Source: Clostridia bacterium | GTDB taxonomy: Bacteria; Bacillota; Clostridia; Christensenellales; Aristaeellaceae | Direction: 5' to 3' | DNA length: 48,220 nt | Assembly (NCBI GenBank): GCA_017410445.1 | Contig: JAFQQU010000010.1 | Span: 1-48,220 of the forward strand | Part shown: piece after piece, positions 1 through 48,220 of the stretch | Numbering within the stretch: the first letter of the stretch is position 1 | How the letters are laid out: each line of letters begins with the position of its first letter | Notes under the pieces: model-generated | Database searches by the model: none | What the model was told of the DNA's origin: nothing | The model's input: the letters and a program-made list of their open reading frames with translations, nothing else | Made by a program: the position numbers and the translations under genes

Positions 1-1061
1 ATGCCAAGGACGCCTATCTGAATATCGTCGTCGGCAATGTATATCACCTCAAATTTACCCGAAACCCGCTGAGCTTTATTCAGAAGCAGCAGCCCTACAG
101 CCTGAACAGGATGTTTGATTTTGATGTTGTCCGCAACGGCGAATATGCATGGCGCAGAGGCGATGACGGCTCCATTGCCATGGTACGCAGGATGATGGGC
201 AAGAACAACATTCTCTTCACAAGGTATGCACACGAAGCGGCAGGAGGCTTCTATAAGCAGACAATTCAAAAGGCTGGGAAGGGAGAGGCTGCTATCAAGA
301 ATAGCGACCCAAGGATGACTATTGACAAATTTGGCGGATATACCGAACGAAAAGGCGCGTATTTCATGCTGGTCGAGCATACCGAGAAGGATAAGCGCAT
401 GCGCTCCATCGAAACGGTGTTCCTGATGAACAAAGCATTGTATGAGCGTGACCCTATCAGCTACTGCACGAGTGTGTTGGGGATTTCAGAACCGAAGATA
501 CTCATTCCGAAGATAAAGATCGACTCACTGGTGGAGTATGATGGATTCAGGATGCATATATCCGGTAGAACCGGAACGCGCATAATCTATAAGAATGCCA
601 ATCAACTGATTGTTTCTCCAGAGCAGGTATGCTATATCAAACAGATCGGCAAATATCTGGAGAGGTGTGCGGATGCGCGCGAGGATGTAATAGTCAGTTC
701 GTTTGATGGGATTACTATAGAAGGAAACGAAGCCATGTATCGGCTGCTGCTGGATAAACTGCGCACAGCGCGGTACATTGTGAAGTATGAAACGGTATCC
801 GATACAGTGCAGGAGAATAGTGGAAAATTCAATGCGTTGCCATTAGCGGATCAGTGCCGTGTACTGATGCAAGTATTGAATCTATTCAAGGCAAATGCCG
901 CAAGTGCTGATCTGAAGCTGCTTTGCGGTAAAGCACGAATCGGCATTTTGCTGACATCCAAGAACTTGAACGGCTTTGCAGGTCATAGCTTCAAACTCAT
1001 TAATCAGTCAGTCACCGGTTTCTTTGAGCAGGAGATTGATTTGCTGGGAGATCAGTTTTGA
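1..1061 (+). CDS. cas9: Cas9 endonuclease, C-terminal ~353 codons (5' end lies outside the window)
   Basis: Frame 3 is open from the window edge to TGA 1059-1061. It begins AKDAYLNIVVGN (RuvC-III HxxDAYL-type motif). It ends LINQSVTGFFEQEIDLLGDQF, colinear with the SpCas9 C-terminus [21 protein letters not shown]. A cas1 stump and a CRISPR array follow directly. Confidence 0.9.
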   Translation, partial: AKDAYLNIVVGNVYHLKFTRNPLSFIQKQQPYSLNRMFDFDVVRNGEYAWRRGDDGSIAMVRRMMGKNNILFTRYAHEAAGGFYKQTIQKAGKGEAAIKNSDPRMTIDKFGGYTERKGAYFMLVEHTEKDKRMRSIETVFLMNKALYERDPISYCTSVLGISEPKILIPKIKIDSLVEYDGFRMHISGRTGTRIIYKNANQLIVSPEQVCYIKQIGKYLERCADAREDVIVSSFDGITIEGNEAMYRLLLDKLRTARYIVKYETVSDTVQENSGKFNALPLADQCRVLMQVLNLFKANAASADLKLLCGKARIGILLTSKNLNGFAGHSFKLINQSVTGFFEQEIDLLGDQF

Positions 1062-1237
1062 GCTGGCGCGTGGTGGTGGTGGTGAGCAGCAGTGCCAAAG
1101 TGGATTTCAAGATGGATTATCTGGTTGTGCGCACATTGGATGACACACGGCGGGTACACATCAGCGAGATCGGCGTATTAATACTGGAAAGCACAGCCAT
1201 CTCCATCACAGCCTACTGCAATCAATTGAGGAAGTAA
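1058..1237 (+). pseudogene. cas1: cas1 remnant, first ~59 codons only
   Basis: TTG 1058 overlaps the cas9 stop. The translation is (M)SWRVVVVVSSSAKVDFKMDYLVVRTLDDTRRVHISEIGVLILESTAISITAYCNQLRK*. It aligns with the N-terminus of type II Cas1 (SpCas1 [52 protein letters not shown]...). It then hits TAA 1235-1237, whereas full-length Cas1 is about 290 aa. Confidence 0.75.
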
Positions 1238-1355
1238 TCCTGTTTGATGTAGATTTGTGTGAGCTGACACTTGATTCGTCCGATGAAATGAGCTAAAATA
1301 GAAGTACGGATTCTGAAACAGCACAGCGCTTTGTTGTGGCGTGCTCTCATTTGAG
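1238..1355 (+). promoter_or_regulatory. CRISPR leader with sigmaA-type promoter and ATTTGAG leader-end motif
   Basis: TTGATT (1271-1276), a 17-bp spacer, then TAAAAT (1294-1299). ATTTGAG (1349-1355) abuts the first repeat, matching the conserved leader-end motif of one subgroup of type II-A leaders. Confidence 0.65.
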
Positions 1356-1720
1356 GTTTGAGGGTTGTGTTGTTTTAGAGGGTAAGCAATCACGACCATG
1401 GAAGTCCCGTACTGCGAGGACGTTTGAGAGTTGTGTTGTTTTAGAGGGTAATCAATCGGCTGCACTGCGGGCGACCTGAAAAGCGTGGTTTGAGAGTTGT
1501 GTTGTTTTAGAGGGTAATCAATCCGAAGGCCGTGCAGGTGTGGTATGACGACGGTTTGAGAGTTGTGTTGTTTTAGAGGGTAATCAATCATACCCCGCTT
1601 CCCGGGCTTCCTGCGGTCAGTTTGAGAGTTGTGCTGTTTTAGAGGGTAATCAATCTTGTCGGTCATGTCTTCCAGAGCGTCGGTGTTTGAGAGTTGTGTT
1701 GTTTTAGAGGGTAATCAATT
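1356..1720 (+). CRISPR. CRISPR array, 6 repeats of 36 bp and 5 spacers (30,30,30,30,29 nt)
   Basis: Repeats start at 1356, 1422, 1488, 1554, 1620 and 1685. Consensus is GTTTGAGAGTTGTGTTGTTTTAGAGGGTAATCAATC. Repeat 1 has A8G and T31G, repeat 5 has T15C, and repeat 6 has C36T. The spacers are unique. Confidence 0.96.
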
Positions 1721-1751
1721 GTCAAGCCGTCCATAGCCATTCAAACATAGC

Positions 1752-1815
1752 AAAATAATGCCAGAAAGAGATGTCGAAAAATCAAGATGACATCTTTTTC
1801 TGGCATTATTTTTGT
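1752..1815. terminator. Bidirectional Rho-independent terminator between the array and the convergent regulator gene
   Basis: The arms AAAATAATGCCAGAAAGAGATGTC (1752-1775) and GACATCTTTTTCTGGCATTATTTT (1789-1812) pair almost perfectly. T-runs lie on both sides. Confidence 0.8.
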
Positions 1816-1833
1816 ATGCTTTGCTGACATATA

Positions 1834-4068
1834 TCAATCCGAAGAATAGCTTTTATGTCGTACATGGGCGGCGGCATATTCGCTGGGAGTAACATCCATA
1901 ACGCGTTTGAATGCCAGCCGGAATGTATGGTCGCTGTTATAGCCAACCTGTGAGGCTACATTCTTAATTGTCGCTTCCCCGTCTCGCAGCAATGCGCAGG
2001 CTTTGGTGATTCTCAGGCCTTCCAAAAGTTTGGCGAAGGTGCTGTTAAAGCGTTCGCGGATAAAGTCATACAGGAACCGTTCGCTCAATCCTAAAGGCTC
2101 AACCAGATTTTCGAGCGACAGGTTAGCGTTTGTATAGTTCTCAGAAAGAAAAGAATAAATTCGTTCCTCCAGATGGTCGTCGCGGCGGCTGCTTTCGTTG
2201 AGCAGGATATCTGCCATTTCGGCGCAGAGGTTTTCGATGTGCTGAAACAGGCCGTCAAGTGTGTTTTCCAGACACATTGCGCGTAAGTGATGATCGATCC
2301 TGGCGTCTGTCAGATAGGATTGCATGCCGCGGATGACGGTTCCGCGCACCTCAAACAAAAGCTGCCTGGTCATGAACGCGGAGAGCTTGCGGTCGGTATA
2401 GTTGTGAAGACGAACTTCTTTAAGGAGATCCGAGAGCATGACAGTATTTCCCATCTTCAGAGCATGGATGATCTGAAGCTCCATATCAATGGGATAATCA
2501 TAATAGGTTTCCGAAAGCAGGGACGCGACGCCTGAAAAGTGCATCTCGACAGTGCTGTTTTCAGGATCGGCGCGCATGATTTCGATCATTGCGACGGTTT
2601 CATCGTAGGCGATATGAATCTGCTGAGTGGTCTCACACAGATTGCTGACGCAAAGCTGATAGGATTGGTCCCGTGCAATGGAGTTGAGCCGTATGCACAG
2701 TGAATGGCTGCATTCCGTCCAGTAAGTCTGGTCAGCGTCCTGCGGCAGAAAGAACAGAATGACATACCGGTCTGAGAAGAACAGAGCGCGTGCCTCATAA
2801 GGTTCCAGCGCTTTCTGGAGAGCGGCAGTGGTTTCCTGATACGAATTTTTCTGAGCACGGCTTTGAATAGCAATGACGCCGAATTTGTGATTCTTCAGGG
2901 AAATATGGGCATGACTGCTCAGCTGCTCAAGCCGGTCGAGATTTTCGTATTCACCCAGCAGCAGGCAGCGAACCAGTTCGAAACTGATCAGCTCGCGCTG
3001 ACTGTCGCTGAGCAGCCGGTAGGTTGAATTTTTCTCCATCAGCTGGGCAATTGTATTTTCGATAAGGATGTATTCGTCAGGATTGTCCAGATATTCTCTG
3101 GGAATCTGATCGGAAAGAGAGGATACGATGCGCCGAAGCGGTTCAGCACTGTTTTTGCTCAGAAACAGGCACAGAACGATATCAATCAGCAGCATAATCA
3201 CAGTAAGCCGCAGAATCTGAGCAGAAGTCTGATTGACACTGGCGTACAGATGACTCTTGGGCAGAAGGGCAACCAGATTCCATGAAGGCAGGACAGAAGC
3301 CGAGAAGGAGGCGTAACTGCTCGGCGGGGTTGCTGCGCCGGACAGGTAGCTGCTGCACCAGGCGGCTTCGGCGCCCGGCGAGAGGAATCCGGCATTGCCC
3401 AAAGACAGGATTATTTGTCCGTCAGAGGCAAGCAGCGCGGTATATCCGGAAATAGCAGTCAGCGGACGGAGCATCTCGGTCATCAGCGATTTGTCGATAC
3501 GCAGAATAAGCAGGGCGCTGCTGTGCGAAGTGATGCGATAATGGGTTATATGCAGCAGTTCTCCTCCGGGCATCAGATAGAATCCATTGAGCAGATTGCG
3601 GCGGATAAAGCTCTGCCATTCAGAATAAGGCATGGAGGTGAAGCTGAGGGTGGCGTTGTACATGGTTTCGTCCATCTGGACAGCGCTGCTCCCGCTGAGC
3701 AGCCAGTTTGTAGCGAAAGAATAGAGATAGATTCCTTCGATATTTGAATTGGACAGAATATAGTTATTCAGCGATTCTTTCCACACATAAAGATCGCTGA
3801 TGGTCTGCTTCTGAACGGAAGTCGTCTTGATGAATGCCTGTACTTCGTTATTCCTGAGAACGCTTTCTGAGAGAGCCTGAATATCTGTCGCCGTATTGCT
3901 GATCATTTCGGCGTTGTGGGTCAGGCTGTTTTGATAGGTGATCGTATTCTGTTCGATGGCGCCTTGATTCATGAACACCTGAAGAGCGCATATGCAGAGC
4001 AGGGGAAGCATCAGCACAGCTGTAAATGACAAAAACAATTTCATAAAAGTCTTCGATACTTTTATCAC
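1834..4068 (-). CDS. Membrane-anchored AraC-family transcriptional regulator with large N-terminal sensor region
   Basis: C-terminal AraC HTH (ITKACALLRDGEATIKNVASQVGYNSDHTFRLAFKRVMDVTPSEY). N-terminal TM helix FLSFTAVLMLPLLCICALQVF. An AAAGGAG RBS lies 9 nt before GTG 4068. The ORF-track ATG 4107 has no RBS and sits just after a TATAAT-like box. Confidence 0.8.
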   Translation of the reverse strand: MIKVSKTFMKLFLSFTAVLMLPLLCICALQVFMNQGAIEQNTITYQNSLTHNAEMISNTATDIQALSESVLRNNEVQAFIKTTSVQKQTISDLYVWKESLNNYILSNSNIEGIYLYSFATNWLLSGSSAVQMDETMYNATLSFTSMPYSEWQSFIRRNLLNGFYLMPGGELLHITHYRITSHSSALLILRIDKSLMTEMLRPLTAISGYTALLASDGQIILSLGNAGFLSPGAEAAWCSSYLSGAATPPSSYASFSASVLPSWNLVALLPKSHLYASVNQTSAQILRLTVIMLLIDIVLCLFLSKNSAEPLRRIVSSLSDQIPREYLDNPDEYILIENTIAQLMEKNSTYRLLSDSQRELISFELVRCLLLGEYENLDRLEQLSSHAHISLKNHKFGVIAIQSRAQKNSYQETTAALQKALEPYEARALFFSDRYVILFFLPQDADQTYWTECSHSLCIRLNSIARDQSYQLCVSNLCETTQQIHIAYDETVAMIEIMRADPENSTVEMHFSGVASLLSETYYDYPIDMELQIIHALKMGNTVMLSDLLKEVRLHNYTDRKLSAFMTRQLLFEVRGTVIRGMQSYLTDARIDHHLRAMCLENTLDGLFQHIENLCAEMADILLNESSRRDDHLEERIYSFLSENYTNANLSLENLVEPLGLSERFLYDFIRERFNSTFAKLLEGLRITKACALLRDGEATIKNVASQVGYNSDHTFRLAFKRVMDVTPSEYAAAHVRHKSYSSD

Positions 4069-4308
4069 TTCAACCGGCTCCTTTCGACAAAACAACAGCA
4101 AATTCATACATTTTATCTGTAATTATAGCACATCTTCTGTCAGATCGGAATAAAATTCAAAATTATGCCGCTTCATGTAAGAATTTTACGCTCTCAATTT
4201 GGTTGACAATGTAACAATTTGATGATGAAAAGGAGAATATGAAGTTTACGATATGATGAGAACGCGTTAAAATGAGAACGTGATATGTTGGAAAGCGAGG
4301 GATTGGCC

Positions 4309-5226
4309 ATGGAAAAAAGAATGCAAAAAAGGCTTAAACAAATGCGCCGGCACTGGCAGCTGTATCTGATTTTTTTGCTGCCGCTGGTTCATGTCCTTCT
4401 TTTTAAGTATGCGCCTATGTACGGTATCGTCATTGCGTTCAAGCGTTACAATCCTGTTCGCGGAATTCTGGGGAGCCCGTGGGCGGGCCTGAAGTATTTC
4501 CGACAGTTTTTTTCCTCTCCGCTGAGCTGGACGGTCATCATCAATACGCTGCGAATCAGCGGACTGGGTTTGATTTTCTATTTTCCGTTTCCGATTATTC
4601 TGGCGGTCGCGCTGAACGAATGCGGCAACAGGTTCTATAAAAAAACTGTTCAGATGATCACCTATGCGCCTTATTTCATTTCCACGGTCGTTCTGGTCGG
4701 CATTATACTGCAGGTCACTGATCTGCGCATGGGCGTTATCAATATGGCTATTCAGGCATTCGGCGGTCAGCCAATAAACTTTATGGGAAAGCCTGAAATG
4801 TTCACAGGGATTTACATTATCTCGGACATATGGAAAGGCGCAGGATATTCGTCCATTCTGTATCTGGCGGCGCTGTCCGGCGTGAGCCCGGAACTGCATG
4901 AGGCGGCTATTGTTGACGGCGCGAACAAGCTCAAACGTGTCTGGCACATCGATCTTCCGTCCATTCTTCCCACGATTGTCCTGCAGCTCATCATGGGTAT
5001 GGGCAATATTATGAATCTCGGATATGAAAAGGTCTATCTGATGCAGAACGATATGAACATTGCGGTTTCGGAGGTTATTTCGACGTATGTTTATAAAGTG
5101 GGTCTGCAGAGGAGCAATTTCAGCTTTTCAACGGCTATCGGTCTGATGAATACGGTCGTATCCCTGGTTCTGGTAAGCACGGCGAACTTTACGGCGCGCA
5201 AGCTGACCGGCTCGTCGATGTGGTAA
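4309..5226 (+). CDS. Carbohydrate ABC transporter permease (LplB/MalF-like)
   Basis: Multi-TM protein with the EAA loop HEAAIVDGANKLKRVWHIDLPSILP. A GAGGG RBS precedes ATG 4309. A second permease and a binding protein follow. Confidence 0.85.
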   Translation: MEKRMQKRLKQMRRHWQLYLIFLLPLVHVLLFKYAPMYGIVIAFKRYNPVRGILGSPWAGLKYFRQFFSSPLSWTVIINTLRISGLGLIFYFPFPIILAVALNECGNRFYKKTVQMITYAPYFISTVVLVGIILQVTDLRMGVINMAIQAFGGQPINFMGKPEMFTGIYIISDIWKGAGYSSILYLAALSGVSPELHEAAIVDGANKLKRVWHIDLPSILPTIVLQLIMGMGNIMNLGYEKVYLMQNDMNIAVSEVISTYVYKVGLQRSNFSFSTAIGLMNTVVSLVLVSTANFTARKLTGSSMW

Positions 5227-5239
5227 GGAGGTGCGGCAG

Positions 5240-6139
5240 ATGAGTGCAAAACATGGAATCAAAATGACCCGTGTGGATAAAGCGTTCACCTTCTTTGTGT
5301 ATGTGTTTCTGACGTTCTGCCTGCTGGCAGTGCTGTATCCGCTTCTGTATGTTGTTGCTGCGTCATTTTCCGATCCGTCGGCAGTTGCTACCGGCAAAGT
5401 ATGGGTCTGGCCGGTTAGACCGACGCTGATTGCCTACCAGACGGTGCTGGGATACCGGAATATCCAGACGGGATTTGTAAATTCGTTTGCCTATATGTTC
5501 GGCAGTACGGCGCTGAGCCTGATCGGCACAATCATGGCGGCGTATCCGCTGAGCCGGAAGGAGTTTGTTGGCCGCGGCGTTTTTACGTTTGTTTTCGCCT
5601 TTACGATGTATGTCGGCGGCGGTCTGATTCCGACATACCTGCTGATCAGCAGTCTGATAATGCTGGATACCTATTGGGTCATGGTCATTCCGGGCATGGT
5701 CAGCGTATGGCATGTAATCATGTGCAGGACGTATTTTCAGACGACGATTTCGGATGAGCTCTATGAGGCGGCTGAGATAGACGGCTGCTCGGATTTCTGG
5801 TATCTGATCCGGATCATTCTTCCGCTGTCGATGCCGATTCTGGCTGTTCTTGGCATGTATACGGCGGTAGGCAGCTGGAATGGATATTTCAGCGCCATGA
5901 TTTATCTGACCAGCCAGGAAAAATATCCGCTGCAAATCACGCTGCGGTCGATTCTGATGCTGGGGCGGGTTGAAATGACATCGATTGATGATGCGGAAGC
6001 ACTGCAGAACATGCAGGCATTGTCCACGCTTCTCAAATATGCAGTCATTGTTGTTGCCAGCGCCCCGATGATGGTTATCTACGTTTTTGTTCAGAAGTTC
6101 TTCGTAAAAGGCGTCATGATCGGATCGATCAAGGGCTGA
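5240..6139 (+). CDS. Carbohydrate ABC transporter permease (LplC/MalG-like)
   Basis: EAA loop YEAAEIDGCSDFWYLIRIILPLSMP and six predicted TM segments. A TAAGGAGG RBS lies 8-9 nt before ATG 5240. Confidence 0.85.
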   Translation: MSAKHGIKMTRVDKAFTFFVYVFLTFCLLAVLYPLLYVVAASFSDPSAVATGKVWVWPVRPTLIAYQTVLGYRNIQTGFVNSFAYMFGSTALSLIGTIMAAYPLSRKEFVGRGVFTFVFAFTMYVGGGLIPTYLLISSLIMLDTYWVMVIPGMVSVWHVIMCRTYFQTTISDELYEAAEIDGCSDFWYLIRIILPLSMPILAVLGMYTAVGSWNGYFSAMIYLTSQEKYPLQITLRSILMLGRVEMTSIDDAEALQNMQALSTLLKYAVIVVASAPMMVIYVFVQKFFVKGVMIGSIKG

Positions 6140-6195
6140 GAATGGAAATTGACGGGGCGGATCCCGTTGATTATATTATTTAAGGAGGTAATCCC

Positions 6196-7785
6196 ATGAC
6201 CCGTAAGTTCTGGAAGACCCTGCTTCTGGCGATGCTCATCCTGTGCATGAGCATGATCACTGTTCCGGTGTTCGCAGCGGAAGACGTTCCGACGCTGGAA
6301 ATCTTCATTGAGGAAGTTGTTACGGTTGAGGACTTCGAGACCAATGCTGCGACGCTCTGGATTCAGGAGCAGCTGGGCTGCGAGCTCGATTTCATCGTTG
6401 CTCCGACCGGCTCTGCGGAGGAGAAGCTGAATGTTCTGCTCAACAGCGGCGAGTATCCGGACATCTTCTATCGTGCGATTCCCAACGAGAATCTGTATGG
6501 CGTTGAATCCGGCTTGCTGCTTGACCTGTCTGAGTATGTTGCAGACACCGAGGTCATGCCGAACCTCAATTACCTGATGGAGATTCGCCCGGCTCTGATT
6601 CCCCAGCTGAGAGCGGTTAACGGCGCTCTGTATACCGCGCCCCATTACTCTGAGTGCGTACACTGCCAGTATTCCAACAAGATGTTCTATAACAAGGGAC
6701 TGCTTGAAGCGATCGGCAAGGAAGTCCCCACGACCACCGATGAAATGTACGACGTCATGGTGGCGTTCAAGGCGGCTTATCCGGACGGCATTCCTTATGC
6801 GGCCTGTATCGATGCTCAGAGTGCTCCGTGGGCATTCCTGACCAATGCGTGGACTTATTCGACGCTGTCCACCGGCGCATCCGGCAACATCGGCCTGCGC
6901 CTGCATGACGGCGTTGTAGAGTCCATGATCGATGACGAAGAATATCGCGAAGCTCTGCGCTATATCAAGAAGCTGTATGGGGAAGATCTGCTGTACGAAG
7001 GCTCTTTCACGATGGATACCAGCCAGCTCAAGGCGCTGCTTGCTTCCGATACCCCTGTTCTCTTCTGGAGCGCGACTCATAATGTCAAGTATGTCAACGC
7101 TGCGGATACCCCCGAGCTGTACGCCAATCAGAAGCCCCTGGCTCCCCTGAAGGGACCGGAAGGCGCTCAGTATGCCAGCTACTATCCGCCGACCCCCACC
7201 CCCGGCATCGCTGTTTCCGCTTCCTGTGAGAACATTGACCTGGCGATCAAGTTCATCGACCTGCACTATACTGCCGAGGCCATCTGGACCATCAACGAAG
7301 GCGTTCGCGGCGAGAACTGGGATTGGGCTGCAGAGGGTCAGAAGACGATGCTCGGCAATCCGGCAAATGCTTACCGCATCGGCGAATATATCACCGATAT
7401 CCAGAATGTCAAGTGGGAGCCGCGCGGAGTTGGCGTTGACATCGAAGAGTATCAGGGCCGTCCTTTTGACGCCGAGGCCTATGACGAGACTCTGGCCGAA
7501 TGGGGCAGCGCTTTCCGTTCCATTATGACCAATGAATTCTATGCGCCCTACTATCAGGACGAGTATCAGACCATTCCCACTCTGAAGTTCACCTCTGAAG
7601 AGGAAGAAGAACTGAGCATGATCAACGTATCTCTGCTGAACTACATTGCTCAGTCCCGCATCGGCTTCATCACCGGTACGATGGATCTGGACAAGGATTG
7701 GGATTCGTATGTATCCAGCCTGAACAACATGGGTCTGGAGACGATCATTGATCTGTATCAGACCTCCTATGATCGCGTCAAGTAA
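6196..7785 (+). CDS. Extracellular solute-binding protein of a sugar ABC transporter (LplA-like)
   Basis: Signal peptide MTRKFWKTLLLAMLILCMSMITVPVFAAE. Its size (~529 aa) and its position after two permeases fit. TAAGGAGG RBS. Confidence 0.8.
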   Translation: MTRKFWKTLLLAMLILCMSMITVPVFAAEDVPTLEIFIEEVVTVEDFETNAATLWIQEQLGCELDFIVAPTGSAEEKLNVLLNSGEYPDIFYRAIPNENLYGVESGLLLDLSEYVADTEVMPNLNYLMEIRPALIPQLRAVNGALYTAPHYSECVHCQYSNKMFYNKGLLEAIGKEVPTTTDEMYDVMVAFKAAYPDGIPYAACIDAQSAPWAFLTNAWTYSTLSTGASGNIGLRLHDGVVESMIDDEEYREALRYIKKLYGEDLLYEGSFTMDTSQLKALLASDTPVLFWSATHNVKYVNAADTPELYANQKPLAPLKGPEGAQYASYYPPTPTPGIAVSASCENIDLAIKFIDLHYTAEAIWTINEGVRGENWDWAAEGQKTMLGNPANAYRIGEYITDIQNVKWEPRGVGVDIEEYQGRPFDAEAYDETLAEWGSAFRSIMTNEFYAPYYQDEYQTIPTLKFTSEEEEELSMINVSLLNYIAQSRIGFITGTMDLDKDWDSYVSSLNNMGLETIIDLYQTSYDRVK

Positions 7786-7800
7786 GCTATAACTGCCGGG

Positions 7801-7830
7801 AAACGGGGAACTTCGGTTCCCCGTTTTTCC
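7801..7830 (+). terminator. Rho-independent terminator of the ABC transporter unit
   Basis: AAACGGGGAAC-ttcg-GTTCCCCGTTT followed by TTCC. Confidence 0.8.
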
Positions 7831-7896
7831 AAATCCGACAATTATGCTGTTTTATTGTTCGGGAAGCCTTGTTTTTTCCGTATGGGAGGAGCAGAT

Positions 7897-9444
7897 ATGA
7901 AAACATGTAAACGGGTTGTTCTCTTTGGCGTCGACGGCGCCGGAACATATTTTGAGCAGGCGAAAACACCGAACATCGACCGGATCTTTTGCGGCGGTTC
8001 AGTCTGCAGGAGAACGCTGACCGAGATTCCGTCCATCAGCGCAGAGTGTTGGGGTTCCATGCTGCATGGCGTAAGCTGTGAGCAGCACGGCCTGACAAAC
8101 TGGACGGCATCCAACCTTCCGTATCCGTCAGATTCTCCGTATCCGTCGGTATTTAAGGCGATTCGTGAAGCGTGTCCGGATGCTGTGCTGGCGTCCTTTT
8201 CGGATTGGCCAGCCATCAACGATGGCATCATTGAACAGGATATCGGCGTTTACAAGCAGAGCGCGCTGGATTTTTATCTGATTGATCAGGCTGTTGATTA
8301 CATTGAAGAGAACGACTTTACCTTTCTGTTCATACAGTTCGACAGCGTAGACCGTATGGGGCACCGGCACGGATATGGTTCGCAGACGCATCTGGATTTG
8401 ATTACTCTGACGGATACTTATATCGGCCGGATGGTCCGCACGCTGGAAAAGCAGAACAGGCTGGAGGACACGCTGCTGATCGTTGAGGCGGATCACGGAG
8501 GCACGCGGGCCAGATACAGCGCGCTCCTTGGAAATCACGGCGGTGATTCGGATGAGGAGAAGTATGTCCTTTTTGCGGCTGTCGGAGGAGGCGTTTGCCC
8601 GGGTGAAATCACCGGGATGATGGTTCGCGATACGGCGGCCGTAATTCTTCATGCGCTGGGCATTCCGCAGCCGGCAAGCTGGTCTGCCTGTGTGCCGAAC
8701 GGTCTGTTTAATGATGCTCCGATGACTGTCAGAAGACAGGAAACTGCAGAAAAAGCGATTACGGCGTCTGAAGCGGACTGCGCTGAGCGCGGAGAGTTTC
8801 TGAAACGCTTTGCGGCCATGGAGCCTATGATCTATCTTCCTTTTGACGATGAAGCAGAAGGCAGGATGGAGGCGCTTGAGTCCTACGGGAAGCTCTATCG
8901 GATTGAAGGCCGGAAAGGAAAAGGGCTCAGGATGGATGACGGCTGTATTTCGCTGGGGTGCCCCGATCTGCATAAAGGTTTTACGATGATGGCATGGATG
9001 AAGCTGAATCATGGCGAGGCCCGGGCGGAAGTGATGAAGGTATGCTCGGAAAAGGGCGAACAGAGCCTGCTGCTGCATCTGGCTTCCTATGGCAATTTCC
9101 CGCAATATATCATATTGAAGATTCTGGACCGATCGAATCTGGAGCCTGTCAGCATCCTGATTCCCAGACCGAAGGAGATTATCGGACGGTGGACGCATAT
9201 TTGCGTGTCCTTCGATCCGGCGCGCAGGACGCTTATTTTCTGGATGGATTTCAGGGAAGTATTCCGCTGGAATATCGAAAAAGAAAGAGAGTTCCCGCTG
9301 GAGGGCGGAACTCTGCATATTGGCGGAGAGCCGGGGCTGGAATCTGGCAAATATCTGCCGGCCGTACTGGATGATGTATGCATATTGAGCAAGCCCATTG
9401 GTCATGCAGAAATTGAGACTTTCAGGACATACTACGGCGTCTGA
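7897..9444 (+). CDS. Alkaline-phosphatase-superfamily (nucleotide pyrophosphatase/phosphodiesterase-type) protein with C-terminal LamG-like domain
   Basis: Motifs VVLFGVDGAG, FDSVDRMGHRHGYGS and VEADHGG. The C-terminal ~170 aa resembles a concanavalin/LamG jellyroll (LHIGGEPG...LDDVCILSKPIGHAEI). A GGGAGGAG RBS precedes ATG 7897. No signal peptide. Confidence 0.65.
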   Translation: MKTCKRVVLFGVDGAGTYFEQAKTPNIDRIFCGGSVCRRTLTEIPSISAECWGSMLHGVSCEQHGLTNWTASNLPYPSDSPYPSVFKAIREACPDAVLASFSDWPAINDGIIEQDIGVYKQSALDFYLIDQAVDYIEENDFTFLFIQFDSVDRMGHRHGYGSQTHLDLITLTDTYIGRMVRTLEKQNRLEDTLLIVEADHGGTRARYSALLGNHGGDSDEEKYVLFAAVGGGVCPGEITGMMVRDTAAVILHALGIPQPASWSACVPNGLFNDAPMTVRRQETAEKAITASEADCAERGEFLKRFAAMEPMIYLPFDDEAEGRMEALESYGKLYRIEGRKGKGLRMDDGCISLGCPDLHKGFTMMAWMKLNHGEARAEVMKVCSEKGEQSLLLHLASYGNFPQYIILKILDRSNLEPVSILIPRPKEIIGRWTHICVSFDPARRTLIFWMDFREVFRWNIEKEREFPLEGGTLHIGGEPGLESGKYLPAVLDDVCILSKPIGHAEIETFRTYYGV

Positions 9445-9589
9445 ATCCGGAGAGGATGAGCGGCGACCTGGCCGGATTTTTGAGCATTAAGAGCAATCGG
9501 GGATTCTGACTTTAGACAGCTTCAGCTTTTCACTTCGTGAAAAAGAAGGACGGCATGGAGTGCTGCGCGGAGGGAGGAGACACAGAAAG

Positions 9590-9883
9590 ATGTTCGGCAG
9601 AAAGAAAAAGCGCATCATGCTGGCAATGCTGGATGAGGCTGAAAATGAGATACTGAGGCTGCCGGTCAAGGAGCTTACACTGCCGGAGGAGGCCGTACTT
9701 CAGATGAGTATACGTTATTTCAACGATCCGGATCCCTGTTTTATTCACCGGGAAGCCGTTCGGCAGCGCGCAGTGATGGAACTGATGGAACACACCGGAT
9801 CCTTTCCGCTTACCGAACTCAGCGAAGAAGTCAGATTATGCTTTCGGCAGGGAACAAAACTGCGCATTTGGGAGGAAGGGTAA
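9590..9883 (+). CDS. Hypothetical small protein (97 aa)
   Basis: A GGAGGGAGGAG RBS precedes ATG 9590. Its TAA overlaps the next gene's ATG (TAATG). No recognisable domain. Confidence 0.4.
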   Translation: MFGRKKKRIMLAMLDEAENEILRLPVKELTLPEEAVLQMSIRYFNDPDPCFIHREAVRQRAVMELMEHTGSFPLTELSEEVRLCFRQGTKLRIWEEG

Positions 9884-11274
9884 TGAAACGAATCGTCGCG
9901 CTGATCGTTATTCTTCTTAGCACTGTGCCCTGTGCCTATGCGGAGCCTCTTCATACGGTGGAGTACTATTATGAAAACTATTGCGAATCCTGCGATCCCG
10001 AAGCGGCATTTGAAGAGGAATTCAAGAGCCTGACGGGAGCTGATCTGGATGCATGTGACTTTGCGGCCTACAATACAGTGACGGAAGATGGGCAGGCGGC
10101 TTTTGCCGCTATGGCCGAAAGGTTTTCGCTGAAAAATGCCTCTGTGCCAATAGCGGTGGTGGACGGCGTTGTATATCAGGGGCAGAATGCAATGCGCAGC
10201 GAACTGGTCAGAGACGCATTTCACTGGGGAAGCGGTCTTGAATCCACAGTGGTATATCTGTATACGCCGGGATGCGAAAGCTGTGCCGCCGTTGAAAAAA
10301 TACTGAAGGATCTTCCGGAAACTGTTGAAGCACGGCGCGGGGATGTTTCTTTCATTTCAGAGGTTAATATTATCCGGCTGGATGCAACTGAGAATGCTTC
10401 GGCAGCGAACGCTCTTTTTGAAAGGTACGGCGTGGAGGATGCGCGCCGGATTACGCCGTCGGTTTTTCTGCCGGACTATGTACTGAGCGGCTCGGAACGC
10501 ATCGGCAAGTATCTGGTGAATCTGGTGTCGGGCGGACAGGCGGTGGGCGAAATATCGCTGAACGGACAGACAGAGGCTTGGTCAGGCGGCGGATGGACGC
10601 CGCTGGCGGCCGGTGTGATTGCCGGTTTTAACGGATGCGCGCTGTCTATGCTGCTGCTGTTCAGCTCGATTCTGCTCAAGAAAGGGAAGAATATGCTGCT
10701 GTATGGCGGCGCGTTTCTTGCTGCGAAGATCGCATGTTATCTTCTGATCGGCTTTGTCCTGCTTGGGGTTATGCAGAGGCTCAATCCGACCTGGCTGATT
10801 CCTGTATCCAGATGGATTCTGACGATGATCGGAGCAGGACTGGTGTTTATGAATCTGTTTGACGCTGCAGCGGCAGTACGCGGCGATCTGGGCCGGATGA
10901 AGAATCAGCTGCCCGGAAGGATGCGATCGTTTCTTCACCGTATGATCCGCGCGATTACAGAAAGGAAAGTGCTTTTTCCAGCCTGTATTCTGCTGGGATT
11001 TGCAGTGGCTGCGGGTGAATTCCTTTGTGCCGGGCAGATCTATCTGGCCAGTCTGCTGCAGAGTCTTCAGCAGCAGGATGACTGGACAAGCAGGATTTCG
11101 CTGATCTGGTACTGCATTGGTTTTGCGCTGCCGTCAGGTGTGATTATCATGATTCTTGCAAGGGGGAGTTCGGCGGAAAGCGTAGCCCGTTTTATGGCAA
11201 GGAATATTGTCCTTGTAAAGACAGCGACAGCAGCTGCGATGGGGGCGTTGATTGCGCTGGCCTGGCTTGTGTGA
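9883..11274 (+). CDS. Secreted thioredoxin-fold domains fused to a DsbD/CcdA-like multi-pass membrane domain
   Basis: Signal peptide MKRIVALIVILLSTVPCAYA. Cys pairs YCESCDP and YTPGCESCAAVEKILKDL. The C-terminal half has about 6 TM helices with conserved Cys (GFNGCALSM, GEFLCAGQ), as in the cytochrome c biogenesis/DsbD transmembrane family. Confidence 0.5.
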   Translation: MKRIVALIVILLSTVPCAYAEPLHTVEYYYENYCESCDPEAAFEEEFKSLTGADLDACDFAAYNTVTEDGQAAFAAMAERFSLKNASVPIAVVDGVVYQGQNAMRSELVRDAFHWGSGLESTVVYLYTPGCESCAAVEKILKDLPETVEARRGDVSFISEVNIIRLDATENASAANALFERYGVEDARRITPSVFLPDYVLSGSERIGKYLVNLVSGGQAVGEISLNGQTEAWSGGGWTPLAAGVIAGFNGCALSMLLLFSSILLKKGKNMLLYGGAFLAAKIACYLLIGFVLLGVMQRLNPTWLIPVSRWILTMIGAGLVFMNLFDAAAAVRGDLGRMKNQLPGRMRSFLHRMIRAITERKVLFPACILLGFAVAAGEFLCAGQIYLASLLQSLQQQDDWTSRISLIWYCIGFALPSGVIIMILARGSSAESVARFMARNIVLVKTATAAAMGALIALAWLV

Positions 11275-11350
11275 GGGAGAACTGCTGATAAGCAGGTTGT
11301 ATTTCATTGAATGGATGAAGGTGGTCAGATTGACAAAGGCAGGGTGTGAC

Positions 11351-12523
11351 ATGTCTCTTGATCAGAAAATGAGCGCGGTGCTCAGGAAGATTACAGATAG
11401 CGGCCTTGTACCCGGCAATGCCATTATGATCGGAAAAGACGGCAGGAAAATCTATGAAAAATATAATGGATACGCTGATTTGAACGGCTCTGTAAGCATC
11501 GATCCCGGAACGGTATATCGCATGTATTCCATGACGAAGGTGGTAACGGCAGTTGCTGTGCTGCAGCTGTGGGAGAAGGGCGGATTTCAAATGGATGACC
11601 CGGTCAGCGATTACATTCCGGAATATGGCAGCATGAGAGTAGTTCGGGCAGACGGCTCGGTTCATGCCGCAAAAAATAAAATGACGGTACGCCATCTTTT
11701 GACAATGACATCGGGCATCGGTTATTCCGACGATCATGGCTATTATGCGGATTTCGCAAAGAGATGGAATGAACAGATTGTTGAGGGGAAAGCATGGGAT
11801 ACCGTCCGCGCAGCCAAGGAGCTGACGAAGGTGCCGCTGCTGTTTGAACCGGGCGAGAGGTACTGTTATGGATTTTCTTATGATGTGCTGGGCGCATTGG
11901 TGGAAGTGATATCCGGCATGAATCTGAAAGACTACTGCAGGAAGTTCATCTTTGCCCCGCTGGGGATGATGGATTCAGGTTTTGAAATTGATGAGAACAA
12001 CAGGGGCAAAATGGCGGCTGCCTGCAGGAAGACGCCGGATGGATTGGCAGAATATGATGGCATCGATTGTCCTGTTATAGACGTAATGCGGTTTACAAAC
12101 CCGGTATTTTATTCCGGCGGCGCGGGCTTGGTATCTACGCTGGAGGATTATTTCACATTTACGTGGATGCTGGCGGAAGGAGGAGCACTGAATGGTGTGA
12201 GGATTCTGAACAAAAGCACTGTGGATATGATGCGCAGACCGCAGCTGACGAATTCTCAGAGGATGGCTTATAATGATCCGAAAGAGGATGCAAGCACGTT
12301 TGGCTTGGAGTATACCTATGGATTCGGAGTAAGAGTCTTATCAGATCCGCAGCCCGATACGGTTCTTTCCCCTGATGAGTGGGGATGGTCAGGCGCGCTT
12401 GGAACATGGATGGCTATTGATCCTGAAGAGCACATTTTCTTTGTTTATGCACATCAGCATAATCCGCCGCTTCATAAGACATATGTGCCGGAAATCTGGC
12501 AGGCAATCAGAGAGGCTCTCTGA
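11351..12523 (+). CDS. Serine hydrolase, beta-lactamase (class C)/esterase family
   Basis: SxxK motif in YRMYSMTKVVTAVAVLQLWEKG. Size and overall pattern match the family. The start is uncertain; ATG 11315 is an alternative. Confidence 0.7.
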   Translation: MSLDQKMSAVLRKITDSGLVPGNAIMIGKDGRKIYEKYNGYADLNGSVSIDPGTVYRMYSMTKVVTAVAVLQLWEKGGFQMDDPVSDYIPEYGSMRVVRADGSVHAAKNKMTVRHLLTMTSGIGYSDDHGYYADFAKRWNEQIVEGKAWDTVRAAKELTKVPLLFEPGERYCYGFSYDVLGALVEVISGMNLKDYCRKFIFAPLGMMDSGFEIDENNRGKMAAACRKTPDGLAEYDGIDCPVIDVMRFTNPVFYSGGAGLVSTLEDYFTFTWMLAEGGALNGVRILNKSTVDMMRRPQLTNSQRMAYNDPKEDASTFGLEYTYGFGVRVLSDPQPDTVLSPDEWGWSGALGTWMAIDPEEHIFFVYAHQHNPPLHKTYVPEIWQAIREAL

Positions 12524-12618
12524 AGGCGCTTGATGCGCCATAACGGATGCCGGAGACGTTTATTGATGCAGCAGAAAATTCAGAAGCGCTATGCGATGAG
12601 AATAAGGAGGAATGATGG

Positions 12619-12942
12619 GTGAAACGCTTTGGAGATGTGATACGTGTTCCTGCCGATAAATATGCAGAATACGTGGAGAAGCACAATAATATTTGGCCCA
12701 GCATCGTTGAAATGATGAGGGATGCCCATATTCAGAATTTCACCATCTTTCACCGGGATGGGTATCTGTTCAAATATTATGAGTATACCGGCGACGACTA
12801 CGAAGCGGACATGGCGAAGCTCAATGCCAATGAAGAGCATCAGAAATGGCTTGAGTATACCGCTGTCTGTCAGCAGCCTGTGGATTCTGCGGAGGACGGC
12901 GAATGGTGGGCGCCTATGAATGATATTTTTCATATTCTGTAA
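12619..12942 (+). CDS. rhaM: L-rhamnose mutarotase
   Basis: The 107-aa product reads ...YAEYVEKHNNIWPSIVEMMRDAHIQNFTIFHRDGYLFKYYEYTG...HQKWLEYT..., colinear with the RhaM/YiiL family. GTG start 8 nt after GGAGG. Confidence 0.8.
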   Translation: MKRFGDVIRVPADKYAEYVEKHNNIWPSIVEMMRDAHIQNFTIFHRDGYLFKYYEYTGDDYEADMAKLNANEEHQKWLEYTAVCQQPVDSAEDGEWWAPMNDIFHIL

Positions 12943-12960
12943 ACAGAGGAGGATGAGATT

Positions 12961-13650
12961 ATGAAGCGTTCGGAAATCAATGAACTCCTGCGCTGGTCCG
13001 TGGAGCTTCTGGAGCGATATCAGTTCAAGCTGCCGCGCTTTGCATACTGGTCCATGGAGGAATGGATGGAAAACAGGGACAAGATTGATACGCTGCGTAC
13101 CGTCATGCAGGGCTGGGATATCACCGACTTTGGCAGCGGCAGATTTAATGAGATCGGCGCAGTGCTGTATACTGTCCGCAACGGCAAGGAGGGACAGCCC
13201 GGTGTCGGTTCTCCCTATGCTGAAAAATATCTGCTGTTCCGGGAAGGACAGCGGCTTCCCCTCCACTATCATGTTTCCAAAACCGAGGATATCATCAATC
13301 GCGGCGGCGGCATCATGAGCATTTACCTGTATAACAGCAAGCCTGATGGCTCTGTGGATTACGAAAGCGACGTGACCTATTCCAGCGACGGAATCTTCTA
13401 TACAGTCAGGGCGGGAGAAGAAGTGCAGATTACTCCCGGAAACAGCATCCGTCTGACGCCTTATATGTATCATATCTTTGGCGCCAAGAATGGCTTCGGT
13501 CCTCTGATCGTGGGCGAGGTTTCAGCTGTCAATGACGACAACACAGATAATTATTTCGCTGAGCCTGTCTCCCGGTTTGCGGATATCGAAGAGGATGAGC
13601 CGATTCTGTATCCCCTGTGCAACGAGTATTCTGTGTTGGATAACGAGTAA
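12961..13650 (+). CDS. D-lyxose/D-mannose ketol-isomerase-type cupin
   Basis: The 229-aa product carries FKLPRFAYWSMEEW...WDITDFGSGRF...LPLHYHVSKTEDIINRGGG...TPYMYHIF, typical of the D-lyxose isomerase cupin family. GAGGAGG RBS. Confidence 0.7.
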   Translation: MKRSEINELLRWSVELLERYQFKLPRFAYWSMEEWMENRDKIDTLRTVMQGWDITDFGSGRFNEIGAVLYTVRNGKEGQPGVGSPYAEKYLLFREGQRLPLHYHVSKTEDIINRGGGIMSIYLYNSKPDGSVDYESDVTYSSDGIFYTVRAGEEVQITPGNSIRLTPYMYHIFGAKNGFGPLIVGEVSAVNDDNTDNYFAEPVSRFADIEEDEPILYPLCNEYSVLDNE

Positions 13651-13988
13651 TCCGGATACAGGCGCCGGCAGCGTATTGTATGATTGCAGATGACAATCAG
13701 GGAGGAGACGAGAAAGTCATCCGGCGCGACGGCGGAGATAGGCGAGGCAAGTGGATTATTCTTTGAAATGCAGATTGGTTTATGAGTACATTCTGAGTAC
13801 ACTTTTCCGGCGAGCGTGAACCACTCCTGCGAAAGTAGCGAAAAAGCCGCCCCAGACATCGTGAAAATCCATGAACCGCACATGGATTACGCCCCCATAC
13901 CTCGAGTGGGAATAATTCCCGCTGTCCCGATGCAGCCGCAATGATCCTCTTTGAGGTAAAAACGGTGATCATCCCTCACATAGAATCA

Positions 13989-14022
13989 AGACCTTGGAGA
14001 AGCGATTCTCCGGGGTCTTTTT
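13989..14022 (+). terminator. Rho-independent terminator located 340 nt downstream of the nearest + strand stop codon
   Basis: AGACCTTGGAGAA-gcga-TTCTCCGGGGTCT forms a 13-bp stem including 2 G.U pairs, followed by TTTTTC. Confidence 0.7.
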
Positions 14023-14293
14023 CTGTCAGAATAGAGCAAGACCCTGAAAATACAGGCTTTCAGCCCCTGAAATTGCGTTTTTTGAGGCAACCTGAACCTA
14101 GAAACAAGGCTGTATGAAACCGGGCAAGTGATCAGGAAGATTGTACCGAAAGGGATAACGGCTTTTGCACCATGACATGGAGAAATCCCGAAAAGGCGGA
14201 TCTGAAGCGCCCTCTGAAAGTTAGACAGAAGAACAGATTAAGCGGCCGATAGGGCTTGCTGCCTGTGAACAGCAGGCGGCACATTGAAATGCG

Positions 14294-14335
14294 AAAAGCC
14301 GAAAGCATCTGCGCAAAACATTGCTTTCGGCTTTT
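14294..14335. terminator. Bidirectional terminator at the 3' end of the LuxR-type gene
   Basis: AAAAGCCGAAAGCA ... TGCTTTCGGCTTTT with flanking A/T runs, immediately after the minus-strand stop at 14342. Confidence 0.75.
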
Positions 14336-14341
14336 TTACAT

Positions 14342-15448
14342 CTATGTATTCGGAGCATCCTTCAGTGCGGAGGCAATCATAACAAGCTGCTTTCGGGAGG
14401 AGACGCCCAGCTTGCTGTAGATGTTCTTATTGTGATATTTGAGCGTGTTTTCCTTGATATTCAACTCCGCCATGATTTCCTTGGTGGATTTTCCCTCGAG
14501 ATAGAATTCATAGATGATGCGCTCGGTCGGCGTCAGGCTGGCGCGCTGAGCGGCGAAGTAAGCCAATTGCTCTTCGGGCGTTCTGGCGTCCGGCTGATCC
14601 GGCTCCTGCGGTGAATCCGGCGCTGCGTCGGGCGGCGCAGCGGCTGCCGTCGCGGCGGGTTCGGTCAGATTCTGCTCCGGCGGCTGTATATTTCCGGCTT
14701 CTTCGCTCCGCTGAATCATCAGGCAGAGGAGCAGCAGGAACAGCTCGCTGATGATATACGAAATGGACAGCAGCTCAAAGTCGATGCGGACCAGCTGCTC
14801 GATGAGCCATACGCCGATGTTGACAAACACCGCCGCGCTCATGAAGACGGCGTGAATGGCGGAATCCACATTCCTGTTTGCGCAGGCATGGAAGATCACC
14901 GCCAAGGTGGCCATCAGATAGGAAAGCAGATAGAACAGATACAGGCAGTGCAGCGGGCCGTAGACCTTTTCGAGCACTGTCGATCCGTTGATGACGGACA
15001 AGGACACTTCCTTGTAGTAAATATCCAGTATGCCCGGGCTGGCGGCTATCAGGAAAACCGCCGTGCTCACGCTGATCAGCGCTCCGGGCAGGTATTTCCC
15101 GTATTTCAGCCTGCATGTGTTCAGGATGAGCATCAGCATGGACAGCGGCAGGAACACCGAGCCCAGGTAGGACAGCCTGTTTGCCCACAGCGCGGCGTCC
15201 AGCGTTTTTGACAGGGAAAGCGCAAGGTATCCCGTATTGACGACAAACACCGAGGAAAACAGAAGGACAAACCATGGGTTCTTCTTCCGGATGAGAAACC
15301 AGTATCCGGCGGCAGCTGCCAATGAGAGGGCGGCTGTTGATGCGTATACGGCTGATATGCTCGCCGCTTTGCTGCCGACGCCGCCGAAGCGGATGAGCGC
15401 GGCGCAAAGGACGATGAAAAGGAGGATGACTCCTGCATTTTTCTTCAC
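14342..15448 (-). CDS. Membrane-embedded LuxR-family one-component regulator (multi-pass N-terminal domain + C-terminal HTH)
   Basis: C-terminal LuxR/GerE HTH LTPTERIIYEFYLEGKSTKEIMAELNIKENTLKYHNKNIYSKLGVSSRKQL. About 7 hydrophobic helices lie in the first 250 aa, followed by a Pro/Ala-rich linker. It is divergent from the envelope island. Confidence 0.8.
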   Translation of the reverse strand: MKKNAGVILLFIVLCAALIRFGGVGSKAASISAVYASTAALSLAAAAGYWFLIRKKNPWFVLLFSSVFVVNTGYLALSLSKTLDAALWANRLSYLGSVFLPLSMLMLILNTCRLKYGKYLPGALISVSTAVFLIAASPGILDIYYKEVSLSVINGSTVLEKVYGPLHCLYLFYLLSYLMATLAVIFHACANRNVDSAIHAVFMSAAVFVNIGVWLIEQLVRIDFELLSISYIISELFLLLLCLMIQRSEEAGNIQPPEQNLTEPAATAAAAPPDAAPDSPQEPDQPDARTPEEQLAYFAAQRASLTPTERIIYEFYLEGKSTKEIMAELNIKENTLKYHNKNIYSKLGVSSRKQLVMIASALKDAPNT

Positions 15449-15490
15449 AACAAGACCTCTTTTGAACGCATTTTACGGCGCCCCACACTT

Positions 15491-15579
15491 TTCCCACCCT
15501 TTTGAGCGGGAAAAATTTTGTTTCCCACCCTTTCCGGATGCGGTGGGGTGGGGACATGCGCGGGAATATGCCGTATAAT
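15491..15579 (+). promoter_or_regulatory. Promoter of unit A with three copies of a CCCACCC-core motif
   Basis: TTCCCACCCTTT occurs at 15491-15502 and 15522-15533. An inverted near-copy GGGTGGGGA lies at 15546-15554 and overlaps the -35-like GGGACA (15551-15556). A 17-bp spacer precedes TATAAT at 15574-15579. Confidence 0.55.
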
Positions 15580-15687
15580 GAAGCATAATCGAAATTTATA
15601 TAGACTGAAACAGTATACCACAGGCGAAGGGAACCTTCAACGAACTTCAATTTAAGAATCTTTAGACGCAAGGAGGCGCGCTGCATC

Positions 15688-16047
15688 ATGGACGGGCATA
15701 AAACAGCAAGGTACAGAAAAATCTCCGGATATCATGGATTCAGATATCAGTTCTTCTGCGACCTGTCCGGCGCGCTGATGTGTACGACTGATTTTCAGAA
15801 GGAAGACGACCCTCTGCAGGCATGGGCTACCAAGGGCAGAAAGCTGTTCAGCCGATGTCAGAAGTGCGGCAGATGGGTTTCCGATCCGATGTACAATGCC
15901 GAGACGCTGGAATGCGTTCGGTGCTCCCCGTGGGAGGAACAGCCGGCGTTCTGCCCGCAGTGCGGCGAATCGGTACTGGAGGACAGAGCGTTCTGCCACC
16001 GCTGTCATGCGCGGCTCAAATACCGGGACAAGGAGGAATGCGGATGA
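15688..16047 (+). CDS. Small double zinc-ribbon protein (119 aa)
   Basis: Four CxxC pairs: CQKCG...CVRC and CPQCG...CHRC. An AGGAGG RBS lies upstream. The stop overlaps the next start (ATGA). Confidence 0.6.
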   Translation: MDGHKTARYRKISGYHGFRYQFFCDLSGALMCTTDFQKEDDPLQAWATKGRKLFSRCQKCGRWVSDPMYNAETLECVRCSPWEEQPAFCPQCGESVLEDRAFCHRCHARLKYRDKEECG

Positions 16048-16325
16048 AGGCCCGGACGGAATTCAGCATCAACAGCCCCGAGTATTACGGCTTCGGAATC
16101 GGGATCATGAAGCAGATCAAGGTCTGCCCGCACTGCGGCGCATCCGAGCCGTCCGAACGGTATATCTGCGGGGAGTGCGGAGCAAGACTTCCGGCGCAGA
16201 CGCTGTTTCAGCAGTATCAGCGGATGCACAGGCAGTGTCCGGTGTGCGACACGGTGCTGGCCGCGGGCATGAAGTTCTGCCCGCACTGCGGAATCAAACT
16301 GAAAAATGAGGAAAGCGGGGAATGA
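16044..16325 (+). CDS. Small double zinc-ribbon protein (93 aa)
   Basis: CPHCG...CGECG and CPVCD...CPHCG. An AAGGAGGA RBS precedes ATG 16044. ATGA overlaps occur at both ends. Confidence 0.6.
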   Translation: MKARTEFSINSPEYYGFGIGIMKQIKVCPHCGASEPSERYICGECGARLPAQTLFQQYQRMHRQCPVCDTVLAAGMKFCPHCGIKLKNEESGE

Positions 16326-17068
16326 AGATGAAAAAGAGAATTGGCGTGATTTTGGTTCTTGCATTGATTCTGGCAATGCTGGTTCCTGCCGCCGCTCATG
16401 CCGATCTGGCGTGCGGCAGCAGCGGAGAGGAGGTCCTGTCTCTTCAGACGATGCTCTATGACATGGGGTATCTCTCCGAGGAGGCGGACGGAAAGTTCGG
16501 CGCAAAGACCGAAGCGGCCGTGAAGGAGTATCAGAAATCGGCCGGACTGGAAGAAACCGGCACGGTGACGGACGAGCTGTCGGAAAAGATCTATCAGGAC
16601 TGGATCGAGTATTGGGACTGGGTTCAGGAGCAGCTGCGGCTGGACGCCGAACTGGCGGGGACCGAGAAGCATTACGCTCCGTTCTGCTATTCGTGGGAAA
16701 CCGAGGACGGCCAGACGGTCTTTGAATACTGCGAACGGCACGCGCTTCTGTGGGAGGCGACCTGCGGCATCCTCATGGGCGGCGACGCCGAATCCGCGGA
16801 GTATTCGTATCTCGAATGGCAGGCGGAGGTCATCAGCCTGTATAACGAATGGATAGCGCTGGTCAGCGAACCGGTTCAGGCGCAGCTGGAGGCCAGCAAG
16901 GCGATCGTGCTTCAGCTGTTGGACGCGCAGAGAACCGCCATGTTCGATTCCTATGACGCAGTCGGCTCGGACATCGACCCCACCGACGTCTACTACGGCG
17001 CGGAGAGCTGGATGAGAGCGCACTGCGCGTGGCTTTGCCAGATGATGAGCACGCTGAAGGCCGAATGA
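16322..17068 (+). CDS. Secreted protein with N-terminal peptidoglycan-binding (PG_binding_1) domain and Cys-containing helical C-domain
   Basis: Signal peptide MKMKKRIGVILVLALILAMLVPAAAHA. PG_binding_1 signature GEEVLSLQTMLYDMGYLSEEADGKFGAKTEAAVKEYQKSAGLEETGTV. Confidence 0.7.
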   Translation: MKMKKRIGVILVLALILAMLVPAAAHADLACGSSGEEVLSLQTMLYDMGYLSEEADGKFGAKTEAAVKEYQKSAGLEETGTVTDELSEKIYQDWIEYWDWVQEQLRLDAELAGTEKHYAPFCYSWETEDGQTVFEYCERHALLWEATCGILMGGDAESAEYSYLEWQAEVISLYNEWIALVSEPVQAQLEASKAIVLQLLDAQRTAMFDSYDAVGSDIDPTDVYYGAESWMRAHCAWLCQMMSTLKAE

Positions 17069-17547
17069 TGAGAGAAAAAATATTGGCTGGACTTGTATTG
17101 CTGGCTGTCCTGCTGACGGCTTCCGCCTGTTCAAAGCCGATCAGGACAGACGCACCCATCAGCAGCTTCTCCTTTTCGCATTCGGGCATGCATACCGGGC
17201 TGATTTATACTCTGAGCGCGGCCCGGACAGAAGTTGGCTGGCAGGCGGAGCTTTCCCTGCTGGCCGGCGAACGGGAATATTCGCTGGACATGACCTCGGA
17301 GGAGGTTGAAGCGCTGGCCTCGCTTGTTCAGAATCATGAATTGAGCCGCTGGAACGGATTTGACAGGGTTAACCGTCATGCGCTGGACGGCACCGGTTTT
17401 GACCTGAGAATCGGCTATGAGGACGGTCAGGAAGTCCGCGCGTCAGGCAGCAACGCATTCCCGGAGGGATATGCTGCGGCGCATGAGGCGATTCTGAAGT
17501 TTTTCGGAGAACTGATGGAGAAAAGCGGAATTGACAATCCGCTTTAA
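17065..17547 (+). CDS. Lipoprotein of unknown function (160 aa)
   Basis: Lipobox LLTASAC after a hydrophobic signal (MMREKILAGLVLLAVLLTASAC). ATGA overlap with the upstream gene. Confidence 0.6.
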   Translation: MMREKILAGLVLLAVLLTASACSKPIRTDAPISSFSFSHSGMHTGLIYTLSAARTEVGWQAELSLLAGEREYSLDMTSEEVEALASLVQNHELSRWNGFDRVNRHALDGTGFDLRIGYEDGQEVRASGSNAFPEGYAAAHEAILKFFGELMEKSGIDNPL

Positions 17548-17565
17548 TGGAGAGGAGTTATTTTG

Positions 17566-20500
17566 ATGAAGAAGATTCTGTGCATGACGCTGATGCTGCT
17601 CATGCTGCTGTCCTGCCTGAGCGTACGGGCGGAAGCGGCGGTATGGGATTTTGACACCACCGATTTCAGGCTGAACGGCTATCAGGGCGAGGGCGGCGCA
17701 GTCGTCGTTCCGGATACCATCGACGGCTGCACGGTGGACATTTTCGGCATGTATCTGTTCAACGACGCCGACGCCGTCACCTCGCTGACGCTCCCGGCCA
17801 CCCTGAAGCAGGTCGAGGACAGCGCCGTCGCGTTCTGCGACAGCCTGACTGAGCTGATCATTCCCGAGGGCATTCAGGTCATCGGGGACAACTGCTTCGT
17901 CGGAAATCCGGGCCTGACCGAGCTGGTCATCCCGGCGAGCGTCCGCTACATCGGCGCAAGCAGCTTCGGCAGCAACGAAAACCTCAATAAGGTGACCTTC
18001 CTCGGCGAATGCCCGGTCTTTGCGGGCGCGGCGCTCGACTGGATTGCGGACGACGCTGAGATTTACGTGCCCGACGATCAGTACGACGCGTATGCTGCGG
18101 CGCTGACCGAGGCTGAATGCTATTCGACGATTCTGCCCTCCGGCGCGAACGCGGTCGTGTACGAGCTGACGACCGATCCTTCCCTGTTTGAGTTTGACGC
18201 CGAAACCGGAACCATCACCCGGTTCGCCGGCTTCGACGCCTGCGTCGAGGTTCCCGCGGAAATCGGCGGCGCTGCCGTTAAGGCCATCGGCGACGAGGCG
18301 TTCGGCGACAATAACTATGTCTGCATGGTGACTCTGCCCGAGGGCCTCGAGAGCATCGGCGCGTCCGCGTTCGAGTCCTGCGATACGCTGCTGCATGTTG
18401 ACTTTCCCTCCACGCTGAAGCATATCGGCAGCCGCGCGTTCTATGCGGGTTATCACGGCAGAGCGCTGAATCTGCCCGCCGTTGAAACCATCGGCGACGA
18501 GGCGTTTGGCAGGTGCGTGCGCCTGACCGATCCCGTTTATCTGCCCGAAGGATTGAAGCGCATCGGAAACAGCGCGTTTGACGGCTGCGGCTGGCTGGGC
18601 GAGGTCTATCTGCCGGCTTCCGTTGAAACCATCGGCGAGAGAGCCTTTGCCGACAGCGGCATGAACTATCTGGTCTTCAACGGCCTGAAGCTGCCGGAGA
18701 TTGCGGATACCGCCTTTGAAAACTGCTGGTATCTGTCGGATATCGACCTTCACACCAAGACGACCAAGCAGGAAATGCTGGACATGCAGGCCAAGGTTGA
18801 TGCGCTGGGGCTTACCTGCCGCGTATGGCGCATGCAGAATCCGGACGTCGATTATGTAAACGACGGTCTGGACACCTACGAAAACGGCGTGCTGACCGCC
18901 TATACCGGCGAGCAGACTCACCTGCGCCCGTGGGATACCTATGATGACGTCACCGTAACGGCGCTGGGCGACGGCGTGTTTGCGAATAATACGTATATCG
19001 AATACTTTGCCGTACCCTACAATGATGAATTCACCACCATCGGCGCGGAGGCCTTTGCGAATAGTTCCCTGATGCAGATTGACCTGTTCGACTCCGTCAC
19101 CACCATCAACGGCGGTGCGTTCCGTAATTGCGCGAATCTGACCGAGCTGACTCTGCCCGAATCGGTTGAATTCGTGGGCGTGGAAGCGCTGTACGGCTGC
19201 ACCGGGCTTCAGAAGCTGACCGTTCTGTGCGATCCCACCGTGCTGCCTGAGGATCTGTTTGACGTATGGCCGGAAGGTCTGGAAATCTATGCCGGTGAAA
19301 ACGCCACCGATGAACAGCTGATGTACCTTACCTCCATTGCGGGCCGTCCCTTCTATCAGCCCGTCACCCGCATCGGCGAGCCGCTGCCCGAGCTGACTGC
19401 TTCTCCCTATGAGGCGCTGCCCGCGGAGGATTTCTGGTATGACACCGAGTTTGCCCGTCTGGACAACTATCAGGGCTACGAGCTCAATCTGGTGCTGCCC
19501 AGCACTGCGGAAGATACGATGCTGACCATGGTCGGCGGCAGCATGATGGGCCGCGCCATGTTCGGCGACAACTACGAGCAGGAGCTGCCCGTTGTCTCCG
19601 TCGTCATCCCGCAGGGCTACACCGAAATTCCGCCCTTCGCCTTCCAGAACTGCGATACGCTGGAAACCGTAATCTGCTACGCGCCTCTCGAGCTGCTGCC
19701 CGACAGCGCATTCTCCGGCTGCACCAGCCTGCGCGAGGTCGTGTTCGTAAACGGCGTTCACAGCATCGGCGAATATGTATTCGACGGCTGCCCGAACCTT
19801 GAGACGGTCTATCTGGGCCAGTATGTTGAGAATGTCGGCGAATTTGCGTTTATGGATCAGTTCGGCGATACGGTATGGTCCATGGAGCAGTGCATCACCG
19901 ACCCGGCGCTCCTGCCCGACATCGACTCGATGCTGGAGGCCGTGAAGCGCGAGCCCATGGCCGAGCCCGAGCCGGAAGCCACGCCCGAGCCCGCGGTCCC
20001 GGTCGGCGAGGAAGGCAAGGATTTCTTCGGCCTGTGGATCGGCACCGAGATGGATATGGGCGGCGAGGTCATGAAGCTGTCCGACTGGGAAATCATCATG
20101 AACGTCCTGCTGCTTGAGGACGGCAGAATGATCGCCATGGATGAAGAGGTCACCGACTGGAGCGCGCTTGACGGATTCGAAGCGCCCGGCTGGCGCGTGG
20201 AGAACGGCGTCGCCATCGGCGATACCTGCACGATGACCATTCTCGAGGACGGACGTCTCCTCATGGATGAGGACGGCATGCAGATTTACTTTGAGCGCAG
20301 CGACGTGCAGATTGACGTTCCGTCCGCGCCCGCACAGCCCGAAACGCCCGTACAGCCCGAGGCTCCCGCTGTTCCTGAAGCGCCTGCCGCGCCTGAGACG
20401 TCCGCCGATGCGTCCGGACGCACGGAAATCAAGTTCGTCTGCGAAAGCGCCGACGTCAGCGGCTTCAATATGGCTGCGTCCATGCTGGGCGGCGAGTATT

Positions 20501-20700
20501 CGATGATCTTCCGCGAGGACGGAAACGCCGTGTTTGTCGTCGTCGGCAACGAGATGCCGGGCGTCACCTGGAAGCAGCTTGACAGCGGCAATTTCCAGAT
20601 TGATTTCTATGGCACGCCCATGGAAATCGTCTGGACGGACAAGGGCTTCGATATGAACTACATGGATTCCATGCTGATGCACTTCGTTCCCGCGAACTGA
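17566..20700 (+). CDS. Secreted BspA-type (LRR_5) leucine-rich-repeat protein with Pro/Glu linkers and two C-terminal lipocalin-like beta modules
   Basis: Signal peptide MKKILCMTLMLLMLLSCLSVRAEA. It carries many ~23-aa units of the form LTxLxIPxxVxxIGxxAFxxCxxL. The linkers are PEPEATPEPAVP and PSAPAQPETPVQPEAPAVPEAPAAPE. A GGAGAGGAG RBS lies 8 nt before ATG 17566. Confidence 0.8.
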   Translation: MKKILCMTLMLLMLLSCLSVRAEAAVWDFDTTDFRLNGYQGEGGAVVVPDTIDGCTVDIFGMYLFNDADAVTSLTLPATLKQVEDSAVAFCDSLTELIIPEGIQVIGDNCFVGNPGLTELVIPASVRYIGASSFGSNENLNKVTFLGECPVFAGAALDWIADDAEIYVPDDQYDAYAAALTEAECYSTILPSGANAVVYELTTDPSLFEFDAETGTITRFAGFDACVEVPAEIGGAAVKAIGDEAFGDNNYVCMVTLPEGLESIGASAFESCDTLLHVDFPSTLKHIGSRAFYAGYHGRALNLPAVETIGDEAFGRCVRLTDPVYLPEGLKRIGNSAFDGCGWLGEVYLPASVETIGERAFADSGMNYLVFNGLKLPEIADTAFENCWYLSDIDLHTKTTKQEMLDMQAKVDALGLTCRVWRMQNPDVDYVNDGLDTYENGVLTAYTGEQTHLRPWDTYDDVTVTALGDGVFANNTYIEYFAVPYNDEFTTIGAEAFANSSLMQIDLFDSVTTINGGAFRNCANLTELTLPESVEFVGVEALYGCTGLQKLTVLCDPTVLPEDLFDVWPEGLEIYAGENATDEQLMYLTSIAGRPFYQPVTRIGEPLPELTASPYEALPAEDFWYDTEFARLDNYQGYELNLVLPSTAEDTMLTMVGGSMMGRAMFGDNYEQELPVVSVVIPQGYTEIPPFAFQNCDTLETVICYAPLELLPDSAFSGCTSLREVVFVNGVHSIGEYVFDGCPNLETVYLGQYVENVGEFAFMDQFGDTVWSMEQCITDPALLPDIDSMLEAVKREPMAEPEPEATPEPAVPVGEEGKDFFGLWIGTEMDMGGEVMKLSDWEIIMNVLLLEDGRMIAMDEEVTDWSALDGFEAPGWRVENGVAIGDTCTMTILEDGRLLMDEDGMQIYFERSDVQIDVPSAPAQPETPVQPEAPAVPEAPAAPETSADASGRTEIKFVCESADVSGFNMAASMLGGEYSMIFREDGNAVFVVVGNEMPGVTWKQLDSGNFQIDFYGTPMEIVWTDKGFDMNYMDSMLMHFVPAN

Positions 20701-20718
20701 TCTTCCGAGGTGAATGAT

Positions 20719-22005
20719 ATGAGTACGATTGCTTATACCTGTCCCTGCTGCGGCGCACCGCTGTCCTTCAGCGGAGCGAGCGGCAAGCTCGAATGCGCCG
20801 CCTGCGGGAACAGCTACGACACCGAAGCCATCGAGGCGATGAATCCGGCCGTGACCGACGAGGGCCCCGCGTTTGATCTGCCGAAGGAGGAATTCAATCA
20901 GGAAGAAGCCGCCGGCATGCATGCGTATCTGTGCGAGGGGTGCGGCGCGGAGCTGATGACCGAGGGCGCCACCACCGCCACCGAATGCCCCTACTGCGGA
21001 AGCCCCGCCATTCTGCCCGACCGGATTGAGGGCGGTGTGAAGCCGGAGAAGGTTATTCCCTTCACCGTGACCAAAGAACAGGCGCAGCAGCAGTTCGAAG
21101 AGTATTTCAAGGGCAAGCGCCTGCTGCCCAACGTGTTCCTCGAGAGCCGCAACCGCATCACCGAGATGCGCAGGCTGTATGTTCCCTACTGGCTGTTCGA
21201 CTGCGAGGCCGACGCCAACATCGTCTACGACGCCGAGAAGGAGCATACCCGCCGCGAGGGCGACTGGGAAATCACCCGGACCGAGCATTATGTCGTCCGC
21301 AGAAAGGGCGGCATGGCCTTTGAGCACATCCCGGTGGACGGAAGCGTGAAGCTGGACAATAAGATCACCGAATCGCTCGAGCCCTACGACCTGAGCGCGG
21401 CGGTTCCCTTCAGCCCGTCCGTCCTTGCCGGCGCGCTGGCCGACCATGCGGACGTGGACGCAGCCGAATGCGAGGGCCGCGCGATGGAGCGCGTTGAAAA
21501 CAGCGTGTCTCAGGCGATGCGCGAAACGGTCGTCGGCTACACCCGCGTGAACGAGCGCAGCACGAACATTCGCACCGAGGGCGGCAAGGTAACGCCGGTG
21601 CTGATGCCGGTCTGGCTGATCACCACCGAAAAGGAAGGAACGACCTACACTTTCGCCATCAACGGACAGACCGGGAAGCTGACCTGCGACGTACCGGCGG
21701 ATAAAAAGAAGTCCCTCATCTGGGGCGGAAGCGTGTTTGCAGGCGCGTTCGGAATCGGCGCGCTGGCGCTGTGGCTGCTTGGGCAGCTGGGCAGCGGAAC
21801 GCTTTTGATCGCGGCCGTGATCGCAGCGATCATCGCGCTGATCGTGGTCGGCAGCCTGACGGCGCAGCTTAAGCAGGCGGTGCATCAGAACGCGGCTGCG
21901 GACTATGTGCGCAAGGGCTCCTTCAAGCTCGACGTAAGCTACGACCGGTTCCTCTATGAAACCACGAAAAAGAGGAAGATCGAAACCGGGAATCAGAACA
22001 AATAA
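20719..22005 (+). CDS. Membrane protein with two N-terminal zinc ribbons, a central globular domain and a C-terminal TM hairpin (YdjG-like?)
   Basis: CPCCG...CAACG and CEGCG...CPYCG. The C-terminal hydrophobic stretches are LIWGGSVFAGAFGIGALALWLL and LLIAAVIAAIIALIVVGSL. A GAGGTG RBS precedes ATG 20719. Confidence 0.6.
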   Translation: MSTIAYTCPCCGAPLSFSGASGKLECAACGNSYDTEAIEAMNPAVTDEGPAFDLPKEEFNQEEAAGMHAYLCEGCGAELMTEGATTATECPYCGSPAILPDRIEGGVKPEKVIPFTVTKEQAQQQFEEYFKGKRLLPNVFLESRNRITEMRRLYVPYWLFDCEADANIVYDAEKEHTRREGDWEITRTEHYVVRRKGGMAFEHIPVDGSVKLDNKITESLEPYDLSAAVPFSPSVLAGALADHADVDAAECEGRAMERVENSVSQAMRETVVGYTRVNERSTNIRTEGGKVTPVLMPVWLITTEKEGTTYTFAINGQTGKLTCDVPADKKKSLIWGGSVFAGAFGIGALALWLLGQLGSGTLLIAAVIAAIIALIVVGSLTAQLKQAVHQNAAADYVRKGSFKLDVSYDRFLYETTKKRKIETGNQNK

Positions 22006-22023
22006 CAAAGGAGGAAGACGAAA

Positions 22024-23430
22024 ATGGGCCTGATATCTGCAGGATTGAACGCTTTGAACGGCACGCTGGCCAGCCAGTGGAAGGAATTCTTCTATGCCGA
22101 CGCGATGCCGGACAATGTGCTTGCCGCCAAGGCGATGAAGAAAACCAGGGGCCGCTTCGGCGGCAGCAGAACTGAGGACGACAACGTAATCACCGAAGGC
22201 TCCGTCATCGCGGTGGCCGACGGCCAGTGCATGATGATCGTCGATCAGGGCAAAATCGTTGATTTCTGCGCCGAGCCCGGCGAATATATCTATGAGGCGG
22301 GCGGCGAGCCCAGCCTGTTCTTAGGTGAGTTCAGCGGCGAGAAGGTCAAGACCATTCTGAAGACCACCTTTGAGCGCTTCTCCTTCGGCGGCCAGGCGGG
22401 CAAGGATCAGCGCGTGTACTACTTCAACACCAGAGAACTGACCGGCAACAAGTATGGCACGCCCAGCGCTGTGCCCTTCCGCGTGGTGGATCAGAATATC
22501 GGGCTGGATATCGACGTCTCCATCCGCTGCTTCGGCGAATACAGCTACCGCATGACCAATCCGATCCTGTTCTATACGAACGTCTGCGGCAACATCGAGG
22601 GCGAGTATACCCGCGACCGCATCGACAGCCAGCTCAAGAGCGAGCTGCTGACCGCGCTGCAGCCGGCTTTTGCCCGGATTTCCGCCATGGGCATCCGCTA
22701 CAGCGCGCTGCCGGGCCATACCCTTGAGATCACCGAGGCGCTCAACGAGGTTCTGTCCGAGAAGTGGGCGAATCTGCGCGGCGTGGAGATCGTGTCCTTC
22801 GGCATGAATTCGGTCAAGGCGTCCGAGGAAGACGAGGCCATGATCAAGGAGCTTCAGAAGAACGCCGTCTTCCGCAATGCCAATATGGCGGCGGCGCATC
22901 TGGTCGGCGCGCAGGCGCAGGCCATGCAGGACGCCGCGAAGAACGCGGGCGGCGCTGTCAGCGGCTTCATGGGCATGAACATGGCGCAAGGCGGCGGTAT
23001 GAACGTATCTCAGCTGTTCCAGATGGGCGCGCAGCAGCAGGCGCAGCCTTCCGCGCCGACGCAGTCCGCTGCCGACGGCTGGAAGTGCTCCTGCGGCGCG
23101 ACGGCGACCGGAAAATTCTGCCCCGAGTGCGGCGCGAAGAAGCCCGAGCCCAAGGCGGCCGGCTGGAAGTGCCCCTCCTGCGGCGCGCAGGCGAGCGGCA
23201 AATTCTGTCCCGAGTGCGGCGCGAAGAAGCCCGAGGCCGACGGCTGGACCTGCCGCTGCGGCGCGGTAAACAAGGGCAAGTTCTGCGCGGAGTGCGGCGC
23301 GAAGCGTCCTGCGGGCGCGCCGGTCTATCAGTGCGACAAGTGCGGCTGGAAGCCCGAGGACCCGGCGCATCCGCCGAAGTTCTGCCCCGAGTGCGGCGAC
23401 CGGTTTGACGATACGGATGTGATTTCCTGA
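22024..23430 (+). CDS. SPFH/band-7-like protein of the COG4260 type (virion-core-protein-like) with four C-terminal zinc ribbons
   Basis: The N-terminus MGLISAGLNALNGTLASQWKEFFYADAMP... and the overall layout fit the stomatin/prohibitin-family proteins that carry a C-terminal Zn-ribbon. The tail holds GWKCSCGATATGKFCPECGAKKPE, GWKCPSCGAQASGKFCPECGAKKPE, GWTCRCGAVNKGKFCAECGAKRP and YQCDKCG...KFCPECGDRF. Confidence 0.7.
   Translation: MGLISAGLNALNGTLASQWKEFFYADAMPDNVLAAKAMKKTRGRFGGSRTEDDNVITEGSVIAVADGQCMMIVDQGKIVDFCAEPGEYIYEAGGEPSLFLGEFSGEKVKTILKTTFERFSFGGQAGKDQRVYYFNTRELTGNKYGTPSAVPFRVVDQNIGLDIDVSIRCFGEYSYRMTNPILFYTNVCGNIEGEYTRDRIDSQLKSELLTALQPAFARISAMGIRYSALPGHTLEITEALNEVLSEKWANLRGVEIVSFGMNSVKASEEDEAMIKELQKNAVFRNANMAAAHLVGAQAQAMQDAAKNAGGAVSGFMGMNMAQGGGMNVSQLFQMGAQQQAQPSAPTQSAADGWKCSCGATATGKFCPECGAKKPEPKAAGWKCPSCGAQASGKFCPECGAKKPEADGWTCRCGAVNKGKFCAECGAKRPAGAPVYQCDKCGWKPEDPAHPPKFCPECGDRFDDTDVIS
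23077..23400 (+). repeat. Tandem 81-84-bp coding repeats (Zn-ribbon units)
   Basis: GGCTGGAAGTGC/GGCTGGACCTGC units start at 23077, 23161 and 23242. A fourth, more divergent unit follows. Confidence 0.8.
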
Positions 23431-23496
23431 CGGAAAAGGGGCGCTGCGCCCCGGACGTCAAGCCGGAATATTCCAATACACCCCTGAAGATCAGCA

Positions 23497-23544
23497 AAAT
23501 CTCCCGGATATCCCCCTGTTTTTGGAAGGATTTCCGGGAGATTT
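23497..23544 (+). terminator. Candidate terminator of unit A
   Basis: Perfect 12-bp inverted repeat AAATCTCCCGGA (23497-23508) / TCCGGGAGATTT (23533-23544), followed by CTGTAT. The loop is long (24 nt), so the strength is uncertain. Confidence 0.4.
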
Positions 23545-23767
23545 CTGTATGGGATGAAACGCTCTGATTCATGAATGCAGAGGGGTCGGCGATTTCGGGG
23601 TTGAGGCGCGAAACCGTTTGAAATCAGCCTGTGCCGACGGCGATTTGTCCGGATTCTTTCCTATTTACTTTATATGCTTTTTTTCAGGCAGACCTTTCTG
23701 TTTTTCGCAGGCTGGATGGCTTTGCTTTCTGATTTTAAGCATGTATGAAATTTCATGATGGTTCCTC

Positions 23768-23796
23768 TTGATAAATAAAGGCAGAGATATTATAAT
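23768..23796 (+). promoter_or_regulatory. Near-consensus sigmaA promoter of unit B
   Basis: TTGATA (23768-23773), a 17-bp spacer, then TATAAT (23791-23796), set in an AT-rich 527-bp spacer. Confidence 0.7.
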
Positions 23797-23957
23797 TTAG
23801 GGAAGAGAATTGTTAGTTTTATCTGATAACAGGTTGCAGCGAAAATGGCAGGCGTCCCCGCAGGCACGGGCGACGCCTGAGGTCGATTGTTTTGGAGTGA
23901 AACGCCCCGGATTTCGGGGGGATTCTTTACTAAGTACGCAGGCGAGGGGAAATTGAT

Positions 23958-26939
23958 ATGCCCAATCAGGATTTACTCTGCTTCAGCTGTATGGCCAAGC
24001 TGCCGGAGGCGGGAGCGGTCTGTCCGCGATGCGGCCATGACAACCGGAACCGGTCGAACGGGCCGGGATATCTTTCCGGAATGATTCTGGAAAGGCAGTA
24101 TCTGGTCGGCAAGGTGCTGGGCCACGGCGGATTCGGCGTTACCTATATCGGTTTTGACATGAATCTGGCCCGCCGGGTGGCGATCAAGGAGTATTTCCCG
24201 CGGGAAATGGTGACCCGCGCGGGGAATTCCATTACGCTGCAGCCGTTTACCGGCATGGGCGACCAGTTTGCAAAGGGCTGCGAGCGGGCGCTGGACGAAG
24301 GACGGATGATTGCAAACATGCAGAACATCCCCAACGTCGTTCAGGTGTACAACGCGTTCCCGGCCAACGGCACCGTCTATACCATCATGGAATATATCGC
24401 AGGAACGACGCTGACGCATATGGTCGAGGGCGCCGGCCGTCTTCAGTGGAAGTATGCCTACGGCCAGATGAAGCCGGTCATGTTCGCGCTGGATCAGATT
24501 CATAAGCGCGGCGTTATTCACCGCGACATCAGCCCGGATAACGTCATGCTGAGCCATGAAATCGATCAGACCGTGCTGCTGGATTTCGGCGCGGCGCGCG
24601 CATATCAGGGCGTGAAAGGGCTGAGCAGCACGCTGAGGCCCGGCTTCGCTCCGGTCGAGCAGTACAGCAGCATCGCTTCGCAGGACGCGCGGACCGATGA
24701 ATATGCGCTGTGCGCGACCTTGTATTTCCTCGTAACCGGCAAAAGACCGCCGGAATCCACGCAGATTGCATACGGCGGCGTGCCGCTGCCCGATCCGATC
24801 AGCCTGGGCGCGGATATCTCCGAAAGCGTGCAGGCCGTGCTGCTGCGCGGCATGTCCGTCAGAATGGAGGAGCGGTACGGCTCGATCAGAGAGCTGATGC
24901 AGGCCTTCGATGAAGCCGAAAAGGCGCATTCCTCCAAACACAAAAAGAGAACTAAGGACAATACCTCCAATAAAGAGGGAATGAACATCGCACTGATCGC
25001 CGCGTGCGCGGGCGTAACCGTTGCGGCGCTGGTGGCGGCGATTCTGATCTTCAATAAAATTCAGGACCGGTCCGGCTCGCAGCCGGATCCGCAGCCGACC
25101 GTGCAGATTACGACTGCCACTCCGACGCCGACCGAAAAGCCGACCGAGAAGCCGACCGAAAAGCCGACCGAGAAGCCGACCGAGAAGCCGACTGCAAAGC
25201 CGACAGCGACGCCGACGATGAAGCCGACAGCGACGCCGACGATGAAGCCGACAGCGACGCCGACCGAAAAGCCGACAGCGACGCCGACTGCAAAGCCGAC
25301 AGCGACGCCGACTATGAAGCCGACAGCGACGCCGACTATGAAGCCGACAGCGACGCCTGTCGTATGGCCGGCGACGCAGCCGGAGCAGATCACCGGACTC
25401 TGGACGGACGGCGCTGATCAGTATCTGTCCTTCAGCGCAAACGGCAGATGCACGGTTACGACGCCGATGACGACGTTCAGATGGATGTGGGAGGACGCCG
25501 GCAGCGGAATGCTCAGGATGACGCTGGGCAATTACGCCGGCGAGCAGATCGCGGTCGACGAAAAAGGCGTGCTGCACATCGGCAGCGAAAAGAGCTTCTT
25601 CCGCGCCATGGGATCGATTGACGAGAGCGGATATGCGGGCATCTGGAGCGCCTGCTACTGGTCGTACGGCGGAGACCTGCGCAGCGAGGGCCGGGAGAGC
25701 ATGCTGGTACTGTCCATGGACGGCAGCGGCAGCTTCCTGAACGCGGACGGCGAGGTTGAAACCGGAAGCTGGTCCGGCGGGGACGGCGAAGCCTGGTTCG
25801 GAAAGGACAAAACGCCGATGACGCTGCTGGACGGCGGCTTCCTGAAGCTGGGCGAGGGCAAGGACTACACTGTATTCGGCTGGGGGCCGGACGCGGCATG
25901 GGCGCCGGTCGAAGGCAGCCGCGTGATGGGCATGCTGTGGGAGACGGGCGGCGACGGAAGCAACCGGCTGACGCGCAGCGATATTGCCTGCGCGGACGTT
26001 CAGGAGATCACCTTCCTGAATTCGACTGCCGACGCGCCGCGGAGCGCATGGGATTTCTCCGCGGAGGAGGACGGTTCCGTTCTGGCGTGGACCGATGCGG
26101 GCGACGACGGCATGGTCAGGCTGTATATCGGCGCGAACGGCGGCGTCAAGGCGGGCCCCGATATGAGCCGTGCGTTCTCCGGCGGAGAGAACGGCTTCAG
26201 CCGTCTTGAAAAAATCCGCATGGGCGGCGCGCTCGATACGTCTGAAACCTCGAACATGAGCGAGATGTTCGGAGGATGCGCCAGCCTGGCTGAGCTGGAC
26301 CTTTCCGGCATGAATACGGCGAATGTCGAGGATATGCAGGGCATGTTCGCCGACTGCTTCAGCCTGACAAAGCTGGATGTATCCGGCCTTGATACCTCGA
26401 AGGTCATAAACTTCGGGGATATGTTCGATTTCTGCACCAGCCTGACGGAGCTGGATATTTCCGGCTTCGATACCTCGAGCGCCGTGAATATGTTCAGCAT
26501 GTTCGGCTACTGTGAGGGCCTGACGAAGCTGGACGTATCCGGCTTTGATACCTCGAAGGTCAGCAGCATGGCTTTCATGTTCAATCATTGCACCGGCCTG
26601 ACCGAACTGGACCTGACCGCCTTCAATACATCCTCCGTCACGGATATGAGCTACATGTTTGAAGGCTGCGAGAGCCTGACCGCGCTGAACGTATCGTCCT
26701 TTGATACGTCCGGAGTGGCGTTCATGAACAGTATGTTCAAGGGTTGCACGGCGCTCCGCAAGCTGGATCTGTTCCGGTTCAACACCTCGAATGTTTTGTT
26801 CATGGACTTTATGTTCCAGAACTGCACGAGCCTCAGAACCATTCTGGCCGACCGCTACGGCTTCAGAATCCGCACCGGCGTTTCCACCACGGATATGTTC
26901 CTGGACTGCGGAACCCAGGAGCTGACTTATATTGACTGA
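23958..26939 (+). CDS. Receptor Ser/Thr protein kinase: Zn-ribbon + Hanks kinase + TM + PT-rich stalk + lipocalin-like modules + DUF285-type LRR ectodomain
   Basis: Zn-ribbon CFSC...CPRCG. Kinase motifs GHGGFGVTY, VAIKEY, HRDISPDNVML, DFGAAR and GFAPVEQY. TM helix MNIALIAACAGVTVAALVAAILIF (24981-25052). (PTEK)n/(PTATPTMK)n stalk. About eight 26-aa units LxxLDxSGxDTSxVxxMxxMFxxCxS. Confidence 0.85.
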   Translation: MPNQDLLCFSCMAKLPEAGAVCPRCGHDNRNRSNGPGYLSGMILERQYLVGKVLGHGGFGVTYIGFDMNLARRVAIKEYFPREMVTRAGNSITLQPFTGMGDQFAKGCERALDEGRMIANMQNIPNVVQVYNAFPANGTVYTIMEYIAGTTLTHMVEGAGRLQWKYAYGQMKPVMFALDQIHKRGVIHRDISPDNVMLSHEIDQTVLLDFGAARAYQGVKGLSSTLRPGFAPVEQYSSIASQDARTDEYALCATLYFLVTGKRPPESTQIAYGGVPLPDPISLGADISESVQAVLLRGMSVRMEERYGSIRELMQAFDEAEKAHSSKHKKRTKDNTSNKEGMNIALIAACAGVTVAALVAAILIFNKIQDRSGSQPDPQPTVQITTATPTPTEKPTEKPTEKPTEKPTEKPTAKPTATPTMKPTATPTMKPTATPTEKPTATPTAKPTATPTMKPTATPTMKPTATPVVWPATQPEQITGLWTDGADQYLSFSANGRCTVTTPMTTFRWMWEDAGSGMLRMTLGNYAGEQIAVDEKGVLHIGSEKSFFRAMGSIDESGYAGIWSACYWSYGGDLRSEGRESMLVLSMDGSGSFLNADGEVETGSWSGGDGEAWFGKDKTPMTLLDGGFLKLGEGKDYTVFGWGPDAAWAPVEGSRVMGMLWETGGDGSNRLTRSDIACADVQEITFLNSTADAPRSAWDFSAEEDGSVLAWTDAGDDGMVRLYIGANGGVKAGPDMSRAFSGGENGFSRLEKIRMGGALDTSETSNMSEMFGGCASLAELDLSGMNTANVEDMQGMFADCFSLTKLDVSGLDTSKVINFGDMFDFCTSLTELDISGFDTSSAVNMFSMFGYCEGLTKLDVSGFDTSKVSSMAFMFNHCTGLTELDLTAFNTSSVTDMSYMFEGCESLTALNVSSFDTSGVAFMNSMFKGCTALRKLDLFRFNTSNVLFMDFMFQNCTSLRTILADRYGFRIRTGVSTTDMFLDCGTQELTYID
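25128..25358 (+). repeat. Tandem 12-bp and 24-bp coding repeats (PT-rich stalk)
   Basis: Six copies of CCGACCGA(A/G)AAG in phase (the sixth is CCGACTGCAAAG) span 25128-25199. Six and a half copies of CCGACAGCGACGCCGACnnnnAAG run from 25200. Confidence 0.9.
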
Positions 26940-26972
26940 TCGGGAAAGCTTTCTTGAGAAAGGAGGGATGGG

Positions 26973-27791
26973 ATGCGTTCCGGCATTCAGACCAAACAAA
27001 CGGGAGCCGAGCGTACCGGCCGCGCTTTTCGCATTCTGGCGCGCGGCAGCAGCGACCCGGGCGCCCGCAGCGCTCAGCAGGATGCATTTCTCATCTCGGA
27101 CCGGAAGCTGAGCCGAGAGCGCGGCATGATGGCGGTGCTCTCGGACGGCATGGGCGGCATGCGCGACGGCGAGCTGTACAGCAGAATCGCCACGCAGGAA
27201 ATGATCCGCTATTTTGAAACCGCCGATCCCCGGCAAAACATCTGCGATATTCTGCTGAATGCATACCGCGCAGCCCGCCGGACTGCGCTTCAGCAGACGG
27301 GCGCGCACAGCGGAGGCGCGACGGTGGTCGCGGCGGCGGTGCGCAGCAGGCGCTGCGCGATTCTTTCGGTGGGCGACAGCCGGATCTGCCTGTTCCGGGG
27401 CGGCGGACTGATTCCGCTGAACCGGGAGCATACGCTGGGCCGTCAGCTGGACGAGCGGGCGGCGCTGGGCTATATTCCGGAGGAAGAGGCGCGCTACAAC
27501 ATCTACCGGGATACGCTGACCAATCACCTCTGCGCGGAAAGCGAGCTGCCGGCCGACCGGTGCCTGAAGCCGTTTAAGGTATGTCCGGGCGACAAGCTGC
27601 TGATGATGAGCGACGGCGTGTCCGGCACGCTGAGCGATGAGGAGATCGTCCGGTTTCTGAGCATGCCGCGCGTTTCCGGCGCAGACGCCATGATCGAGGA
27701 AATCCGTCGGCGCGGTCTGCCGAATCAGGACAATAGCACCGCATTGATACTGGCCTTTGAGTCTTACATAAAGACGGAAATCGGAGGATAA
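26973..27791 (+). CDS. PP2C-family Ser/Thr phosphatase, soluble
   Basis: Motifs QDAFLISD, AVLSDGMGGMRDGE, VGDSRICLF, MMSDGVSG and QDNSTALILAF. AAAGGAGGGATGGG RBS. Confidence 0.85.
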   Translation: MRSGIQTKQTGAERTGRAFRILARGSSDPGARSAQQDAFLISDRKLSRERGMMAVLSDGMGGMRDGELYSRIATQEMIRYFETADPRQNICDILLNAYRAARRTALQQTGAHSGGATVVAAAVRSRRCAILSVGDSRICLFRGGGLIPLNREHTLGRQLDERAALGYIPEEEARYNIYRDTLTNHLCAESELPADRCLKPFKVCPGDKLLMMSDGVSGTLSDEEIVRFLSMPRVSGADAMIEEIRRRGLPNQDNSTALILAFESYIKTEIGG

Positions 27792-27795
27792 TAAT

Positions 27796-28971
27796 ATGAA
27801 TAACTCTACTCAGGTCCCTGAAAGCACGCTTTCGTCTCAGGACGTCATGCCCGGACCGGCTCCGAATGGCGGCGTTGAAGTGATTCAGCCGGATGTATCG
27901 AAAATCCCCACGCAGACCCCTACGCAGACGCCCACGGCCGAACCGCAAGGAACGGCCGGGCCCGGCTCGACGGAAGCAGCCGCAATAACCCTGATCACGG
28001 AAATGCCCGCCCCCACCGGCGGAAAAACCGGCGGAGAAACCAAGGCGGATTTCCCCGGCGGCCTGATTTTCGGCATCTGTCTGGCGGCGGTCATCGCGCT
28101 GGCAGCTGCGGCCGCCGCGTATATGGCGGTGAAGCGGCAGAAGCCCGCTCCGACCCCTGATAACGGCCCGAAGGATGAGACTGGCTTCCAGAAGACGGAA
28201 GTCGTCGAGAATCCCGAGTCCGTCAGCGCGACCTGCTATGCGGCCGGCTATGCGCAGACCGTGGGCAGCCGCGGCAATCAGGAGGATTCCTGCTTCGTAT
28301 CCGACTGGAGCAATCCGGATACCGTGAATCTCAGGGGCGTTCTGGCGGTCGTGGCCGACGGCGTCGGCGGCATCAGCAACGGACAGGTTGCCAGCAATGC
28401 GGCCGTACAGAGCATGAAGGCCTATTTCGAGTCTCAGGGCGGCGGCGGCTCCATGAGCGGGCGGCTGCTTTCTCTGGCGGCGCAGGCGCAGAAGGATGTG
28501 CTGGGTGTGATCCGTCAGGTCGGCCGCTGCGCCACTACGCTGGTCACCGTGCTGATTCAGGACAGGCAGATGGTAATGCTGTCCGTCGGCGACAGCCGCA
28601 TTGCGCTGTACCGCGCAGGCGCGCTGCTGCAGCTCAACCGCGAGCATGTGGTCGGCAAGGAAATCGACGAAAATGCGGCGCTGCATGCGGAAGCCGTAGC
28701 GGACGGCCGCAAGCGGCAGGCGATCACCTCCTATCTGGGCAAGGATGATCTCCGCCTGATCGACCGGACCACCACGCCGCTTCAGCTGATTCCGGGCGAC
28801 CGCGTCCTGCTGATGAGCGACGGCGTATTCAACGCGATGAGCGACGACGAGCTGATTGCCTTCATGAACAGACCGCCGAAGCAGGCGGCGGAGGCCGTAA
28901 TCCGGGCGATTGAAGAGAAGAAGCTGTCCGGCCAGGACAACGCGACGATTGTTATTGTGGAAGTAAGATAA
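27796..28971 (+). CDS. PP2C-family Ser/Thr phosphatase with N-terminal PT-rich segment and TM anchor
   Basis: TM helix GLIFGICLAAVIALAAAAAAYMAV. PP2C motifs NQEDSCFVSD, AVVADGVGGISNG, VGDSRIALY, LLMSDGVFN and QDNATIVIVEV. The RBS lies inside the end of the upstream PP2C gene. Confidence 0.85.
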   Translation: MNNSTQVPESTLSSQDVMPGPAPNGGVEVIQPDVSKIPTQTPTQTPTAEPQGTAGPGSTEAAAITLITEMPAPTGGKTGGETKADFPGGLIFGICLAAVIALAAAAAAYMAVKRQKPAPTPDNGPKDETGFQKTEVVENPESVSATCYAAGYAQTVGSRGNQEDSCFVSDWSNPDTVNLRGVLAVVADGVGGISNGQVASNAAVQSMKAYFESQGGGGSMSGRLLSLAAQAQKDVLGVIRQVGRCATTLVTVLIQDRQMVMLSVGDSRIALYRAGALLQLNREHVVGKEIDENAALHAEAVADGRKRQAITSYLGKDDLRLIDRTTTPLQLIPGDRVLLMSDGVFNAMSDDELIAFMNRPPKQAAEAVIRAIEEKKLSGQDNATIVIVEVR

Positions 28972-28996
28972 GAGAAACGCGATGAGGTGATGCGCT

Positions 28997-31900
28997 ATGA
29001 AGAGAAGGCCTGTGATGCTGCTGGCAGCCATACTGCTGGCCGTCCTGGTGTTTCCGGCGGTTGTATGGGCCGTTTCGGGGAGCGGCGTTCTTCTGATCGA
29101 CGCTCCGAGAACCGAAGCGGAATACACCGTGCTGGGAACCTCTCTTCCGCGCAGCCGGGTTGCGTCGGTTACCTTTGAAGATACGCTGACGGCCGCTCCG
29201 GCGGATGCATGGGACGTCTCCAAGTCTCAGGACGGAAGCCTGCTGGCATGGGCGGTTCCGAACGGAAGTCTGTATGATCTGCATATTGCCGGAGAGGGCG
29301 GCGTCCGGGCCGCGCAGTATTCGGCGGGGCTCTTTGAAGGGTATACCGCGCTTCAGAGGATTTATTTCAACGGATGCTTCGATACGAGCGGCGTCATTAG
29401 TATGGACGCCATGTTCAAGGGCTGCAGCTCGCTGACCGAGCTGGACCTGACCGGATTTGACGTCGGCCGCGTTGAATTCATGGATGATTTTTTCTATGGA
29501 TGCTCTGCGCTTCAGCTCATCCGGGTCCGGGAGGACTTCGTCCCGCCCGAGGGCACGAACATGCGCCGCATGTTTTTCGACTGCAGCGCCCGGCTGGTCT
29601 ACGCTGTTGCGCCGCAGCAGCCGGCCAGCAATATTCTGCGCGGCGACCGGCTGACGGCGGCCGAGAAGACGGCCAATACCGGCAAGGTATTCGGCAGCTC
29701 CATCCCGCGCGGACAGATTGAATCGGTCGCCTTTGTAAGCAGCCTGTCCGGCATGCCGTCCGGCGCGTGGGACGTATCTGAGGAGGGCGACGGCTCCGTC
29801 ATGGCATGGACCGAGCCCGCCGGAGAGATGCATCATCTGTACATCGGCGCAAACGGCGTTATTAAGGCCGGCGCGGATACCTGCCGCGAGCTGTTCAAGG
29901 GCTATTCCAATGTAAAGACCATCCGCTTTGACGGCGCGTTTGATACGAGCGCCGCAGAGAACATGCAGCTGATGTTCTCCGGCTGCTCCGCTCTGACCGA
30001 ACTGGATGTGTCCGGCTTTGATACCTCCAATGTCAGAAACATGCTGTCTATGTTCTACGGCTGCTCCGCCCTGACCGAATTGGATGTGTCCGGCTTTGAT
30101 ACGTCTGCGGTTGAGACCATGCGGACCATGTTCTACGAATGCTCTTCGCTGAAGAAGCTGAATGTTTCGGGCTTCAATACATCAAACGTCACCAGCATGA
30201 GGTCCATGTTCTATGGCTGTGGCAGCCTGACCGAACTGGATGTATCCGGCTTTGATACGTCGGCGGTTGAATCCATGGGTGCAATGTTCTATGAGTGCTC
30301 TAGACTGGAGCAGCTGGACGTGTCCGGTTTTGACACCGGCAGAGTCACGGATATGGCCGATGTGTTTAACGGCTGTGGCAGCCTGACCGAACTGGATGTA
30401 TCCGGGTTCAATACGGAAGCTGCAACAACGATGCAGGGTATGTTCTGCGAATGCTTTGCGTTGAAGCAGCTGGATGTGTCTGGATTCAGTACCGCCGGGG
30501 TTACGGATATGTCGTTCATGTTCTATAAGTGCAATGTCTTGAGAACGTTGGATGTGTCCGGCTTTGATACGTCGGCGGTTGAGACCATGAGCGCGATGTT
30601 CTATGAGTGCTCCAGACTGGAGCAGCTTGATGTCTCCGGGTTTGATACCGGCAGAGTCATTGATATGGCGCACATCTTCTACGGCTGTGGCAGCCTGACT
30701 GCGCTGGATGTAACCGGCTTTGACACTTCGTCTGTTGCGACGATGCACGACCTGTTCTCCGGCTGCTCCGCCCTGACCGAACTGAATGTCTCCGGCTTTG
30801 ACACCGGAAGCGCTGCGGATATGTCGGGCATGTTCTCCGGCTGCTCCGCTCTGACGTATCTGGACCTGACCGGATTTGATACCGCGGGCGTATCGAACAT
30901 GTCGAATATGTTCGAAAACTGCACTGCCTTGGCGAATATTCTGGTTGGCGAGCGCTTTGTCATCGGACAGAATACAGAGACGGCAGATATGTTCACCTAC
31001 TGCAAGGCCGGAGGGCTGACCTATCTGCGCGGCGACAGCAATATTCTGCGCGGCGACGAGGGCGGGACGGTGCTGGGCAGCGAGATTCCGCGCACGCAGA
31101 TTGCGTCCGTTACCTTTGCGGACAGCCTGTCCGGCATGACAGAGGATGCATGGGACGCATCGGCGGAAGGCGACCGCTCGGTCATGGCATGGACCGAACC
31201 GAACGGCGAACTGTATGACCTGTATATCGGCGCAAACGGTGTTATTAGGGCCGGCGCGAATACCTGCCGCGGGCTGTTTAAGGGCTATTCCAATGCGAAG
31301 ATCATCCGCTTCGGCGGCTGCTTTGATACGAGCGGCGCGGCGGATATGAGCTTCATGTTCTCCGAGTGCCGCAGTCTGACGGAGCTGGACGTAAGCGGAT
31401 TTAGAACCGGCGGCGTTACGGACCTGTCCGGCATGTTCAGCTACTGCAGCGGGCTGAGAAATCTGGATGTGAGCGGCTTTGATACGCGGAACGTCCTGAA
31501 TATGGAGGATTTGTTCTTCAACTGTAGCGCGCTGGAGCAGCTGGATGTAAGCGGGTTTGATACCGCCAGCGTTACGGATATGAGCTGGATGTTTGCAAGA
31601 TGCGGCGCGCTGACCGAACTGGATATCACCGGCTTCGACACGGCCAATGTCGGGGACATGGCGCATATGTTCGAATACAGCGGCACGCTGACCCGCATTC
31701 TGGTCGGAAAAGGCTTCGTCATCGGAACCAAAACGGACACCGGAAGCATGTTTGCAAACTGTGGGGTCAGCGGGCTGACCCGTGTCTCCGACGGCGGTAC
31801 GCTCCGCCACGATATGCTCACTGTACGGGAGCGGATGAATAATGCCGGCGCCGTCATGGACAGCGGCATTCCGCGTACGCAGATTGCGGAGGTCCGCTTC

Positions 31901-33436
31901 GTGAACAGTCTGGAAGGTATGCCGGAGGATGCGTGGGACGTATCTGTGGAGAGAAACGGCTCCGTCATGGCATGGACCGAACCGAACGGCGGGCTGTATA
32001 ACCTGTTCATCGGCTCATATGGCACGATCAGGGCCGATACGCTGACCTGCCGCGACCTGTTCAGCGGCTATTCCTCCGCGCAGGTTATTGATTTCGGCGG
32101 AATCTTCGATACGAGCGCCGCAAAGGATATGGCGTGCATGTTCTCCGGCTGCTCGTCGCTCACACAGCTGGACGTAAGAGGCTTCGATACGTCCAATGCG
32201 GCGGATATGAGAGAGATGTTCTATCACTGCTTTGAGCTGAGAGATCTGGATGTGAGCGGCTTCGATACGTCCAATGTAACGAATATGAGACGCATGTTCT
32301 GCAGCTGCGGCATGCTGAAGCTGCTGGATGTGAGCGGCTTCAATACCAGCCGCGTCACAGATATGTCTTATATGTTCTACAGCTGCGTGGACCTGAACAC
32401 GCTGGACACGGCCGGATTTGACACTTCTAACGTAGTTGATTTTTCGTATATGTTCGGCAAGTGCTCTAGCCTGAAAGGGCTGAATCTGACGGGCTTCCAT
32501 ACGGTAAGCGCCCAAAGCATGAACCGCATGTTCAACGGCTGCTCTTCTCTGAGGCAGCTGACGCTGCCCGGGTTTGTCACCGAGCAGGTCGCCGATATGA
32601 GCGGCATGTTCGGCGGGTGCCAAATGCTGAAAAGCATTCAGGTCCGGGAAGGTTTTGTCATCCATCCGGATGCGAATGACGAGGGCATGTTCCTCGGCTG
32701 CGGCACGCATAGCCTGACCAGGCTTCCCGATGAAGGCGGCGTTCTCCGCAGCGATATGCTGACCGCTGCAGAGCGGCAGTATCACACCGGCAAGGTGCTG
32801 GGCAGCGACATTTACCGCGCGGAGATTGCGTCGGTCAGCTTTGTCGCAAGCCTGTCCGGCATGACGGACGGCGCATGGGACGTTTCCGAGGCGGGCGACG
32901 GCTCGGTCATGGCATGGGCGGTGCCCGACGGAGAGATGTATCATCTGTATATCGGCGCAAACGGCTCCATCCGGGCAGGCAGGAAAACCTGCCGGGATCT
33001 GTTCTGCGATTATTCCGGCGCGGAGGTCATCCGCTTCGGCGGCCTGTTCAATACAGGCGATGCAGAGGATTTTTCCTATATGTTCAGCGGATGCTCCTCG
33101 CTGACGGAACTGAACCTGTTCGGATTCAACGCACGCAGCGCGGAAATCTTCAAGGATATGCTCTCCGGCTGCGGCAGCCTGCTGGCTGTAAGCGCGCCCA
33201 ACGGCGTCGTTTTTGATGCGAACGCCACGATAGCCAAAGGAATGAGCGGCGATCGTGTAAGCATTGTTCAGGAGGCGCTGTCGCACGGAGGCTATCTGAG
33301 CGGAAGCGTTGACGGAATTTTCGGAAGCGGCACGGAAAGCGCGGTGAAGAAGTTCCAGAAGGACGCCCGGTTGGACGAGACCGGCGTCGTGGACGGCTCG
33401 ACGATGGCCGCGCTGCTGCTCCGGCATTGGGACTAA
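28997..33436 (+). CDS. Giant secreted DUF285/BspA-family LRR protein (5 super-modules) with C-terminal PG_binding_1 domain
   Basis: Signal peptide MKRRPVMLLAAILLAVLVFPAVVWA. Five cap modules (..AWDVSxxGDGSVMAW..), each followed by runs of 26-aa units LTELDVSGFDTSxVxxMxxMFxxCxx. C-terminal GDRVSIVQEALSHGGYLSGSVDGIFGSGTESAVKKFQKDARLDETGVVDGSTMAALL. Confidence 0.85.
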   Translation: MKRRPVMLLAAILLAVLVFPAVVWAVSGSGVLLIDAPRTEAEYTVLGTSLPRSRVASVTFEDTLTAAPADAWDVSKSQDGSLLAWAVPNGSLYDLHIAGEGGVRAAQYSAGLFEGYTALQRIYFNGCFDTSGVISMDAMFKGCSSLTELDLTGFDVGRVEFMDDFFYGCSALQLIRVREDFVPPEGTNMRRMFFDCSARLVYAVAPQQPASNILRGDRLTAAEKTANTGKVFGSSIPRGQIESVAFVSSLSGMPSGAWDVSEEGDGSVMAWTEPAGEMHHLYIGANGVIKAGADTCRELFKGYSNVKTIRFDGAFDTSAAENMQLMFSGCSALTELDVSGFDTSNVRNMLSMFYGCSALTELDVSGFDTSAVETMRTMFYECSSLKKLNVSGFNTSNVTSMRSMFYGCGSLTELDVSGFDTSAVESMGAMFYECSRLEQLDVSGFDTGRVTDMADVFNGCGSLTELDVSGFNTEAATTMQGMFCECFALKQLDVSGFSTAGVTDMSFMFYKCNVLRTLDVSGFDTSAVETMSAMFYECSRLEQLDVSGFDTGRVIDMAHIFYGCGSLTALDVTGFDTSSVATMHDLFSGCSALTELNVSGFDTGSAADMSGMFSGCSALTYLDLTGFDTAGVSNMSNMFENCTALANILVGERFVIGQNTETADMFTYCKAGGLTYLRGDSNILRGDEGGTVLGSEIPRTQIASVTFADSLSGMTEDAWDASAEGDRSVMAWTEPNGELYDLYIGANGVIRAGANTCRGLFKGYSNAKIIRFGGCFDTSGAADMSFMFSECRSLTELDVSGFRTGGVTDLSGMFSYCSGLRNLDVSGFDTRNVLNMEDLFFNCSALEQLDVSGFDTASVTDMSWMFARCGALTELDITGFDTANVGDMAHMFEYSGTLTRILVGKGFVIGTKTDTGSMFANCGVSGLTRVSDGGTLRHDMLTVRERMNNAGAVMDSGIPRTQIAEVRFVNSLEGMPEDAWDVSVERNGSVMAWTEPNGGLYNLFIGSYGTIRADTLTCRDLFSGYSSAQVIDFGGIFDTSAAKDMACMFSGCSSLTQLDVRGFDTSNAADMREMFYHCFELRDLDVSGFDTSNVTNMRRMFCSCGMLKLLDVSGFNTSRVTDMSYMFYSCVDLNTLDTAGFDTSNVVDFSYMFGKCSSLKGLNLTGFHTVSAQSMNRMFNGCSSLRQLTLPGFVTEQVADMSGMFGGCQMLKSIQVREGFVIHPDANDEGMFLGCGTHSLTRLPDEGGVLRSDMLTAAERQYHTGKVLGSDIYRAEIASVSFVASLSGMTDGAWDVSEAGDGSVMAWAVPDGEMYHLYIGANGSIRAGRKTCRDLFCDYSGAEVIRFGGLFNTGDAEDFSYMFSGCSSLTELNLFGFNARSAEIFKDMLSGCGSLLAVSAPNGVVFDANATIAKGMSGDRVSIVQEALSHGGYLSGSVDGIFGSGTESAVKKFQKDARLDETGVVDGSTMAALLLRHWD

Positions 33437-33493
33437 TATAAGGAAGGAATCGGAAACCCAATTCGCGCCGTGCGGACGGGAGGAGAGAAACAC

Positions 33494-35746
33494 ATGAAAA
33501 GATGGCTGGGAGCGATCCTGACGATCATGCTGTTTGCCGCCGTAATGGGCGGCCTGACGGCATGGGCGGCGCCGGAAAGCGGCGTTCTGATGGTGGACGC
33601 CCCGATGACTCAGGAGGAATTCACCGTGCTGGGCTCGGATATTCCGCGCAGCTCGGTGGTCTCGGTGACCTTTCTGGATGCGCTGACGGACGCGCCGGCG
33701 GATGCGTGGGATGTTTCCGGCGCGAAGGACGGCAGCGTGAAAGCGTGGACGGACCGCGAATCGGGCATGTATAAGCTGTACATTGCCGCAGAGGGCGGCG
33801 TCCGGGCCGGTCAGTATTCGGCGGGCCTCTTTCAGGGCTATACCGCGCTTGAAAGGATCAATTTCAACGGCTGCTTCGATACCGGCGGCGCAATCAGCAT
33901 GGAGGCCATGTTCAAGGAATGCGCCTCGCTGACCGGGCTGGACCTGACCGGCTTTGAAACCGCGCAGGCCGCCTTCATGGACGATATGTTCTATGGCTGC
34001 GCCGCGCTGGAGAGCATTCAGGTCGGCAAGGGCTTCGTCGTTCCCGACGGCACCGACCTGGAGCGCATGTTCCAGGGCTGTCCGGCGCAGCTGGTCCGCA
34101 TGGATGCGGAAGTGAAGAACGGCGACAGCAGAATCCTGCGCAGCGACGCAATGACGAAGGAAGAGCGGGAGAACAAGACCGGACGGGTGCTGGGCAGCGA
34201 CATTCCGCGCAGCCAGATTGCGACGGTCACCTTTGTTGACAGCCTCTCCGGCATGGCGTCCGGCGCATGGGACGTATCGGCGGCGGGCGACGGCTCGGTC
34301 ATGGCATGGGTTAAGCCGAACGGCGGGCTGTATGACCTGTACATCGGCGCGGACGGCACTGTTCTGGCCGGACCGGATACTTGCAGGCAGCTGTTCAAGG
34401 ATTATACCTCTGTCAAGTCTATCCGTTTCGACGGCGCGTTTGATACGAGCGGCGCAGAGAATATGCAGATGATGTTCGCCTATTGCTCCTTGCTGACTGA
34501 GGTGGATCTGTCGGGCCTGAATACCTCCAAGGTCAGGAATATGGAGTCCATGTTCTATGATTGTCAGCAGGTAAAGGAGCTTCATGTGACCGGGTTCGAC
34601 ACCTCGTCGGTCGAAACCATGCGGACTATGTTCTATAACTGCGCTGCGCTGAAGCAGCTGGACGTATCCCGCTTTGAAACAGGCAGGGTCACAGACATGG
34701 CATATATGTTCCGTGGCTGCGCTTTGATGAAGGAACTGGACGTATCCGGGTTTGACACGTCGTCGGCCGAAACCATGCAAGAAATGTTCTATGAATGCAG
34801 CGCGCTGGACGAACTGGATGTGTCCGGGTTTGACACGGGCAAGGTCACGAATATGGCGCATATGTTCTATCGGTGCGGCGAGTTGGATGAGCTGGACGTA
34901 TCGGGCTTTGATACGGCGGACGTCACGACGATGAAAGCCATGTTCTGTGAATGCTCCGATCTGAAGAAGCTGGACGTGTCCGGGTTTAACACGTCGTCGG
35001 CCGAAAACATGAATTCGATGTTCTATAACTGCGGCGCGCTGGATGAACTGGACGTGTCCGGGTTTGACACGGGCAAGGTCACGGATATGTCGTTTCTGTT
35101 CTACGGCTGCACCGAGCTGGATGAGCTGGACGTATCGGGCTTTGATACGGCGGACGTCACGACGATGAAAGCCATGTTCTATGAATGCTCCGATCTGAAG
35201 AAGCTGGACGTATCCCGCTTTGACACGGGCAAGGTCACGGATATGTCGTTTATGTTCTACGGCTGCACCGGGCTGAAGGCGCTTGACGTATCGGAATTTG
35301 ATACGGACGACGTCACGAACATGTATGCGATGTTCTACAAGTGCGAAAAGGTCACGAAGCTGGATGTATCCGGATTTGACACCGACAGGGTGACGAATAT
35401 GGCGTTTATGTTCTGCGGATGCCAGTCTCTTGAGGCGCTGGATCTGTCCGGATTCAATGTCCGGAATGTAACGGACTTTACCTCTGTGCTGGCGGACAAC
35501 AACAAACTTGCGCGCGTTATCATGCCCGACGGCACGGAGATGAGCGGACTGGTTTCTCTGGGAATGAGCGGCGAGGCTGTCCGCAAGGCTCAGCAGAGAC
35601 TGATTGCCAAGGGATTCCTGAACGGCAATGCGGACGGCGTGTTCGGCCAGGGCACTGAAGCGGCGGTCAAGGCGTTCCAGAAATCGATCGGGCTGAAGGA
35701 GTCCGGCGTGGTCGACGGCGGAACGATGGTTGCGCTGTTCAGCTGA
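33494..35746 (+). CDS. Secreted DUF285/BspA-family LRR protein (2 super-modules) with C-terminal PG_binding_1 domain
   Basis: Signal peptide MKRWLGAILTIMLFAAVMGGLTAWA. It shares the cap and 26-aa units of its neighbours. C-terminal GEAVRKAQQRLIAKGFLNGNADGVFGQGTEAAVKAFQKSIGLKESGVVDGGTMVAL. A GGGAGGAG RBS precedes ATG 33494. Confidence 0.85.
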   Translation: MKRWLGAILTIMLFAAVMGGLTAWAAPESGVLMVDAPMTQEEFTVLGSDIPRSSVVSVTFLDALTDAPADAWDVSGAKDGSVKAWTDRESGMYKLYIAAEGGVRAGQYSAGLFQGYTALERINFNGCFDTGGAISMEAMFKECASLTGLDLTGFETAQAAFMDDMFYGCAALESIQVGKGFVVPDGTDLERMFQGCPAQLVRMDAEVKNGDSRILRSDAMTKEERENKTGRVLGSDIPRSQIATVTFVDSLSGMASGAWDVSAAGDGSVMAWVKPNGGLYDLYIGADGTVLAGPDTCRQLFKDYTSVKSIRFDGAFDTSGAENMQMMFAYCSLLTEVDLSGLNTSKVRNMESMFYDCQQVKELHVTGFDTSSVETMRTMFYNCAALKQLDVSRFETGRVTDMAYMFRGCALMKELDVSGFDTSSAETMQEMFYECSALDELDVSGFDTGKVTNMAHMFYRCGELDELDVSGFDTADVTTMKAMFCECSDLKKLDVSGFNTSSAENMNSMFYNCGALDELDVSGFDTGKVTDMSFLFYGCTELDELDVSGFDTADVTTMKAMFYECSDLKKLDVSRFDTGKVTDMSFMFYGCTGLKALDVSEFDTDDVTNMYAMFYKCEKVTKLDVSGFDTDRVTNMAFMFCGCQSLEALDLSGFNVRNVTDFTSVLADNNKLARVIMPDGTEMSGLVSLGMSGEAVRKAQQRLIAKGFLNGNADGVFGQGTEAAVKAFQKSIGLKESGVVDGGTMVALFS
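34801..35268 (+). repeat. Tandem 234-bp duplication (three LRR units per copy)
   Basis: Copies start at 34801 and 35035 (CGCGCTGGA(C/T)GAACTGGA...). The encoded 78-aa blocks ALDELDVSGFDTGKVT.M...DELDVSGFDTADVTTMKAMF.ECSDLKKLDVS.F are nearly identical. Confidence 0.85.
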
Positions 35747-35815
35747 CCGGAAATAATTTCCAACGGGTTTAAACAATGTGATATAATATAGGAACAAAAG
35801 AGAGGAGAGGATATC

Positions 35816-38800
35816 ATGAGGAAATGGCTGGGAATGATGATGGCGGCTCTGCTGCTCGTCGTCACGGTATTCCCCGCGGCCGGCGGCATGACCGCGCTGG
35901 CCGCTACCGGCAGCGGAACTCTGCAGGTAGACGCCCCGATGGTCGCGGCGGACTACACGGTACTTGATTCGGACATTCCGCGCAGCGAGATTGTCTCGGT
36001 CACCTTTGCCGGCACGCTGTCCGGTGCGCCCGCGAATGCGTGGGACGTATCGGAATCGAAGGACGGAAGCGTGCTTGCGTGGACCGTTCCCAACGGAGAC
36101 AAGTATGATCTGTTTATCGCGGCGGAGGGCGCCGTGCGGGCCAGCCAGTATTCGGCCGGTCTGTTTCAGGGCTATACCGCCCTTGAGAAGATCAATTTCA
36201 ACGGCTGCTTCGATACGAGCGGCGTGCGCAGCATGGACAATATGTTCGCGCAGTGCGGCGCTCTGACCGAGCTGGACCTGACCGGATTCGACATCAGCCG
36301 CGTCGACTTCATGGACGATATGTTCTATGAATGCTCCGCGCTCGAGATCATCTGCGTCCGGGAGGACTTCTGCCCGCCGGAAGGCACGAATCTGGACAGA
36401 ATGTTCTACGGCTGCCGCGCCAGCCTGGTTTATGCCGATGAATCCGAGCATAAGGACGGCGCAGGCGAGAACAGAGTCCTGCGCAGCGAAGTTCTGAGCG
36501 ACGAGGAGCGCGGCTACGACCTGACCGACGAGACCCAGTGCGGCAAGGTGCTGGGCAGCAGCTACGACCGCACCAGCGTTACCGAGGTGTATTTCCTGAA
36601 TACGCTCGAGGGCATGCCCGCCGACGCGTGGGACGTTTCCGAAGCGGGCGACGGCTCGGTCATGGCATGGGTTACTCTGGATGACGAGTGGCGCGGCGAC
36701 GCCGAGGAAGGCCTGCTCGCCCTGTACATCGCGGCGGAAGGCGGCGTCATCGCGAACGAGAACTCCGAGGACCTGTTCCGCAATTATGTATTCGTTGAGA
36801 AGATTCACTTCAACGGTGCGTTTGATACCTCCGGGGCAAACGACATGTCCTGCATGTTCTACAACTGCTGCTTCCTGACCGAGGTAGACGTTTCCGGCTT
36901 CAATACGGCCAATGTCTTTGATATGCAGGCCATGTTCGGCAACTGCATTTCTCTGCCTGAGCTGGACGTCACCGGCTTCAATACCCAGTATGTGCTGGAT
37001 ATGAGCTATATGTTCCTCAGGTGCTGCGCTCTGACGGAGCTGGACGTCTCCAGCTTTGATACAAGCCTTGCGCTGGACATGAGATATATGTTCAACGACT
37101 GCGACCTGCTGACCGCTCTGGACCTGACCTCCTTCACCACCGAATTCGTGGTCGATATGAGCAATATGTTCAGCGAGTGCGAAGAGCTGCAGGAAGTTCT
37201 GGTCAGCGAAGCGTTCGTAATTGATGAAGACGACGATACGACCGATATGTTCAAGGACAGCCCGGTTCAGAAGCTGACCTACCATATGGGCGGCTCCGAG
37301 CTCGCGCTGGTCAACGAGAACATCCTGCGCAGCGACATCATGACCAAGGAACAGCGCGCGGACAACACCGGCCTTGTTCTGGGCAGCGATATCCCTCGCG
37401 CGCAGATTGCGACGGTCAGCTTCCTGAGCACTCTGAAGAACATGCCGTCTGACGCATGGGACGTCTCCGAGGCCGGAAACGGCTCGGTCATGGCATGGGT
37501 CACGCCCAACGGCGAGCTGTATGACCTGTACATCGCGGGCAACGGCGGCGTTGCGGCCGGCGCGGATACCTGCTGCGAGCTATTCGGCGGCTATACCTCG
37601 GTAACTTCCATTCGGTTCGACGGCGCGTTTGACACCAGCCGCGCGGAGAACATGCAGCTGATGTTCTACAACTGCGTTCAGCTGACGGAGCTGAACCTCA
37701 GAAGTCTGGATACCGCAAATGTTCAGGACATGTCGTTCATGTTCTATAGCTGCATCGGCCTGACGGAGCTGGATGTGAGCGGCTTCAATACCTCGAATGT
37801 CACGACGATGGAATCCATGTTCGACAAGTGCTCCTCCGTAACGGAGCTGGACGTTACCGGCTTTGATACCTCGAAGGTTGAGGATATGTCGTTCATGTTC
37901 TACGGCTGCTCCCTCCTGACGGAGCTGGACGTTACCGGATTCAATACTTCCGCCGTTCTGGATATGAAGGGCATGTTCTATGAGTGCTCCCTCCTGACGG
38001 AACTGGACGTTGCCGGCTTTGACACCTCGAAGGTCAAGGATATGTCGTTCATGTTCTATGAATGCATCGGCCTGACGGAGCTGGATGTTGCCGGCTTCAA
38101 TACCTCCAGCGTCACGTCGATGGAATCCATGTTCGATAAGTGCTCCTCCGTTAAGGGGATCGACGTTTCGGGCTTTGACACGTCGAACGTAACCGATATG
38201 TCCTACATGTTCTATATGTGCTCGGCTGTGGAGCAGCTGGACGTATCCGGCTTCGACACGGCGGACGTAACCGACATGAAGGCTATGTTCTATCGCTGCA
38301 GCGCGATCGAAGAACTGGACGTATCCGGCTTCAATACGGCCAATGTAACGGACATGAACTCCATGTTCTATGACTGCGCCGCACTGAAGGGTCTGGATCT
38401 GGCAAGCTTCGATACCGGCAAAGTTCTCGATATGAGCTGGATGTTTGCCTCCAGCGAAAGCCTGACCTCTCTGAACCTGATCTCCTTCAATACAGTCAAT
38501 GTCGGCAATATGAGCCGCATGTTCTACTTCTGCGAACAGCTGGCCTCCATTGAAGTGGGCGGCAGCTTCGTCATCGGCGAGGGCGTCAGCACCGAGAAGA
38601 TGTTCGAAGGCTGCGCCGCGCAGGAGCTGACCTATGTCTCCACCGGCAGTAACATCATGCGCGGCGACATGCTTACCGAGCAGGAGCGCGCCGACAATAC
38701 CGGCTTTGTTCTGGGCAGCGATATCCCGCGCGCGCAGATTGCGACGGTCAGCTTTGTCGGCAGTCTGTCCGGCATGAACTCCAGCGCATGGGACGTTTCC

Positions 38801-40774
38801 GAAGAAGGCGACCGCTCGGTCATGGCGTGGGTCACGCCCAACGGCGATATGTACGACCTGTACATCGGCGCAAACGGCGTCATCATCGCCCCCGAGAGCT
38901 GCTGCGAGCTGTTCGCCAACTACACCGGCGTGACCTCCATCCGCTTTGGCGGCGTAGTCGACACCAGCGGCACGAACGACATGCAGATGATGTTCGCCGA
39001 CTGCAACAATCTGAAGGAGCTGGACCTGAGCGGCGTCAATACGCAGAACGTACAGCTGATGTCGTTTATGTTCTACAATTGTTATTTACTGGAAGCGGTG
39101 GATACCTCTTCCTTTGACACGAGCAATGTCGTGAACATGAAGGCGATGTTCCATGGATGCTCCGCGCTGGACGAGCTGGACGTATCCGGCTTCAATACGA
39201 GCAAAGTGCAGAATATGGTTTCCATGTTCTATGAATGCAGCTCTCTGACCGGGCTGGACGTATCCGGCTTTGACACCTCCAATGTCACCGATATGAATTG
39301 GATGTTCGGCAACTGCGTCAATGTGAAGACGCTGGATGTATCCGGCTTCAGCACGTCGAACGTGACCAATATGCACGCCATGTTCGGCGAATGCAGCTCT
39401 CTGACCGGGCTGGACGTATCCGGCTTTGATACCTCCAATGTCACTGACATGAACTGGATGTTCGGCTCCTGCGTCAATGTGAAGACGCTGGATGTATCCG
39501 GCTTCAGAACGTCGAACGTGACCAATATGAACTCCATGTTCTATGACTGCTCCGAGCTGACCGGGCTGGACGTATCCGGCTTTGACACCTCCAATGTCAC
39601 CGATATGGGCTGGATGTTCGGCTCCTGCGAGAAGCTGACCGGGCTGGATCTGACCTCCTTCAGCACGGCCAATGTCACCGAGATGAACTACATGTTCTAC
39701 TACGGCGAAAAGATGGAAAGCATCCTGGTCAGCGACGGCTTCGTCATCGGCGAGAGCACGAACACCGAGAAGATGTTTGAAGGCTGCGCTGCTCAGGAAC
39801 TGACCTACACCGACGGCTCTTCTCAGGGCGGCGCTGAGGTCAACAAGTCCGGCAGCAGGATCCTGCGCGGCGACAACGTAGCCAATGAAGAGATCACCAA
39901 CGGCACCGCGACGGTTCTGGGCAGCGACGTCCTGCGCACCTCGATCGGCCGCATCCTGTTCTTCGATTACATTCCGAACGGGATCTCCGGCGCATGGGAT
40001 GTTTCCGAATCGGGCGACGGCTCCGTCATCGCGTGGATTCAGGGCAACGGACGGCTGAACGACCTGTGCATCGCGGCCGAGGGCGGCGTAATCGCCGGCA
40101 GGGATTGCTCCAGCCTGTTCCGCGGCTATCAGAATCTGACGGGAATCGGCTTCAACAACAGCTTCGATACCTCCGCGACCGAGGTCATGTACTGCATGTT
40201 CGCAGACTGCACGAAGCTGGAGCAGCTGGATCTCTCCTCGATCCGCACGGATTCGGCGGTTGACATGGGCTGGATGTTCTACAACTGCTACAAGCTCGAA
40301 TCGCTCGACCTGAGCGGCTTCGAGACCTCCGGCCTCACGGCGGTCAAGGCGATGTTCTGCAACTGCTACATGCTGAAGGACCTGAACCTCGACGGCTTCG
40401 ACACTTCTTCCGCCACGGATATGACCTACATGTTCTACAACTGCTTCAGCATGGAAGAGCTGGATCTGTCCGGCTTCCGCACCGGCAGCGTGACGGCGTA
40501 TGACTCGATGTTCGACGAATGCACCAACCTGAAGACCATCATCATGCCCGGCGGCGCCGCAATGGCTGCCAAGAGCTATTCCGAGGGCTCTTACGGCAAC
40601 GAAGTCCGCGCGATTCAGCAGAAGCTGGCGGACGGCGGCTATCTGGCCGGCAGTGTAGACGGCTCCTTCGGCAAGATCACGGCCACTGCGGTCAAGTTCT
40701 TCCAGCTGGACGCCGGCCTGCAGGTAAGCGGCGTTGCCGATCTCGCCACGCAGCTGGCGCTGTTCGGCCGATAA
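35816..40774 (+). CDS. Giant secreted DUF285/BspA-family LRR protein (5 super-modules) with C-terminal PG_binding_1 domain
   Basis: Signal peptide MRKWLGMMMAALLLVVTVFPAAGGMTALA. Five cap modules plus many 26-aa units. C-terminal GNEVRAIQQKLADGGYLAGSVDGSFGKITATAVKFFQLDAGLQVSGVADLATQLAL. Confidence 0.85.
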   Translation: MRKWLGMMMAALLLVVTVFPAAGGMTALAATGSGTLQVDAPMVAADYTVLDSDIPRSEIVSVTFAGTLSGAPANAWDVSESKDGSVLAWTVPNGDKYDLFIAAEGAVRASQYSAGLFQGYTALEKINFNGCFDTSGVRSMDNMFAQCGALTELDLTGFDISRVDFMDDMFYECSALEIICVREDFCPPEGTNLDRMFYGCRASLVYADESEHKDGAGENRVLRSEVLSDEERGYDLTDETQCGKVLGSSYDRTSVTEVYFLNTLEGMPADAWDVSEAGDGSVMAWVTLDDEWRGDAEEGLLALYIAAEGGVIANENSEDLFRNYVFVEKIHFNGAFDTSGANDMSCMFYNCCFLTEVDVSGFNTANVFDMQAMFGNCISLPELDVTGFNTQYVLDMSYMFLRCCALTELDVSSFDTSLALDMRYMFNDCDLLTALDLTSFTTEFVVDMSNMFSECEELQEVLVSEAFVIDEDDDTTDMFKDSPVQKLTYHMGGSELALVNENILRSDIMTKEQRADNTGLVLGSDIPRAQIATVSFLSTLKNMPSDAWDVSEAGNGSVMAWVTPNGELYDLYIAGNGGVAAGADTCCELFGGYTSVTSIRFDGAFDTSRAENMQLMFYNCVQLTELNLRSLDTANVQDMSFMFYSCIGLTELDVSGFNTSNVTTMESMFDKCSSVTELDVTGFDTSKVEDMSFMFYGCSLLTELDVTGFNTSAVLDMKGMFYECSLLTELDVAGFDTSKVKDMSFMFYECIGLTELDVAGFNTSSVTSMESMFDKCSSVKGIDVSGFDTSNVTDMSYMFYMCSAVEQLDVSGFDTADVTDMKAMFYRCSAIEELDVSGFNTANVTDMNSMFYDCAALKGLDLASFDTGKVLDMSWMFASSESLTSLNLISFNTVNVGNMSRMFYFCEQLASIEVGGSFVIGEGVSTEKMFEGCAAQELTYVSTGSNIMRGDMLTEQERADNTGFVLGSDIPRAQIATVSFVGSLSGMNSSAWDVSEEGDRSVMAWVTPNGDMYDLYIGANGVIIAPESCCELFANYTGVTSIRFGGVVDTSGTNDMQMMFADCNNLKELDLSGVNTQNVQLMSFMFYNCYLLEAVDTSSFDTSNVVNMKAMFHGCSALDELDVSGFNTSKVQNMVSMFYECSSLTGLDVSGFDTSNVTDMNWMFGNCVNVKTLDVSGFSTSNVTNMHAMFGECSSLTGLDVSGFDTSNVTDMNWMFGSCVNVKTLDVSGFRTSNVTNMNSMFYDCSELTGLDVSGFDTSNVTDMGWMFGSCEKLTGLDLTSFSTANVTEMNYMFYYGEKMESILVSDGFVIGESTNTEKMFEGCAAQELTYTDGSSQGGAEVNKSGSRILRGDNVANEEITNGTATVLGSDVLRTSIGRILFFDYIPNGISGAWDVSESGDGSVIAWIQGNGRLNDLCIAAEGGVIAGRDCSSLFRGYQNLTGIGFNNSFDTSATEVMYCMFADCTKLEQLDLSSIRTDSAVDMGWMFYNCYKLESLDLSGFETSGLTAVKAMFCNCYMLKDLNLDGFDTSSATDMTYMFYNCFSMEELDLSGFRTGSVTAYDSMFDECTNLKTIIMPGGAAMAAKSYSEGSYGNEVRAIQQKLADGGYLAGSVDGSFGKITATAVKFFQLDAGLQVSGVADLATQLALFGR
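39237..39650 (+). repeat. Tandem 156-bp duplication (two LRR units per copy), about 2.6 copies
   Basis: GCAGCTCTCTGACCGGGCTGGACGTATCCGGCTTTGA starts at 39237 and 39393, and a related third copy starts near 39549. The encoded block is SSLTGLDVSGFDTSNVTDMNWMFG.CVNVKTLDVSGF.TSNVTNM..MF. Confidence 0.85.
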
Positions 40775-40858
40775 GACACAACGGGTTTTCTGCGGCTCCC
40801 GTCGGGGTGCGGGGGCCGCATGGCAAACTATAACAACAATGGAGAGGGAGATTTGAGG

Positions 40859-42124
40859 ATGAAAAGACTGATTGCGGTTCTTCTGACGGCGCTCATGCTG
40901 CTGGCAATGGCGGTTCCGGCCTTCGCGGCGAGCTACGAGGACGCGTATTCCTATGTCGTCCGCATCTATACCCAGGAGTATGAGGACATCTATCTGGCCG
41001 GCACTAATGAGTGTATCGATCAGAACGTTTATGGCTATATCGGCACCGGTTTTGCCGTCGGCACGCCCGGTCAGCCCGTTCAGTATTTTGTAACCAACCG
41101 TCACGTTGTTACGCCCGATGATGATTACGTCATTGGCACCATTACCGTTGATGATCAGGAGATTCCTGTAGAGGCTTACTACAGCACCCAGAGCTACATC
41201 ATTTTCAGCAACAGCTCCGAGAAGGTTCCGGTCAATATCTACGCGGTGAGCGACCGCTGCGATCTGGCTGTCATCTCCATGAACGAGGCGACCGACAAGC
41301 GCGAGCCGGCGCTGATCTATCCGCAGGATATCAAGAAGCTGGGCCACAAGACGGTCTACTCCGTCGGCTTCCCCGGCATCTCCGATACCTATAACGACAT
41401 CAACAGCGCCATCAGCACCCTGAACTCCTATGAAAGCGACCTGACCATTACCGACGGCCTGATCTCCGCTGTCAAGGAAGACGCCGTCACCAAGGCAGGC
41501 GAGACCATCCAGCACATGGCCAAGATCAGCGGCGGCAACTCCGGCGGTCCTCTGGTGGACGCCAAGGGCTATGTCATCGGCGTCAACCGTTCGACTTGGA
41601 AAGAAGACGGCGACTATGCTCTGGCCGTATCCGCAAACGAGCTGGTTCGCTTCCTGGATGACGAGCGCGTTCCCTACATGACCGTTCAGGACTGGCAGCG
41701 CCGCAACATCATCATGATCGCCTGCATCGCGGCCTGCGTGATCGTTCTGGCCGTTGTCGCGGTACTGGTTATCAAGAAGCGCGGCGGCGGCAGCAAGCCG
41801 GTTTCCGGCGGCTCCCGCACGCTGGTCTGCACCGAAGGCGCGCTCGCGGGCAAGAGCTTCAAGATCACCCCCGGCGCCAGATTCTCCATCGGCTACGATG
41901 CTTCCCGCAGCCAGATCGTCTTCCCGAACGGCACGCCCGGCATCAGCGGCAAGCACTGCAGCATCAGCTTCGACGGCAAGACCGTTATGGTCACCGATGA
42001 AGGCTCCCGCTACGGCACCTGGATCGATCAGACCCGCCTGACGCCCGGCACTGCGACGGTCATGCACCGCGGCCAGACCCTGTACTTCGGCTCCAAAAAG
42101 CAGGCCATGAAGCTTGACAACTGA
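40859..42124 (+). CDS. Trypsin-fold (S1) serine protease ectodomain - TM - cytoplasmic FHA domain
   Basis: Signal peptide MKRLIAVLLTALMLLAMAVPAFA. Triad contexts FVTNRHVV, CDLAVISM and GGNSGGPLVD. TM helix IIMIACIAACVIVLAVVAVLVI. FHA FSIGYDASRSQIVFPNGTPGISGKHCSISFDGKTVMVTDEGSRYGTWID. A GGAGAGGGAG RBS precedes ATG 40859. Confidence 0.8.
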   Translation: MKRLIAVLLTALMLLAMAVPAFAASYEDAYSYVVRIYTQEYEDIYLAGTNECIDQNVYGYIGTGFAVGTPGQPVQYFVTNRHVVTPDDDYVIGTITVDDQEIPVEAYYSTQSYIIFSNSSEKVPVNIYAVSDRCDLAVISMNEATDKREPALIYPQDIKKLGHKTVYSVGFPGISDTYNDINSAISTLNSYESDLTITDGLISAVKEDAVTKAGETIQHMAKISGGNSGGPLVDAKGYVIGVNRSTWKEDGDYALAVSANELVRFLDDERVPYMTVQDWQRRNIIMIACIAACVIVLAVVAVLVIKKRGGGSKPVSGGSRTLVCTEGALAGKSFKITPGARFSIGYDASRSQIVFPNGTPGISGKHCSISFDGKTVMVTDEGSRYGTWIDQTRLTPGTATVMHRGQTLYFGSKKQAMKLDN

Positions 42125-42172
42125 TCCCCCTGTTTCCAATACGATACGATGAATTGAAAGGAGACTATCACC

Positions 42173-42724
42173 ATGCCGCGCAACAACGAATACAACAATT
42201 TCGGAACCCAGCCCGACACCCCCTTCAACTACACCGTTTCCCCGTCCACCCCGATCAACAGCGTGTCCGATGACGTGACCCCCGGTGTGTACAGACCCAC
42301 TCAGGTGTCCGGTGAGTCCGGATCGAGAGATACCGAGGTTTACGATCAGATCAGTGTTGACGGCGAGCAGATCCGCCCGGTCGTCGGCTGGCTGGTATGC
42401 ATTCAGGGCCCGTGCAGAGGCAAGGACTTCCGCCTGCACACCGAGCGCAACTACATCGGCCGCGATAACGCGAGCGTGGACATTTCCATTCCCGACACTA
42501 AGATCAGCCGCGACAACCCCGCCATCCAGATCGCGTATGATCCGGTCGGCCGCGGCTTCTATGTAGCCGCCTGCACCGGCGCGAAGCAGAACAGCTACTT
42601 CAACGGCCGTCTGCTGATGAGCGAGCGCGAGATGCAGGTCGGCGACATCATCAAGCTGGGCGAGACCGAGCTGATGTTCGTCCCCTTCTGCGGCGAGAAG
42701 TTCGACTGGGGCGAGAACGCTTAA
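42173..42724 (+). CDS. Cytoplasmic FHA-domain protein with Thr/Ser/Pro-rich N-terminal tail
   Basis: The FHA core reads WLVCIQGPCRGKDFRLHTERNYIGRDNASVDISIPDTKISRDNPAIQIAYD...YFNGRLL...IIKLGETELMF. The first ~65 aa are low-complexity with many T/S residues. Confidence 0.75.
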   Translation: MPRNNEYNNFGTQPDTPFNYTVSPSTPINSVSDDVTPGVYRPTQVSGESGSRDTEVYDQISVDGEQIRPVVGWLVCIQGPCRGKDFRLHTERNYIGRDNASVDISIPDTKISRDNPAIQIAYDPVGRGFYVAACTGAKQNSYFNGRLLMSEREMQVGDIIKLGETELMFVPFCGEKFDWGENA

Positions 42725-42755
42725 TCTTTCAGGAATAAAGAAATGAGGGACGACG

Positions 42756-44534
42756 ATGGAGAAAATGTGCTATCGCTGCCTGCAGGAGACGATCAAGAAA
42801 GGCCGCTGCACCGCATGCGGCGCTCCCGAGGTCAGCCGATCGGAAAACGATAGCGAACTGCTGCCGCTGGGCACTTTGCTGGACGACGGCAGCATCATCG
42901 TCGGAGACTGTCTGGGCCGCGGCGGCTTCGGATCGACCTACATCGCGCGCGATCTGAAGAACAAGACGCTCATCGCGTTGAAGGAGTTCGCTCCGCGCCA
43001 TATGATGCTTGAACGGCAGGGTCTGGATATCCGGATCATGCCGGACAAGCAGCAGGTGTACGAAAAGTCGCTGGCCAGCTTTCGGCGCGAATCAAAACTG
43101 CTTGGAAAATTGAACCATCCCAATATTGTGCGCGTCTATTTTGATATGGACGAGAATAACACTGCGTATTACGGCATGGAACTGCTGCAAGGCAAGGATC
43201 TGAGGCAATGGACCGACGGCCGGCTCCCTCTTCAGCCCCAAGAGGCGTTCGATCTGCTGTATCCGGTCATGGACGCTCTGAATTATCTCCATAAGGAAAA
43301 GAACACGCTGCACAGAGACATCAGCCCGGACAATATCTTCATCCGGACGGGCGATCAGTATCCCGGCGGAATATCGCCCTGTCTGATCGACTTCGGCGCG
43401 GCCTACACCGCCATGAACGACTTCACGCAGAGCGCGCCCGGCGTCAAGAAGAGCGGATTTTCGCCGCTGGAGCAGAACTGGGACCGCTCCCTTCAGGGCA
43501 GCTATACCGACGTATATGCCTTCGGAGCGACCTTCTATTACCTGATCACCGGCCAGATTCCGCCGCCTTCGACCGACCGGAGGCAGGACAACGATATTCT
43601 CAAGGCGCCCAGCAGCTTCAATCCCGGCATTTCGCCGGAGCTGGACCGCGCCGTGCTGCATTCGATGGCGCTCCGGCCGCAGGACCGCGTTCAGAACATG
43701 AAGCAGTTCATCTATGAAGTGGGCGCTGCGCTGAACGCCGAGAAAGGGCCTGCGGTCATGGACGATTCCAAGGTGATCGGCGGAGAGGATGAACCGCCCC
43801 GGAGAAAAGACGGAAAGCGGGAGACTGCGCATCTGCTGGCGTCTGCTGTGGACTGGGCGCTGTTCTATCTGCTTCCGACGCTGCTGCTGTCGGCAGTTTC
43901 GCCGGTGCTGGGGATTGTTTTGGGATTCATCCTGATGACGGGCGTCGGCATCATCTGCTGCAGCCTGCCCGGATGCGCAACGCCGGGACAGCGGCTCATG
44001 AAGATTCGCCTTGTGGGCTTGTATTCGATCGGCAATCTGATCTGCTACAGCCTGCTGCGGGCGCTGGTCCCGCTGGCGCTGGCCGATGAGATTGCAGCCA
44101 TGATTCAGGGAAGCAGACGCTCCCGCATCGAGCAGATGACCCGGATTGCAGCCATCTCGACGCACGGTCTGGCTCAGGATATCCCCCACCCGCCGATCGG
44201 TCATCGGTCTGTCTGGGCGATCGAAAATCAGGCGAGCCTGTACTGCCTGTCGGGCCTTATGAAGGGAAAGAGCATTGTGCTGATCAGGATGCATGTATTC
44301 GGACGGGATTCCGATCAGGCGACGTTTCTGTTCCCCTCCGCAGACCTGTCCATCAGCCACAGACACTGCATGATCTTCTTCCAGGACGGCGGATGGTATA
44401 TCAAGGATCTGGGCTCGCGCAACGGAACGTTTGTCAACGGCAAACGGCTCGGCGAAGGACAGACGTCCGACCGCCTGAACAGCGGCGATCAGATCCGGAT
44501 CGGCGAGGAGATTCTCGTTTTCAAATTATCTTAG
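42756..44534 (+). CDS. Zn-ribbon - Hanks Ser/Thr kinase - RDD-like membrane domain - FHA domain
   Basis: Zn-ribbon CYRC...CTACG. Kinase motifs GRGGFGSTY, IALKEF, HRDISPDNIFI and DFGAAY. RDD-like AVDWALFYLLP...CATPGQRLMKIRLVG. Canonical FHA FGRDSDQATFLFPSADLSISHRHCMIFFQDGGWYIKDLGSRNGTFVNGKRL. Confidence 0.85.
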   Translation: MEKMCYRCLQETIKKGRCTACGAPEVSRSENDSELLPLGTLLDDGSIIVGDCLGRGGFGSTYIARDLKNKTLIALKEFAPRHMMLERQGLDIRIMPDKQQVYEKSLASFRRESKLLGKLNHPNIVRVYFDMDENNTAYYGMELLQGKDLRQWTDGRLPLQPQEAFDLLYPVMDALNYLHKEKNTLHRDISPDNIFIRTGDQYPGGISPCLIDFGAAYTAMNDFTQSAPGVKKSGFSPLEQNWDRSLQGSYTDVYAFGATFYYLITGQIPPPSTDRRQDNDILKAPSSFNPGISPELDRAVLHSMALRPQDRVQNMKQFIYEVGAALNAEKGPAVMDDSKVIGGEDEPPRRKDGKRETAHLLASAVDWALFYLLPTLLLSAVSPVLGIVLGFILMTGVGIICCSLPGCATPGQRLMKIRLVGLYSIGNLICYSLLRALVPLALADEIAAMIQGSRRSRIEQMTRIAAISTHGLAQDIPHPPIGHRSVWAIENQASLYCLSGLMKGKSIVLIRMHVFGRDSDQATFLFPSADLSISHRHCMIFFQDGGWYIKDLGSRNGTFVNGKRLGEGQTSDRLNSGDQIRIGEEILVFKLS

Positions 44535-44546
44535 GAGGATACGCCA

Positions 44547-46109
44547 GTGAAAAAGTTTTTTTCGGTACTGCTTGCGGTTATTCTGTGCTTTGCGCTGTCC
44601 GGCGTCAGCATGGCGGAGCCCGGAGAGCTGCTGAGCATTCAGAGTATTGCCATTAACGATGACCGCACCATTGAGATGCAGTTCTACAGCGCTGCGTCCG
44701 AGACGCTGCAGCCGTCTGATCTGACCCTTACGCTGGACAATGATGAGCTGGCGGTGGACACCGTATTCGGCCATAGCACGGTCGGAATGGGCACCTCCTG
44801 GCTCTTCCTGGTGGATACGTCCACCGTTTCGACCCGCTCCGGCGACGAACCGGTCAAAGCGCTGCTCAACGGCCTGATTGGAGGCATCGGCGAGAAGGAC
44901 AATGCGGCGATTCTGTCCACCGGCGTTGAACTGGACGGCATCGAGCTGGTCGAAAACAAGAAGACCCTTGAAAACATGATCGATTCTCTTCTGAAGTCCG
45001 ATCCGGCCAAGCTGAACGCGACCATCAACACCGCGCTGGACTTCCTGAAGAAGAACGAGGACGTTCTCGCTCGCTCCTGCGTGGTCATCATCTCCAACGG
45101 CGAGAACATCGATGCGGATGAGGCGGAACTGAAGAAGCTGCAGAACGCCGTTGCCAAATCCGGCGCGACCGTACACACCGTTTCCTTCGCCAGAAATTAT
45201 GCCAGCAAGGATGCGCTGAGCTGCTATGCCTCCATTTCCGCGGCCAGCATCGGCGGCCTGAATTTCCAGGCCGAAATCAAGCCCAAGGAGGAAATCGTCG
45301 CCGGCATGGCCGAGCAGATTTTCGCCAATGAACAGCTTTTCCGCACGCTGAAGACCCAGCCTGTTCCGGAAAACGTCGACGGCTCCAAGCTGACCCTGAC
45401 TCTGAATGCGTCGGGCGTTCAGGGCGTATACACCCTCACCGCCGGCGAACAGCTGAACCTGAGAATGAGCCGCCCGCTCCCGAGCGAAAAGCCTACCCAG
45501 AAGCCCACCATTGATCCGACCGCCGATCCGACCGCCGATCCGACCGCCGATCCGACCGCCGATCCGACCGTAGCGCCGACCGACGGTCCTATTCCCGATC
45601 CCGATCCTGATGATTATCTGGTTTATGTGCTGATCGGCGTGGGCGCCATTGCCCTGTGCGCGGTCATCATCATGATCAACGCGGTCCGCAAGGGCAGAAA
45701 GCAGAAAGACGTCGTCGTACCGCCCGCACCGATCGATCCGGTCGGTCCGCCGGATGAACCGGACGGCCCTGTTGAGCCGGAGAAGCCGGAGAAGACCGGC
45801 AAGATCCGCGTCATGCTGACGCTCCTCGATTCGAACCGCGACGCGGTCTATACCGCGGACATGGTAAGCGAGCTGCTGGTCGGACGCGATATGACCAGCG
45901 TCAAGCTCCTCCTGCCGTCGGACGACCTGAAGATTTCCGGCACGCATCTGGTCCTGCGCTACATCCAGGGCACCATGTTCGTGGAGGACCTGAGCCGCAA
46001 CGGCACGAGCGTCAACGGCCAGCGGATTCAGAAGCTGACCAAGCTGCGCCAGCACGACGTCCTGACCATGGGCGTCAGCCGCTTCCGCATCACGTGGGTC
46101 GAAGAATAA
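44547..46109 (+). CDS. vWA-like ectodomain - PT stalk - TM - cytoplasmic FHA domain
   Basis: Signal peptide MKKFFSVLLAVILCFALSGVSMA. vWA-like strand/motif pattern WLFLVDTSTVS...AILSTG...NATINTAL...VVIISNGEN. (PTAD)4 stalk. TM helix YVLIGVGAIALCAVIIMINAV. FHA VGRDMTSVKLLLPSDDLKISGTHLVLRY...VEDLSRNGTSVNGQRI. Confidence 0.75.
   Translation: MKKFFSVLLAVILCFALSGVSMAEPGELLSIQSIAINDDRTIEMQFYSAASETLQPSDLTLTLDNDELAVDTVFGHSTVGMGTSWLFLVDTSTVSTRSGDEPVKALLNGLIGGIGEKDNAAILSTGVELDGIELVENKKTLENMIDSLLKSDPAKLNATINTALDFLKKNEDVLARSCVVIISNGENIDADEAELKKLQNAVAKSGATVHTVSFARNYASKDALSCYASISAASIGGLNFQAEIKPKEEIVAGMAEQIFANEQLFRTLKTQPVPENVDGSKLTLTLNASGVQGVYTLTAGEQLNLRMSRPLPSEKPTQKPTIDPTADPTADPTADPTADPTVAPTDGPIPDPDPDDYLVYVLIGVGAIALCAVIIMINAVRKGRKQKDVVVPPAPIDPVGPPDEPDGPVEPEKPEKTGKIRVMLTLLDSNRDAVYTADMVSELLVGRDMTSVKLLLPSDDLKISGTHLVLRYIQGTMFVEDLSRNGTSVNGQRIQKLTKLRQHDVLTMGVSRFRITWVEE
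45513..45572 (+). repeat. Tandem 12-bp coding repeat GATCCGACCGCC x4 (+1 imperfect)
   Basis: Units start at 45513, 45525, 45537, 45549 and 45561, encoding DPTADPTADPTADPTADPTV. Confidence 0.9.
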
Positions 46110-46128
46110 GCCGCATAAGCAAAAGATA

Positions 46129-46168
46129 CCGTGCGGGAAGCCGATGGATGGCTTCCCGCACGGTTTTT
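46129..46168 (+). terminator. Strong Rho-independent terminator closing unit B
   Basis: CCGTGCGGGAAGCC-gatggat-GGCTTCCCGCACGG forms a 14-bp perfect stem, followed by TTTTT. Confidence 0.9.
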
Positions 46169-46441
46169 GCATGAGGCCGGGCGCGTTTTCCGGGTGGAGT
46201 GCTGAATATGACTGCCGAAGACTATTTTCGGAAAACGGGTGGCAATTCGGAGCGGTCATGGTATAATGAGATCACGAACGAGAGAAGGGAAACGCCAGCA
46301 TATTTGCCAATCCCTTTGGAGACGGCGCCAATCCGCCGGGGCGTTTCCTGCGGCGCGAACAATATCGATGCCGCCATTTCTGGGGCATCGCGGGCCTGTT
46401 TATCGTGATGCCGCTGCTGACTCATTGATGAGGTGAATATT

Positions 46442-47059
46442 ATGAATGAATACGACAAGCTCCATTCGGGCGACATCTACGCGCCCGGCGACGAGACCAT
46501 TCTTTCCGAGCAGTTCCGGCTGCTTGAGAAGCTGTACGACTTCAACGCGACCCGCCCGGGCGAGATGGACAGGCGGATGAGCCTCATGAAGGAGATGTTC
46601 GCCGAGGTCGGCGAGAACTGCTATATCGAGCCGCCGCTTCATTCCAACTGGGCCGGTCATCACACGCATCTGGGCAATAATGTGTATGCCAACTTCAACC
46701 TCACGCTGGTGGACGACACCCACATCTACATCGGCGACAGCACCATGCTGGGCCCGAACGTCGTTCTGGCGACCGGCGGCCATCCGGTTCTGCCGGAGCT
46801 GCGCGAGCAGGGCATGCAGTTCAATATGCCCATCCATATCGGGCGCAACTGCTGGCTGGGCGCGGGCGTCATCGTCCTGCCCGGCGTGACCATCGGCGAT
46901 AACTCGGTCATCGGCGCGGGCAGCGTCGTGACGAGGGATATCCCGGCGAACGTGGTTGCGGTCGGCAATCCCTGCCGCGTGATGCGCCCCATCGGCGAGA
47001 AGGACCGCGAAACCTATTTCCGCGGCCGGCCGATTGATCCTTCGCTTCTTAAGAAGTAA
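46442..47059 (+). CDS. maa: Sugar O-acetyltransferase (maltose/galactoside acetyltransferase family, hexapeptide repeat)
   Basis: N-terminal Mac-type region LHSGDIYAPGDETILSEQFRLLEKLYDFN. Left-handed beta-helix hexapeptides IGDSTMLGPNVVL, IGRNCWLGAGVIVLPGVTIGDNSVIGAGSVV and VAVGNPCRVMR. A GAGGTG RBS precedes ATG 46442. Confidence 0.8.
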   Translation: MNEYDKLHSGDIYAPGDETILSEQFRLLEKLYDFNATRPGEMDRRMSLMKEMFAEVGENCYIEPPLHSNWAGHHTHLGNNVYANFNLTLVDDTHIYIGDSTMLGPNVVLATGGHPVLPELREQGMQFNMPIHIGRNCWLGAGVIVLPGVTIGDNSVIGAGSVVTRDIPANVVAVGNPCRVMRPIGEKDRETYFRGRPIDPSLLKK

Positions 47060-47080
47060 AGACTCCGCCAAAACGCTCGG

Positions 47081-47125
47081 CTCCCCGTCTCCGTTCAATC
47101 CGGAGGCGGGGAGTTCTTGCTGTTT
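47081..47125 (+). terminator. Rho-independent terminator
   Basis: CTCCCCGTCTCCG-ttcaatc-CGGAGGCGGGGAG followed by TTCTTGCTGTTTCC. Confidence 0.7.
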
Positions 47126-47264
47126 CCGAAGGGCTGAGCAGACACAGGGCTGTTGATTTCTATCATAATTCGATGTATAATCAAATTACTTCACAGCGGA
47201 TATTTGTCCGCACTGTGTCGGCGCAGCACATGAACATAAATACATGATGACAGGAGGCGGAAAG

Positions 47265-48220
47265 ATGAAGGACAGGACTATGAAAATGTTGGCTATACTG
47301 ATGATTGCAGCGGCTCTTGTCTGTCTGCCTATGGCGAGCTATGCGGAAGCGGTGGCCACAGGACAAACAGAGAACGCTGAGAGATTCATCAGTATGGAGG
47401 AAGGAAGCCGCGTGCAGGCTGATGCGTCAGTCGGCGAGCACATCCGGCTGACCCCGGTCTTCCTGACGGCGGTGAAATCATGGAAAACTTCCGATGAGAA
47501 GATTGCGTCCGTCGATCAGAACGGCCTCGTTATCGTAAAGGCAGAGGGAACGGTCACCATCACTGTGACTCCGGTCGACGGAGATCGTGCGAAGCTGAAG
47601 ATCAAGGCAGTCGATCCGTACAAGCCGGAGAAGATAGAGCTGGAGCAGAGCGGAACGCTGGTGCTGAACAAGGGGGAGACGCTGCAGCTGAGCGCCGGGA
47701 TGGAGCCCGCGACGGCGAAGAGCGATCTGACATGGAGCAGTTCGAGGAGCAAATATGCGGCGGTTGACGCAAACGGCGCTGTGACCGGCCATGCGGAAGG
47801 CACTGCGACGATTACGGTTCAGACATATAACGGCAAGAAGGACACTGTCAAGATCAAAGTAGTCGATCCGTACAAGCCGGAGAAGATAGAGCTGGAGCAG
47901 AGCGGAACGCTGTTGCTGAACAAGGGGGAGACGCTGCAGCTGAGCGCCGGGATGGAGCCCGCGACGGCGAAGAGCGATCTGACCTGGAGCAGTTCGAGGA
48001 GCAAATATGCGTTGGTTGACGCAAACGGCGCTGTGACCGGCCATGCGGAGGGCACGGCGGAAATCACGGTCCGGACATATAACGGAAAGAAGGACACTGT
48101 CAAGATTAAGGTGGTCGATCCGTATAAGCCGGAGAAGATAGAGCTGGAGCAGAGCGGAACGCTGGTGCTTGGCAGGGGCGAAACCCTGCAGCTGAGCGCC
48201 GGGATGGAGCCCGCGACGGC
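47265..48220 (+). CDS. Secreted Big_2 (bacterial Ig-like) repeat protein, 5' part only; it runs off the window and is absent from the ORF track
   Basis: A GGAGG RBS lies 7 nt before ATG 47265, and the frame stays open to the window end. Signal peptide MKDRTMKMLAILMIAAALVCLPMASYA. Repeated units read PEKIELEQSGTLVLNKGETLQLSAGMEPATAKSDLTWSSSRSKYAAVDANGAVTGHAEGTATITV. Confidence 0.8.
   Translation, partial: MKDRTMKMLAILMIAAALVCLPMASYAEAVATGQTENAERFISMEEGSRVQADASVGEHIRLTPVFLTAVKSWKTSDEKIASVDQNGLVIVKAEGTVTITVTPVDGDRAKLKIKAVDPYKPEKIELEQSGTLVLNKGETLQLSAGMEPATAKSDLTWSSSRSKYAAVDANGAVTGHAEGTATITVQTYNGKKDTVKIKVVDPYKPEKIELEQSGTLLLNKGETLQLSAGMEPATAKSDLTWSSSRSKYALVDANGAVTGHAEGTAEITVRTYNGKKDTVKIKVVDPYKPEKIELEQSGTLVLGRGETLQLSAGMEPAT
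47610..48220 (+). repeat. Tandem 252-bp coding repeats (one Ig-like domain each), at least 2.4 copies
   Basis: GTCGATCCGTA(C/T)AAGCCGGAGAAGATAGAGCTGGAGCAGAGCGG starts at 47610, 47862 and 48114. The copies differ at only a handful of positions. Confidence 0.9.

Follow-up and report, generated by a model that had tools for sequence, protein, structure and literature searches.

A run of genes in a Clostridia bacterium (Aristaeellaceae; contig JAFQQU010000010.1) raises the question of whether the Hanks kinases, PP2C phosphatases, FHA proteins and leucine-rich wall proteins encoded there build one trans-envelope machine, as the original prediction proposed. The window, by which is meant the whole stretch of DNA analysed, is 48,220 nucleotides long.

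Two transcription units

The genes between 15688 and 46109 all share the + strand. Neighbours lie between -7 and +84 bp apart except across a single 527-bp spacer (23431-23957), and these coordinates agree with the predicted one-strand run of short gaps and overlaps. The number of genes is 17 and not the twenty that had been claimed, the remaining gaps being too small for three more. The promoter expected within the spacer was recovered as the sigma-70-like promoter of unit 2, TTGATA-17-TATAAT (23768..23796, + strand, 11/12 matches), which is the top-scoring candidate of a scan of 15000-24200. The strong terminator at the end of the locus was also found, as a 16-bp stem with 11 GC pairs and a TTTT tail closing unit 2 (46128..46168, + strand). 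Instead of the single set that had been read into the run, the locus consists of two transcription units, unit 1 (15688-23430) and unit 2 (23958-46109).

Unit 1 (genes g01-g07, + strand) encodes, according to Pfam, two Zn-ribbon proteins, a PG_binding_1 protein, a lipoprotein, a BspA-type LRR_5 protein (17563-20700), a Zn-ribbon protein with a TM helix (20710-22005) and a Band_7_1 SPFH protein with Zn-ribbons (22024-23430), the last two resembling the B. subtilis YdjG/YdjI layout. It has a promoter-like site of its own at 15551-15579, and counterparts of its genes were found in 0 of the 12 related loci examined. Unit 1 adjoins the conserved module without being a member of it, and the first seven genes drop out of the proposed machine. 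The label of island holds for base composition alone, with GC stepping up from 0.50 to 0.60 around 16 kb, since no integrase, tRNA or other sign of mobility was found among the genes or in the sequence of the window.

Kinases, phosphatases and FHA proteins of unit 2

A Pfam scan of the locus returned two Pkinase proteins with VAIK/IALK, HRD and DFG motifs, two PP2C proteins with DGxGG and DNxT motifs, four FHA domains, one Trypsin_2 domain, one LRR_5 protein, four DUF285 proteins, four PG_binding_1 domains and one Band_7_1 SPFH protein, and Zn-ribbons or CxxC pairs were seen in six proteins. The domain calls of the original prediction were confirmed in this way, and predicted signal peptides and TM helices agree with its placing of the protease and the vWA domain outside the membrane and of FHA inside.

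The receptor kinase g08 (23958..26939, + strand; Pkinase 2e-24 and DUF285 1.5e-45 in Pfam; TIGR02167 PARCEL 5e-59) is composed of an N-terminal CxxC...CxxC Zn-ribbon, a Hanks kinase with VAIK, HRD and DFG motifs, one TM helix (346-364), a PT-rich stalk and an ectodomain that ends in a single PARCEL/DUF285 LRR cassette. The kinase-FHA protein g16 (42756..44534, + strand; Pkinase 4e-27, FHA 2e-19) carries a Zn-ribbon, a Hanks kinase, an RDD-like membrane region of two to three hydrophobic segments and an FHA domain. Its K76, HRD, DFG and FHA GR/S..H/NG residues are invariant in 8 orthologues, and the L087 orthologue weakly matches RDD. Three hydrophobic segments are predicted in g16, and an odd number of helices would place its FHA domain outside, which counts against the signalling complex proposed below. 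The phosphatases are g09, soluble (26973..27791, + strand; PP2C_2 3e-13; DGMGG and QDNST motifs), and g10, membrane-anchored (27796..28971, + strand; PP2C_2 8e-14), in which about 87 N-terminal residues precede a TM helix (90-108) and the catalytic domain faces the KRQK-positive side.

The g10 product matches a Stp1/IreP-type model at 5e-32, below cutoff, and both kinases are nearest to PknB/Stk1-type models, again below cutoffs. These matches favour wall homeostasis of the PknB/PrkC-Stp kind, an explanation we consider unlikely, in which the kinases would watch peptidoglycan or wall status, the FHA proteins would control how the wall is made or remodelled, the ecto-protease would trim wall proteins as housekeeping, and the LRR proteins would be neighbouring or co-regulated cargo and not sensors.

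The protease g14 (40820..42124, likely start 40859, + strand; Trypsin_2 1e-20, FHA 3e-11) is predicted to have a signal peptide, an outside DegS/HtrA-like S1 protease domain without PDZ, a TM helix and a cytoplasmic FHA domain. Its triad H82/D135/S228 is invariant in 27 homologues, and the family comprises more than 330 clusters, with Trypsin_2 plus FHA in 120/120 among those listed. The model of the protease domain (pLDDT 91) matches the protease domains of DegS, HtrA1, DegQ and MarP. MarP is a membrane-anchored S1 protease targeting a wall hydrolase, and its appearance here is another point for wall homeostasis. The FHA domain of the window protein has Tyr at the phosphate-binding Arg position (Arg in 19/27 relatives), which weighs against the proposed complex. 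The small soluble g15 (42173..42724, + strand; Yop-YscD_cpl 1e-8, FHA 7e-5) is a divergent FHA protein with a weak OdhI-like match; in its alignment the N-terminal tail, which contains a Y-x-P-T motif, varies, and the C-terminal FVPLCGEKFxW is conserved.

In g17 (44547..46109, + strand; FHA by Pfam), a signal peptide, a beta-sandwich and a vWA domain outside, a PT linker, a TM helix and a cytoplasmic FHA domain are predicted. In the window protein, the vWA domain gave no Pfam match. A profile search against the PDB identified it through BatA/BatB, the integrin alpha-M I-domain and ArnB (the KAPP FHA domain was a weak match in this search), 46/71 sampled relatives match PF00092, and an AlphaFold2 model (pLDDT 86) matches ArnB, ITIH1, BatB, TEM8 and vWF-A domains. 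The vWA-like domain of the original prediction is borne out by these data. Its MIDAS is degenerate in the window, with 3/5 residues lost, suggesting that this copy may function differently or be decaying, and this too counts against the proposed complex. The top structural matches of the g17 FHA domain are the FHA domains of FhaA and GarA, and phosphothreonine-binding residues are conserved across the vWA-FHA family. A distant relative, P0005, the sole one checked independently, is solitary, with the other module genes absent, a further point against.

All four FHA domains also match the Pfam model of the YscD cytoplasmic domain. This is in keeping with dedicated control of the maturation, anchoring or export of giant repeat surface proteins, a quite unlikely explanation in our view. 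The kinases and phosphatases would gate the process, the FHA proteins would form a cytoplasmic-face scaffold like T3SS YscD, T6SS Fha or T7SS EssC, and the ecto-protease would process exported LRR, Sel1 or DUF6273 proteins that the vWA domain chaperones or docks.

Conserved core and variable surface proteins

The 12 related loci, 7 other type A and 5 type B, were all retrieved via one anchor gene, protease-FHA, the conservation of which is by construction, and this weakens the case for the complex proposed below. Type A loci come from Clostridia MAGs and metagenome contigs; type B loci, Cohnella included, are simpler, without vWA-FHA and kinase-FHA. The conserved core is seven genes of unit 2, namely the g08-type ecto-kinase, g09, g10, g14, g15, g16 and g17. 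The order of the last six is kept in 7/7 other type A loci at 26-55% identity (g09 orthologues in 6/7, the L087 contig ending short upstream; g10 orthologues 44-53% identical), and the ecto-kinase gene stands ahead of the PP2Cs or behind the vWA-FHA gene. The kinase/PP2C/FHA/protease/vWA set is thus syntenic, as had been predicted. RodA, FtsW, PBP, MurJ and other wall-synthesis genes are present in 0 of 8 type A loci and the type A kinases examined contain no PASTA domain, both of which argue against wall homeostasis, whereas the Cohnella type B kinase, which has PASTA plus FG-GAP and adjoins an SLH wall protein, and the L005 kinase ectodomain, which ends in PG_binding_1, argue for it.

Within the window, g11 (28997..33436), g12 (33470..35746) and g13 (35816..40774), all on the + strand, encode secreted wall proteins with 5, 2 and 5 head+PARCEL/DUF285 LRR cassettes, respectively, and PG_binding_1, which is C-terminal in g11. 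They are variable cargo: the core is flanked or interrupted by large surface proteins of PARCEL/DUF285, BspA-type LRR_5, Sel1 or DUF6273 type. LRR-type surface proteins adjoin the module in 7/8 type A loci, the window counted, and giant ones of 1360 to >3700 aa are adjacent in nearly all. The latter is what control of export would lead one to expect, but g11-g13 bear ordinary Sec-type signal peptides, no FtsK/EssC secretion ATPase, WXG100 protein, sortase or dedicated translocon was found in the window or related loci, and the LRR module lies within the kinase itself in several loci, which fits sensing better than cargo.

The g08 ectodomain shares 40-50% identity with g11-g13, and paralogy at this level between kinase ectodomain and neighbouring surface proteins is seen in three loci (the window, L005 and L089); kinases with LRR_5+Sel1, DUF285 or PG_binding ectodomains occur in other loci. 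Such co-variation is unexplained by housekeeping, and a patchy module with highly variable giant proteins is unlike a core growth regulator, so that wall homeostasis loses ground on both counts. The L004 kinase ectodomain has no relation to its neighbours and the L088 kinase lacks an ectodomain, and both count against the proposed complex. The predicted LRR link holds for adjacency and kinase paralogy and fails for the unit 1 LRR_5 gene, which lacks a counterpart.

It is very unlikely that there is no joint function, with a self-contained conserved STK/PP2C/FHA operon lying by chance in a region that accumulates variable surface genes. Surface gene type and position do vary from locus to locus, unit 1 is clearly unrelated, and the surface proteins of L088 are of DUF6273 type, with LRR absent. 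Against chance stand the 40-50% identity in three loci, the fusion of LRR, Sel1 or PG_binding to module kinases and of LRR_5 to 2/71 vWA-FHA relatives, and the position of the window DUF285 genes inside the operon at 25-84 bp spacing, where an internal terminator was not found. This intra-operon position is seen in the window only; other loci have surface genes at the edges, which fits the insertion of unrelated cargo into a hot spot and counts against the proposed complex.

Known systems and the proposed role of unit 2

Searches of the literature, NCBIfam and PADLOC found no matching described system, and the prediction had recognised none. The combination of ecto-vWA, kinase, PP2C and FHA has precedents in T6SS PpkA, T7SSc-e variants and Esr, and unit 2 is a variant of known STK/PP2C/FHA modules, its function being a predicted one.

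The TerY-P triad, reportedly defined by the Aravind group, joins a TerY-type vWA protein, a PP2C and a Ser/Thr kinase, and unit 2 likewise has a vWA protein, PP2C and Hanks kinase as neighbours. In contrast to the window protein, TerY-type vWA is cytoplasmic, without signal peptide, TM helix or FHA; the triad has no protease or surface proteins, and the window no ter genes. The actinobacterial fhaA-fhaB-pstP-rodA-pbpA-pknA-pknB operon codes for two Hanks kinases and one membrane-anchored PP2C together with two FHA proteins, whose FHA domains dock on phosphorylated threonines of juxtamembrane regions or of substrates. Unit 2 has a comparable set in one operon, which speaks for wall homeostasis, but it differs in lacking RodA/PBP, in having no PASTA in type A, in the host phylum and in the fusion of FHA to ecto-protease, ecto-vWA and kinase. 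Plant LRR receptor kinases work with KAPP (KI-FHA + PP2C), whose FHA domain recognises the phosphorylated receptor. The analogy extends to LRR ectodomain, single-pass Ser/Thr kinase, membrane-anchored PP2C and FHA; it is convergent, without system-level homology, and here the LRR is of PARCEL/BspA type and FHA and PP2C belong to different proteins. Like DegS/HtrA and MarP, g14 has a DegS/HtrA S1 fold with intact triad and a membrane tether. Unlike DegS/HtrA, it has no PDZ, its anchor is C-terminal of the protease, and its regulatory module is a cytoplasmic FHA domain across the membrane, implying inside-out control.

A TerY-P-like set with an added FHA protein is described for the Deinococcus DRA0331-0334 operon (bioRxiv 10.64898/2026.01.23.701218). 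T6SS PpkA, a Hanks kinase of the membrane, has a vWA domain on the extracytoplasmic side (PMC1262709), and in the PpkA-PppA-Fha1 pathway of Pseudomonas and Agrobacterium, phosphothreonine binding assembles or activates an envelope machine upon surface cues (PMC3953482; PMC11217815). Membrane Hanks kinase, extracytoplasmic vWA, PP2C and FHA scaffold are common to both, whereas the window, from a monoderm Clostridia host, has no T6SS genes, carries vWA on a separate FHA-tailed protein and not on the kinase, and differs further in its LRR receptor kinases, its ecto-protease and the number of its FHA proteins, which is four. T7SSc/d/e variants of Bacillota and Actinomycetota pair TsxD kinase, TsxF PPM phosphatase, an FHA component and, in T7SSc, the vWA protein TscE with secretion (PMC11217815), a point for export control. 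As in unit 2, a membrane kinase bearing an external domain, PPM/PP2C, FHA and (T7SSc) vWA are encoded together in Gram-positive bacteria, but the window has neither the TsxC FtsK-like ATPase that defines these variants nor the WXG100 protein, and the TscE vWA is cytoplasmic. The Esr pathway of Actinomycetales, which detects a surface-attached epibiont, combines a surface sensor of variable sequence with a vWA protein, a kinase and phosphatase pair and a Thr-phosphorylated FHA output (PMC13622651). Unit 2 has comparable elements and lacks the MoxR AAA+ ATPase and EsrA beta-propeller filament that Esr requires, as well as its link to Esx secretion; its protease-FHA protein is not described for Esr.

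We see about an even chance that unit 2 encodes a membrane-embedded phosphothreonine signalling complex tied to surface recognition. Conserved gene order, conserved catalytic and FHA residues, topology, structure models and LRR-kinase paralogy support this, as do the phosphothreonine/FHA-driven envelope assemblies of T6SS, the T7SS variants and Esr. The LRR ectodomain of g08, which matches the peptidoglycan-tethered g11-g13 in type, would sense either a ligand at the surface or the condition of these wall proteins. g08 and g16 would auto- and cross-phosphorylate threonines of their activation loops and juxtamembrane linkers, and the FHA domains of g14, g16 and g17 and soluble g15 would dock on them to form one complex. 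With PDZ replaced by a TM helix and FHA in g14, clustering may turn on regulated proteolysis outside from inside. The target could be the ligand, a wall LRR protein or another envelope protein, with a partner held by the vWA domain. g09 and g10 would reset the system, and g15 may be a soluble adaptor or output of the GarA/OdhI kind.

Of the one trans-envelope machine first envisaged, the conserved unit 2 core remains and unit 1 does not. Domain identities, catalytic residues, in/out topology, gene order and ectodomain paralogy are computed, and joint function would follow from synteny and domain logic. Because the conserved set adjoins variable leucine-rich surface proteins, the module probably links surface contact to signalling inside the cell. 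If so, its purpose may be the control of adhesion, the sensing of a host or partner, or defence.

Gene layout and domain content of the two units

ORF calls place 17 co-directional genes on the + strand between 15688 and 46109, with intergenic gaps of -7 to +84 bp and an AGGAGG-type ribosome-binding site at most starts. The original prediction had counted 20 genes here; its observation of the gene set is largely right, and its count and extent are not. Within a 527-bp spacer (23431-23957), TTGATA-17-TATAAT at 23768-23796 ranks highest among the sigma-70-like sites of this region, and a terminator hairpin with a 16-bp stem followed by TTTT (46128-46168) ends the set. The genes therefore appear to form two transcription units, g01-g07 (unit 1, 15688-23430) and g08-g17 (unit 2, 23958-46109). 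Rfam and tRNA scans returned no Rfam family or tRNA in the window, and no riboswitch in the 527-bp spacer.

Nearly all the domain names assigned earlier were confirmed by Pfam. Two Hanks kinases, g08 and g16, both contain VAIK/IALK, HRD and DFG, and two PP2C phosphatases, g09 and g10, have their metal-binding motifs, as judged by Pfam and motif inspection. Pfam places one FHA domain in each of g14-g17, four in all, LRR_5 in one protein (g05) and DUF285 in four (g08 and g11-g13); among the 17 products there are four PG_binding_1 domains, and six of the products have Zn-ribbons or CxxC pairs. DUF285 repeats bear the NCBIfam name PARCEL repeats, a family that has been described (PMC2996958). Three hydrophobic segments are predicted in g16 by a hydrophobicity scan, no PASTA domain was found by Pfam in g08 or g16, and no NCBIfam model scored above its cutoff for the core proteins.

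Among the predicted phosphothreonine-binding residues of the FHA domains, Gly-Arg, Ser-x-x-His and Asn-Gly are all kept in g16 and g17. In the predicted site of g14, Gly-Tyr stands in place of Gly-Arg, the phosphate-contact position being Tyr in the window copy and Arg in 19 of 27 relatives, and the predicted site of g15 is missing the canonical His. In the g15 family (42173-42724 and its orthologues, alignment A7), the N-terminal tail varies, although Y-x-P-T recurs in it, and the FHA domain is divergent; outside the FHA fold lies a strongly conserved C-terminal FVPLCGEKFxW, a motif for which we know of no function. The g15 protein may serve as an adaptor or output of the GarA/OdhI kind.

Long antisense ORFs of up to 1756 aa lie on the minus strand (17443-22008, 23973-27527, 32015-37285, 39086-42439 and 44526-46259), and their codon register matches that of the + strand genes. 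Since g11, g12 and g13 share one common frame, a single antisense shadow ORF runs across all three. The long minus-strand ORFs over the PARCEL and other unit genes were rejected as coding, because they have no Pfam matches, and are taken as shadow ORFs. A mobile island was also rejected: the window shows a GC step, but it has neither an integrase nor a transposase, no tRNA and no flanking repeats. This step, near 14000-18000, leads from about 0.50 in the left 15 kb to 0.58-0.62 in the 17-gene region and right flank.

The left 15 kb carries cas9 and genes for an AraC regulator, an ABC sugar transporter, a beta-lactamase-fold protein and a lyxose isomerase. The cas9 part (3-1061) encodes the Cas9 PAM-interacting domain and is open at the window edge. 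At 1356-1720 lies a CRISPR array of six 36-nt repeats (GTTTGAGAGTTGTGTTGTTTTAGAGGGTAATCAATC) with 30-nt spacers, which makes the 162-aa minus-strand ORF at 1178-1666 spurious. Divergent from unit 1, a minus-strand gene (14342-15448) encodes a protein in which a HisKA_7TM-type 7TM membrane domain is joined to an HTH of LuxR/GerE type, and this protein may be a local regulator.

Conservation of the unit 2 core and its surface proteins

By its sequence and gene order, the unit 2 core is a real, conserved module. The protease-FHA family forms more than 330 clusters at 90% identity, and the Trypsin_2+FHA architecture was found in 120 of the 120 clusters listed out of these; the few named sources among the listed clusters are Clostridia, Clostridiales or Eubacteriales MAGs. 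Gene contexts were compared for ten protease-FHA homologues and three genome matches, every comparison locus being reached via this one anchor gene. A genome contig scan with the protease-FHA alignment, which used the generic GNSGGPL motif, gave three relevant loci among 80 listed, from Cohnella, Ca. Oscillibacter avistercoris and a Lachnospiraceae MAG.

The seven type A comparison loci (L004, L005 and L087-L091; 26-55% identity) share the gene order of the window, namely PP2C, TM-PP2C, protease-FHA, small FHA protein, kinase-FHA and vWA-FHA, with the ecto-domain kinase either upstream of the PP2Cs or downstream of the vWA-FHA gene. Type B loci (n = 5; L006-L009 and L092), which include Cohnella yongneupensis and Ca. 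Oscillibacter avistercoris, hold one or more kinases, a small FHA protein, two PP2Cs and protease-FHA; kinase-FHA and vWA-FHA are missing from these five. Immediately downstream of the type A module, L091 encodes an FHA-FHA-ABC transporter (9053-11623), with the architecture of M. tuberculosis Rv1747. Locus L005 has two additional secreted Trypsin_2 proteins without FHA (7959-9884), encoded between the PP2C genes and protease-FHA, the position held by the DUF285 genes in the window.

Counterparts of g01-g07 were present in none of the 12 related loci, which places unit 1 outside the conserved system. The 17 genes had been interpreted as parts of a single trans-envelope machine; this stood for the core, as a syntenic conserved module, and did not extend to g01-g07. 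A tie between the units through a likeness of the g08 middle ectodomain to the g05 C-terminal region was rejected (BLASTP E = 0.87). Within unit 1, g06 and g07 form a pair (20710-23430). The g06 product has two Zn-ribbons and then C-terminal TM helices, and g07 is a soluble Band_7_1 SPFH protein (Pfam) with a Q/A-rich low-complexity stretch and four C-terminal Zn-ribbons, whose gene contains an 87-nt tandem duplication at 23076-23235. This layout is that described for B. subtilis YdjG/YdjI (SamG/SamI), a match by description only. In the B. subtilis pspA-ydjGHI (samGHI) membrane-stress set, the SPFH protein is soluble, contains a low-complexity stretch and has its zinc finger at the C-terminus; membrane protein genes precede its gene, and pspA is linked (PMC8581546). 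A pspA gene is absent from the window.

The proposed link to LRR surface proteins holds, on the basis of adjoining genes, kinase fusions and 40-50% paralogy. Beside the type A core lie DUF285+PG_binding surface proteins in the window, L004, L005 and L087, LRR_5 giants in L089 and L090, a Sel1 protein in L004 and DUF6273 in L088 and L089. The window alone has its wall-protein genes within the operon, where they follow the PP2Cs and precede the protease gene. The g08 kinase carries a DUF285 cassette, and g08 and g11-g13 have 13 'head + 26-aa repeat' cassettes in total. The L005 kinase has a DUF285-type head with PG_binding_1, and the L089 kinase, of 3776 aa, has at least nine LRR_5 and ten Sel1 units. 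A faint LRR_5 match was obtained for the L092 kinase, and the type B Cohnella kinase has PASTA+FG-GAP, the sole occurrence of PASTA among the module kinases examined. A partial DUF285 ORF immediately before the PP2Cs in L091 is probably the 3' end of a kinase-DUF285 gene. Kinase ectodomains are 40-50% identical to adjoining surface proteins in the window, L005 and L089, and LRR_5 is fused to the vWA-FHA protein in 2 of 71 relatives. That the genes stand together by chance, without joint function, is contradicted by the domain fusions and the paralogy and is very unlikely. At the right end of the window (47598-48220) lies a 252-nt tandem repeat of 2.5 copies, 92% identical, which continues past the window end; an 817-aa Big_2 surface protein occupies the matching place in L002, a contig of the same species.

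The ecto-protease and the ecto-vWA protein

The g14 protein is a Trypsin_2 protease (Pfam); a hydrophobicity scan predicts a signal peptide ahead of the protease domain, then a TM helix and, beyond the helix, the FHA domain. Its catalytic His, Asp and Ser are invariant across 27 homologues, and the protease domains nearest to its model (pLDDT 91) are those of DegS, HtrA1, DegQ and MarP. From alignment and model, the ectodomain is predicted to adopt the S1 fold with a His-Asp-Ser triad, as in the HtrA/DegS family. The NCBIfam HtrA, DegP and DegS models scored far under their cutoffs on g14, in which neither Pfam nor the model gave a PDZ domain. HtrA-type proteases are controlled by oligomerisation and allostery.

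The same scan predicts that the vWA domain of g17 follows a signal peptide and that a TM helix separates it from the FHA domain. The vWA domain of g17 is invisible to Pfam, and separate profile, family and model tests were therefore used. An 8-sequence profile matched BatA, BatB, the integrin alpha-M I-domain and ArnB in the PDB (E 1e-4 to 2e-2). An exhaustive HMMER search with the ectodomain gave about 213 representative clusters at 50% identity, nearly all of them 470-580 aa in length; among 71 relatives sampled, FHA was present in 68 and a PF00092 match in 46. In an AlphaFold2 model of vWA-FHA (pLDDT 86), the ectodomain matched ArnB, ITIH1, BatB, TEM8 and vWF A-domains, and the C-terminal domain matched FhaA and GarA. 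The profile and model matches support the vWA-like domain of the original prediction, and the g17 ectodomain is predicted to have a Rossmann-like alpha/beta vWA fold. The MIDAS motif D-x-S-x-S ... T ... D is canonical in the majority of the family, with S, T and D kept; in g17, D90 and S92 are kept and three of the five residues are lost (S94 to V, T154 to A, D184 to N).

Other searches for g17 relatives gave little. With full-length g17, the PT-repeat linker swamped the matches and two true relatives were obtained; with the ectodomain alone, a homologue search returned no matches and missed even the 98% identical relative P0001. A metagenome contig profile scan with the vWA ectodomain alignment produced 138 pattern matches and zero confirmed relatives. 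A distant vWA-TM-FHA relative, P0005 (25% identity; L001 9966-11489), was found independently; its neighbourhood in L001 holds no other module gene, and its neighbours are STAS/anti-sigma-type genes and a bacteriocin-type ABC exporter. The stalks of g17 (45513-45589) and g08 (25066-25377), which join membrane and ectodomain, are both encoded by 12-nt periodic repeats, of PT(E/A)K type in g08 (about 18 copies) and of DPTA type in g17. In P0001 the g17 stalk is 8 residues (two DPTA units) shorter, and stalk length is thus strain-variable.

Related systems and a proposed mechanism

No published description of the module was found in the full-text literature, subscription-only papers aside. Kinase/PP2C/FHA logic, with or without vWA, is common to the T6SS PpkA-PppA-Fha pathway, TerY-P, the fhaA-...-pknB operon, Esr and T7SS variants, and the core is best filed with this known kind of signalling and not as categorically new. 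Assignment to the T7SS variants, to the vWA-MoxR/Esr systems, to the TerY-P triads or to known defence systems was rejected, in each case because a defining component is missing here.

In the actinobacterial fhaA-fhaB-pstP-rodA-pbpA-pknA-pknB cluster, RodA/FtsW and a class B PBP lie between the phosphatase and the kinases, and PknB has a PASTA ectodomain. In contrast, no FTSW_RODA_SPOVE or transpeptidase matches were found in the window or the type A loci, and g08 and g16 are without the PknB-type PASTA ectodomain. The PASTA, PG_binding and SLH domains present in some loci would suit a PknB/PrkC-like module for wall homeostasis, but wall-synthesis genes are absent from the window and the other type A loci and the kinase ectodomains co-vary with their neighbours, so that we regard such a role as unlikely. 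In the TerY-P triad, a cytoplasmic TerY-type vWA protein, without signal peptide or TM, lies beside PP2C and kinase, and ter genes are frequent. PP2C and kinase are present here, but the g17 vWA is not cytoplasmic, having a signal peptide before it and a TM helix and FHA after it; no Ter family match was found by Pfam among the 17 products or flanking genes. Together with the TerY-P triad, Deinococcus DRA0331-0334 is among the closest comparisons (bioRxiv 10.64898/2026.01.23.701218).

The T6SS PpkA-PppA-Fha phosphorylation pathway is one of the closest systems (PMC3953482), and the PpkA kinase has an extracytoplasmic vWA domain (PMC1262709). Hanks kinase, PP2C, FHA protein and extracytoplasmic vWA are all present here; the vWA, however, is on a separate FHA-tailed protein, and in PpkA it is on the kinase. 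No T6SS core genes (TssB/C, Hcp, VgrG, TssM/L) were found in the window, and the TagH/VI_FHA model was matched below cutoff only, via the FHA domain. T7SSb-j are defined by an FtsK/SpoIIIE-type ATPase (EssC/TsxC) and a WXG100 protein, and T7SS variants exist with kinase, PPM, FHA and vWA components (PMC11217815). Neither this ATPase type nor WXG100 had a Pfam match in the 17 genes or flanks. An apparatus for the maturation, anchoring or export control of giant surface proteins could be envisaged, with an FHA scaffold like those of T3SS, T6SS and T7SS; neither an ATPase nor a translocon is present, however, and this is quite improbable. Esr and vWA-MoxR ternary systems pair a MoxR AAA+ ATPase with a vWA protein (PMC13622651, PMC7159879), and no AAA/MoxR match was found in the window or the type A loci viewed. 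On the core, PADLOC 2.0 gave only generic kinase (PD-T4-6, mad6) and S1-protease matches, and its system-specific models gave nothing for the PP2Cs, g15 or g17.

We propose a general mechanism, to which we give an even chance, in which an LRR receptor kinase would detect a surface ligand or the state of wall-tethered LRR proteins, and the two kinases would then generate phosphothreonine sites. Through their FHA tails, g14 (ecto-protease), g17 (ecto-vWA) and the second kinase would bind there together with soluble g15 and so assemble into a membrane complex. As g14 has the PDZ regulator swapped for a TM helix and FHA, clustering would activate extracellular proteolysis from inside, during which the vWA domain would hold a partner, and both PP2Cs would reset the system.

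A more ambitious version of this mechanism, doubtful at present, is that gut Clostridia have a contact-sensing system headed by Ser/Thr kinases that are LRR receptors and whose ectodomains run, in some of them, to thousands of residues. Polymorphic LRR, Sel1 or PARCEL arrays would recognise a foreign surface, be it that of a host, a phage, an epibiont or a competitor, leading to phosphothreonine/FHA assembly and inside-out activation of a DegS-like ecto-protease and a vWA adhesin. If true, this would be a functional counterpart, with other parts, of plant LRR-RLK/KAPP immunity and actinobacterial Esr.

To our knowledge, Hanks-kinase/PP2C/FHA signalling in Firmicutes is known almost solely from the PASTA kinase PrkC/Stk1 and its phosphatase, and the module would be a second, widespread class. 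The fusion of cytoplasmic FHA across the membrane to extracellular enzyme and adhesion domains implies inside-out control of an HtrA-like protease. Its other distinctive design features are the use of two kinases and two phosphatases, and receptor-kinase ectodomains swapped with neighbouring giant surface proteins. Should the coupling be real, the module would be a tractable test case for phosphothreonine-dependent membrane complex assembly in monoderm bacteria, and would offer a handle on the regulation of BspA/PARCEL-type adhesins in abundant, little-studied gut anaerobes and on what is sensed by these adhesins.

Follow-up and report, generated by a model that had tools for sequence, protein, structure and literature searches.

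A Clostridial receptor-like Ser/Thr kinase with a predicted DUF285/PARCEL leucine-rich-repeat ectodomain in a kinase, PP2C and FHA gene cluster

The window analyzed here, a stretch of 48,220 nucleotides from a Clostridia bacterium (GenBank assembly GCA_017410445.1, contig JAFQQU010000010.1), carries a 993-aa open reading frame (ORF) at positions 23958-26939 of the + strand. Based on the ORF listing, Pfam and NCBIfam searches, and a reading of its motifs, this frame encodes a zinc ribbon, a Hanks-type kinase, a transmembrane (TM) helix, a Pro/Thr (PT)-rich stalk, an orphan region, and a DUF285 leucine-rich-repeat (LRR) module; all features of this gene described below lie on the same strand. 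A ribosome-binding site, GAGGGG, read from the sequence, is located 8 nt before the ATG (23944-23949, +), and the 527-nt gap upstream of the gene contains a sigma-70-type promoter-like site, TTGATA-17 nt-TATAAT (23768-23796, +), assigned by consensus match only, at 11 of 12 positions. The kinase gene is the first gene behind this site and heads a tightly spaced run of seven genes, and we infer that it forms an operon with the genes downstream. The initial annotation had called the site a near-consensus promoter and suggested that the kinase is the input of the unit; the match to the consensus stands, but the role as input follows from gene order, and the region contains no excess of promoter-like sites (6 versus the 5.9 expected from shuffled sequence). 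Given that the 5' leader has no significant fold (z = -1.33) and that the Rfam search found nothing in the window, we propose no riboswitch or attenuator.

The protein begins with a predicted cytoplasmic zinc ribbon (CFSC ... CPRC, aa 8-25, 23979-24032), with CxxC pairs at aa 8 and aa 22. Two CxxC motifs in the first 60 aa are shared by 41 of the 44 kinase-bearing homologues among the top 45, and the other three have one. The Hanks-type Ser/Thr kinase (STK) domain (aa 47-318, 24096-24911) matches Pkinase PF00069 over aa 49-266 (E 2e-24; 86.8 bits, cutoff 31.7) and has a complete set of catalytic motifs, namely, the G-loop GHGGFG (aa 55-60), VAIK with K77, the alphaC glutamate E114, HRD (aa 188-190) with D190, N195, DFG with D209, and APVE at aa 231. 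The nearest solved structures are PpkA (5hnv, E 6.7e-36), with which the catalytic residues align, and PknB (E 5e-22). Judged by these motifs, the kinase is predicted to be catalytically competent.

A single TM helix (aa 342-365, 24981-25052) follows the kinase and is the only region of the protein in which a 19-aa window reaches a Kyte-Doolittle hydropathy above 1.6. Its kinase-side flank is rich in K/R: the 20 aa preceding the helix contain 7 such residues and the 20 aa that follow contain 2. The stalk (aa ~375-465, 25080-25352) consists of TEKP and TATP/TMKP units recognized by composition and by the Pfam PT repeat; T plus P account for 55 of 100 residues in the PT region, and the underlying DNA has tandem repeats of period 12/24/48 at 25127-25357. 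From these features we infer a bitopic, PknB-like topology, with the N-terminal kinase probably inside and the C-terminal sensor probably outside. Three observations argue that the DUF285 module is extracellular: the positive-inside charges, the paralogous modules in signal-peptide proteins, and the PG-binding homologues, that is, the homologous kinases P0001, P0007, and P0012, in which PG_binding_1 is placed after the DUF285 module. The repeats had initially been called an ectodomain, and they are very probably outside. However, in the two relatives P0245 and P0262 a decayed kinase C-lobe is joined directly to a DUF285 module without a TM helix, so DUF285 is not always demonstrably extracellular.

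Beside the stalk lies an orphan region of 190 aa (aa 466-654, 25353-25919) that is beta rich in the model, at low confidence, and has neither a family nor homologues. Two GxW lipocalin-like beta modules had been proposed here (aa ~470-650), and we do not retain them: Pfam at E<=10 returned only DUF7586 at E 0.15, no homologue of aa 466-671 was found among 5.8 billion proteins, the two halves show no self-similarity (z = -0.26), and AlphaFold gives a pLDDT below 50, with strands predicted nonetheless. Beta-propeller-like fold matches obtained with the first AlphaFold model were set aside because the model is unreliable in this region. The region weakly resembles the C terminus of the LRR_5 protein encoded upstream (z = 2.8; 12 of 500 shuffles score as high).

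The remainder of the protein is the DUF285/PARCEL module. It opens with an N-terminal cap (aa 655-758, 25920-26231; pLDDT about 85-96) that has invariant D, S, and W in the alignment and the conserved pattern ...TFL.S....AWD.S..GDGSV.AW...LYI...GGV.A. Eight repeats of exactly 26 aa follow (aa 759-966, 26232-26855; pLDDT mostly above 90), and the protein closes with a degenerate ninth repeat or C-terminal cap (aa 967-993, 26856-26936), where the pLDDT drops to 56-80. The period is exact, with F..C..L at aa 771, 797, 823, 849, 875, 901, 927, and 953; the repeat consensus is fdTS.V..M..MF..CtsLt.LD.sg., and a DNA tandem repeat of period 78 is found at 26341-26707. Both HMM libraries recognize the module, Pfam as DUF285 (PF03382; E 1.5e-45, 154.3 bits against a cutoff of 25) and NCBIfam as the PARCEL repeat (TIGR02167; 7 stretches, 195.4 bits against a cutoff of 30), and weaker Pfam matches on the ORF are to LRR_5, LRR_8, LRR_4, LRR_EndoS, and PT. 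The AlphaFold2 model of the module (pLDDT 92.1, pTM 0.89) predicts, at high confidence, that the repeats stack as a solenoid of the LRR type. The 50 best fold matches in the PDB are without exception LRR proteins (Foldseek probability mostly 0.8-1.0), including FLRT2, LGR4/5, SHOC2, TpLRR, TLRs, plant ERL1, and the BspA-type proteins BACCAC_03700 and EUBVEN_01088, and the sequence matches to the PDB are to LRR proteins only. The TM-scores against solved LRRs are only 0.13-0.47, i.e., loose superpositions, and the predicted solenoid geometry thus differs from that of every solved LRR. For the parts named so far the initial annotation was largely accurate: it had listed the Zn-ribbon, a catalytically intact Hanks kinase, the single TM helix at exactly these coordinates, a PT-rich stalk of ~80 aa (here ~90 aa), and about eight DUF285-type 26-aa LRRs, and the LRR solenoid that it expected agrees with the model.

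Downstream of the kinase gene, adjacent genes between 26939 and 40820 are separated by just 4-69 nt, and the genes that we describe there, assigned largely by domain searches, are all on the + strand. A soluble PP2C phosphatase (26973-27791; PP2C_2, Stp1/IreP-like but below cutoff) starts 33 nt after the kinase stop codon. It is followed by a membrane-anchored PP2C (27796-28971), with a PT-rich N terminus outside, a TM helix at aa 90-108, and the phosphatase inside, and by three secreted multi-module DUF285 proteins with signal peptides that end in the peptidoglycan-binding domain PG_binding_1 (28997-33436, 33470-35746, and 35816-40774) and whose modules share 40-49% identity with that of the kinase. 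The next gene (40820-42124) encodes a signal peptide, an extracellular trypsin-like protease, a TM helix, and a cytoplasmic FHA domain. Beyond it, 42756-44534 encodes a second Zn-ribbon kinase, which carries an FHA domain at its C terminus, and 44547-46109 encodes a membrane protein that combines a PT stalk with a cytoplasmic FHA domain. Upstream of the kinase, Pfam identifies a BspA-type LRR_5 surface protein (17563-20700). We considered a mobile element and rejected it, there being no tRNA, integrase, or recombinase among the tested ORFs beside the cluster. The G+C content rises at about 16 kb of the window.

This neighborhood recurs. Besides the window, STK-DUF285 is accompanied by PP2C and FHA at the loci L002, L003, L012, and L018, by PP2C only at L005 and L006, and by two PP2C without FHA at L017. 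The protein is no one-off: Pkinase and DUF285 co-occur repeatedly in one protein, the Zn-ribbon-kinase-TM-DUF285 architecture comprising at least 18 protein clusters, and Zn-ribbon kinases with BspA-type LRR_5 ectodomains make up at least 17 further clusters; the genes of these kinases usually adjoin two PP2C phosphatases and FHA proteins. Some of the LRR_5-bearing kinases (e.g., P0027 and P0060) are already "leucine-rich repeat protein" in NCBI annotations of MAGs. These cluster numbers are lower bounds; when 1.84 billion representatives were searched, giant multi-module DUF285 proteins dominated the output, so that only three kinase-bearing clusters were added and no usable family count was obtained. 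GTDB representative genomes yielded DUF285 repeat matches only, with no full-length relative; the names of lyxose-isomerase cluster mates, from Oscillospiraceae and Ruminococcaceae MAGs, gave a hint of the taxon. A 2005 catalogue (PMC1262709) already lists a bacterial STK with LRRs, and this entry is all that we found in the literature on DUF285 or LRRs with bacterial Hanks kinases, with no characterized member. Of the objection that the architecture might prove common and already characterized, then, the first half has some force, as the architecture is recurrent, but the second does not hold. The LRR-ectodomain kinase is a rare variant of a familiar bacterial receptor-kinase design, not a new type of system.

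How might such a variant arise? DUF285 ectodomains are a minority even among close kinases (15 of the 120 best kinase matches), and in a neighbor-joining tree of kinase domains the DUF285 kinases fall at at least five separate places among kinases bearing LRR_5, PF19789, or RCC1. This scatter points to ectodomain swapping among Zn-ribbon kinases, and the best reading of the sequences is that this kinase belongs to a Clostridial Zn-ribbon kinase family whose members trade sensor domains freely and that it obtained its DUF285 ectodomain by such a swap; the module would be a copy of those in the neighboring cell-wall proteins. Members of that family with LRR_5, PF19789, RCC1, Sel1, or PASTA ectodomains have the same chassis, TM, and PT-stalk plan, and their kinase parts are 40-55% identical to this one; it is the ectodomain family that differs.

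Comparison with known systems places the protein closest in plan to other bacterial receptor kinases. The PASTA kinases PknB, PrkC, Stk1, and IreK follow the plan predicted here, in which a cytoplasmic Hanks kinase at the N terminus is linked by one TM helix to an extracellular repeat sensor at the C terminus, with an adjacent PP2C (PstP, PrpC, Stp1, or IreP) as here and, in actinobacteria, the FHA partners FhaA and FhaB. However, their sensor is PASTA and not a DUF285 LRR solenoid, the N-terminal zinc ribbon belongs to this kinase, and in contrast to PASTA kinase loci we find no cell-division or PBP genes nearby, two PP2C, and several membrane FHA proteins. The Stk1/PknB PASTA family NF033483 matches the kinase part only (127.5 against a cutoff of 450), and PF03793 does not match. 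The PpkA-PppA-Fha1 set of type VI secretion similarly groups a PP2C and an FHA protein with a membrane-spanning kinase that has an ectodomain, and PpkA (5hnv) shares the stretch IKEY(F/M)P after the catalytic lysine, but its ectodomain is a periplasmic vWA-type domain and its genes are set among T6SS genes, whereas no secretion-system genes were found here. On the ectodomain side, DUF285/PARCEL/BspA family surface proteins carry the same repeat family; those of the Mycoplasma LppQ type, the Listeria 26-residue-repeat lipoproteins, and the Ruminococcus surface proteins are secreted or lipid anchored and lack a kinase.

The layout had also been equated with that of plant LRR receptor-like kinases (RLKs), and here we disagree. 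FLS2, BRI1, ERL1, and the STRUBBELIG family do unite an LRR ectodomain with one TM helix and a kinase from the same superfamily in a single polypeptide, and the ectodomains of ERL1 and STRUBBELIG-RF6 are among the weak fold and sequence matches. However, the plant order is signal peptide, LRR, TM, kinase, whereas this protein has no N-terminal hydrophobic segment and runs from Zn-ribbon through kinase, TM, and stalk to LRR, a predicted topology like that of PknB, PrkC, and PpkA but with another sensor; the LRR class also differs, a 26-aa Cys-containing DUF285 unit here versus a 24-aa plant-specific unit. The likeness to plant LRR-RLKs is one of parts list, of independent origin, and not a homologous architecture. 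Roco proteins such as LRRK2, which is among the weak fold matches, also hold LRRs and a kinase in one polypeptide, but they are cytosolic, with an N-terminal LRR, Roc-COR, and no TM helix, and none of these features is present here.

Based on these observations, we posit, with a probability of roughly 0.6, that the protein is a surface-sensing receptor kinase within an STK/PP2C/FHA phospho-signaling cluster and that it gained its DUF285 ectodomain by domain swapping. In this model, the zinc ribbon and kinase would reside in the cytoplasm and the Pro/Thr stalk would carry the C-terminal part through the wall zone, presenting at its tip a DUF285/PARCEL solenoid that is the same recognition module as in the wall-bound proteins encoded just downstream. 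Engagement of the LRR module by a surface ligand or a partner protein would alter clustering or dimerization of the kinase, and the activation loop (SST, aa ~222-224) and juxtamembrane Thr/Ser residues would then become phosphorylated. The resulting phosphothreonines may recruit the FHA domains of the trypsin-FHA, PT-FHA, and STK-FHA proteins, and the two PP2C phosphatases would reset the system. Points against this model are the low TM-scores, the orphan region beside the stalk, the TM-less relatives P0245 and P0262, and the lack of secreted DUF285 paralogues beside the kinase at the other loci.

Could the ligand instead be the cell's own surface layer? The ectodomain might pair with the three wall-bound DUF285-PG_binding_1 paralogues, as a receptor does with a co-receptor or decoy, and report the assembly, occupancy, or proteolysis of the layer, with the trypsin-FHA protein forming part of the loop. 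The 40-49% identity of the modules within one tightly spaced gene run fits this idea, as does the trypsin-like ecto-protease, joined to a cytoplasmic FHA domain, that is encoded in the window cluster and at L002, L003, and L018. We nonetheless consider it unlikely: L002, L012, L013, and L017 have the kinase and no separate DUF285 surface protein within the available sequence, and the module of the kinase resembles those of its neighbors (41-48% identity) no more closely than it does the modules of other organisms' kinases (39-46%).

Alternatively, is the LRR module a BspA-like adhesin for the surfaces of host, food particles, or other cells, with the kinase coupling attachment to physiology, so that contact and not a soluble ligand is sensed? 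All of the module's closest relatives bear the annotation "BspA family leucine-rich repeat surface protein," and the 120 best include no intact kinase domain and a decayed C-lobe remnant in two; the DUF285 literature concerns surface lipoproteins and adhesion, and a BspA-type LRR_5 surface protein is encoded upstream. Given the intact catalytic motifs, the signaling part is not likely to be vestigial, and adhesion overlaps with the surface-sensing receptor that we favor without excluding it; as an account in its own right we think it improbable.

A broader proposal, which we hold to be quite doubtful, is that gut and rumen Clostridia keep a diversifying receptor repertoire in which one Zn-ribbon-kinase chassis, swappable DUF285 and LRR_5 ectodomains, tandem arrays, and soluble or wall-bound versions of the module share a PP2C/FHA readout. 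If true, it would be a bacterial counterpart of the receptor-kinase and receptor-like-protein pairs of plant innate immunity. Finally, an anti-phage or anti-conjugation kinase of the PD-T4-6 or mad6 kind, whose LRR would detect phage contact and trigger a protective or abortive response, is very improbable, and we reject the assignment because the matches (PADLOC PD-T4-6 down to 6e-44 and mad6 2e-39; NCBIfam MADS6 1.8e-35) cover the generic kinase domain only, with NF047741 at 122.6 against a cutoff of 460, and, although the triple kinase cluster of L002 directly adjoins conjugation genes, the cluster proteins tested include no other defense or partner genes, the window's cluster is not flanked by an integrase or a tRNA, and viral contigs gave repeat-level matches only, with no kinase-bearing relative.

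Most of what is understood about bacterial Hanks kinases comes from PASTA sensors that recognize cell-wall fragments. The surface-sensing LRR kinases posited here would make the recognition of signals by a bacterial STK tractable to study, given that the protein-binding LRR module is also present on wall-bound neighbors, that tandem arrays exist, and that there are signs of ectodomain swapping. They would likewise show cleanly how "LRR plus kinase" receptors were assembled independently in bacteria and plants, and they place the DUF285/PARCEL repeat, which is abundant but of obscure function, in a setting where its binding could produce an output that can be measured. TIR-DUF285 fusions also occur among the relatives of the module, and in the receptor-repertoire proposal they hint at a parallel, Toll-like branch.

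The receptor kinase is encoded by an uninterrupted frame of 993 codons (23958-26939, + strand), with a ribosome-binding site (GAGGGG) visible on direct inspection 8 nt 5' of the ATG and a promoter-like TTGATA-17-TATAAT site (23768-23796, +) inside the 527-nt gap upstream. Pfam assigns aa 49-266 to the protein kinase domain (86.8 bits against a cutoff of 31.7) and the C-terminal third to DUF285 (PF03382; 154 bits against a cutoff of 25), with weaker matches to LRR_5, LRR_8, LRR_4, and LRR_EndoS over the DUF285 stretch and an additional match to the PT repeat; NCBIfam finds seven units of the TIGR02167 “PARCEL repeat” (195 bits against a cutoff of 30). By direct inspection, the protein has two CxxC pairs (aa 8 and aa 22) and a complete set of catalytic elements (GHGGFG, K77, E114, HRD with D190, N195, DFG, and APVE). 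The sole hydrophobic helix, aa 342-365, is the one already placed at nt 24981-25052 by the initial annotation; K/R number seven in the 20 residues on its N-terminal side and two on its C-terminal side, and threonine and proline account for 55 of 100 residues of the stalk. The motif F..C..L recurs at aa 771, 797, 823, 849, 875, 901, 927, and 953 (i.e., with an exact period of 26 residues) and is followed by a degenerate ninth unit; at the DNA level, the stalk-coding part has matching tandem periods of 12/24/48 nt and the repeat-coding part one of 78 nt. In total, the reading frame, the family matches, and the inspected motifs bear out the original proposal of a single protein with a kinase, a transmembrane (TM) helix, a stalk, and leucine-rich repeats (LRRs).

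Four lines of evidence agree on a predicted N-in/C-out topology. First, the single TM helix shows a positive-inside bias. Second, the kinase domain must be cytoplasmic because it needs ATP. Third, three downstream DUF285 proteins with cleavable-looking signal peptides and a C-terminal PG_binding_1 domain contain this N-cap-plus-repeats module as well, at 40-49% identity. Fourth, several homologous kinases (P0001, P0007, and P0012) bear PG_binding_1 after their own DUF285 module. The caveat is a pair of relatives of 558-561 aa (P0245 and P0262) that fuse a decayed kinase C-lobe directly to the DUF285 module without a TM helix; they are either degraded receptor kinases or proteins that use the module in the cytoplasm. 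In these two proteins the N-lobe is missing and HRD is replaced; one of them is named from Candidatus Scybalocola faecigallinarum.

Do the 26-residue repeats fold as an LRR solenoid, as had been proposed? The module alignment comprised the query and 15 sequences, namely, six modules of the three downstream DUF285 proteins and nine ectodomains of homologous kinases. AlphaFold2 modeled aa 650-993 with a mean pLDDT of 92.1 and a pTM of 0.89, and the best Foldseek matches of this model in the PDB were LRR proteins in 50 of 50 cases. These include FLRT2, NGL2, LGR4/5, LRRTM2, SHOC2, several TLRs, and plant ERL1, as well as the bacterial LRRs of Treponema pallidum TpLRR and InlJ and the BspA-type proteins BACCAC_03700 and EUBVEN_01088. 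Foldseek probabilities were mostly 0.8-1.0, yet TM-scores were just 0.13-0.47. A PDB sequence search likewise returned LRR proteins only, all weak (designed LRRs, FBXL2, SKP2, and STRUBBELIG-RF6). Because every match is an LRR protein and the TM-scores are low, the model identifies the repeats as an LRR-type solenoid with a geometry of its own. In style, the cysteine-containing 26-residue unit comes nearest to the CC-type LRR. There appears to be no solved DUF285 structure so far.

The segment that separates the stalk from the DUF285 module (aa 466-654) had been read as two GxW lipocalin-like modules, and this part of the proposal found no support. No Pfam family matched it, even at an E value of ≤10; no homologue was found among the other kinases or in a collection of 5.8 billion proteins; its two halves are not alike in self-comparison (z = -0.26); and the strands predicted by AlphaFold have a pLDDT of 33-51. 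The region is weakly similar to the C terminus of an upstream LRR_5 protein (z = 2.8; 12 of 500 shuffles scored as high). We regard it as an orphan, fast-evolving, and probably beta-rich spacer domain. The last ~230 aa of that LRR_5 surface protein (17563-20700, +) are PT-linked and beta-rich, show a loose G.W ... DG ... G.W pattern, and match no Pfam family.

The architecture is uncharacterized and is not unique. The kinase search retrieved 1111 proteins at an E value of ≤1e-10 among 8000 candidates scored. Among the best 120 kinase matches, the same Zn-ribbon kinase is joined to DUF285 in 15 clusters, all of them unnamed and from metagenome assemblies, and an exhaustive search of representatives added three more. 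At least 17 clusters join it to BspA-type LRR_5 (a few are called “leucine-rich repeat protein” in Clostridia MAGs), and its other ectodomains include PF19789, RCC1, Sel1, and PASTA. A neighbor-joining tree of the kinase domain intersperses the DUF285 kinases, at five or more separate positions, with kinases bearing other ectodomains; this scatter suggests that sensors were swapped repeatedly and argues against one ancient fusion. Ordinary “BspA family LRR surface proteins” make up the best 120 relatives of the DUF285 module; since none of these has an intact kinase domain (two retain a decayed C-lobe remnant), the fusion is a rare use of a common module. The receptor kinase family is small, recurrent, and uncharacterized. 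TIR domains (PF13676 / PF01582) occur in several close module relatives (P0165, P0199, P0218, and P0232), which thereby unite LRR and TIR, the parts list of a Toll-like protein, in one bacterial chain; others (P0213 and P0275) carry zinc ribbons.

The receptor kinase follows the design of PknB, PrkC, and PpkA, with an N-terminal kinase, one TM helix, a C-terminal sensor (here predicted to be extracellular), and a PP2C as partner. The literature searched did not describe a DUF285/LRR sensor class for bacterial kinases, except for one entry in a 2005 survey that lists an LRR-bearing Ser/Thr kinase (STK) in Pseudomonas aeruginosa (PMC1262709); the PARCEL paper mentions no kinase fusion and gives no structure (PMC2996958). 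The suggested likeness to plant LRR receptor-like kinases holds for the parts list, whereas the chain order and membrane orientation are reversed and the LRR class is different. The observation is confirmed except for the lipocalin-like modules, and its interpretation holds in part. The protein, which overturns nothing, neatly illustrates independent LRR-plus-kinase assembly and is a good experimental entry point to the study of non-PASTA sensing by bacterial Ser/Thr kinases.

The receptor kinase was expected to be the first gene behind a promoter, and it does lead a run of seven closely spaced genes (gaps of 4-69 nt) downstream of the TTGATA-17-TATAAT site. It is followed by a soluble PP2C, a membrane-anchored PP2C, three DUF285-PG_binding_1 surface proteins, and a protein (40820-42124, +) with a signal peptide, an extracellular trypsin-like protease, one TM helix, and a cytoplasmic FHA domain. 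A second Zn-ribbon kinase, which carries an FHA domain, lies 631 nt farther on and is followed by a membrane PT-FHA protein (44547-46109, +), whose single TM helix joins a PT-rich extracellular domain to a cytoplasmic FHA domain. The trypsin-FHA and PT-FHA proteins are likely phospho-threonine-dependent partners of the cluster kinases.

Similar neighborhoods recur among relatives. In three loci (L002, 10001-22257; L003; and L018), a tandem array of three Zn-ribbon-STK-DUF285 paralogues that share 38-43% identity precedes FHA, two PP2Cs, the recurring trypsin-FHA protein, and a short kinase; the third paralogue is without the HRD motif and may be a pseudokinase. The L002 array could be cargo of a conjugative element, because conjugation genes (DUF87/VirB4-like, MobL relaxase, Toprim, TraG/VirD4 coupling protein, and HTH_36) lie directly 5' of it. 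Elsewhere the genes are kinase, second kinase, and two PP2Cs (L017); kinase, PP2C, and second kinase (L005); PP2C, STK, PP2C, vWA-FHA, FHA, STK-DUF285, and STK-FHA (L012); or three tandem receptor kinases (L016).

Among solved structures, the kinase domain comes closest to PpkA (E = 6.7e-36) and PknB (E = 5e-22). PpkA, the threonine kinase of type VI secretion, acts together with PppA (a PP2C) and Fha1 (an FHA protein), and the partners of PknB are PstP and FhaA/FhaB. By analogy with what is established for these systems, the conserved kinase/PP2C/FHA trio is most likely a reversible phospho-threonine switch. In this model, engagement of the ectodomain would alter kinase self-association and autophosphorylation, the phospho-threonine sites would dock the FHA domains of membrane partners, and the PP2Cs would reset the switch. 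The LRRs might recognize an external ligand (a surface or a protein), the wall-bound DUF285 paralogues, or, in the manner of an adhesin, surfaces with which the cell makes contact. A role in defense is unsupported, since the PADLOC and NCBIfam matches cover the generic kinase domain only and lie far below family cutoffs.

Upstream of the receptor kinase are several zinc-ribbon proteins, an SPFH protein, the BspA-type LRR_5 surface protein, and a PG_binding_1 protein. The zinc-ribbon run (15688-23430, +) includes two small DZR proteins, a 431-aa Zn-ribbon protein with C-terminal TM helices, and the SPFH protein, which has four C-terminal zinc-ribbon repeats; both cluster kinases also start with a zinc ribbon. 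No tRNA was found beside the cluster, and no integrase among the neighboring ORFs tested. The G+C content rises from 0.47-0.53 over 1-16 kb, where an AraC regulator, a sugar ABC transporter, a beta-lactamase-fold protein, and a lyxose isomerase are encoded, to 0.56-0.62 from ~16 kb onward, a part that includes the signaling and surface-protein cluster. Proteins sharing ≥90% identity with the lyxose isomerase bear names from Oscillospiraceae and Ruminococcaceae MAGs. At the left edge of the window, an ORF (111-1061, +) matches the Cas9 PAM-interacting domain (PF16595; E = 2.7e-69); probably, the window boundary truncates a cas9 gene here and leaves its 3' end.

Follow-up and report, generated by a model that had tools for sequence, protein, structure and literature searches.

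In the window, that is, the whole stretch of 48,220 nucleotides that was analysed, a gene on the forward strand encodes a membrane-anchored HtrA-like serine protease that faces outward and carries an FHA domain inside. It is confirmed as a genuine gene: thousands of sequence clusters contain this same pair of domains in one protein, far beyond what chance would produce. From the N- to the C-terminus, the order is Sec signal peptide, HtrA/DegS-like S1 protease, one transmembrane (TM) helix, short linker, and FHA domain. The features of the gene and its product are the following:

40859..42124, + strand: protease-TM-FHA gene, 421 aa (signal peptide, S1 protease, TM helix, FHA domain)
40841..40850, + strand: ribosome-binding site GGAGAGGGAG, 8 nt 5' of the ATG at 40859, read from the sequence
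40859..40927, + strand: Sec signal peptide, residues 1-23, with an MKR n-region, a hydrophobic core (4-22) and a cleavage-type site between AFA and AS, from hydropathy
40955..41668, + strand: extracytoplasmic HtrA/DegS-like S1 protease domain, residues ~33-270, from Pfam Trypsin_2, PDB profiles and Foldseek, without PDZ
41102..41104, + strand: catalytic His82 (VTNRHVV), invariant in 247/247, aligned to the DegQ catalytic His context YIVTNNHVV
41261..41263, + strand: catalytic Asp135 (CDLAVI), invariant in 247/247
41540..41542, + strand: catalytic Ser228 (GNSGGP), invariant in 247/247, aligned to GNSGG of DegQ and Deg5/8
41708..41776, + strand: single TM helix, residues 284-306 (core 287-305), with KKRGGGSK directly after it, positive inside
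41810..42118, + strand: cytoplasmic FHA domain, residues 318-420, from Pfam FHA, with a domain model of pLDDT 96.4
41894..41896, + strand: Tyr346 (TAC) at the phosphate-binding Arg position of the FHA 'GR' motif, aligned to the Arg of 1uht
42011..42013, + strand: Tyr385 at the canonical FHA Asn position (SxNGT changed to SRYGT), with Arg384 in the Thr/Ser pocket position

The mechanical open reading frame runs from 40820 to 42124 on the + strand (434 aa). The start at 40820 was rejected and the ATG at 40859 was preferred, because the equivalent MK(R/K) is the start in all 32 aligned homologues and GGAGAGGGAG is placed 8 nt upstream. Hydropathy shows only two hydrophobic segments in the protein, residues 4-22 and 284-306. 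In the full-length AlphaFold2 model (mean pLDDT 91.6), residues 276-309 form the TM helix, 309-314 are a linker without order, and 320-420 fold into the beta-sandwich of the FHA domain.

Regarding the protease, Pfam Trypsin_2 (PF13365) matches residues 62-242 with the profile fully covered from 1 to 144 (E 9.2e-21, 75.5 bits against a cut-off of 27.6), and the His-Asp-Ser order is found in conserved contexts, as in trypsin-fold S1 peptidases. The triad H82/D135/S228 is kept in 120/120 and in 247/247 family representatives, and its His and Ser coincide with catalytic residues in the alignment to DegQ. The PDB profile search matched this domain to HtrA1, DegP and DegS (E 2e-24 for HtrA1), Foldseek aligned it to DegS-deltaPDZ with a target-normalised TM of ~0.7 (E 2e-11), and the top 50 structural matches are all HtrA, DegS, DegP, DegQ or Deg1/2/9. 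With an invariant triad and a DegS-like predicted fold, the protease looks active. As for strict membership in the HtrA/DegP/DegS group (S1C), the protein has the protease-domain fold and is devoid of the C-terminal PDZ domain; Pfam found none, and the whole part after the protease is taken up by the TM helix and the FHA domain. No NCBIfam model, including those of HtrA, DegS, MamE and MarP, reached its cut-off with this protein, and the HtrA/DegS/DegP/DegQ models scored 21-51 bits against cut-offs of 357-756.

For the whole family, the topology predicted from hydrophobicity and from the positive-inside rule has the protease outside the cell and the FHA domain in the cytoplasm. An N-terminal hydrophobic signal was found in 118 of 120 members and the TM helix in 119 of 120, and the net charge across the family is +3.6 after this helix versus +0.2 before it. 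Lipobox-like signals were present in 29 of 247 relatives. This architecture had been proposed in the sequence-only reading, and it holds: Trypsin_2 and FHA both score above the Pfam cut-offs, the quoted motifs (TNRHVV, CDLAVI, GNSGGP) correspond to the real triad, and the signal peptide and the single TM helix place the two domains on opposite sides of the membrane.

The FHA domain was matched by Pfam FHA (PF00498) at residues 343-411 (E 2.6e-11, 44.2 bits against a cut-off of 20.7), and its model adopts the 11-strand beta-sandwich of the family. Foldseek aligned this model with a TM of 0.75-0.85 and an rmsd of 1.6-2.0 Å to 1uht, CT664, FhaA/Rv0020c, GarA and DgcB, and the OdhI FHA domain was also among the matches in this TM range; FhaA, GarA, OdhI and DgcB are phosphothreonine (pThr) binders. 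The signature Gly-Arg...Ser-x-x-His...Asn-Gly is incomplete in this copy, which has lost two of its five residues (Arg to Tyr346, Asn to Tyr385) and keeps Gly345, Ser363 and His366, all of them present in 247/247 across the family. Hence, the possibility that this FHA domain lacks its pThr-binding residues, foreseen in the sequence-only reading as an argument against its proposal, came half true. Position 346 is Arg in 223 of 247 relatives (90%) and Tyr only in this protein, and position 385 is Tyr in 195 of 247 (79%) and Asn in 7.

The members without Arg346, which belong to ~5 clades counted by eye, often carry a basic residue nearby. Arg or Lys is found at position 364 or 384 in 15 of 19 of them versus 21 of 101 members that keep the Arg, a compensation that is significant only for the two positions combined (Fisher p = 2e-6, with kinship ignored and no correction for phylogeny); the remaining 4 of 19 have no such substitute. 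A simple swap, in which Arg346 is lost and Arg or Lys384 is gained, was considered and discarded, as it is not significant alone (4/19 vs 9/101, p = 0.13). In kanadaptin, Arg208, the residue after the Ser, and the Thr position touch the phosphate, and a residue other than Asn (His) still holds the pT+1 carbonyl. In the protein described here the FHA fold holds and canonical pThr binding is putative; since the pocket Arg is Tyr, binding would be weakened or else retuned, in which case Arg384, in the adjoining position of the pocket, may stand in for the lost residue. The pocket residues of the FHA domain show the same degree of conservation as the triad, so the FHA tail is not incidental to the family.

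The genes around the protease gene that are relevant for its function are the following:

23958..26939, + strand: receptor-like kinase, 993 aa, with Zn ribbon, Hanks kinase, TM helix, PT-rich stalk of ~80 aa and DUF285/BspA LRR ectodomain
26973..28971, + strand: two PP2C genes, one of 272 aa (soluble) and one of 391 aa (N-out membrane anchor), the phosphatase arm of the cassette
42173..42724, + strand: small soluble FHA-like protein, 183 aa, with a Thr/Ser/Pro-rich N-terminal tail and a divergent FHA domain (Pfam Yop-YscD_cpl/FHA)
42756..44534, + strand: protein of 592 aa with Zn-ribbon, Hanks Ser/Thr kinase, RDD-like membrane segment and canonical FHA domain
44547..46109, + strand: protein of 520 aa with signal peptide, VWA-like ectodomain, PT-rich stalk, TM helix and canonical cytoplasmic FHA domain
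46128..46164, + strand: single strong terminator-like hairpin, 16-bp stem and T tail, which closes the co-directional gene run

The small FHA-like gene and the kinase gene are immediately 3' of the protease gene, and the two PP2C genes and the second kinase are located 12-17 kb 5' of it in the same co-directional cluster. The four genes from the protease to the 520-aa protein are separated by gaps of 48, 31 and 12 bp. The 520-aa protein has the same topology as the protease. It was named VWA-like because its homologue at locus L005 matches PF00092 VWA, itself a weak match; its own VWA call is also weak (VWA_CoxE E 0.14, DUF58 E 0.048). The window encodes both an LRR receptor-like kinase and a membrane-anchored PP2C, the two kinds of protein that return below in the comparison with plant KAPP.

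The neighbourhoods were compared at 16 loci from four phyla (Clostridia, Lachnospiraceae, Cohnella, Akkermansiaceae, Gammaproteobacteria, and other Pseudomonadota); Cohnella yongneupensis KACC 11768 is a carrier of the gene, at locus L011. A PP2C gene is within a few kb of the protease-FHA gene at 16 of the 16, and a Hanks kinase and a small FHA-like protein are each nearby at 15. This co-occurrence shows that protease-TM-FHA, small FHA, PP2C and Hanks kinase form a conserved signalling cassette, whose four gene types are all found together in the window, and the functional link of the protease to Ser/Thr phosphorylation is strong. Few neighbours of the protease gene are as constant as the small FHA-like gene. 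The order protease-FHA, small FHA, kinase-TM-FHA, VWA-like-TM-FHA is the same in the window, L005 and L006. A PP2C pair adjoins the protease gene upstream at L006, and at L005 the pair is also upstream with two FHA-less protease paralogues in between; L001 has the order FHA-FHA-PP2C-PP2C-protease/FHA-STK-STK.

A known defence system was also considered for this cluster and rejected, given that PADLOC returned only generic kinase and trypsin matches (RT-Protease_XI, LmuA, PD-T4-6). PADLOC gave 0 families for the VWA-like protein, both PP2Cs and the small FHA protein, and the kinases matched only at the level of a generic kinase domain; thus, the vWA and PP2C matches to defence models that define the TerY-P triad are absent.

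The sequence-only reading had suggested looking for Trypsin_2 and FHA in one protein, together with the neighbourhoods described above, and this combination turned out to be common, with ~3,000 clusters at 50% identity. The protease-TM-FHA family is frequent in gut and rumen Clostridia, where the taxonomy comes from a contig scan with the generic GNSGGPL motif and represents a sample among the matches listed, not a survey. No characterised member of the family was found, and full-text literature searches returned no study of a protease-TM-FHA protein. Besides an FHA-FHA-Trypsin protein of Bacteroides thetaiotaomicron (NP_811686.1), included in a 2008 survey of prokaryotic serine proteases (PMC2605481), these searches found no other published bacterial protein with FHA and a trypsin fold. 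NP_811686.1 differs in its reversed order, with two N-terminal FHA domains, and it is only a catalogue entry in that survey, which gives no topology, neighbourhood or function.

Taken together, these data are best read as describing a membrane-proximal ectoprotease that is dedicated to the Hanks-kinase/PP2C/FHA cassette, docks through its FHA tail, and couples the kinase state to extracellular proteolysis, a reading to which we give a probability of about 45%. The HtrA/DegS-type protease without PDZ would be a dedicated subunit of the membrane-bound cassette, with its cytoplasmic FHA tail ~12 residues below the membrane. Across the family as a whole, the docking points of this tail would be phosphothreonine sites that the kinases of the cassette write and its PP2Cs remove. 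Once docked, the protease would lie next to its partners, namely the VWA-like-TM-FHA protein and the kinases, close to their stalks or ectodomains outside the cell. It would cleave an extracytoplasmic target there, and kinase state would thereby be coupled to proteolysis outside the cell. The protease domain ends ~14 residues before the TM helix and the partners have long PT-rich stalks; therefore, the active site would be held at the membrane surface beside these stalks.

Recruitment to a phosphorylated kinase, already suggested in the sequence-only reading, is the part of its proposal best backed by the data. The FHA ligand would be a phosphoprotein of the cassette, docking would presumably set where or when the protease acts, and its substrate would be an extracytoplasmic target. 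The tie of the kinases and PP2Cs to the protease is one of gene neighbourhood, and these enzymes could serve other targets. The same reading had also claimed inside-out control. Its link to Ser/Thr phosphorylation stands firmly, and the direction that it chose is one of two that are compatible with the sequence. That the phosphorylation state gates, through the FHA tail, both the assembly next to the target and the activation of the outer-face protease is a further step that we regard as doubtful. It is similarly tentative that the target of such a gated protease, for instance the stalk of the receptor kinase or of the VWA-like protein, belongs to an inside-out ectodomain-shedding switch.

Three other explanations have to be weighed against the docked ectoprotease. 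In the first one, which is possible although rather unlikely, the tail of this protein, or of the Arg-less sub-clade P0001-P0005, would be a pseudo-FHA domain that binds a partner such as a kinase fold constitutively, and the protease would be a fixed structural member of a membrane complex, with no dependence on phosphorylation. The presence of Tyr346 and Tyr385 in the places of the phosphate-binding Arg and of the Asn is consistent with this, and so is the absence of the Arg from the closest relatives (P0002-P0005, with Thr or His instead). Moreover, Pfam Yop-YscD_cpl also matches the protein, YscD structures are among the Foldseek matches of its FHA domain, and the second-best structural match, the CT664 FHA domain, has Ser at the Arg position. 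By analogy, the FHA domains of EssC/YukB in T7SSb bind the pseudokinase YukC/EssB, and the FHA-like domains of YscD/MxiG in T3SS are ring-building modules; when produced in E. coli, where the cognate eSTK is absent, the FHA region of YukB and the pseudokinase domain of YukC copurify (PMC9600267). However, the invariant Gly345, Ser363 and His366 and an Arg kept in 90% of the family are hard to explain without a phosphate pocket, the Arg-less members tend toward Arg or Lys at an adjacent pocket position (here Arg384), and almost every locus has a kinase and one or two PP2C genes close to the protease gene.

The second explanation differs from the docked ectoprotease in direction only, and we consider it unlikely. 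Here the protease would be an outside-in sensor or site-1 protease like DegS, whose oligomeric state would change when it engages a ligand or a partner ectodomain or cleaves it, candidate partners being the LRR receptor kinase, through its PT-rich stalk, or the VWA-like protein; this change would cluster the FHA tails and alter signalling by the kinases and PP2Cs. HtrA domains are trimers, and DegS is a membrane-anchored stress sensor that performs the site-1 cleavage of RseA. The nearest structures of the protease domain are DegS and other HtrA proteases, a single-pass topology would favour signalling by oligomerisation, and the partners have exposed low-complexity stalks. On the other hand, the protease has neither PDZ nor any other recognisable ligand-sensing domain, FHA domains are known as readers and not as emitters of signals, and the Pfam annotation of the cluster 15822-46109 in the window shows neither a sigma/anti-sigma pair nor a site-2 protease, which would accompany a DegS-type site-1 protease of regulated intramembrane proteolysis.

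Finally, it is improbable that the protein is mainly devoted to HtrA-like quality control or processing of the giant BspA/DUF285 LRR wall proteins, with a secondary role for the FHA tail. Gram-positive HtrA proteins do act on nascent secreted proteins at the membrane, a general role that would suit the three LRR proteins (758-1652 aa, C-terminal PG_binding_1) located directly upstream on the same strand and the LRR/DUF285 genes that flank the two closest cassettes (L005 and L006), but LRR/PG_binding genes are absent at 14 of the 16 loci, where PP2C reaches 16/16 and the kinase 15/16, and the FHA pocket is conserved as strongly as the catalytic triad. The LRR wall proteins, pointed out in the sequence-only reading as obvious substrates, are found near the gene only at these 2 of 16 loci, those of its closest relatives; therefore, they are outside the conserved core and that designation is not sustained.

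If phosphorylation gating were true, the docked ectoprotease would constitute a bacterial inside-out switch for ectodomain shedding in thousands of Clostridia and other bacteria. Furthermore, the family offers a natural experiment on ligand recognition by FHA domains: the Asn has changed to Tyr family-wide, and the pocket Arg has been lost repeatedly, with a basic residue appearing beside it. As the family is large and its four-gene core recognisable, one experimental system would annotate thousands of "trypsin-like peptidase domain-containing proteins", and it could also reveal in what way the surface receptors of commensal Firmicutes are remodelled or shed upon kinase signalling. Hanks-kinase pathways in bacteria control the envelope through FHA readers, as in actinobacterial cell-wall synthesis and type VI secretion (T6SS). 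To our knowledge, a direct transmembrane coupling of such a pathway to an extracellular protease has not been described.

Among known proteases, the closest are HtrA/DegP/DegS (MEROPS S1C), especially E. coli DegS, which has the same fold and triad contexts and gives the best profile and structural matches. Both DegS and the protease-FHA protein are extracytoplasmic and tethered to the cytoplasmic membrane. Nevertheless, the protein described here has its signal peptide cleaved and is anchored by a C-terminal TM helix, not by an N-terminal one, and, unlike HtrA and DegS, it lacks PDZ and has gained a cytoplasmic FHA domain.

Concerning the signalling genes, the actinobacterial operon fhaA-fhaB-pstP-rodA-pbpA-pknA-pknB follows a gene-order logic similar to that of L001 (FHA proteins, PP2C, envelope effector, and one or two Hanks kinases), and its concept is that a pThr reader couples the kinase state to envelope function. 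The ABC transporter Rv1747, with its FHA domains, is a membrane counterpart in actinobacterial STK/PP2C operons, and the FHA fold of the protease protein is nearest to those of FhaA/Rv0020c and GarA. The differences are that the effector here is an extracellular protease fused to FHA through a TM helix, that the hosts are mainly Clostridia, and that the signature Asn of FHA domains is replaced by Tyr across the protease-FHA family.

In T6SS, PpkA, PppA and Fha1 form a related pathway, and in Agrobacterium Fha is reported to bind phosphothreonine on the membrane protein TssL, triggering an envelope machine (PMC3953482). A Hanks kinase, PP2C, FHA and VWA cooperate at the membrane there, as the repertoire found here would. 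Unlike in that pathway, there are no T6SS genes here, the arrangement is VWA-like-TM-FHA plus kinase-TM-FHA instead of kinase-TM-VWA, and the output would be a protease.

The same repertoire of VWA-like protein, PP2C, Zn-ribbon kinase and FHA is also seen in phosphorylation-dependent switches such as the TerY-P triad of vWA, PP2C and Ser/Thr-kinase (+Zn ribbon) (PMC11090510), and in the archaeal ArnA (FHA)-ArnB (vWA) pair and a vWA-STPK-FHA-PP2C operon of Deinococcus (PMC6509490; bioRxiv 10.64898/2026.01.23.701218). Those modules are cytoplasmic and have no protease, whereas here all components are membrane-embedded except the small FHA-like protein and one PP2C.

In plants, KAPP, which combines a membrane anchor, a kinase-interacting FHA domain and a PP2C, binds phosphorylated LRR receptor kinases. 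Its enzyme is cytoplasmic and there is no homology beyond the domains, but the logic would be analogous: a membrane-tethered enzyme brought to an LRR receptor kinase by its FHA domain.

The six-frame listing places the open reading frame at 40820-42124 (+). The start at 40820 was dropped in favour of the ATG at 40859, since all 32 aligned homologues begin with MK(R/K) and a Shine-Dalgarno sequence (GGAGAGGGAG) lies 8 nt 5' of this codon. The resulting protein of 421 aa matches two Pfam domains above the curated thresholds, Trypsin_2 (residues 62-242, 75.5 bits, E 9.2e-21) and FHA (residues 343-411, 44.2 bits, E 2.6e-11). Its hydropathy profile contains two hydrophobic stretches and no more: an N-terminal signal (residues 4-22, preceded by MKR and followed by AFA-AS) and a second stretch with its core at 287-305, followed by KKRGGGSK, which is read as a transmembrane (TM) helix at residues 284-306. 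The AlphaFold2 model, built with a 32-sequence alignment (mean pLDDT 91.6), displays a protease domain, a long helix (276-309), a disordered hinge (309-314) and a beta-sandwich (320-420). The order signal peptide, S1 protease, TM helix and FHA domain, proposed in the sequence-only reading, is thus borne out by Pfam, hydropathy and modelling.

The three motifs taken there for catalytic contexts correspond to the triad H82, D135 and S228, which is invariant in 120/120 relatives and then in 247/247 family representatives. The best solved relatives found with the family profile are HtrA1, DegP, DegQ, DegS and plant Deg proteases (down to E 2e-24), and in a single-sequence alignment VTNRHVV and GNSGGP pair with the DegQ motifs around the catalytic His and Ser. 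Moreover, each of the best 50 Foldseek matches of the predicted model is a protease domain of the HtrA family, with a target-normalised TM-score of about 0.7 against DegS-deltaPDZ. Although its catalytic domain is HtrA-like, the protein falls outside the HtrA family as strictly defined, because Pfam finds no PDZ domain in it and none of the NCBIfam HtrA, DegS, MamE and MarP models comes near its cut-off.

Concerning the topology, 118 of 120 relatives carry the N-terminal hydrophobic signal and 119 the TM helix, and net charge averages +3.6 over the 13 residues past the TM core versus +0.2 over the 10 residues ahead of it. Furthermore, 29 of the 247 members present a lipobox-like (lipoprotein) signal, which is sensible only if the N-terminal domain is exported. 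These sequence features place the protease outside and the FHA domain inside throughout the family, so a same-side arrangement does not apply. About 14 residues separate the end of the protease domain from the membrane, and about 12 lie between the membrane and the start of the FHA domain; hence both domains are held close against the membrane.

When 1.84 billion cluster representatives were searched exhaustively with the profile, 3,046 proteins reached E <= 1e-30. For the top 150, E is <= 1e-101 throughout; 148 of them cover the full profile with their best stretch, and the remaining two match it in two pieces. A word-indexed search gave 188 matches, and Trypsin_2 and FHA occur together in all of the best 120. 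They go under the generic name 'trypsin-like peptidase domain-containing protein' (Eubacteriales, Clostridia, Oscillibacter, Faecousia). In a limited scan of species-representative genomes, with matches spanning both domains, those listed include Lachnospiraceae, Butyrivibrio, Akkermansiaceae, Pseudomonadota and the cultured Paenibacillaceae carrier Cohnella yongneupensis. Eight longer representatives of 523-760 aa (P0121, P0124, P0126, P0128, P0129, P0145, P0203 and P0241) match the profile in two stretches, which suggests variants with an extra domain, or with a second FHA or protease module.

The genes surrounding the protease gene in the window are the following:

15822-23430 (+): run of small membrane or zinc-ribbon proteins heading the co-directional cluster (double-zinc-ribbon protein; PG_binding_1 protein; 172-aa protein with an N-terminal hydrophobic segment; 1045-aa LRR_5 protein; 431-aa zinc-ribbon/TM protein; SPFH (Band_7_1) protein with double zinc ribbon)
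23958-26939 (+): receptor-like kinase
27796-28971: membrane-anchored PP2C with an acidic, PT-rich N-out tail
42173-42724 (+), first gene downstream: small soluble FHA-like protein, 183 aa
Second gene downstream: Zn ribbon, Hanks kinase, membrane segment and canonical FHA, 592 aa
Third gene downstream: signal peptide, VWA-like ectodomain, PT-rich stalk, TM helix and canonical FHA, 520 aa
46128-46164: strong hairpin terminator, closing the gene run

The three downstream genes are co-directional with the protease gene, with gaps of 48, 31 and 12 bp. Two PP2C genes lie farther upstream in the same co-directional cluster, immediately after the receptor-like kinase. This kinase consists of a Zn ribbon, a Hanks kinase, a TM helix, a stalk of about 80 aa with (E/A/M)KPT repeats and a DUF285/BspA LRR ectodomain, a layout resembling a plant LRR-RLK in reverse. 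Also encoded in the upstream cluster are four giant LRR proteins, of which three have PG_binding_1 at the C-terminus. The G+C content rises from about 0.47-0.53 (window 1-14000) to 0.56-0.62 across the LRR/kinase cluster (16000-30000), a shift that may point to horizontal acquisition of this cluster. At the left edge, the 3' end of a cas9 gene (1-1061; Cas9 PAM-interacting domain, E 2.7e-69), which probably continues past the edge, is followed by a CRISPR array (1356-1733) with at least 6 copies of a 36-nt repeat (GTTTGAGAGTTGTGTTGTTTTAGAGGGTAATCAATC) at a 66-nt period. No cas1 or cas2 gene lies between cas9 and the array (window 1-1733), and an ORF at 1178-1666 (-) is probably spurious, as it overlaps the array.

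The neighbourhoods were compared using precomputed annotation of five homologue loci and tblastn searches of 16 loci, covering four phyla, with the window proteins as queries. A PP2C accompanies the protease-FHA gene in 16/16 loci, one or two Hanks kinases in 15/16, and a small FHA-like homologue (32-49% identity) in 15/16. The closest cassettes, L005 and L006, present the order PP2C, PP2C, protease-FHA, small FHA, kinase-TM-FHA and VWA-like-TM-FHA. In L005, the closest well-assembled one, the PP2C pair is separated from the protease-FHA gene by two protease paralogues without an FHA domain (L005 7959-9884), one of 258 aa assigned to Trypsin_2 by Pfam and one of 324 aa seen by tblastn similarity to the window protease only. 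LRR/PG_binding genes are confined to these two loci, so that, on this comparison of gene content, the core is a kinase/phosphatase/FHA cassette that has its own dedicated protease, and the LRR proteins are clade-specific accessories. The earlier view of the LRR wall proteins as obvious candidate substrates is not supported at this breadth.

The small FHA-like proteins are a conserved family of their own (L001, L003, L005-L009, L011-L015, L018, L019 and L026). In many members the N-terminus holds a CxxGH...CPxC zinc ribbon, and a low-complexity linker repeats GKT(V/M) motifs that may serve as phospho-acceptor sites. Their FHA domain is divergent (GR and S kept, SxNGT lost) and they share the C-terminal motif L-x-F-V-P-x-C-G-E-x-F-x-W. 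In the window copy the zinc ribbon is missing, and Pro stands at the position of the FHA His of its relatives.

The FHA domain of the protease (residues 316-421), modelled separately, reached a pLDDT of 96.4 and superimposes on the pThr-binding domains of FhaA/Rv0020c, GarA, OdhI, DgcB and MDC1 with TM-scores of 0.75-0.85 and rmsd of 1.6-2.7 A. The sequence-only reading had asked whether pThr-binding residues are lacking, and the answer is divided. By alignment to the Arabidopsis FHA domain 1uht, Gly345, Ser363 and His366 are retained, whereas Tyr346 (codon TAC) occupies the phosphate-binding Arg position and Tyr385 the canonical Asn position. Among the 247 relatives, Gly, Ser and His are each present in 247/247 and Arg in 223/247, while the Asn position holds Tyr in 195, His in 19, Phe in 15 and Asn in 7. 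Tyr at the Arg position is exclusive to the window protein, its four nearest relatives (P0002-P0005) having Thr or His. At the level of aligned residues, the family signature is therefore a distinctive S-[ST]-Y-G-T variant, and the window sub-clade additionally lacks the Arg. This Arg has disappeared more than once (about five clades, counted by eye), and in most of these cases Arg/Lys stands at a neighbouring position of the pocket.

Such a pocket could point to a phospho-independent scaffold in the window copy, in the way that EssC/YukB FHA domains bind the YukC pseudokinase (PMC9600267), although we consider this rather unlikely. In kanadaptin, His in place of Asn still holds the pT+1 carbonyl, and the phosphate is bound there by the GR arginine together with the Ser, the arginine next after it and the Thr position (PMC4157861). 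In addition, Arg/Lys occurs at 364 or 384, the neighbouring pocket positions that correspond to the last two, in 15/19 Arg-less members versus 21/101 Arg-keeping ones (Fisher p = 2e-6, ignoring phylogeny), and the window protein has Arg384. This precedent and the putative compensation at 364/384 suggest that the pocket should not be written off. The Asn replacement and repeated Arg loss may offer a natural series for FHA specificity.

Our preferred reading, held tentatively (probability of about 0.45), is that the ectoprotease, which sits close to the membrane, is joined by its FHA tail to a membrane-bound signalling complex as one of the subunits. This complex would be assembled through pThr-FHA contacts and dissolved by the PP2Cs, and kinase state would thereby be coupled to proteolysis at the outer membrane face. 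With its active site kept at the surface of the membrane, the enzyme would most readily reach stalks or ectodomains that its own partners expose near the membrane, or nascent exported proteins. That proteolysis outside is actually gated by phosphorylation is doubtful. Signalling could also run outside-in, as with DegS, a direction that overlaps with the main model and fits the shared fold; no PDZ domain is present on the protease, and we rate this direction as slightly less probable still. A role mainly in quality control or processing of LRR wall proteins is improbable, given their presence at only 2 of the 16 loci.

Regarding known systems, neither of the two domains is new, the idea of FHA-coupled envelope effectors is established, and databases already show the architecture. 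The literature searched contained no study of the family, whether functional or comparative, and no PADLOC model matches the window PP2C or VWA-like proteins. The undescribed features are the transmembrane fusion to an extracellular protease, the near-obligate cassette and the unusual FHA pocket. Among the closest known systems are the vWA/PP2C/kinase 'TerY-P' triads (PMC11090510), the catalogued FHA-FHA-Trypsin protein of B. thetaiotaomicron (PMC2605481), the T6SS threonine-phosphorylation pathway and the ArnA/ArnB module. DegS/HtrA proteases are alike in fold, to which the window protein adds the FHA domain; it lacks their PDZ domain and is anchored at the opposite end. In the actinobacterial fhaA-fhaB-pstP-...-pknA-pknB cluster and Rv1747 the logic is alike, but the effector differs.
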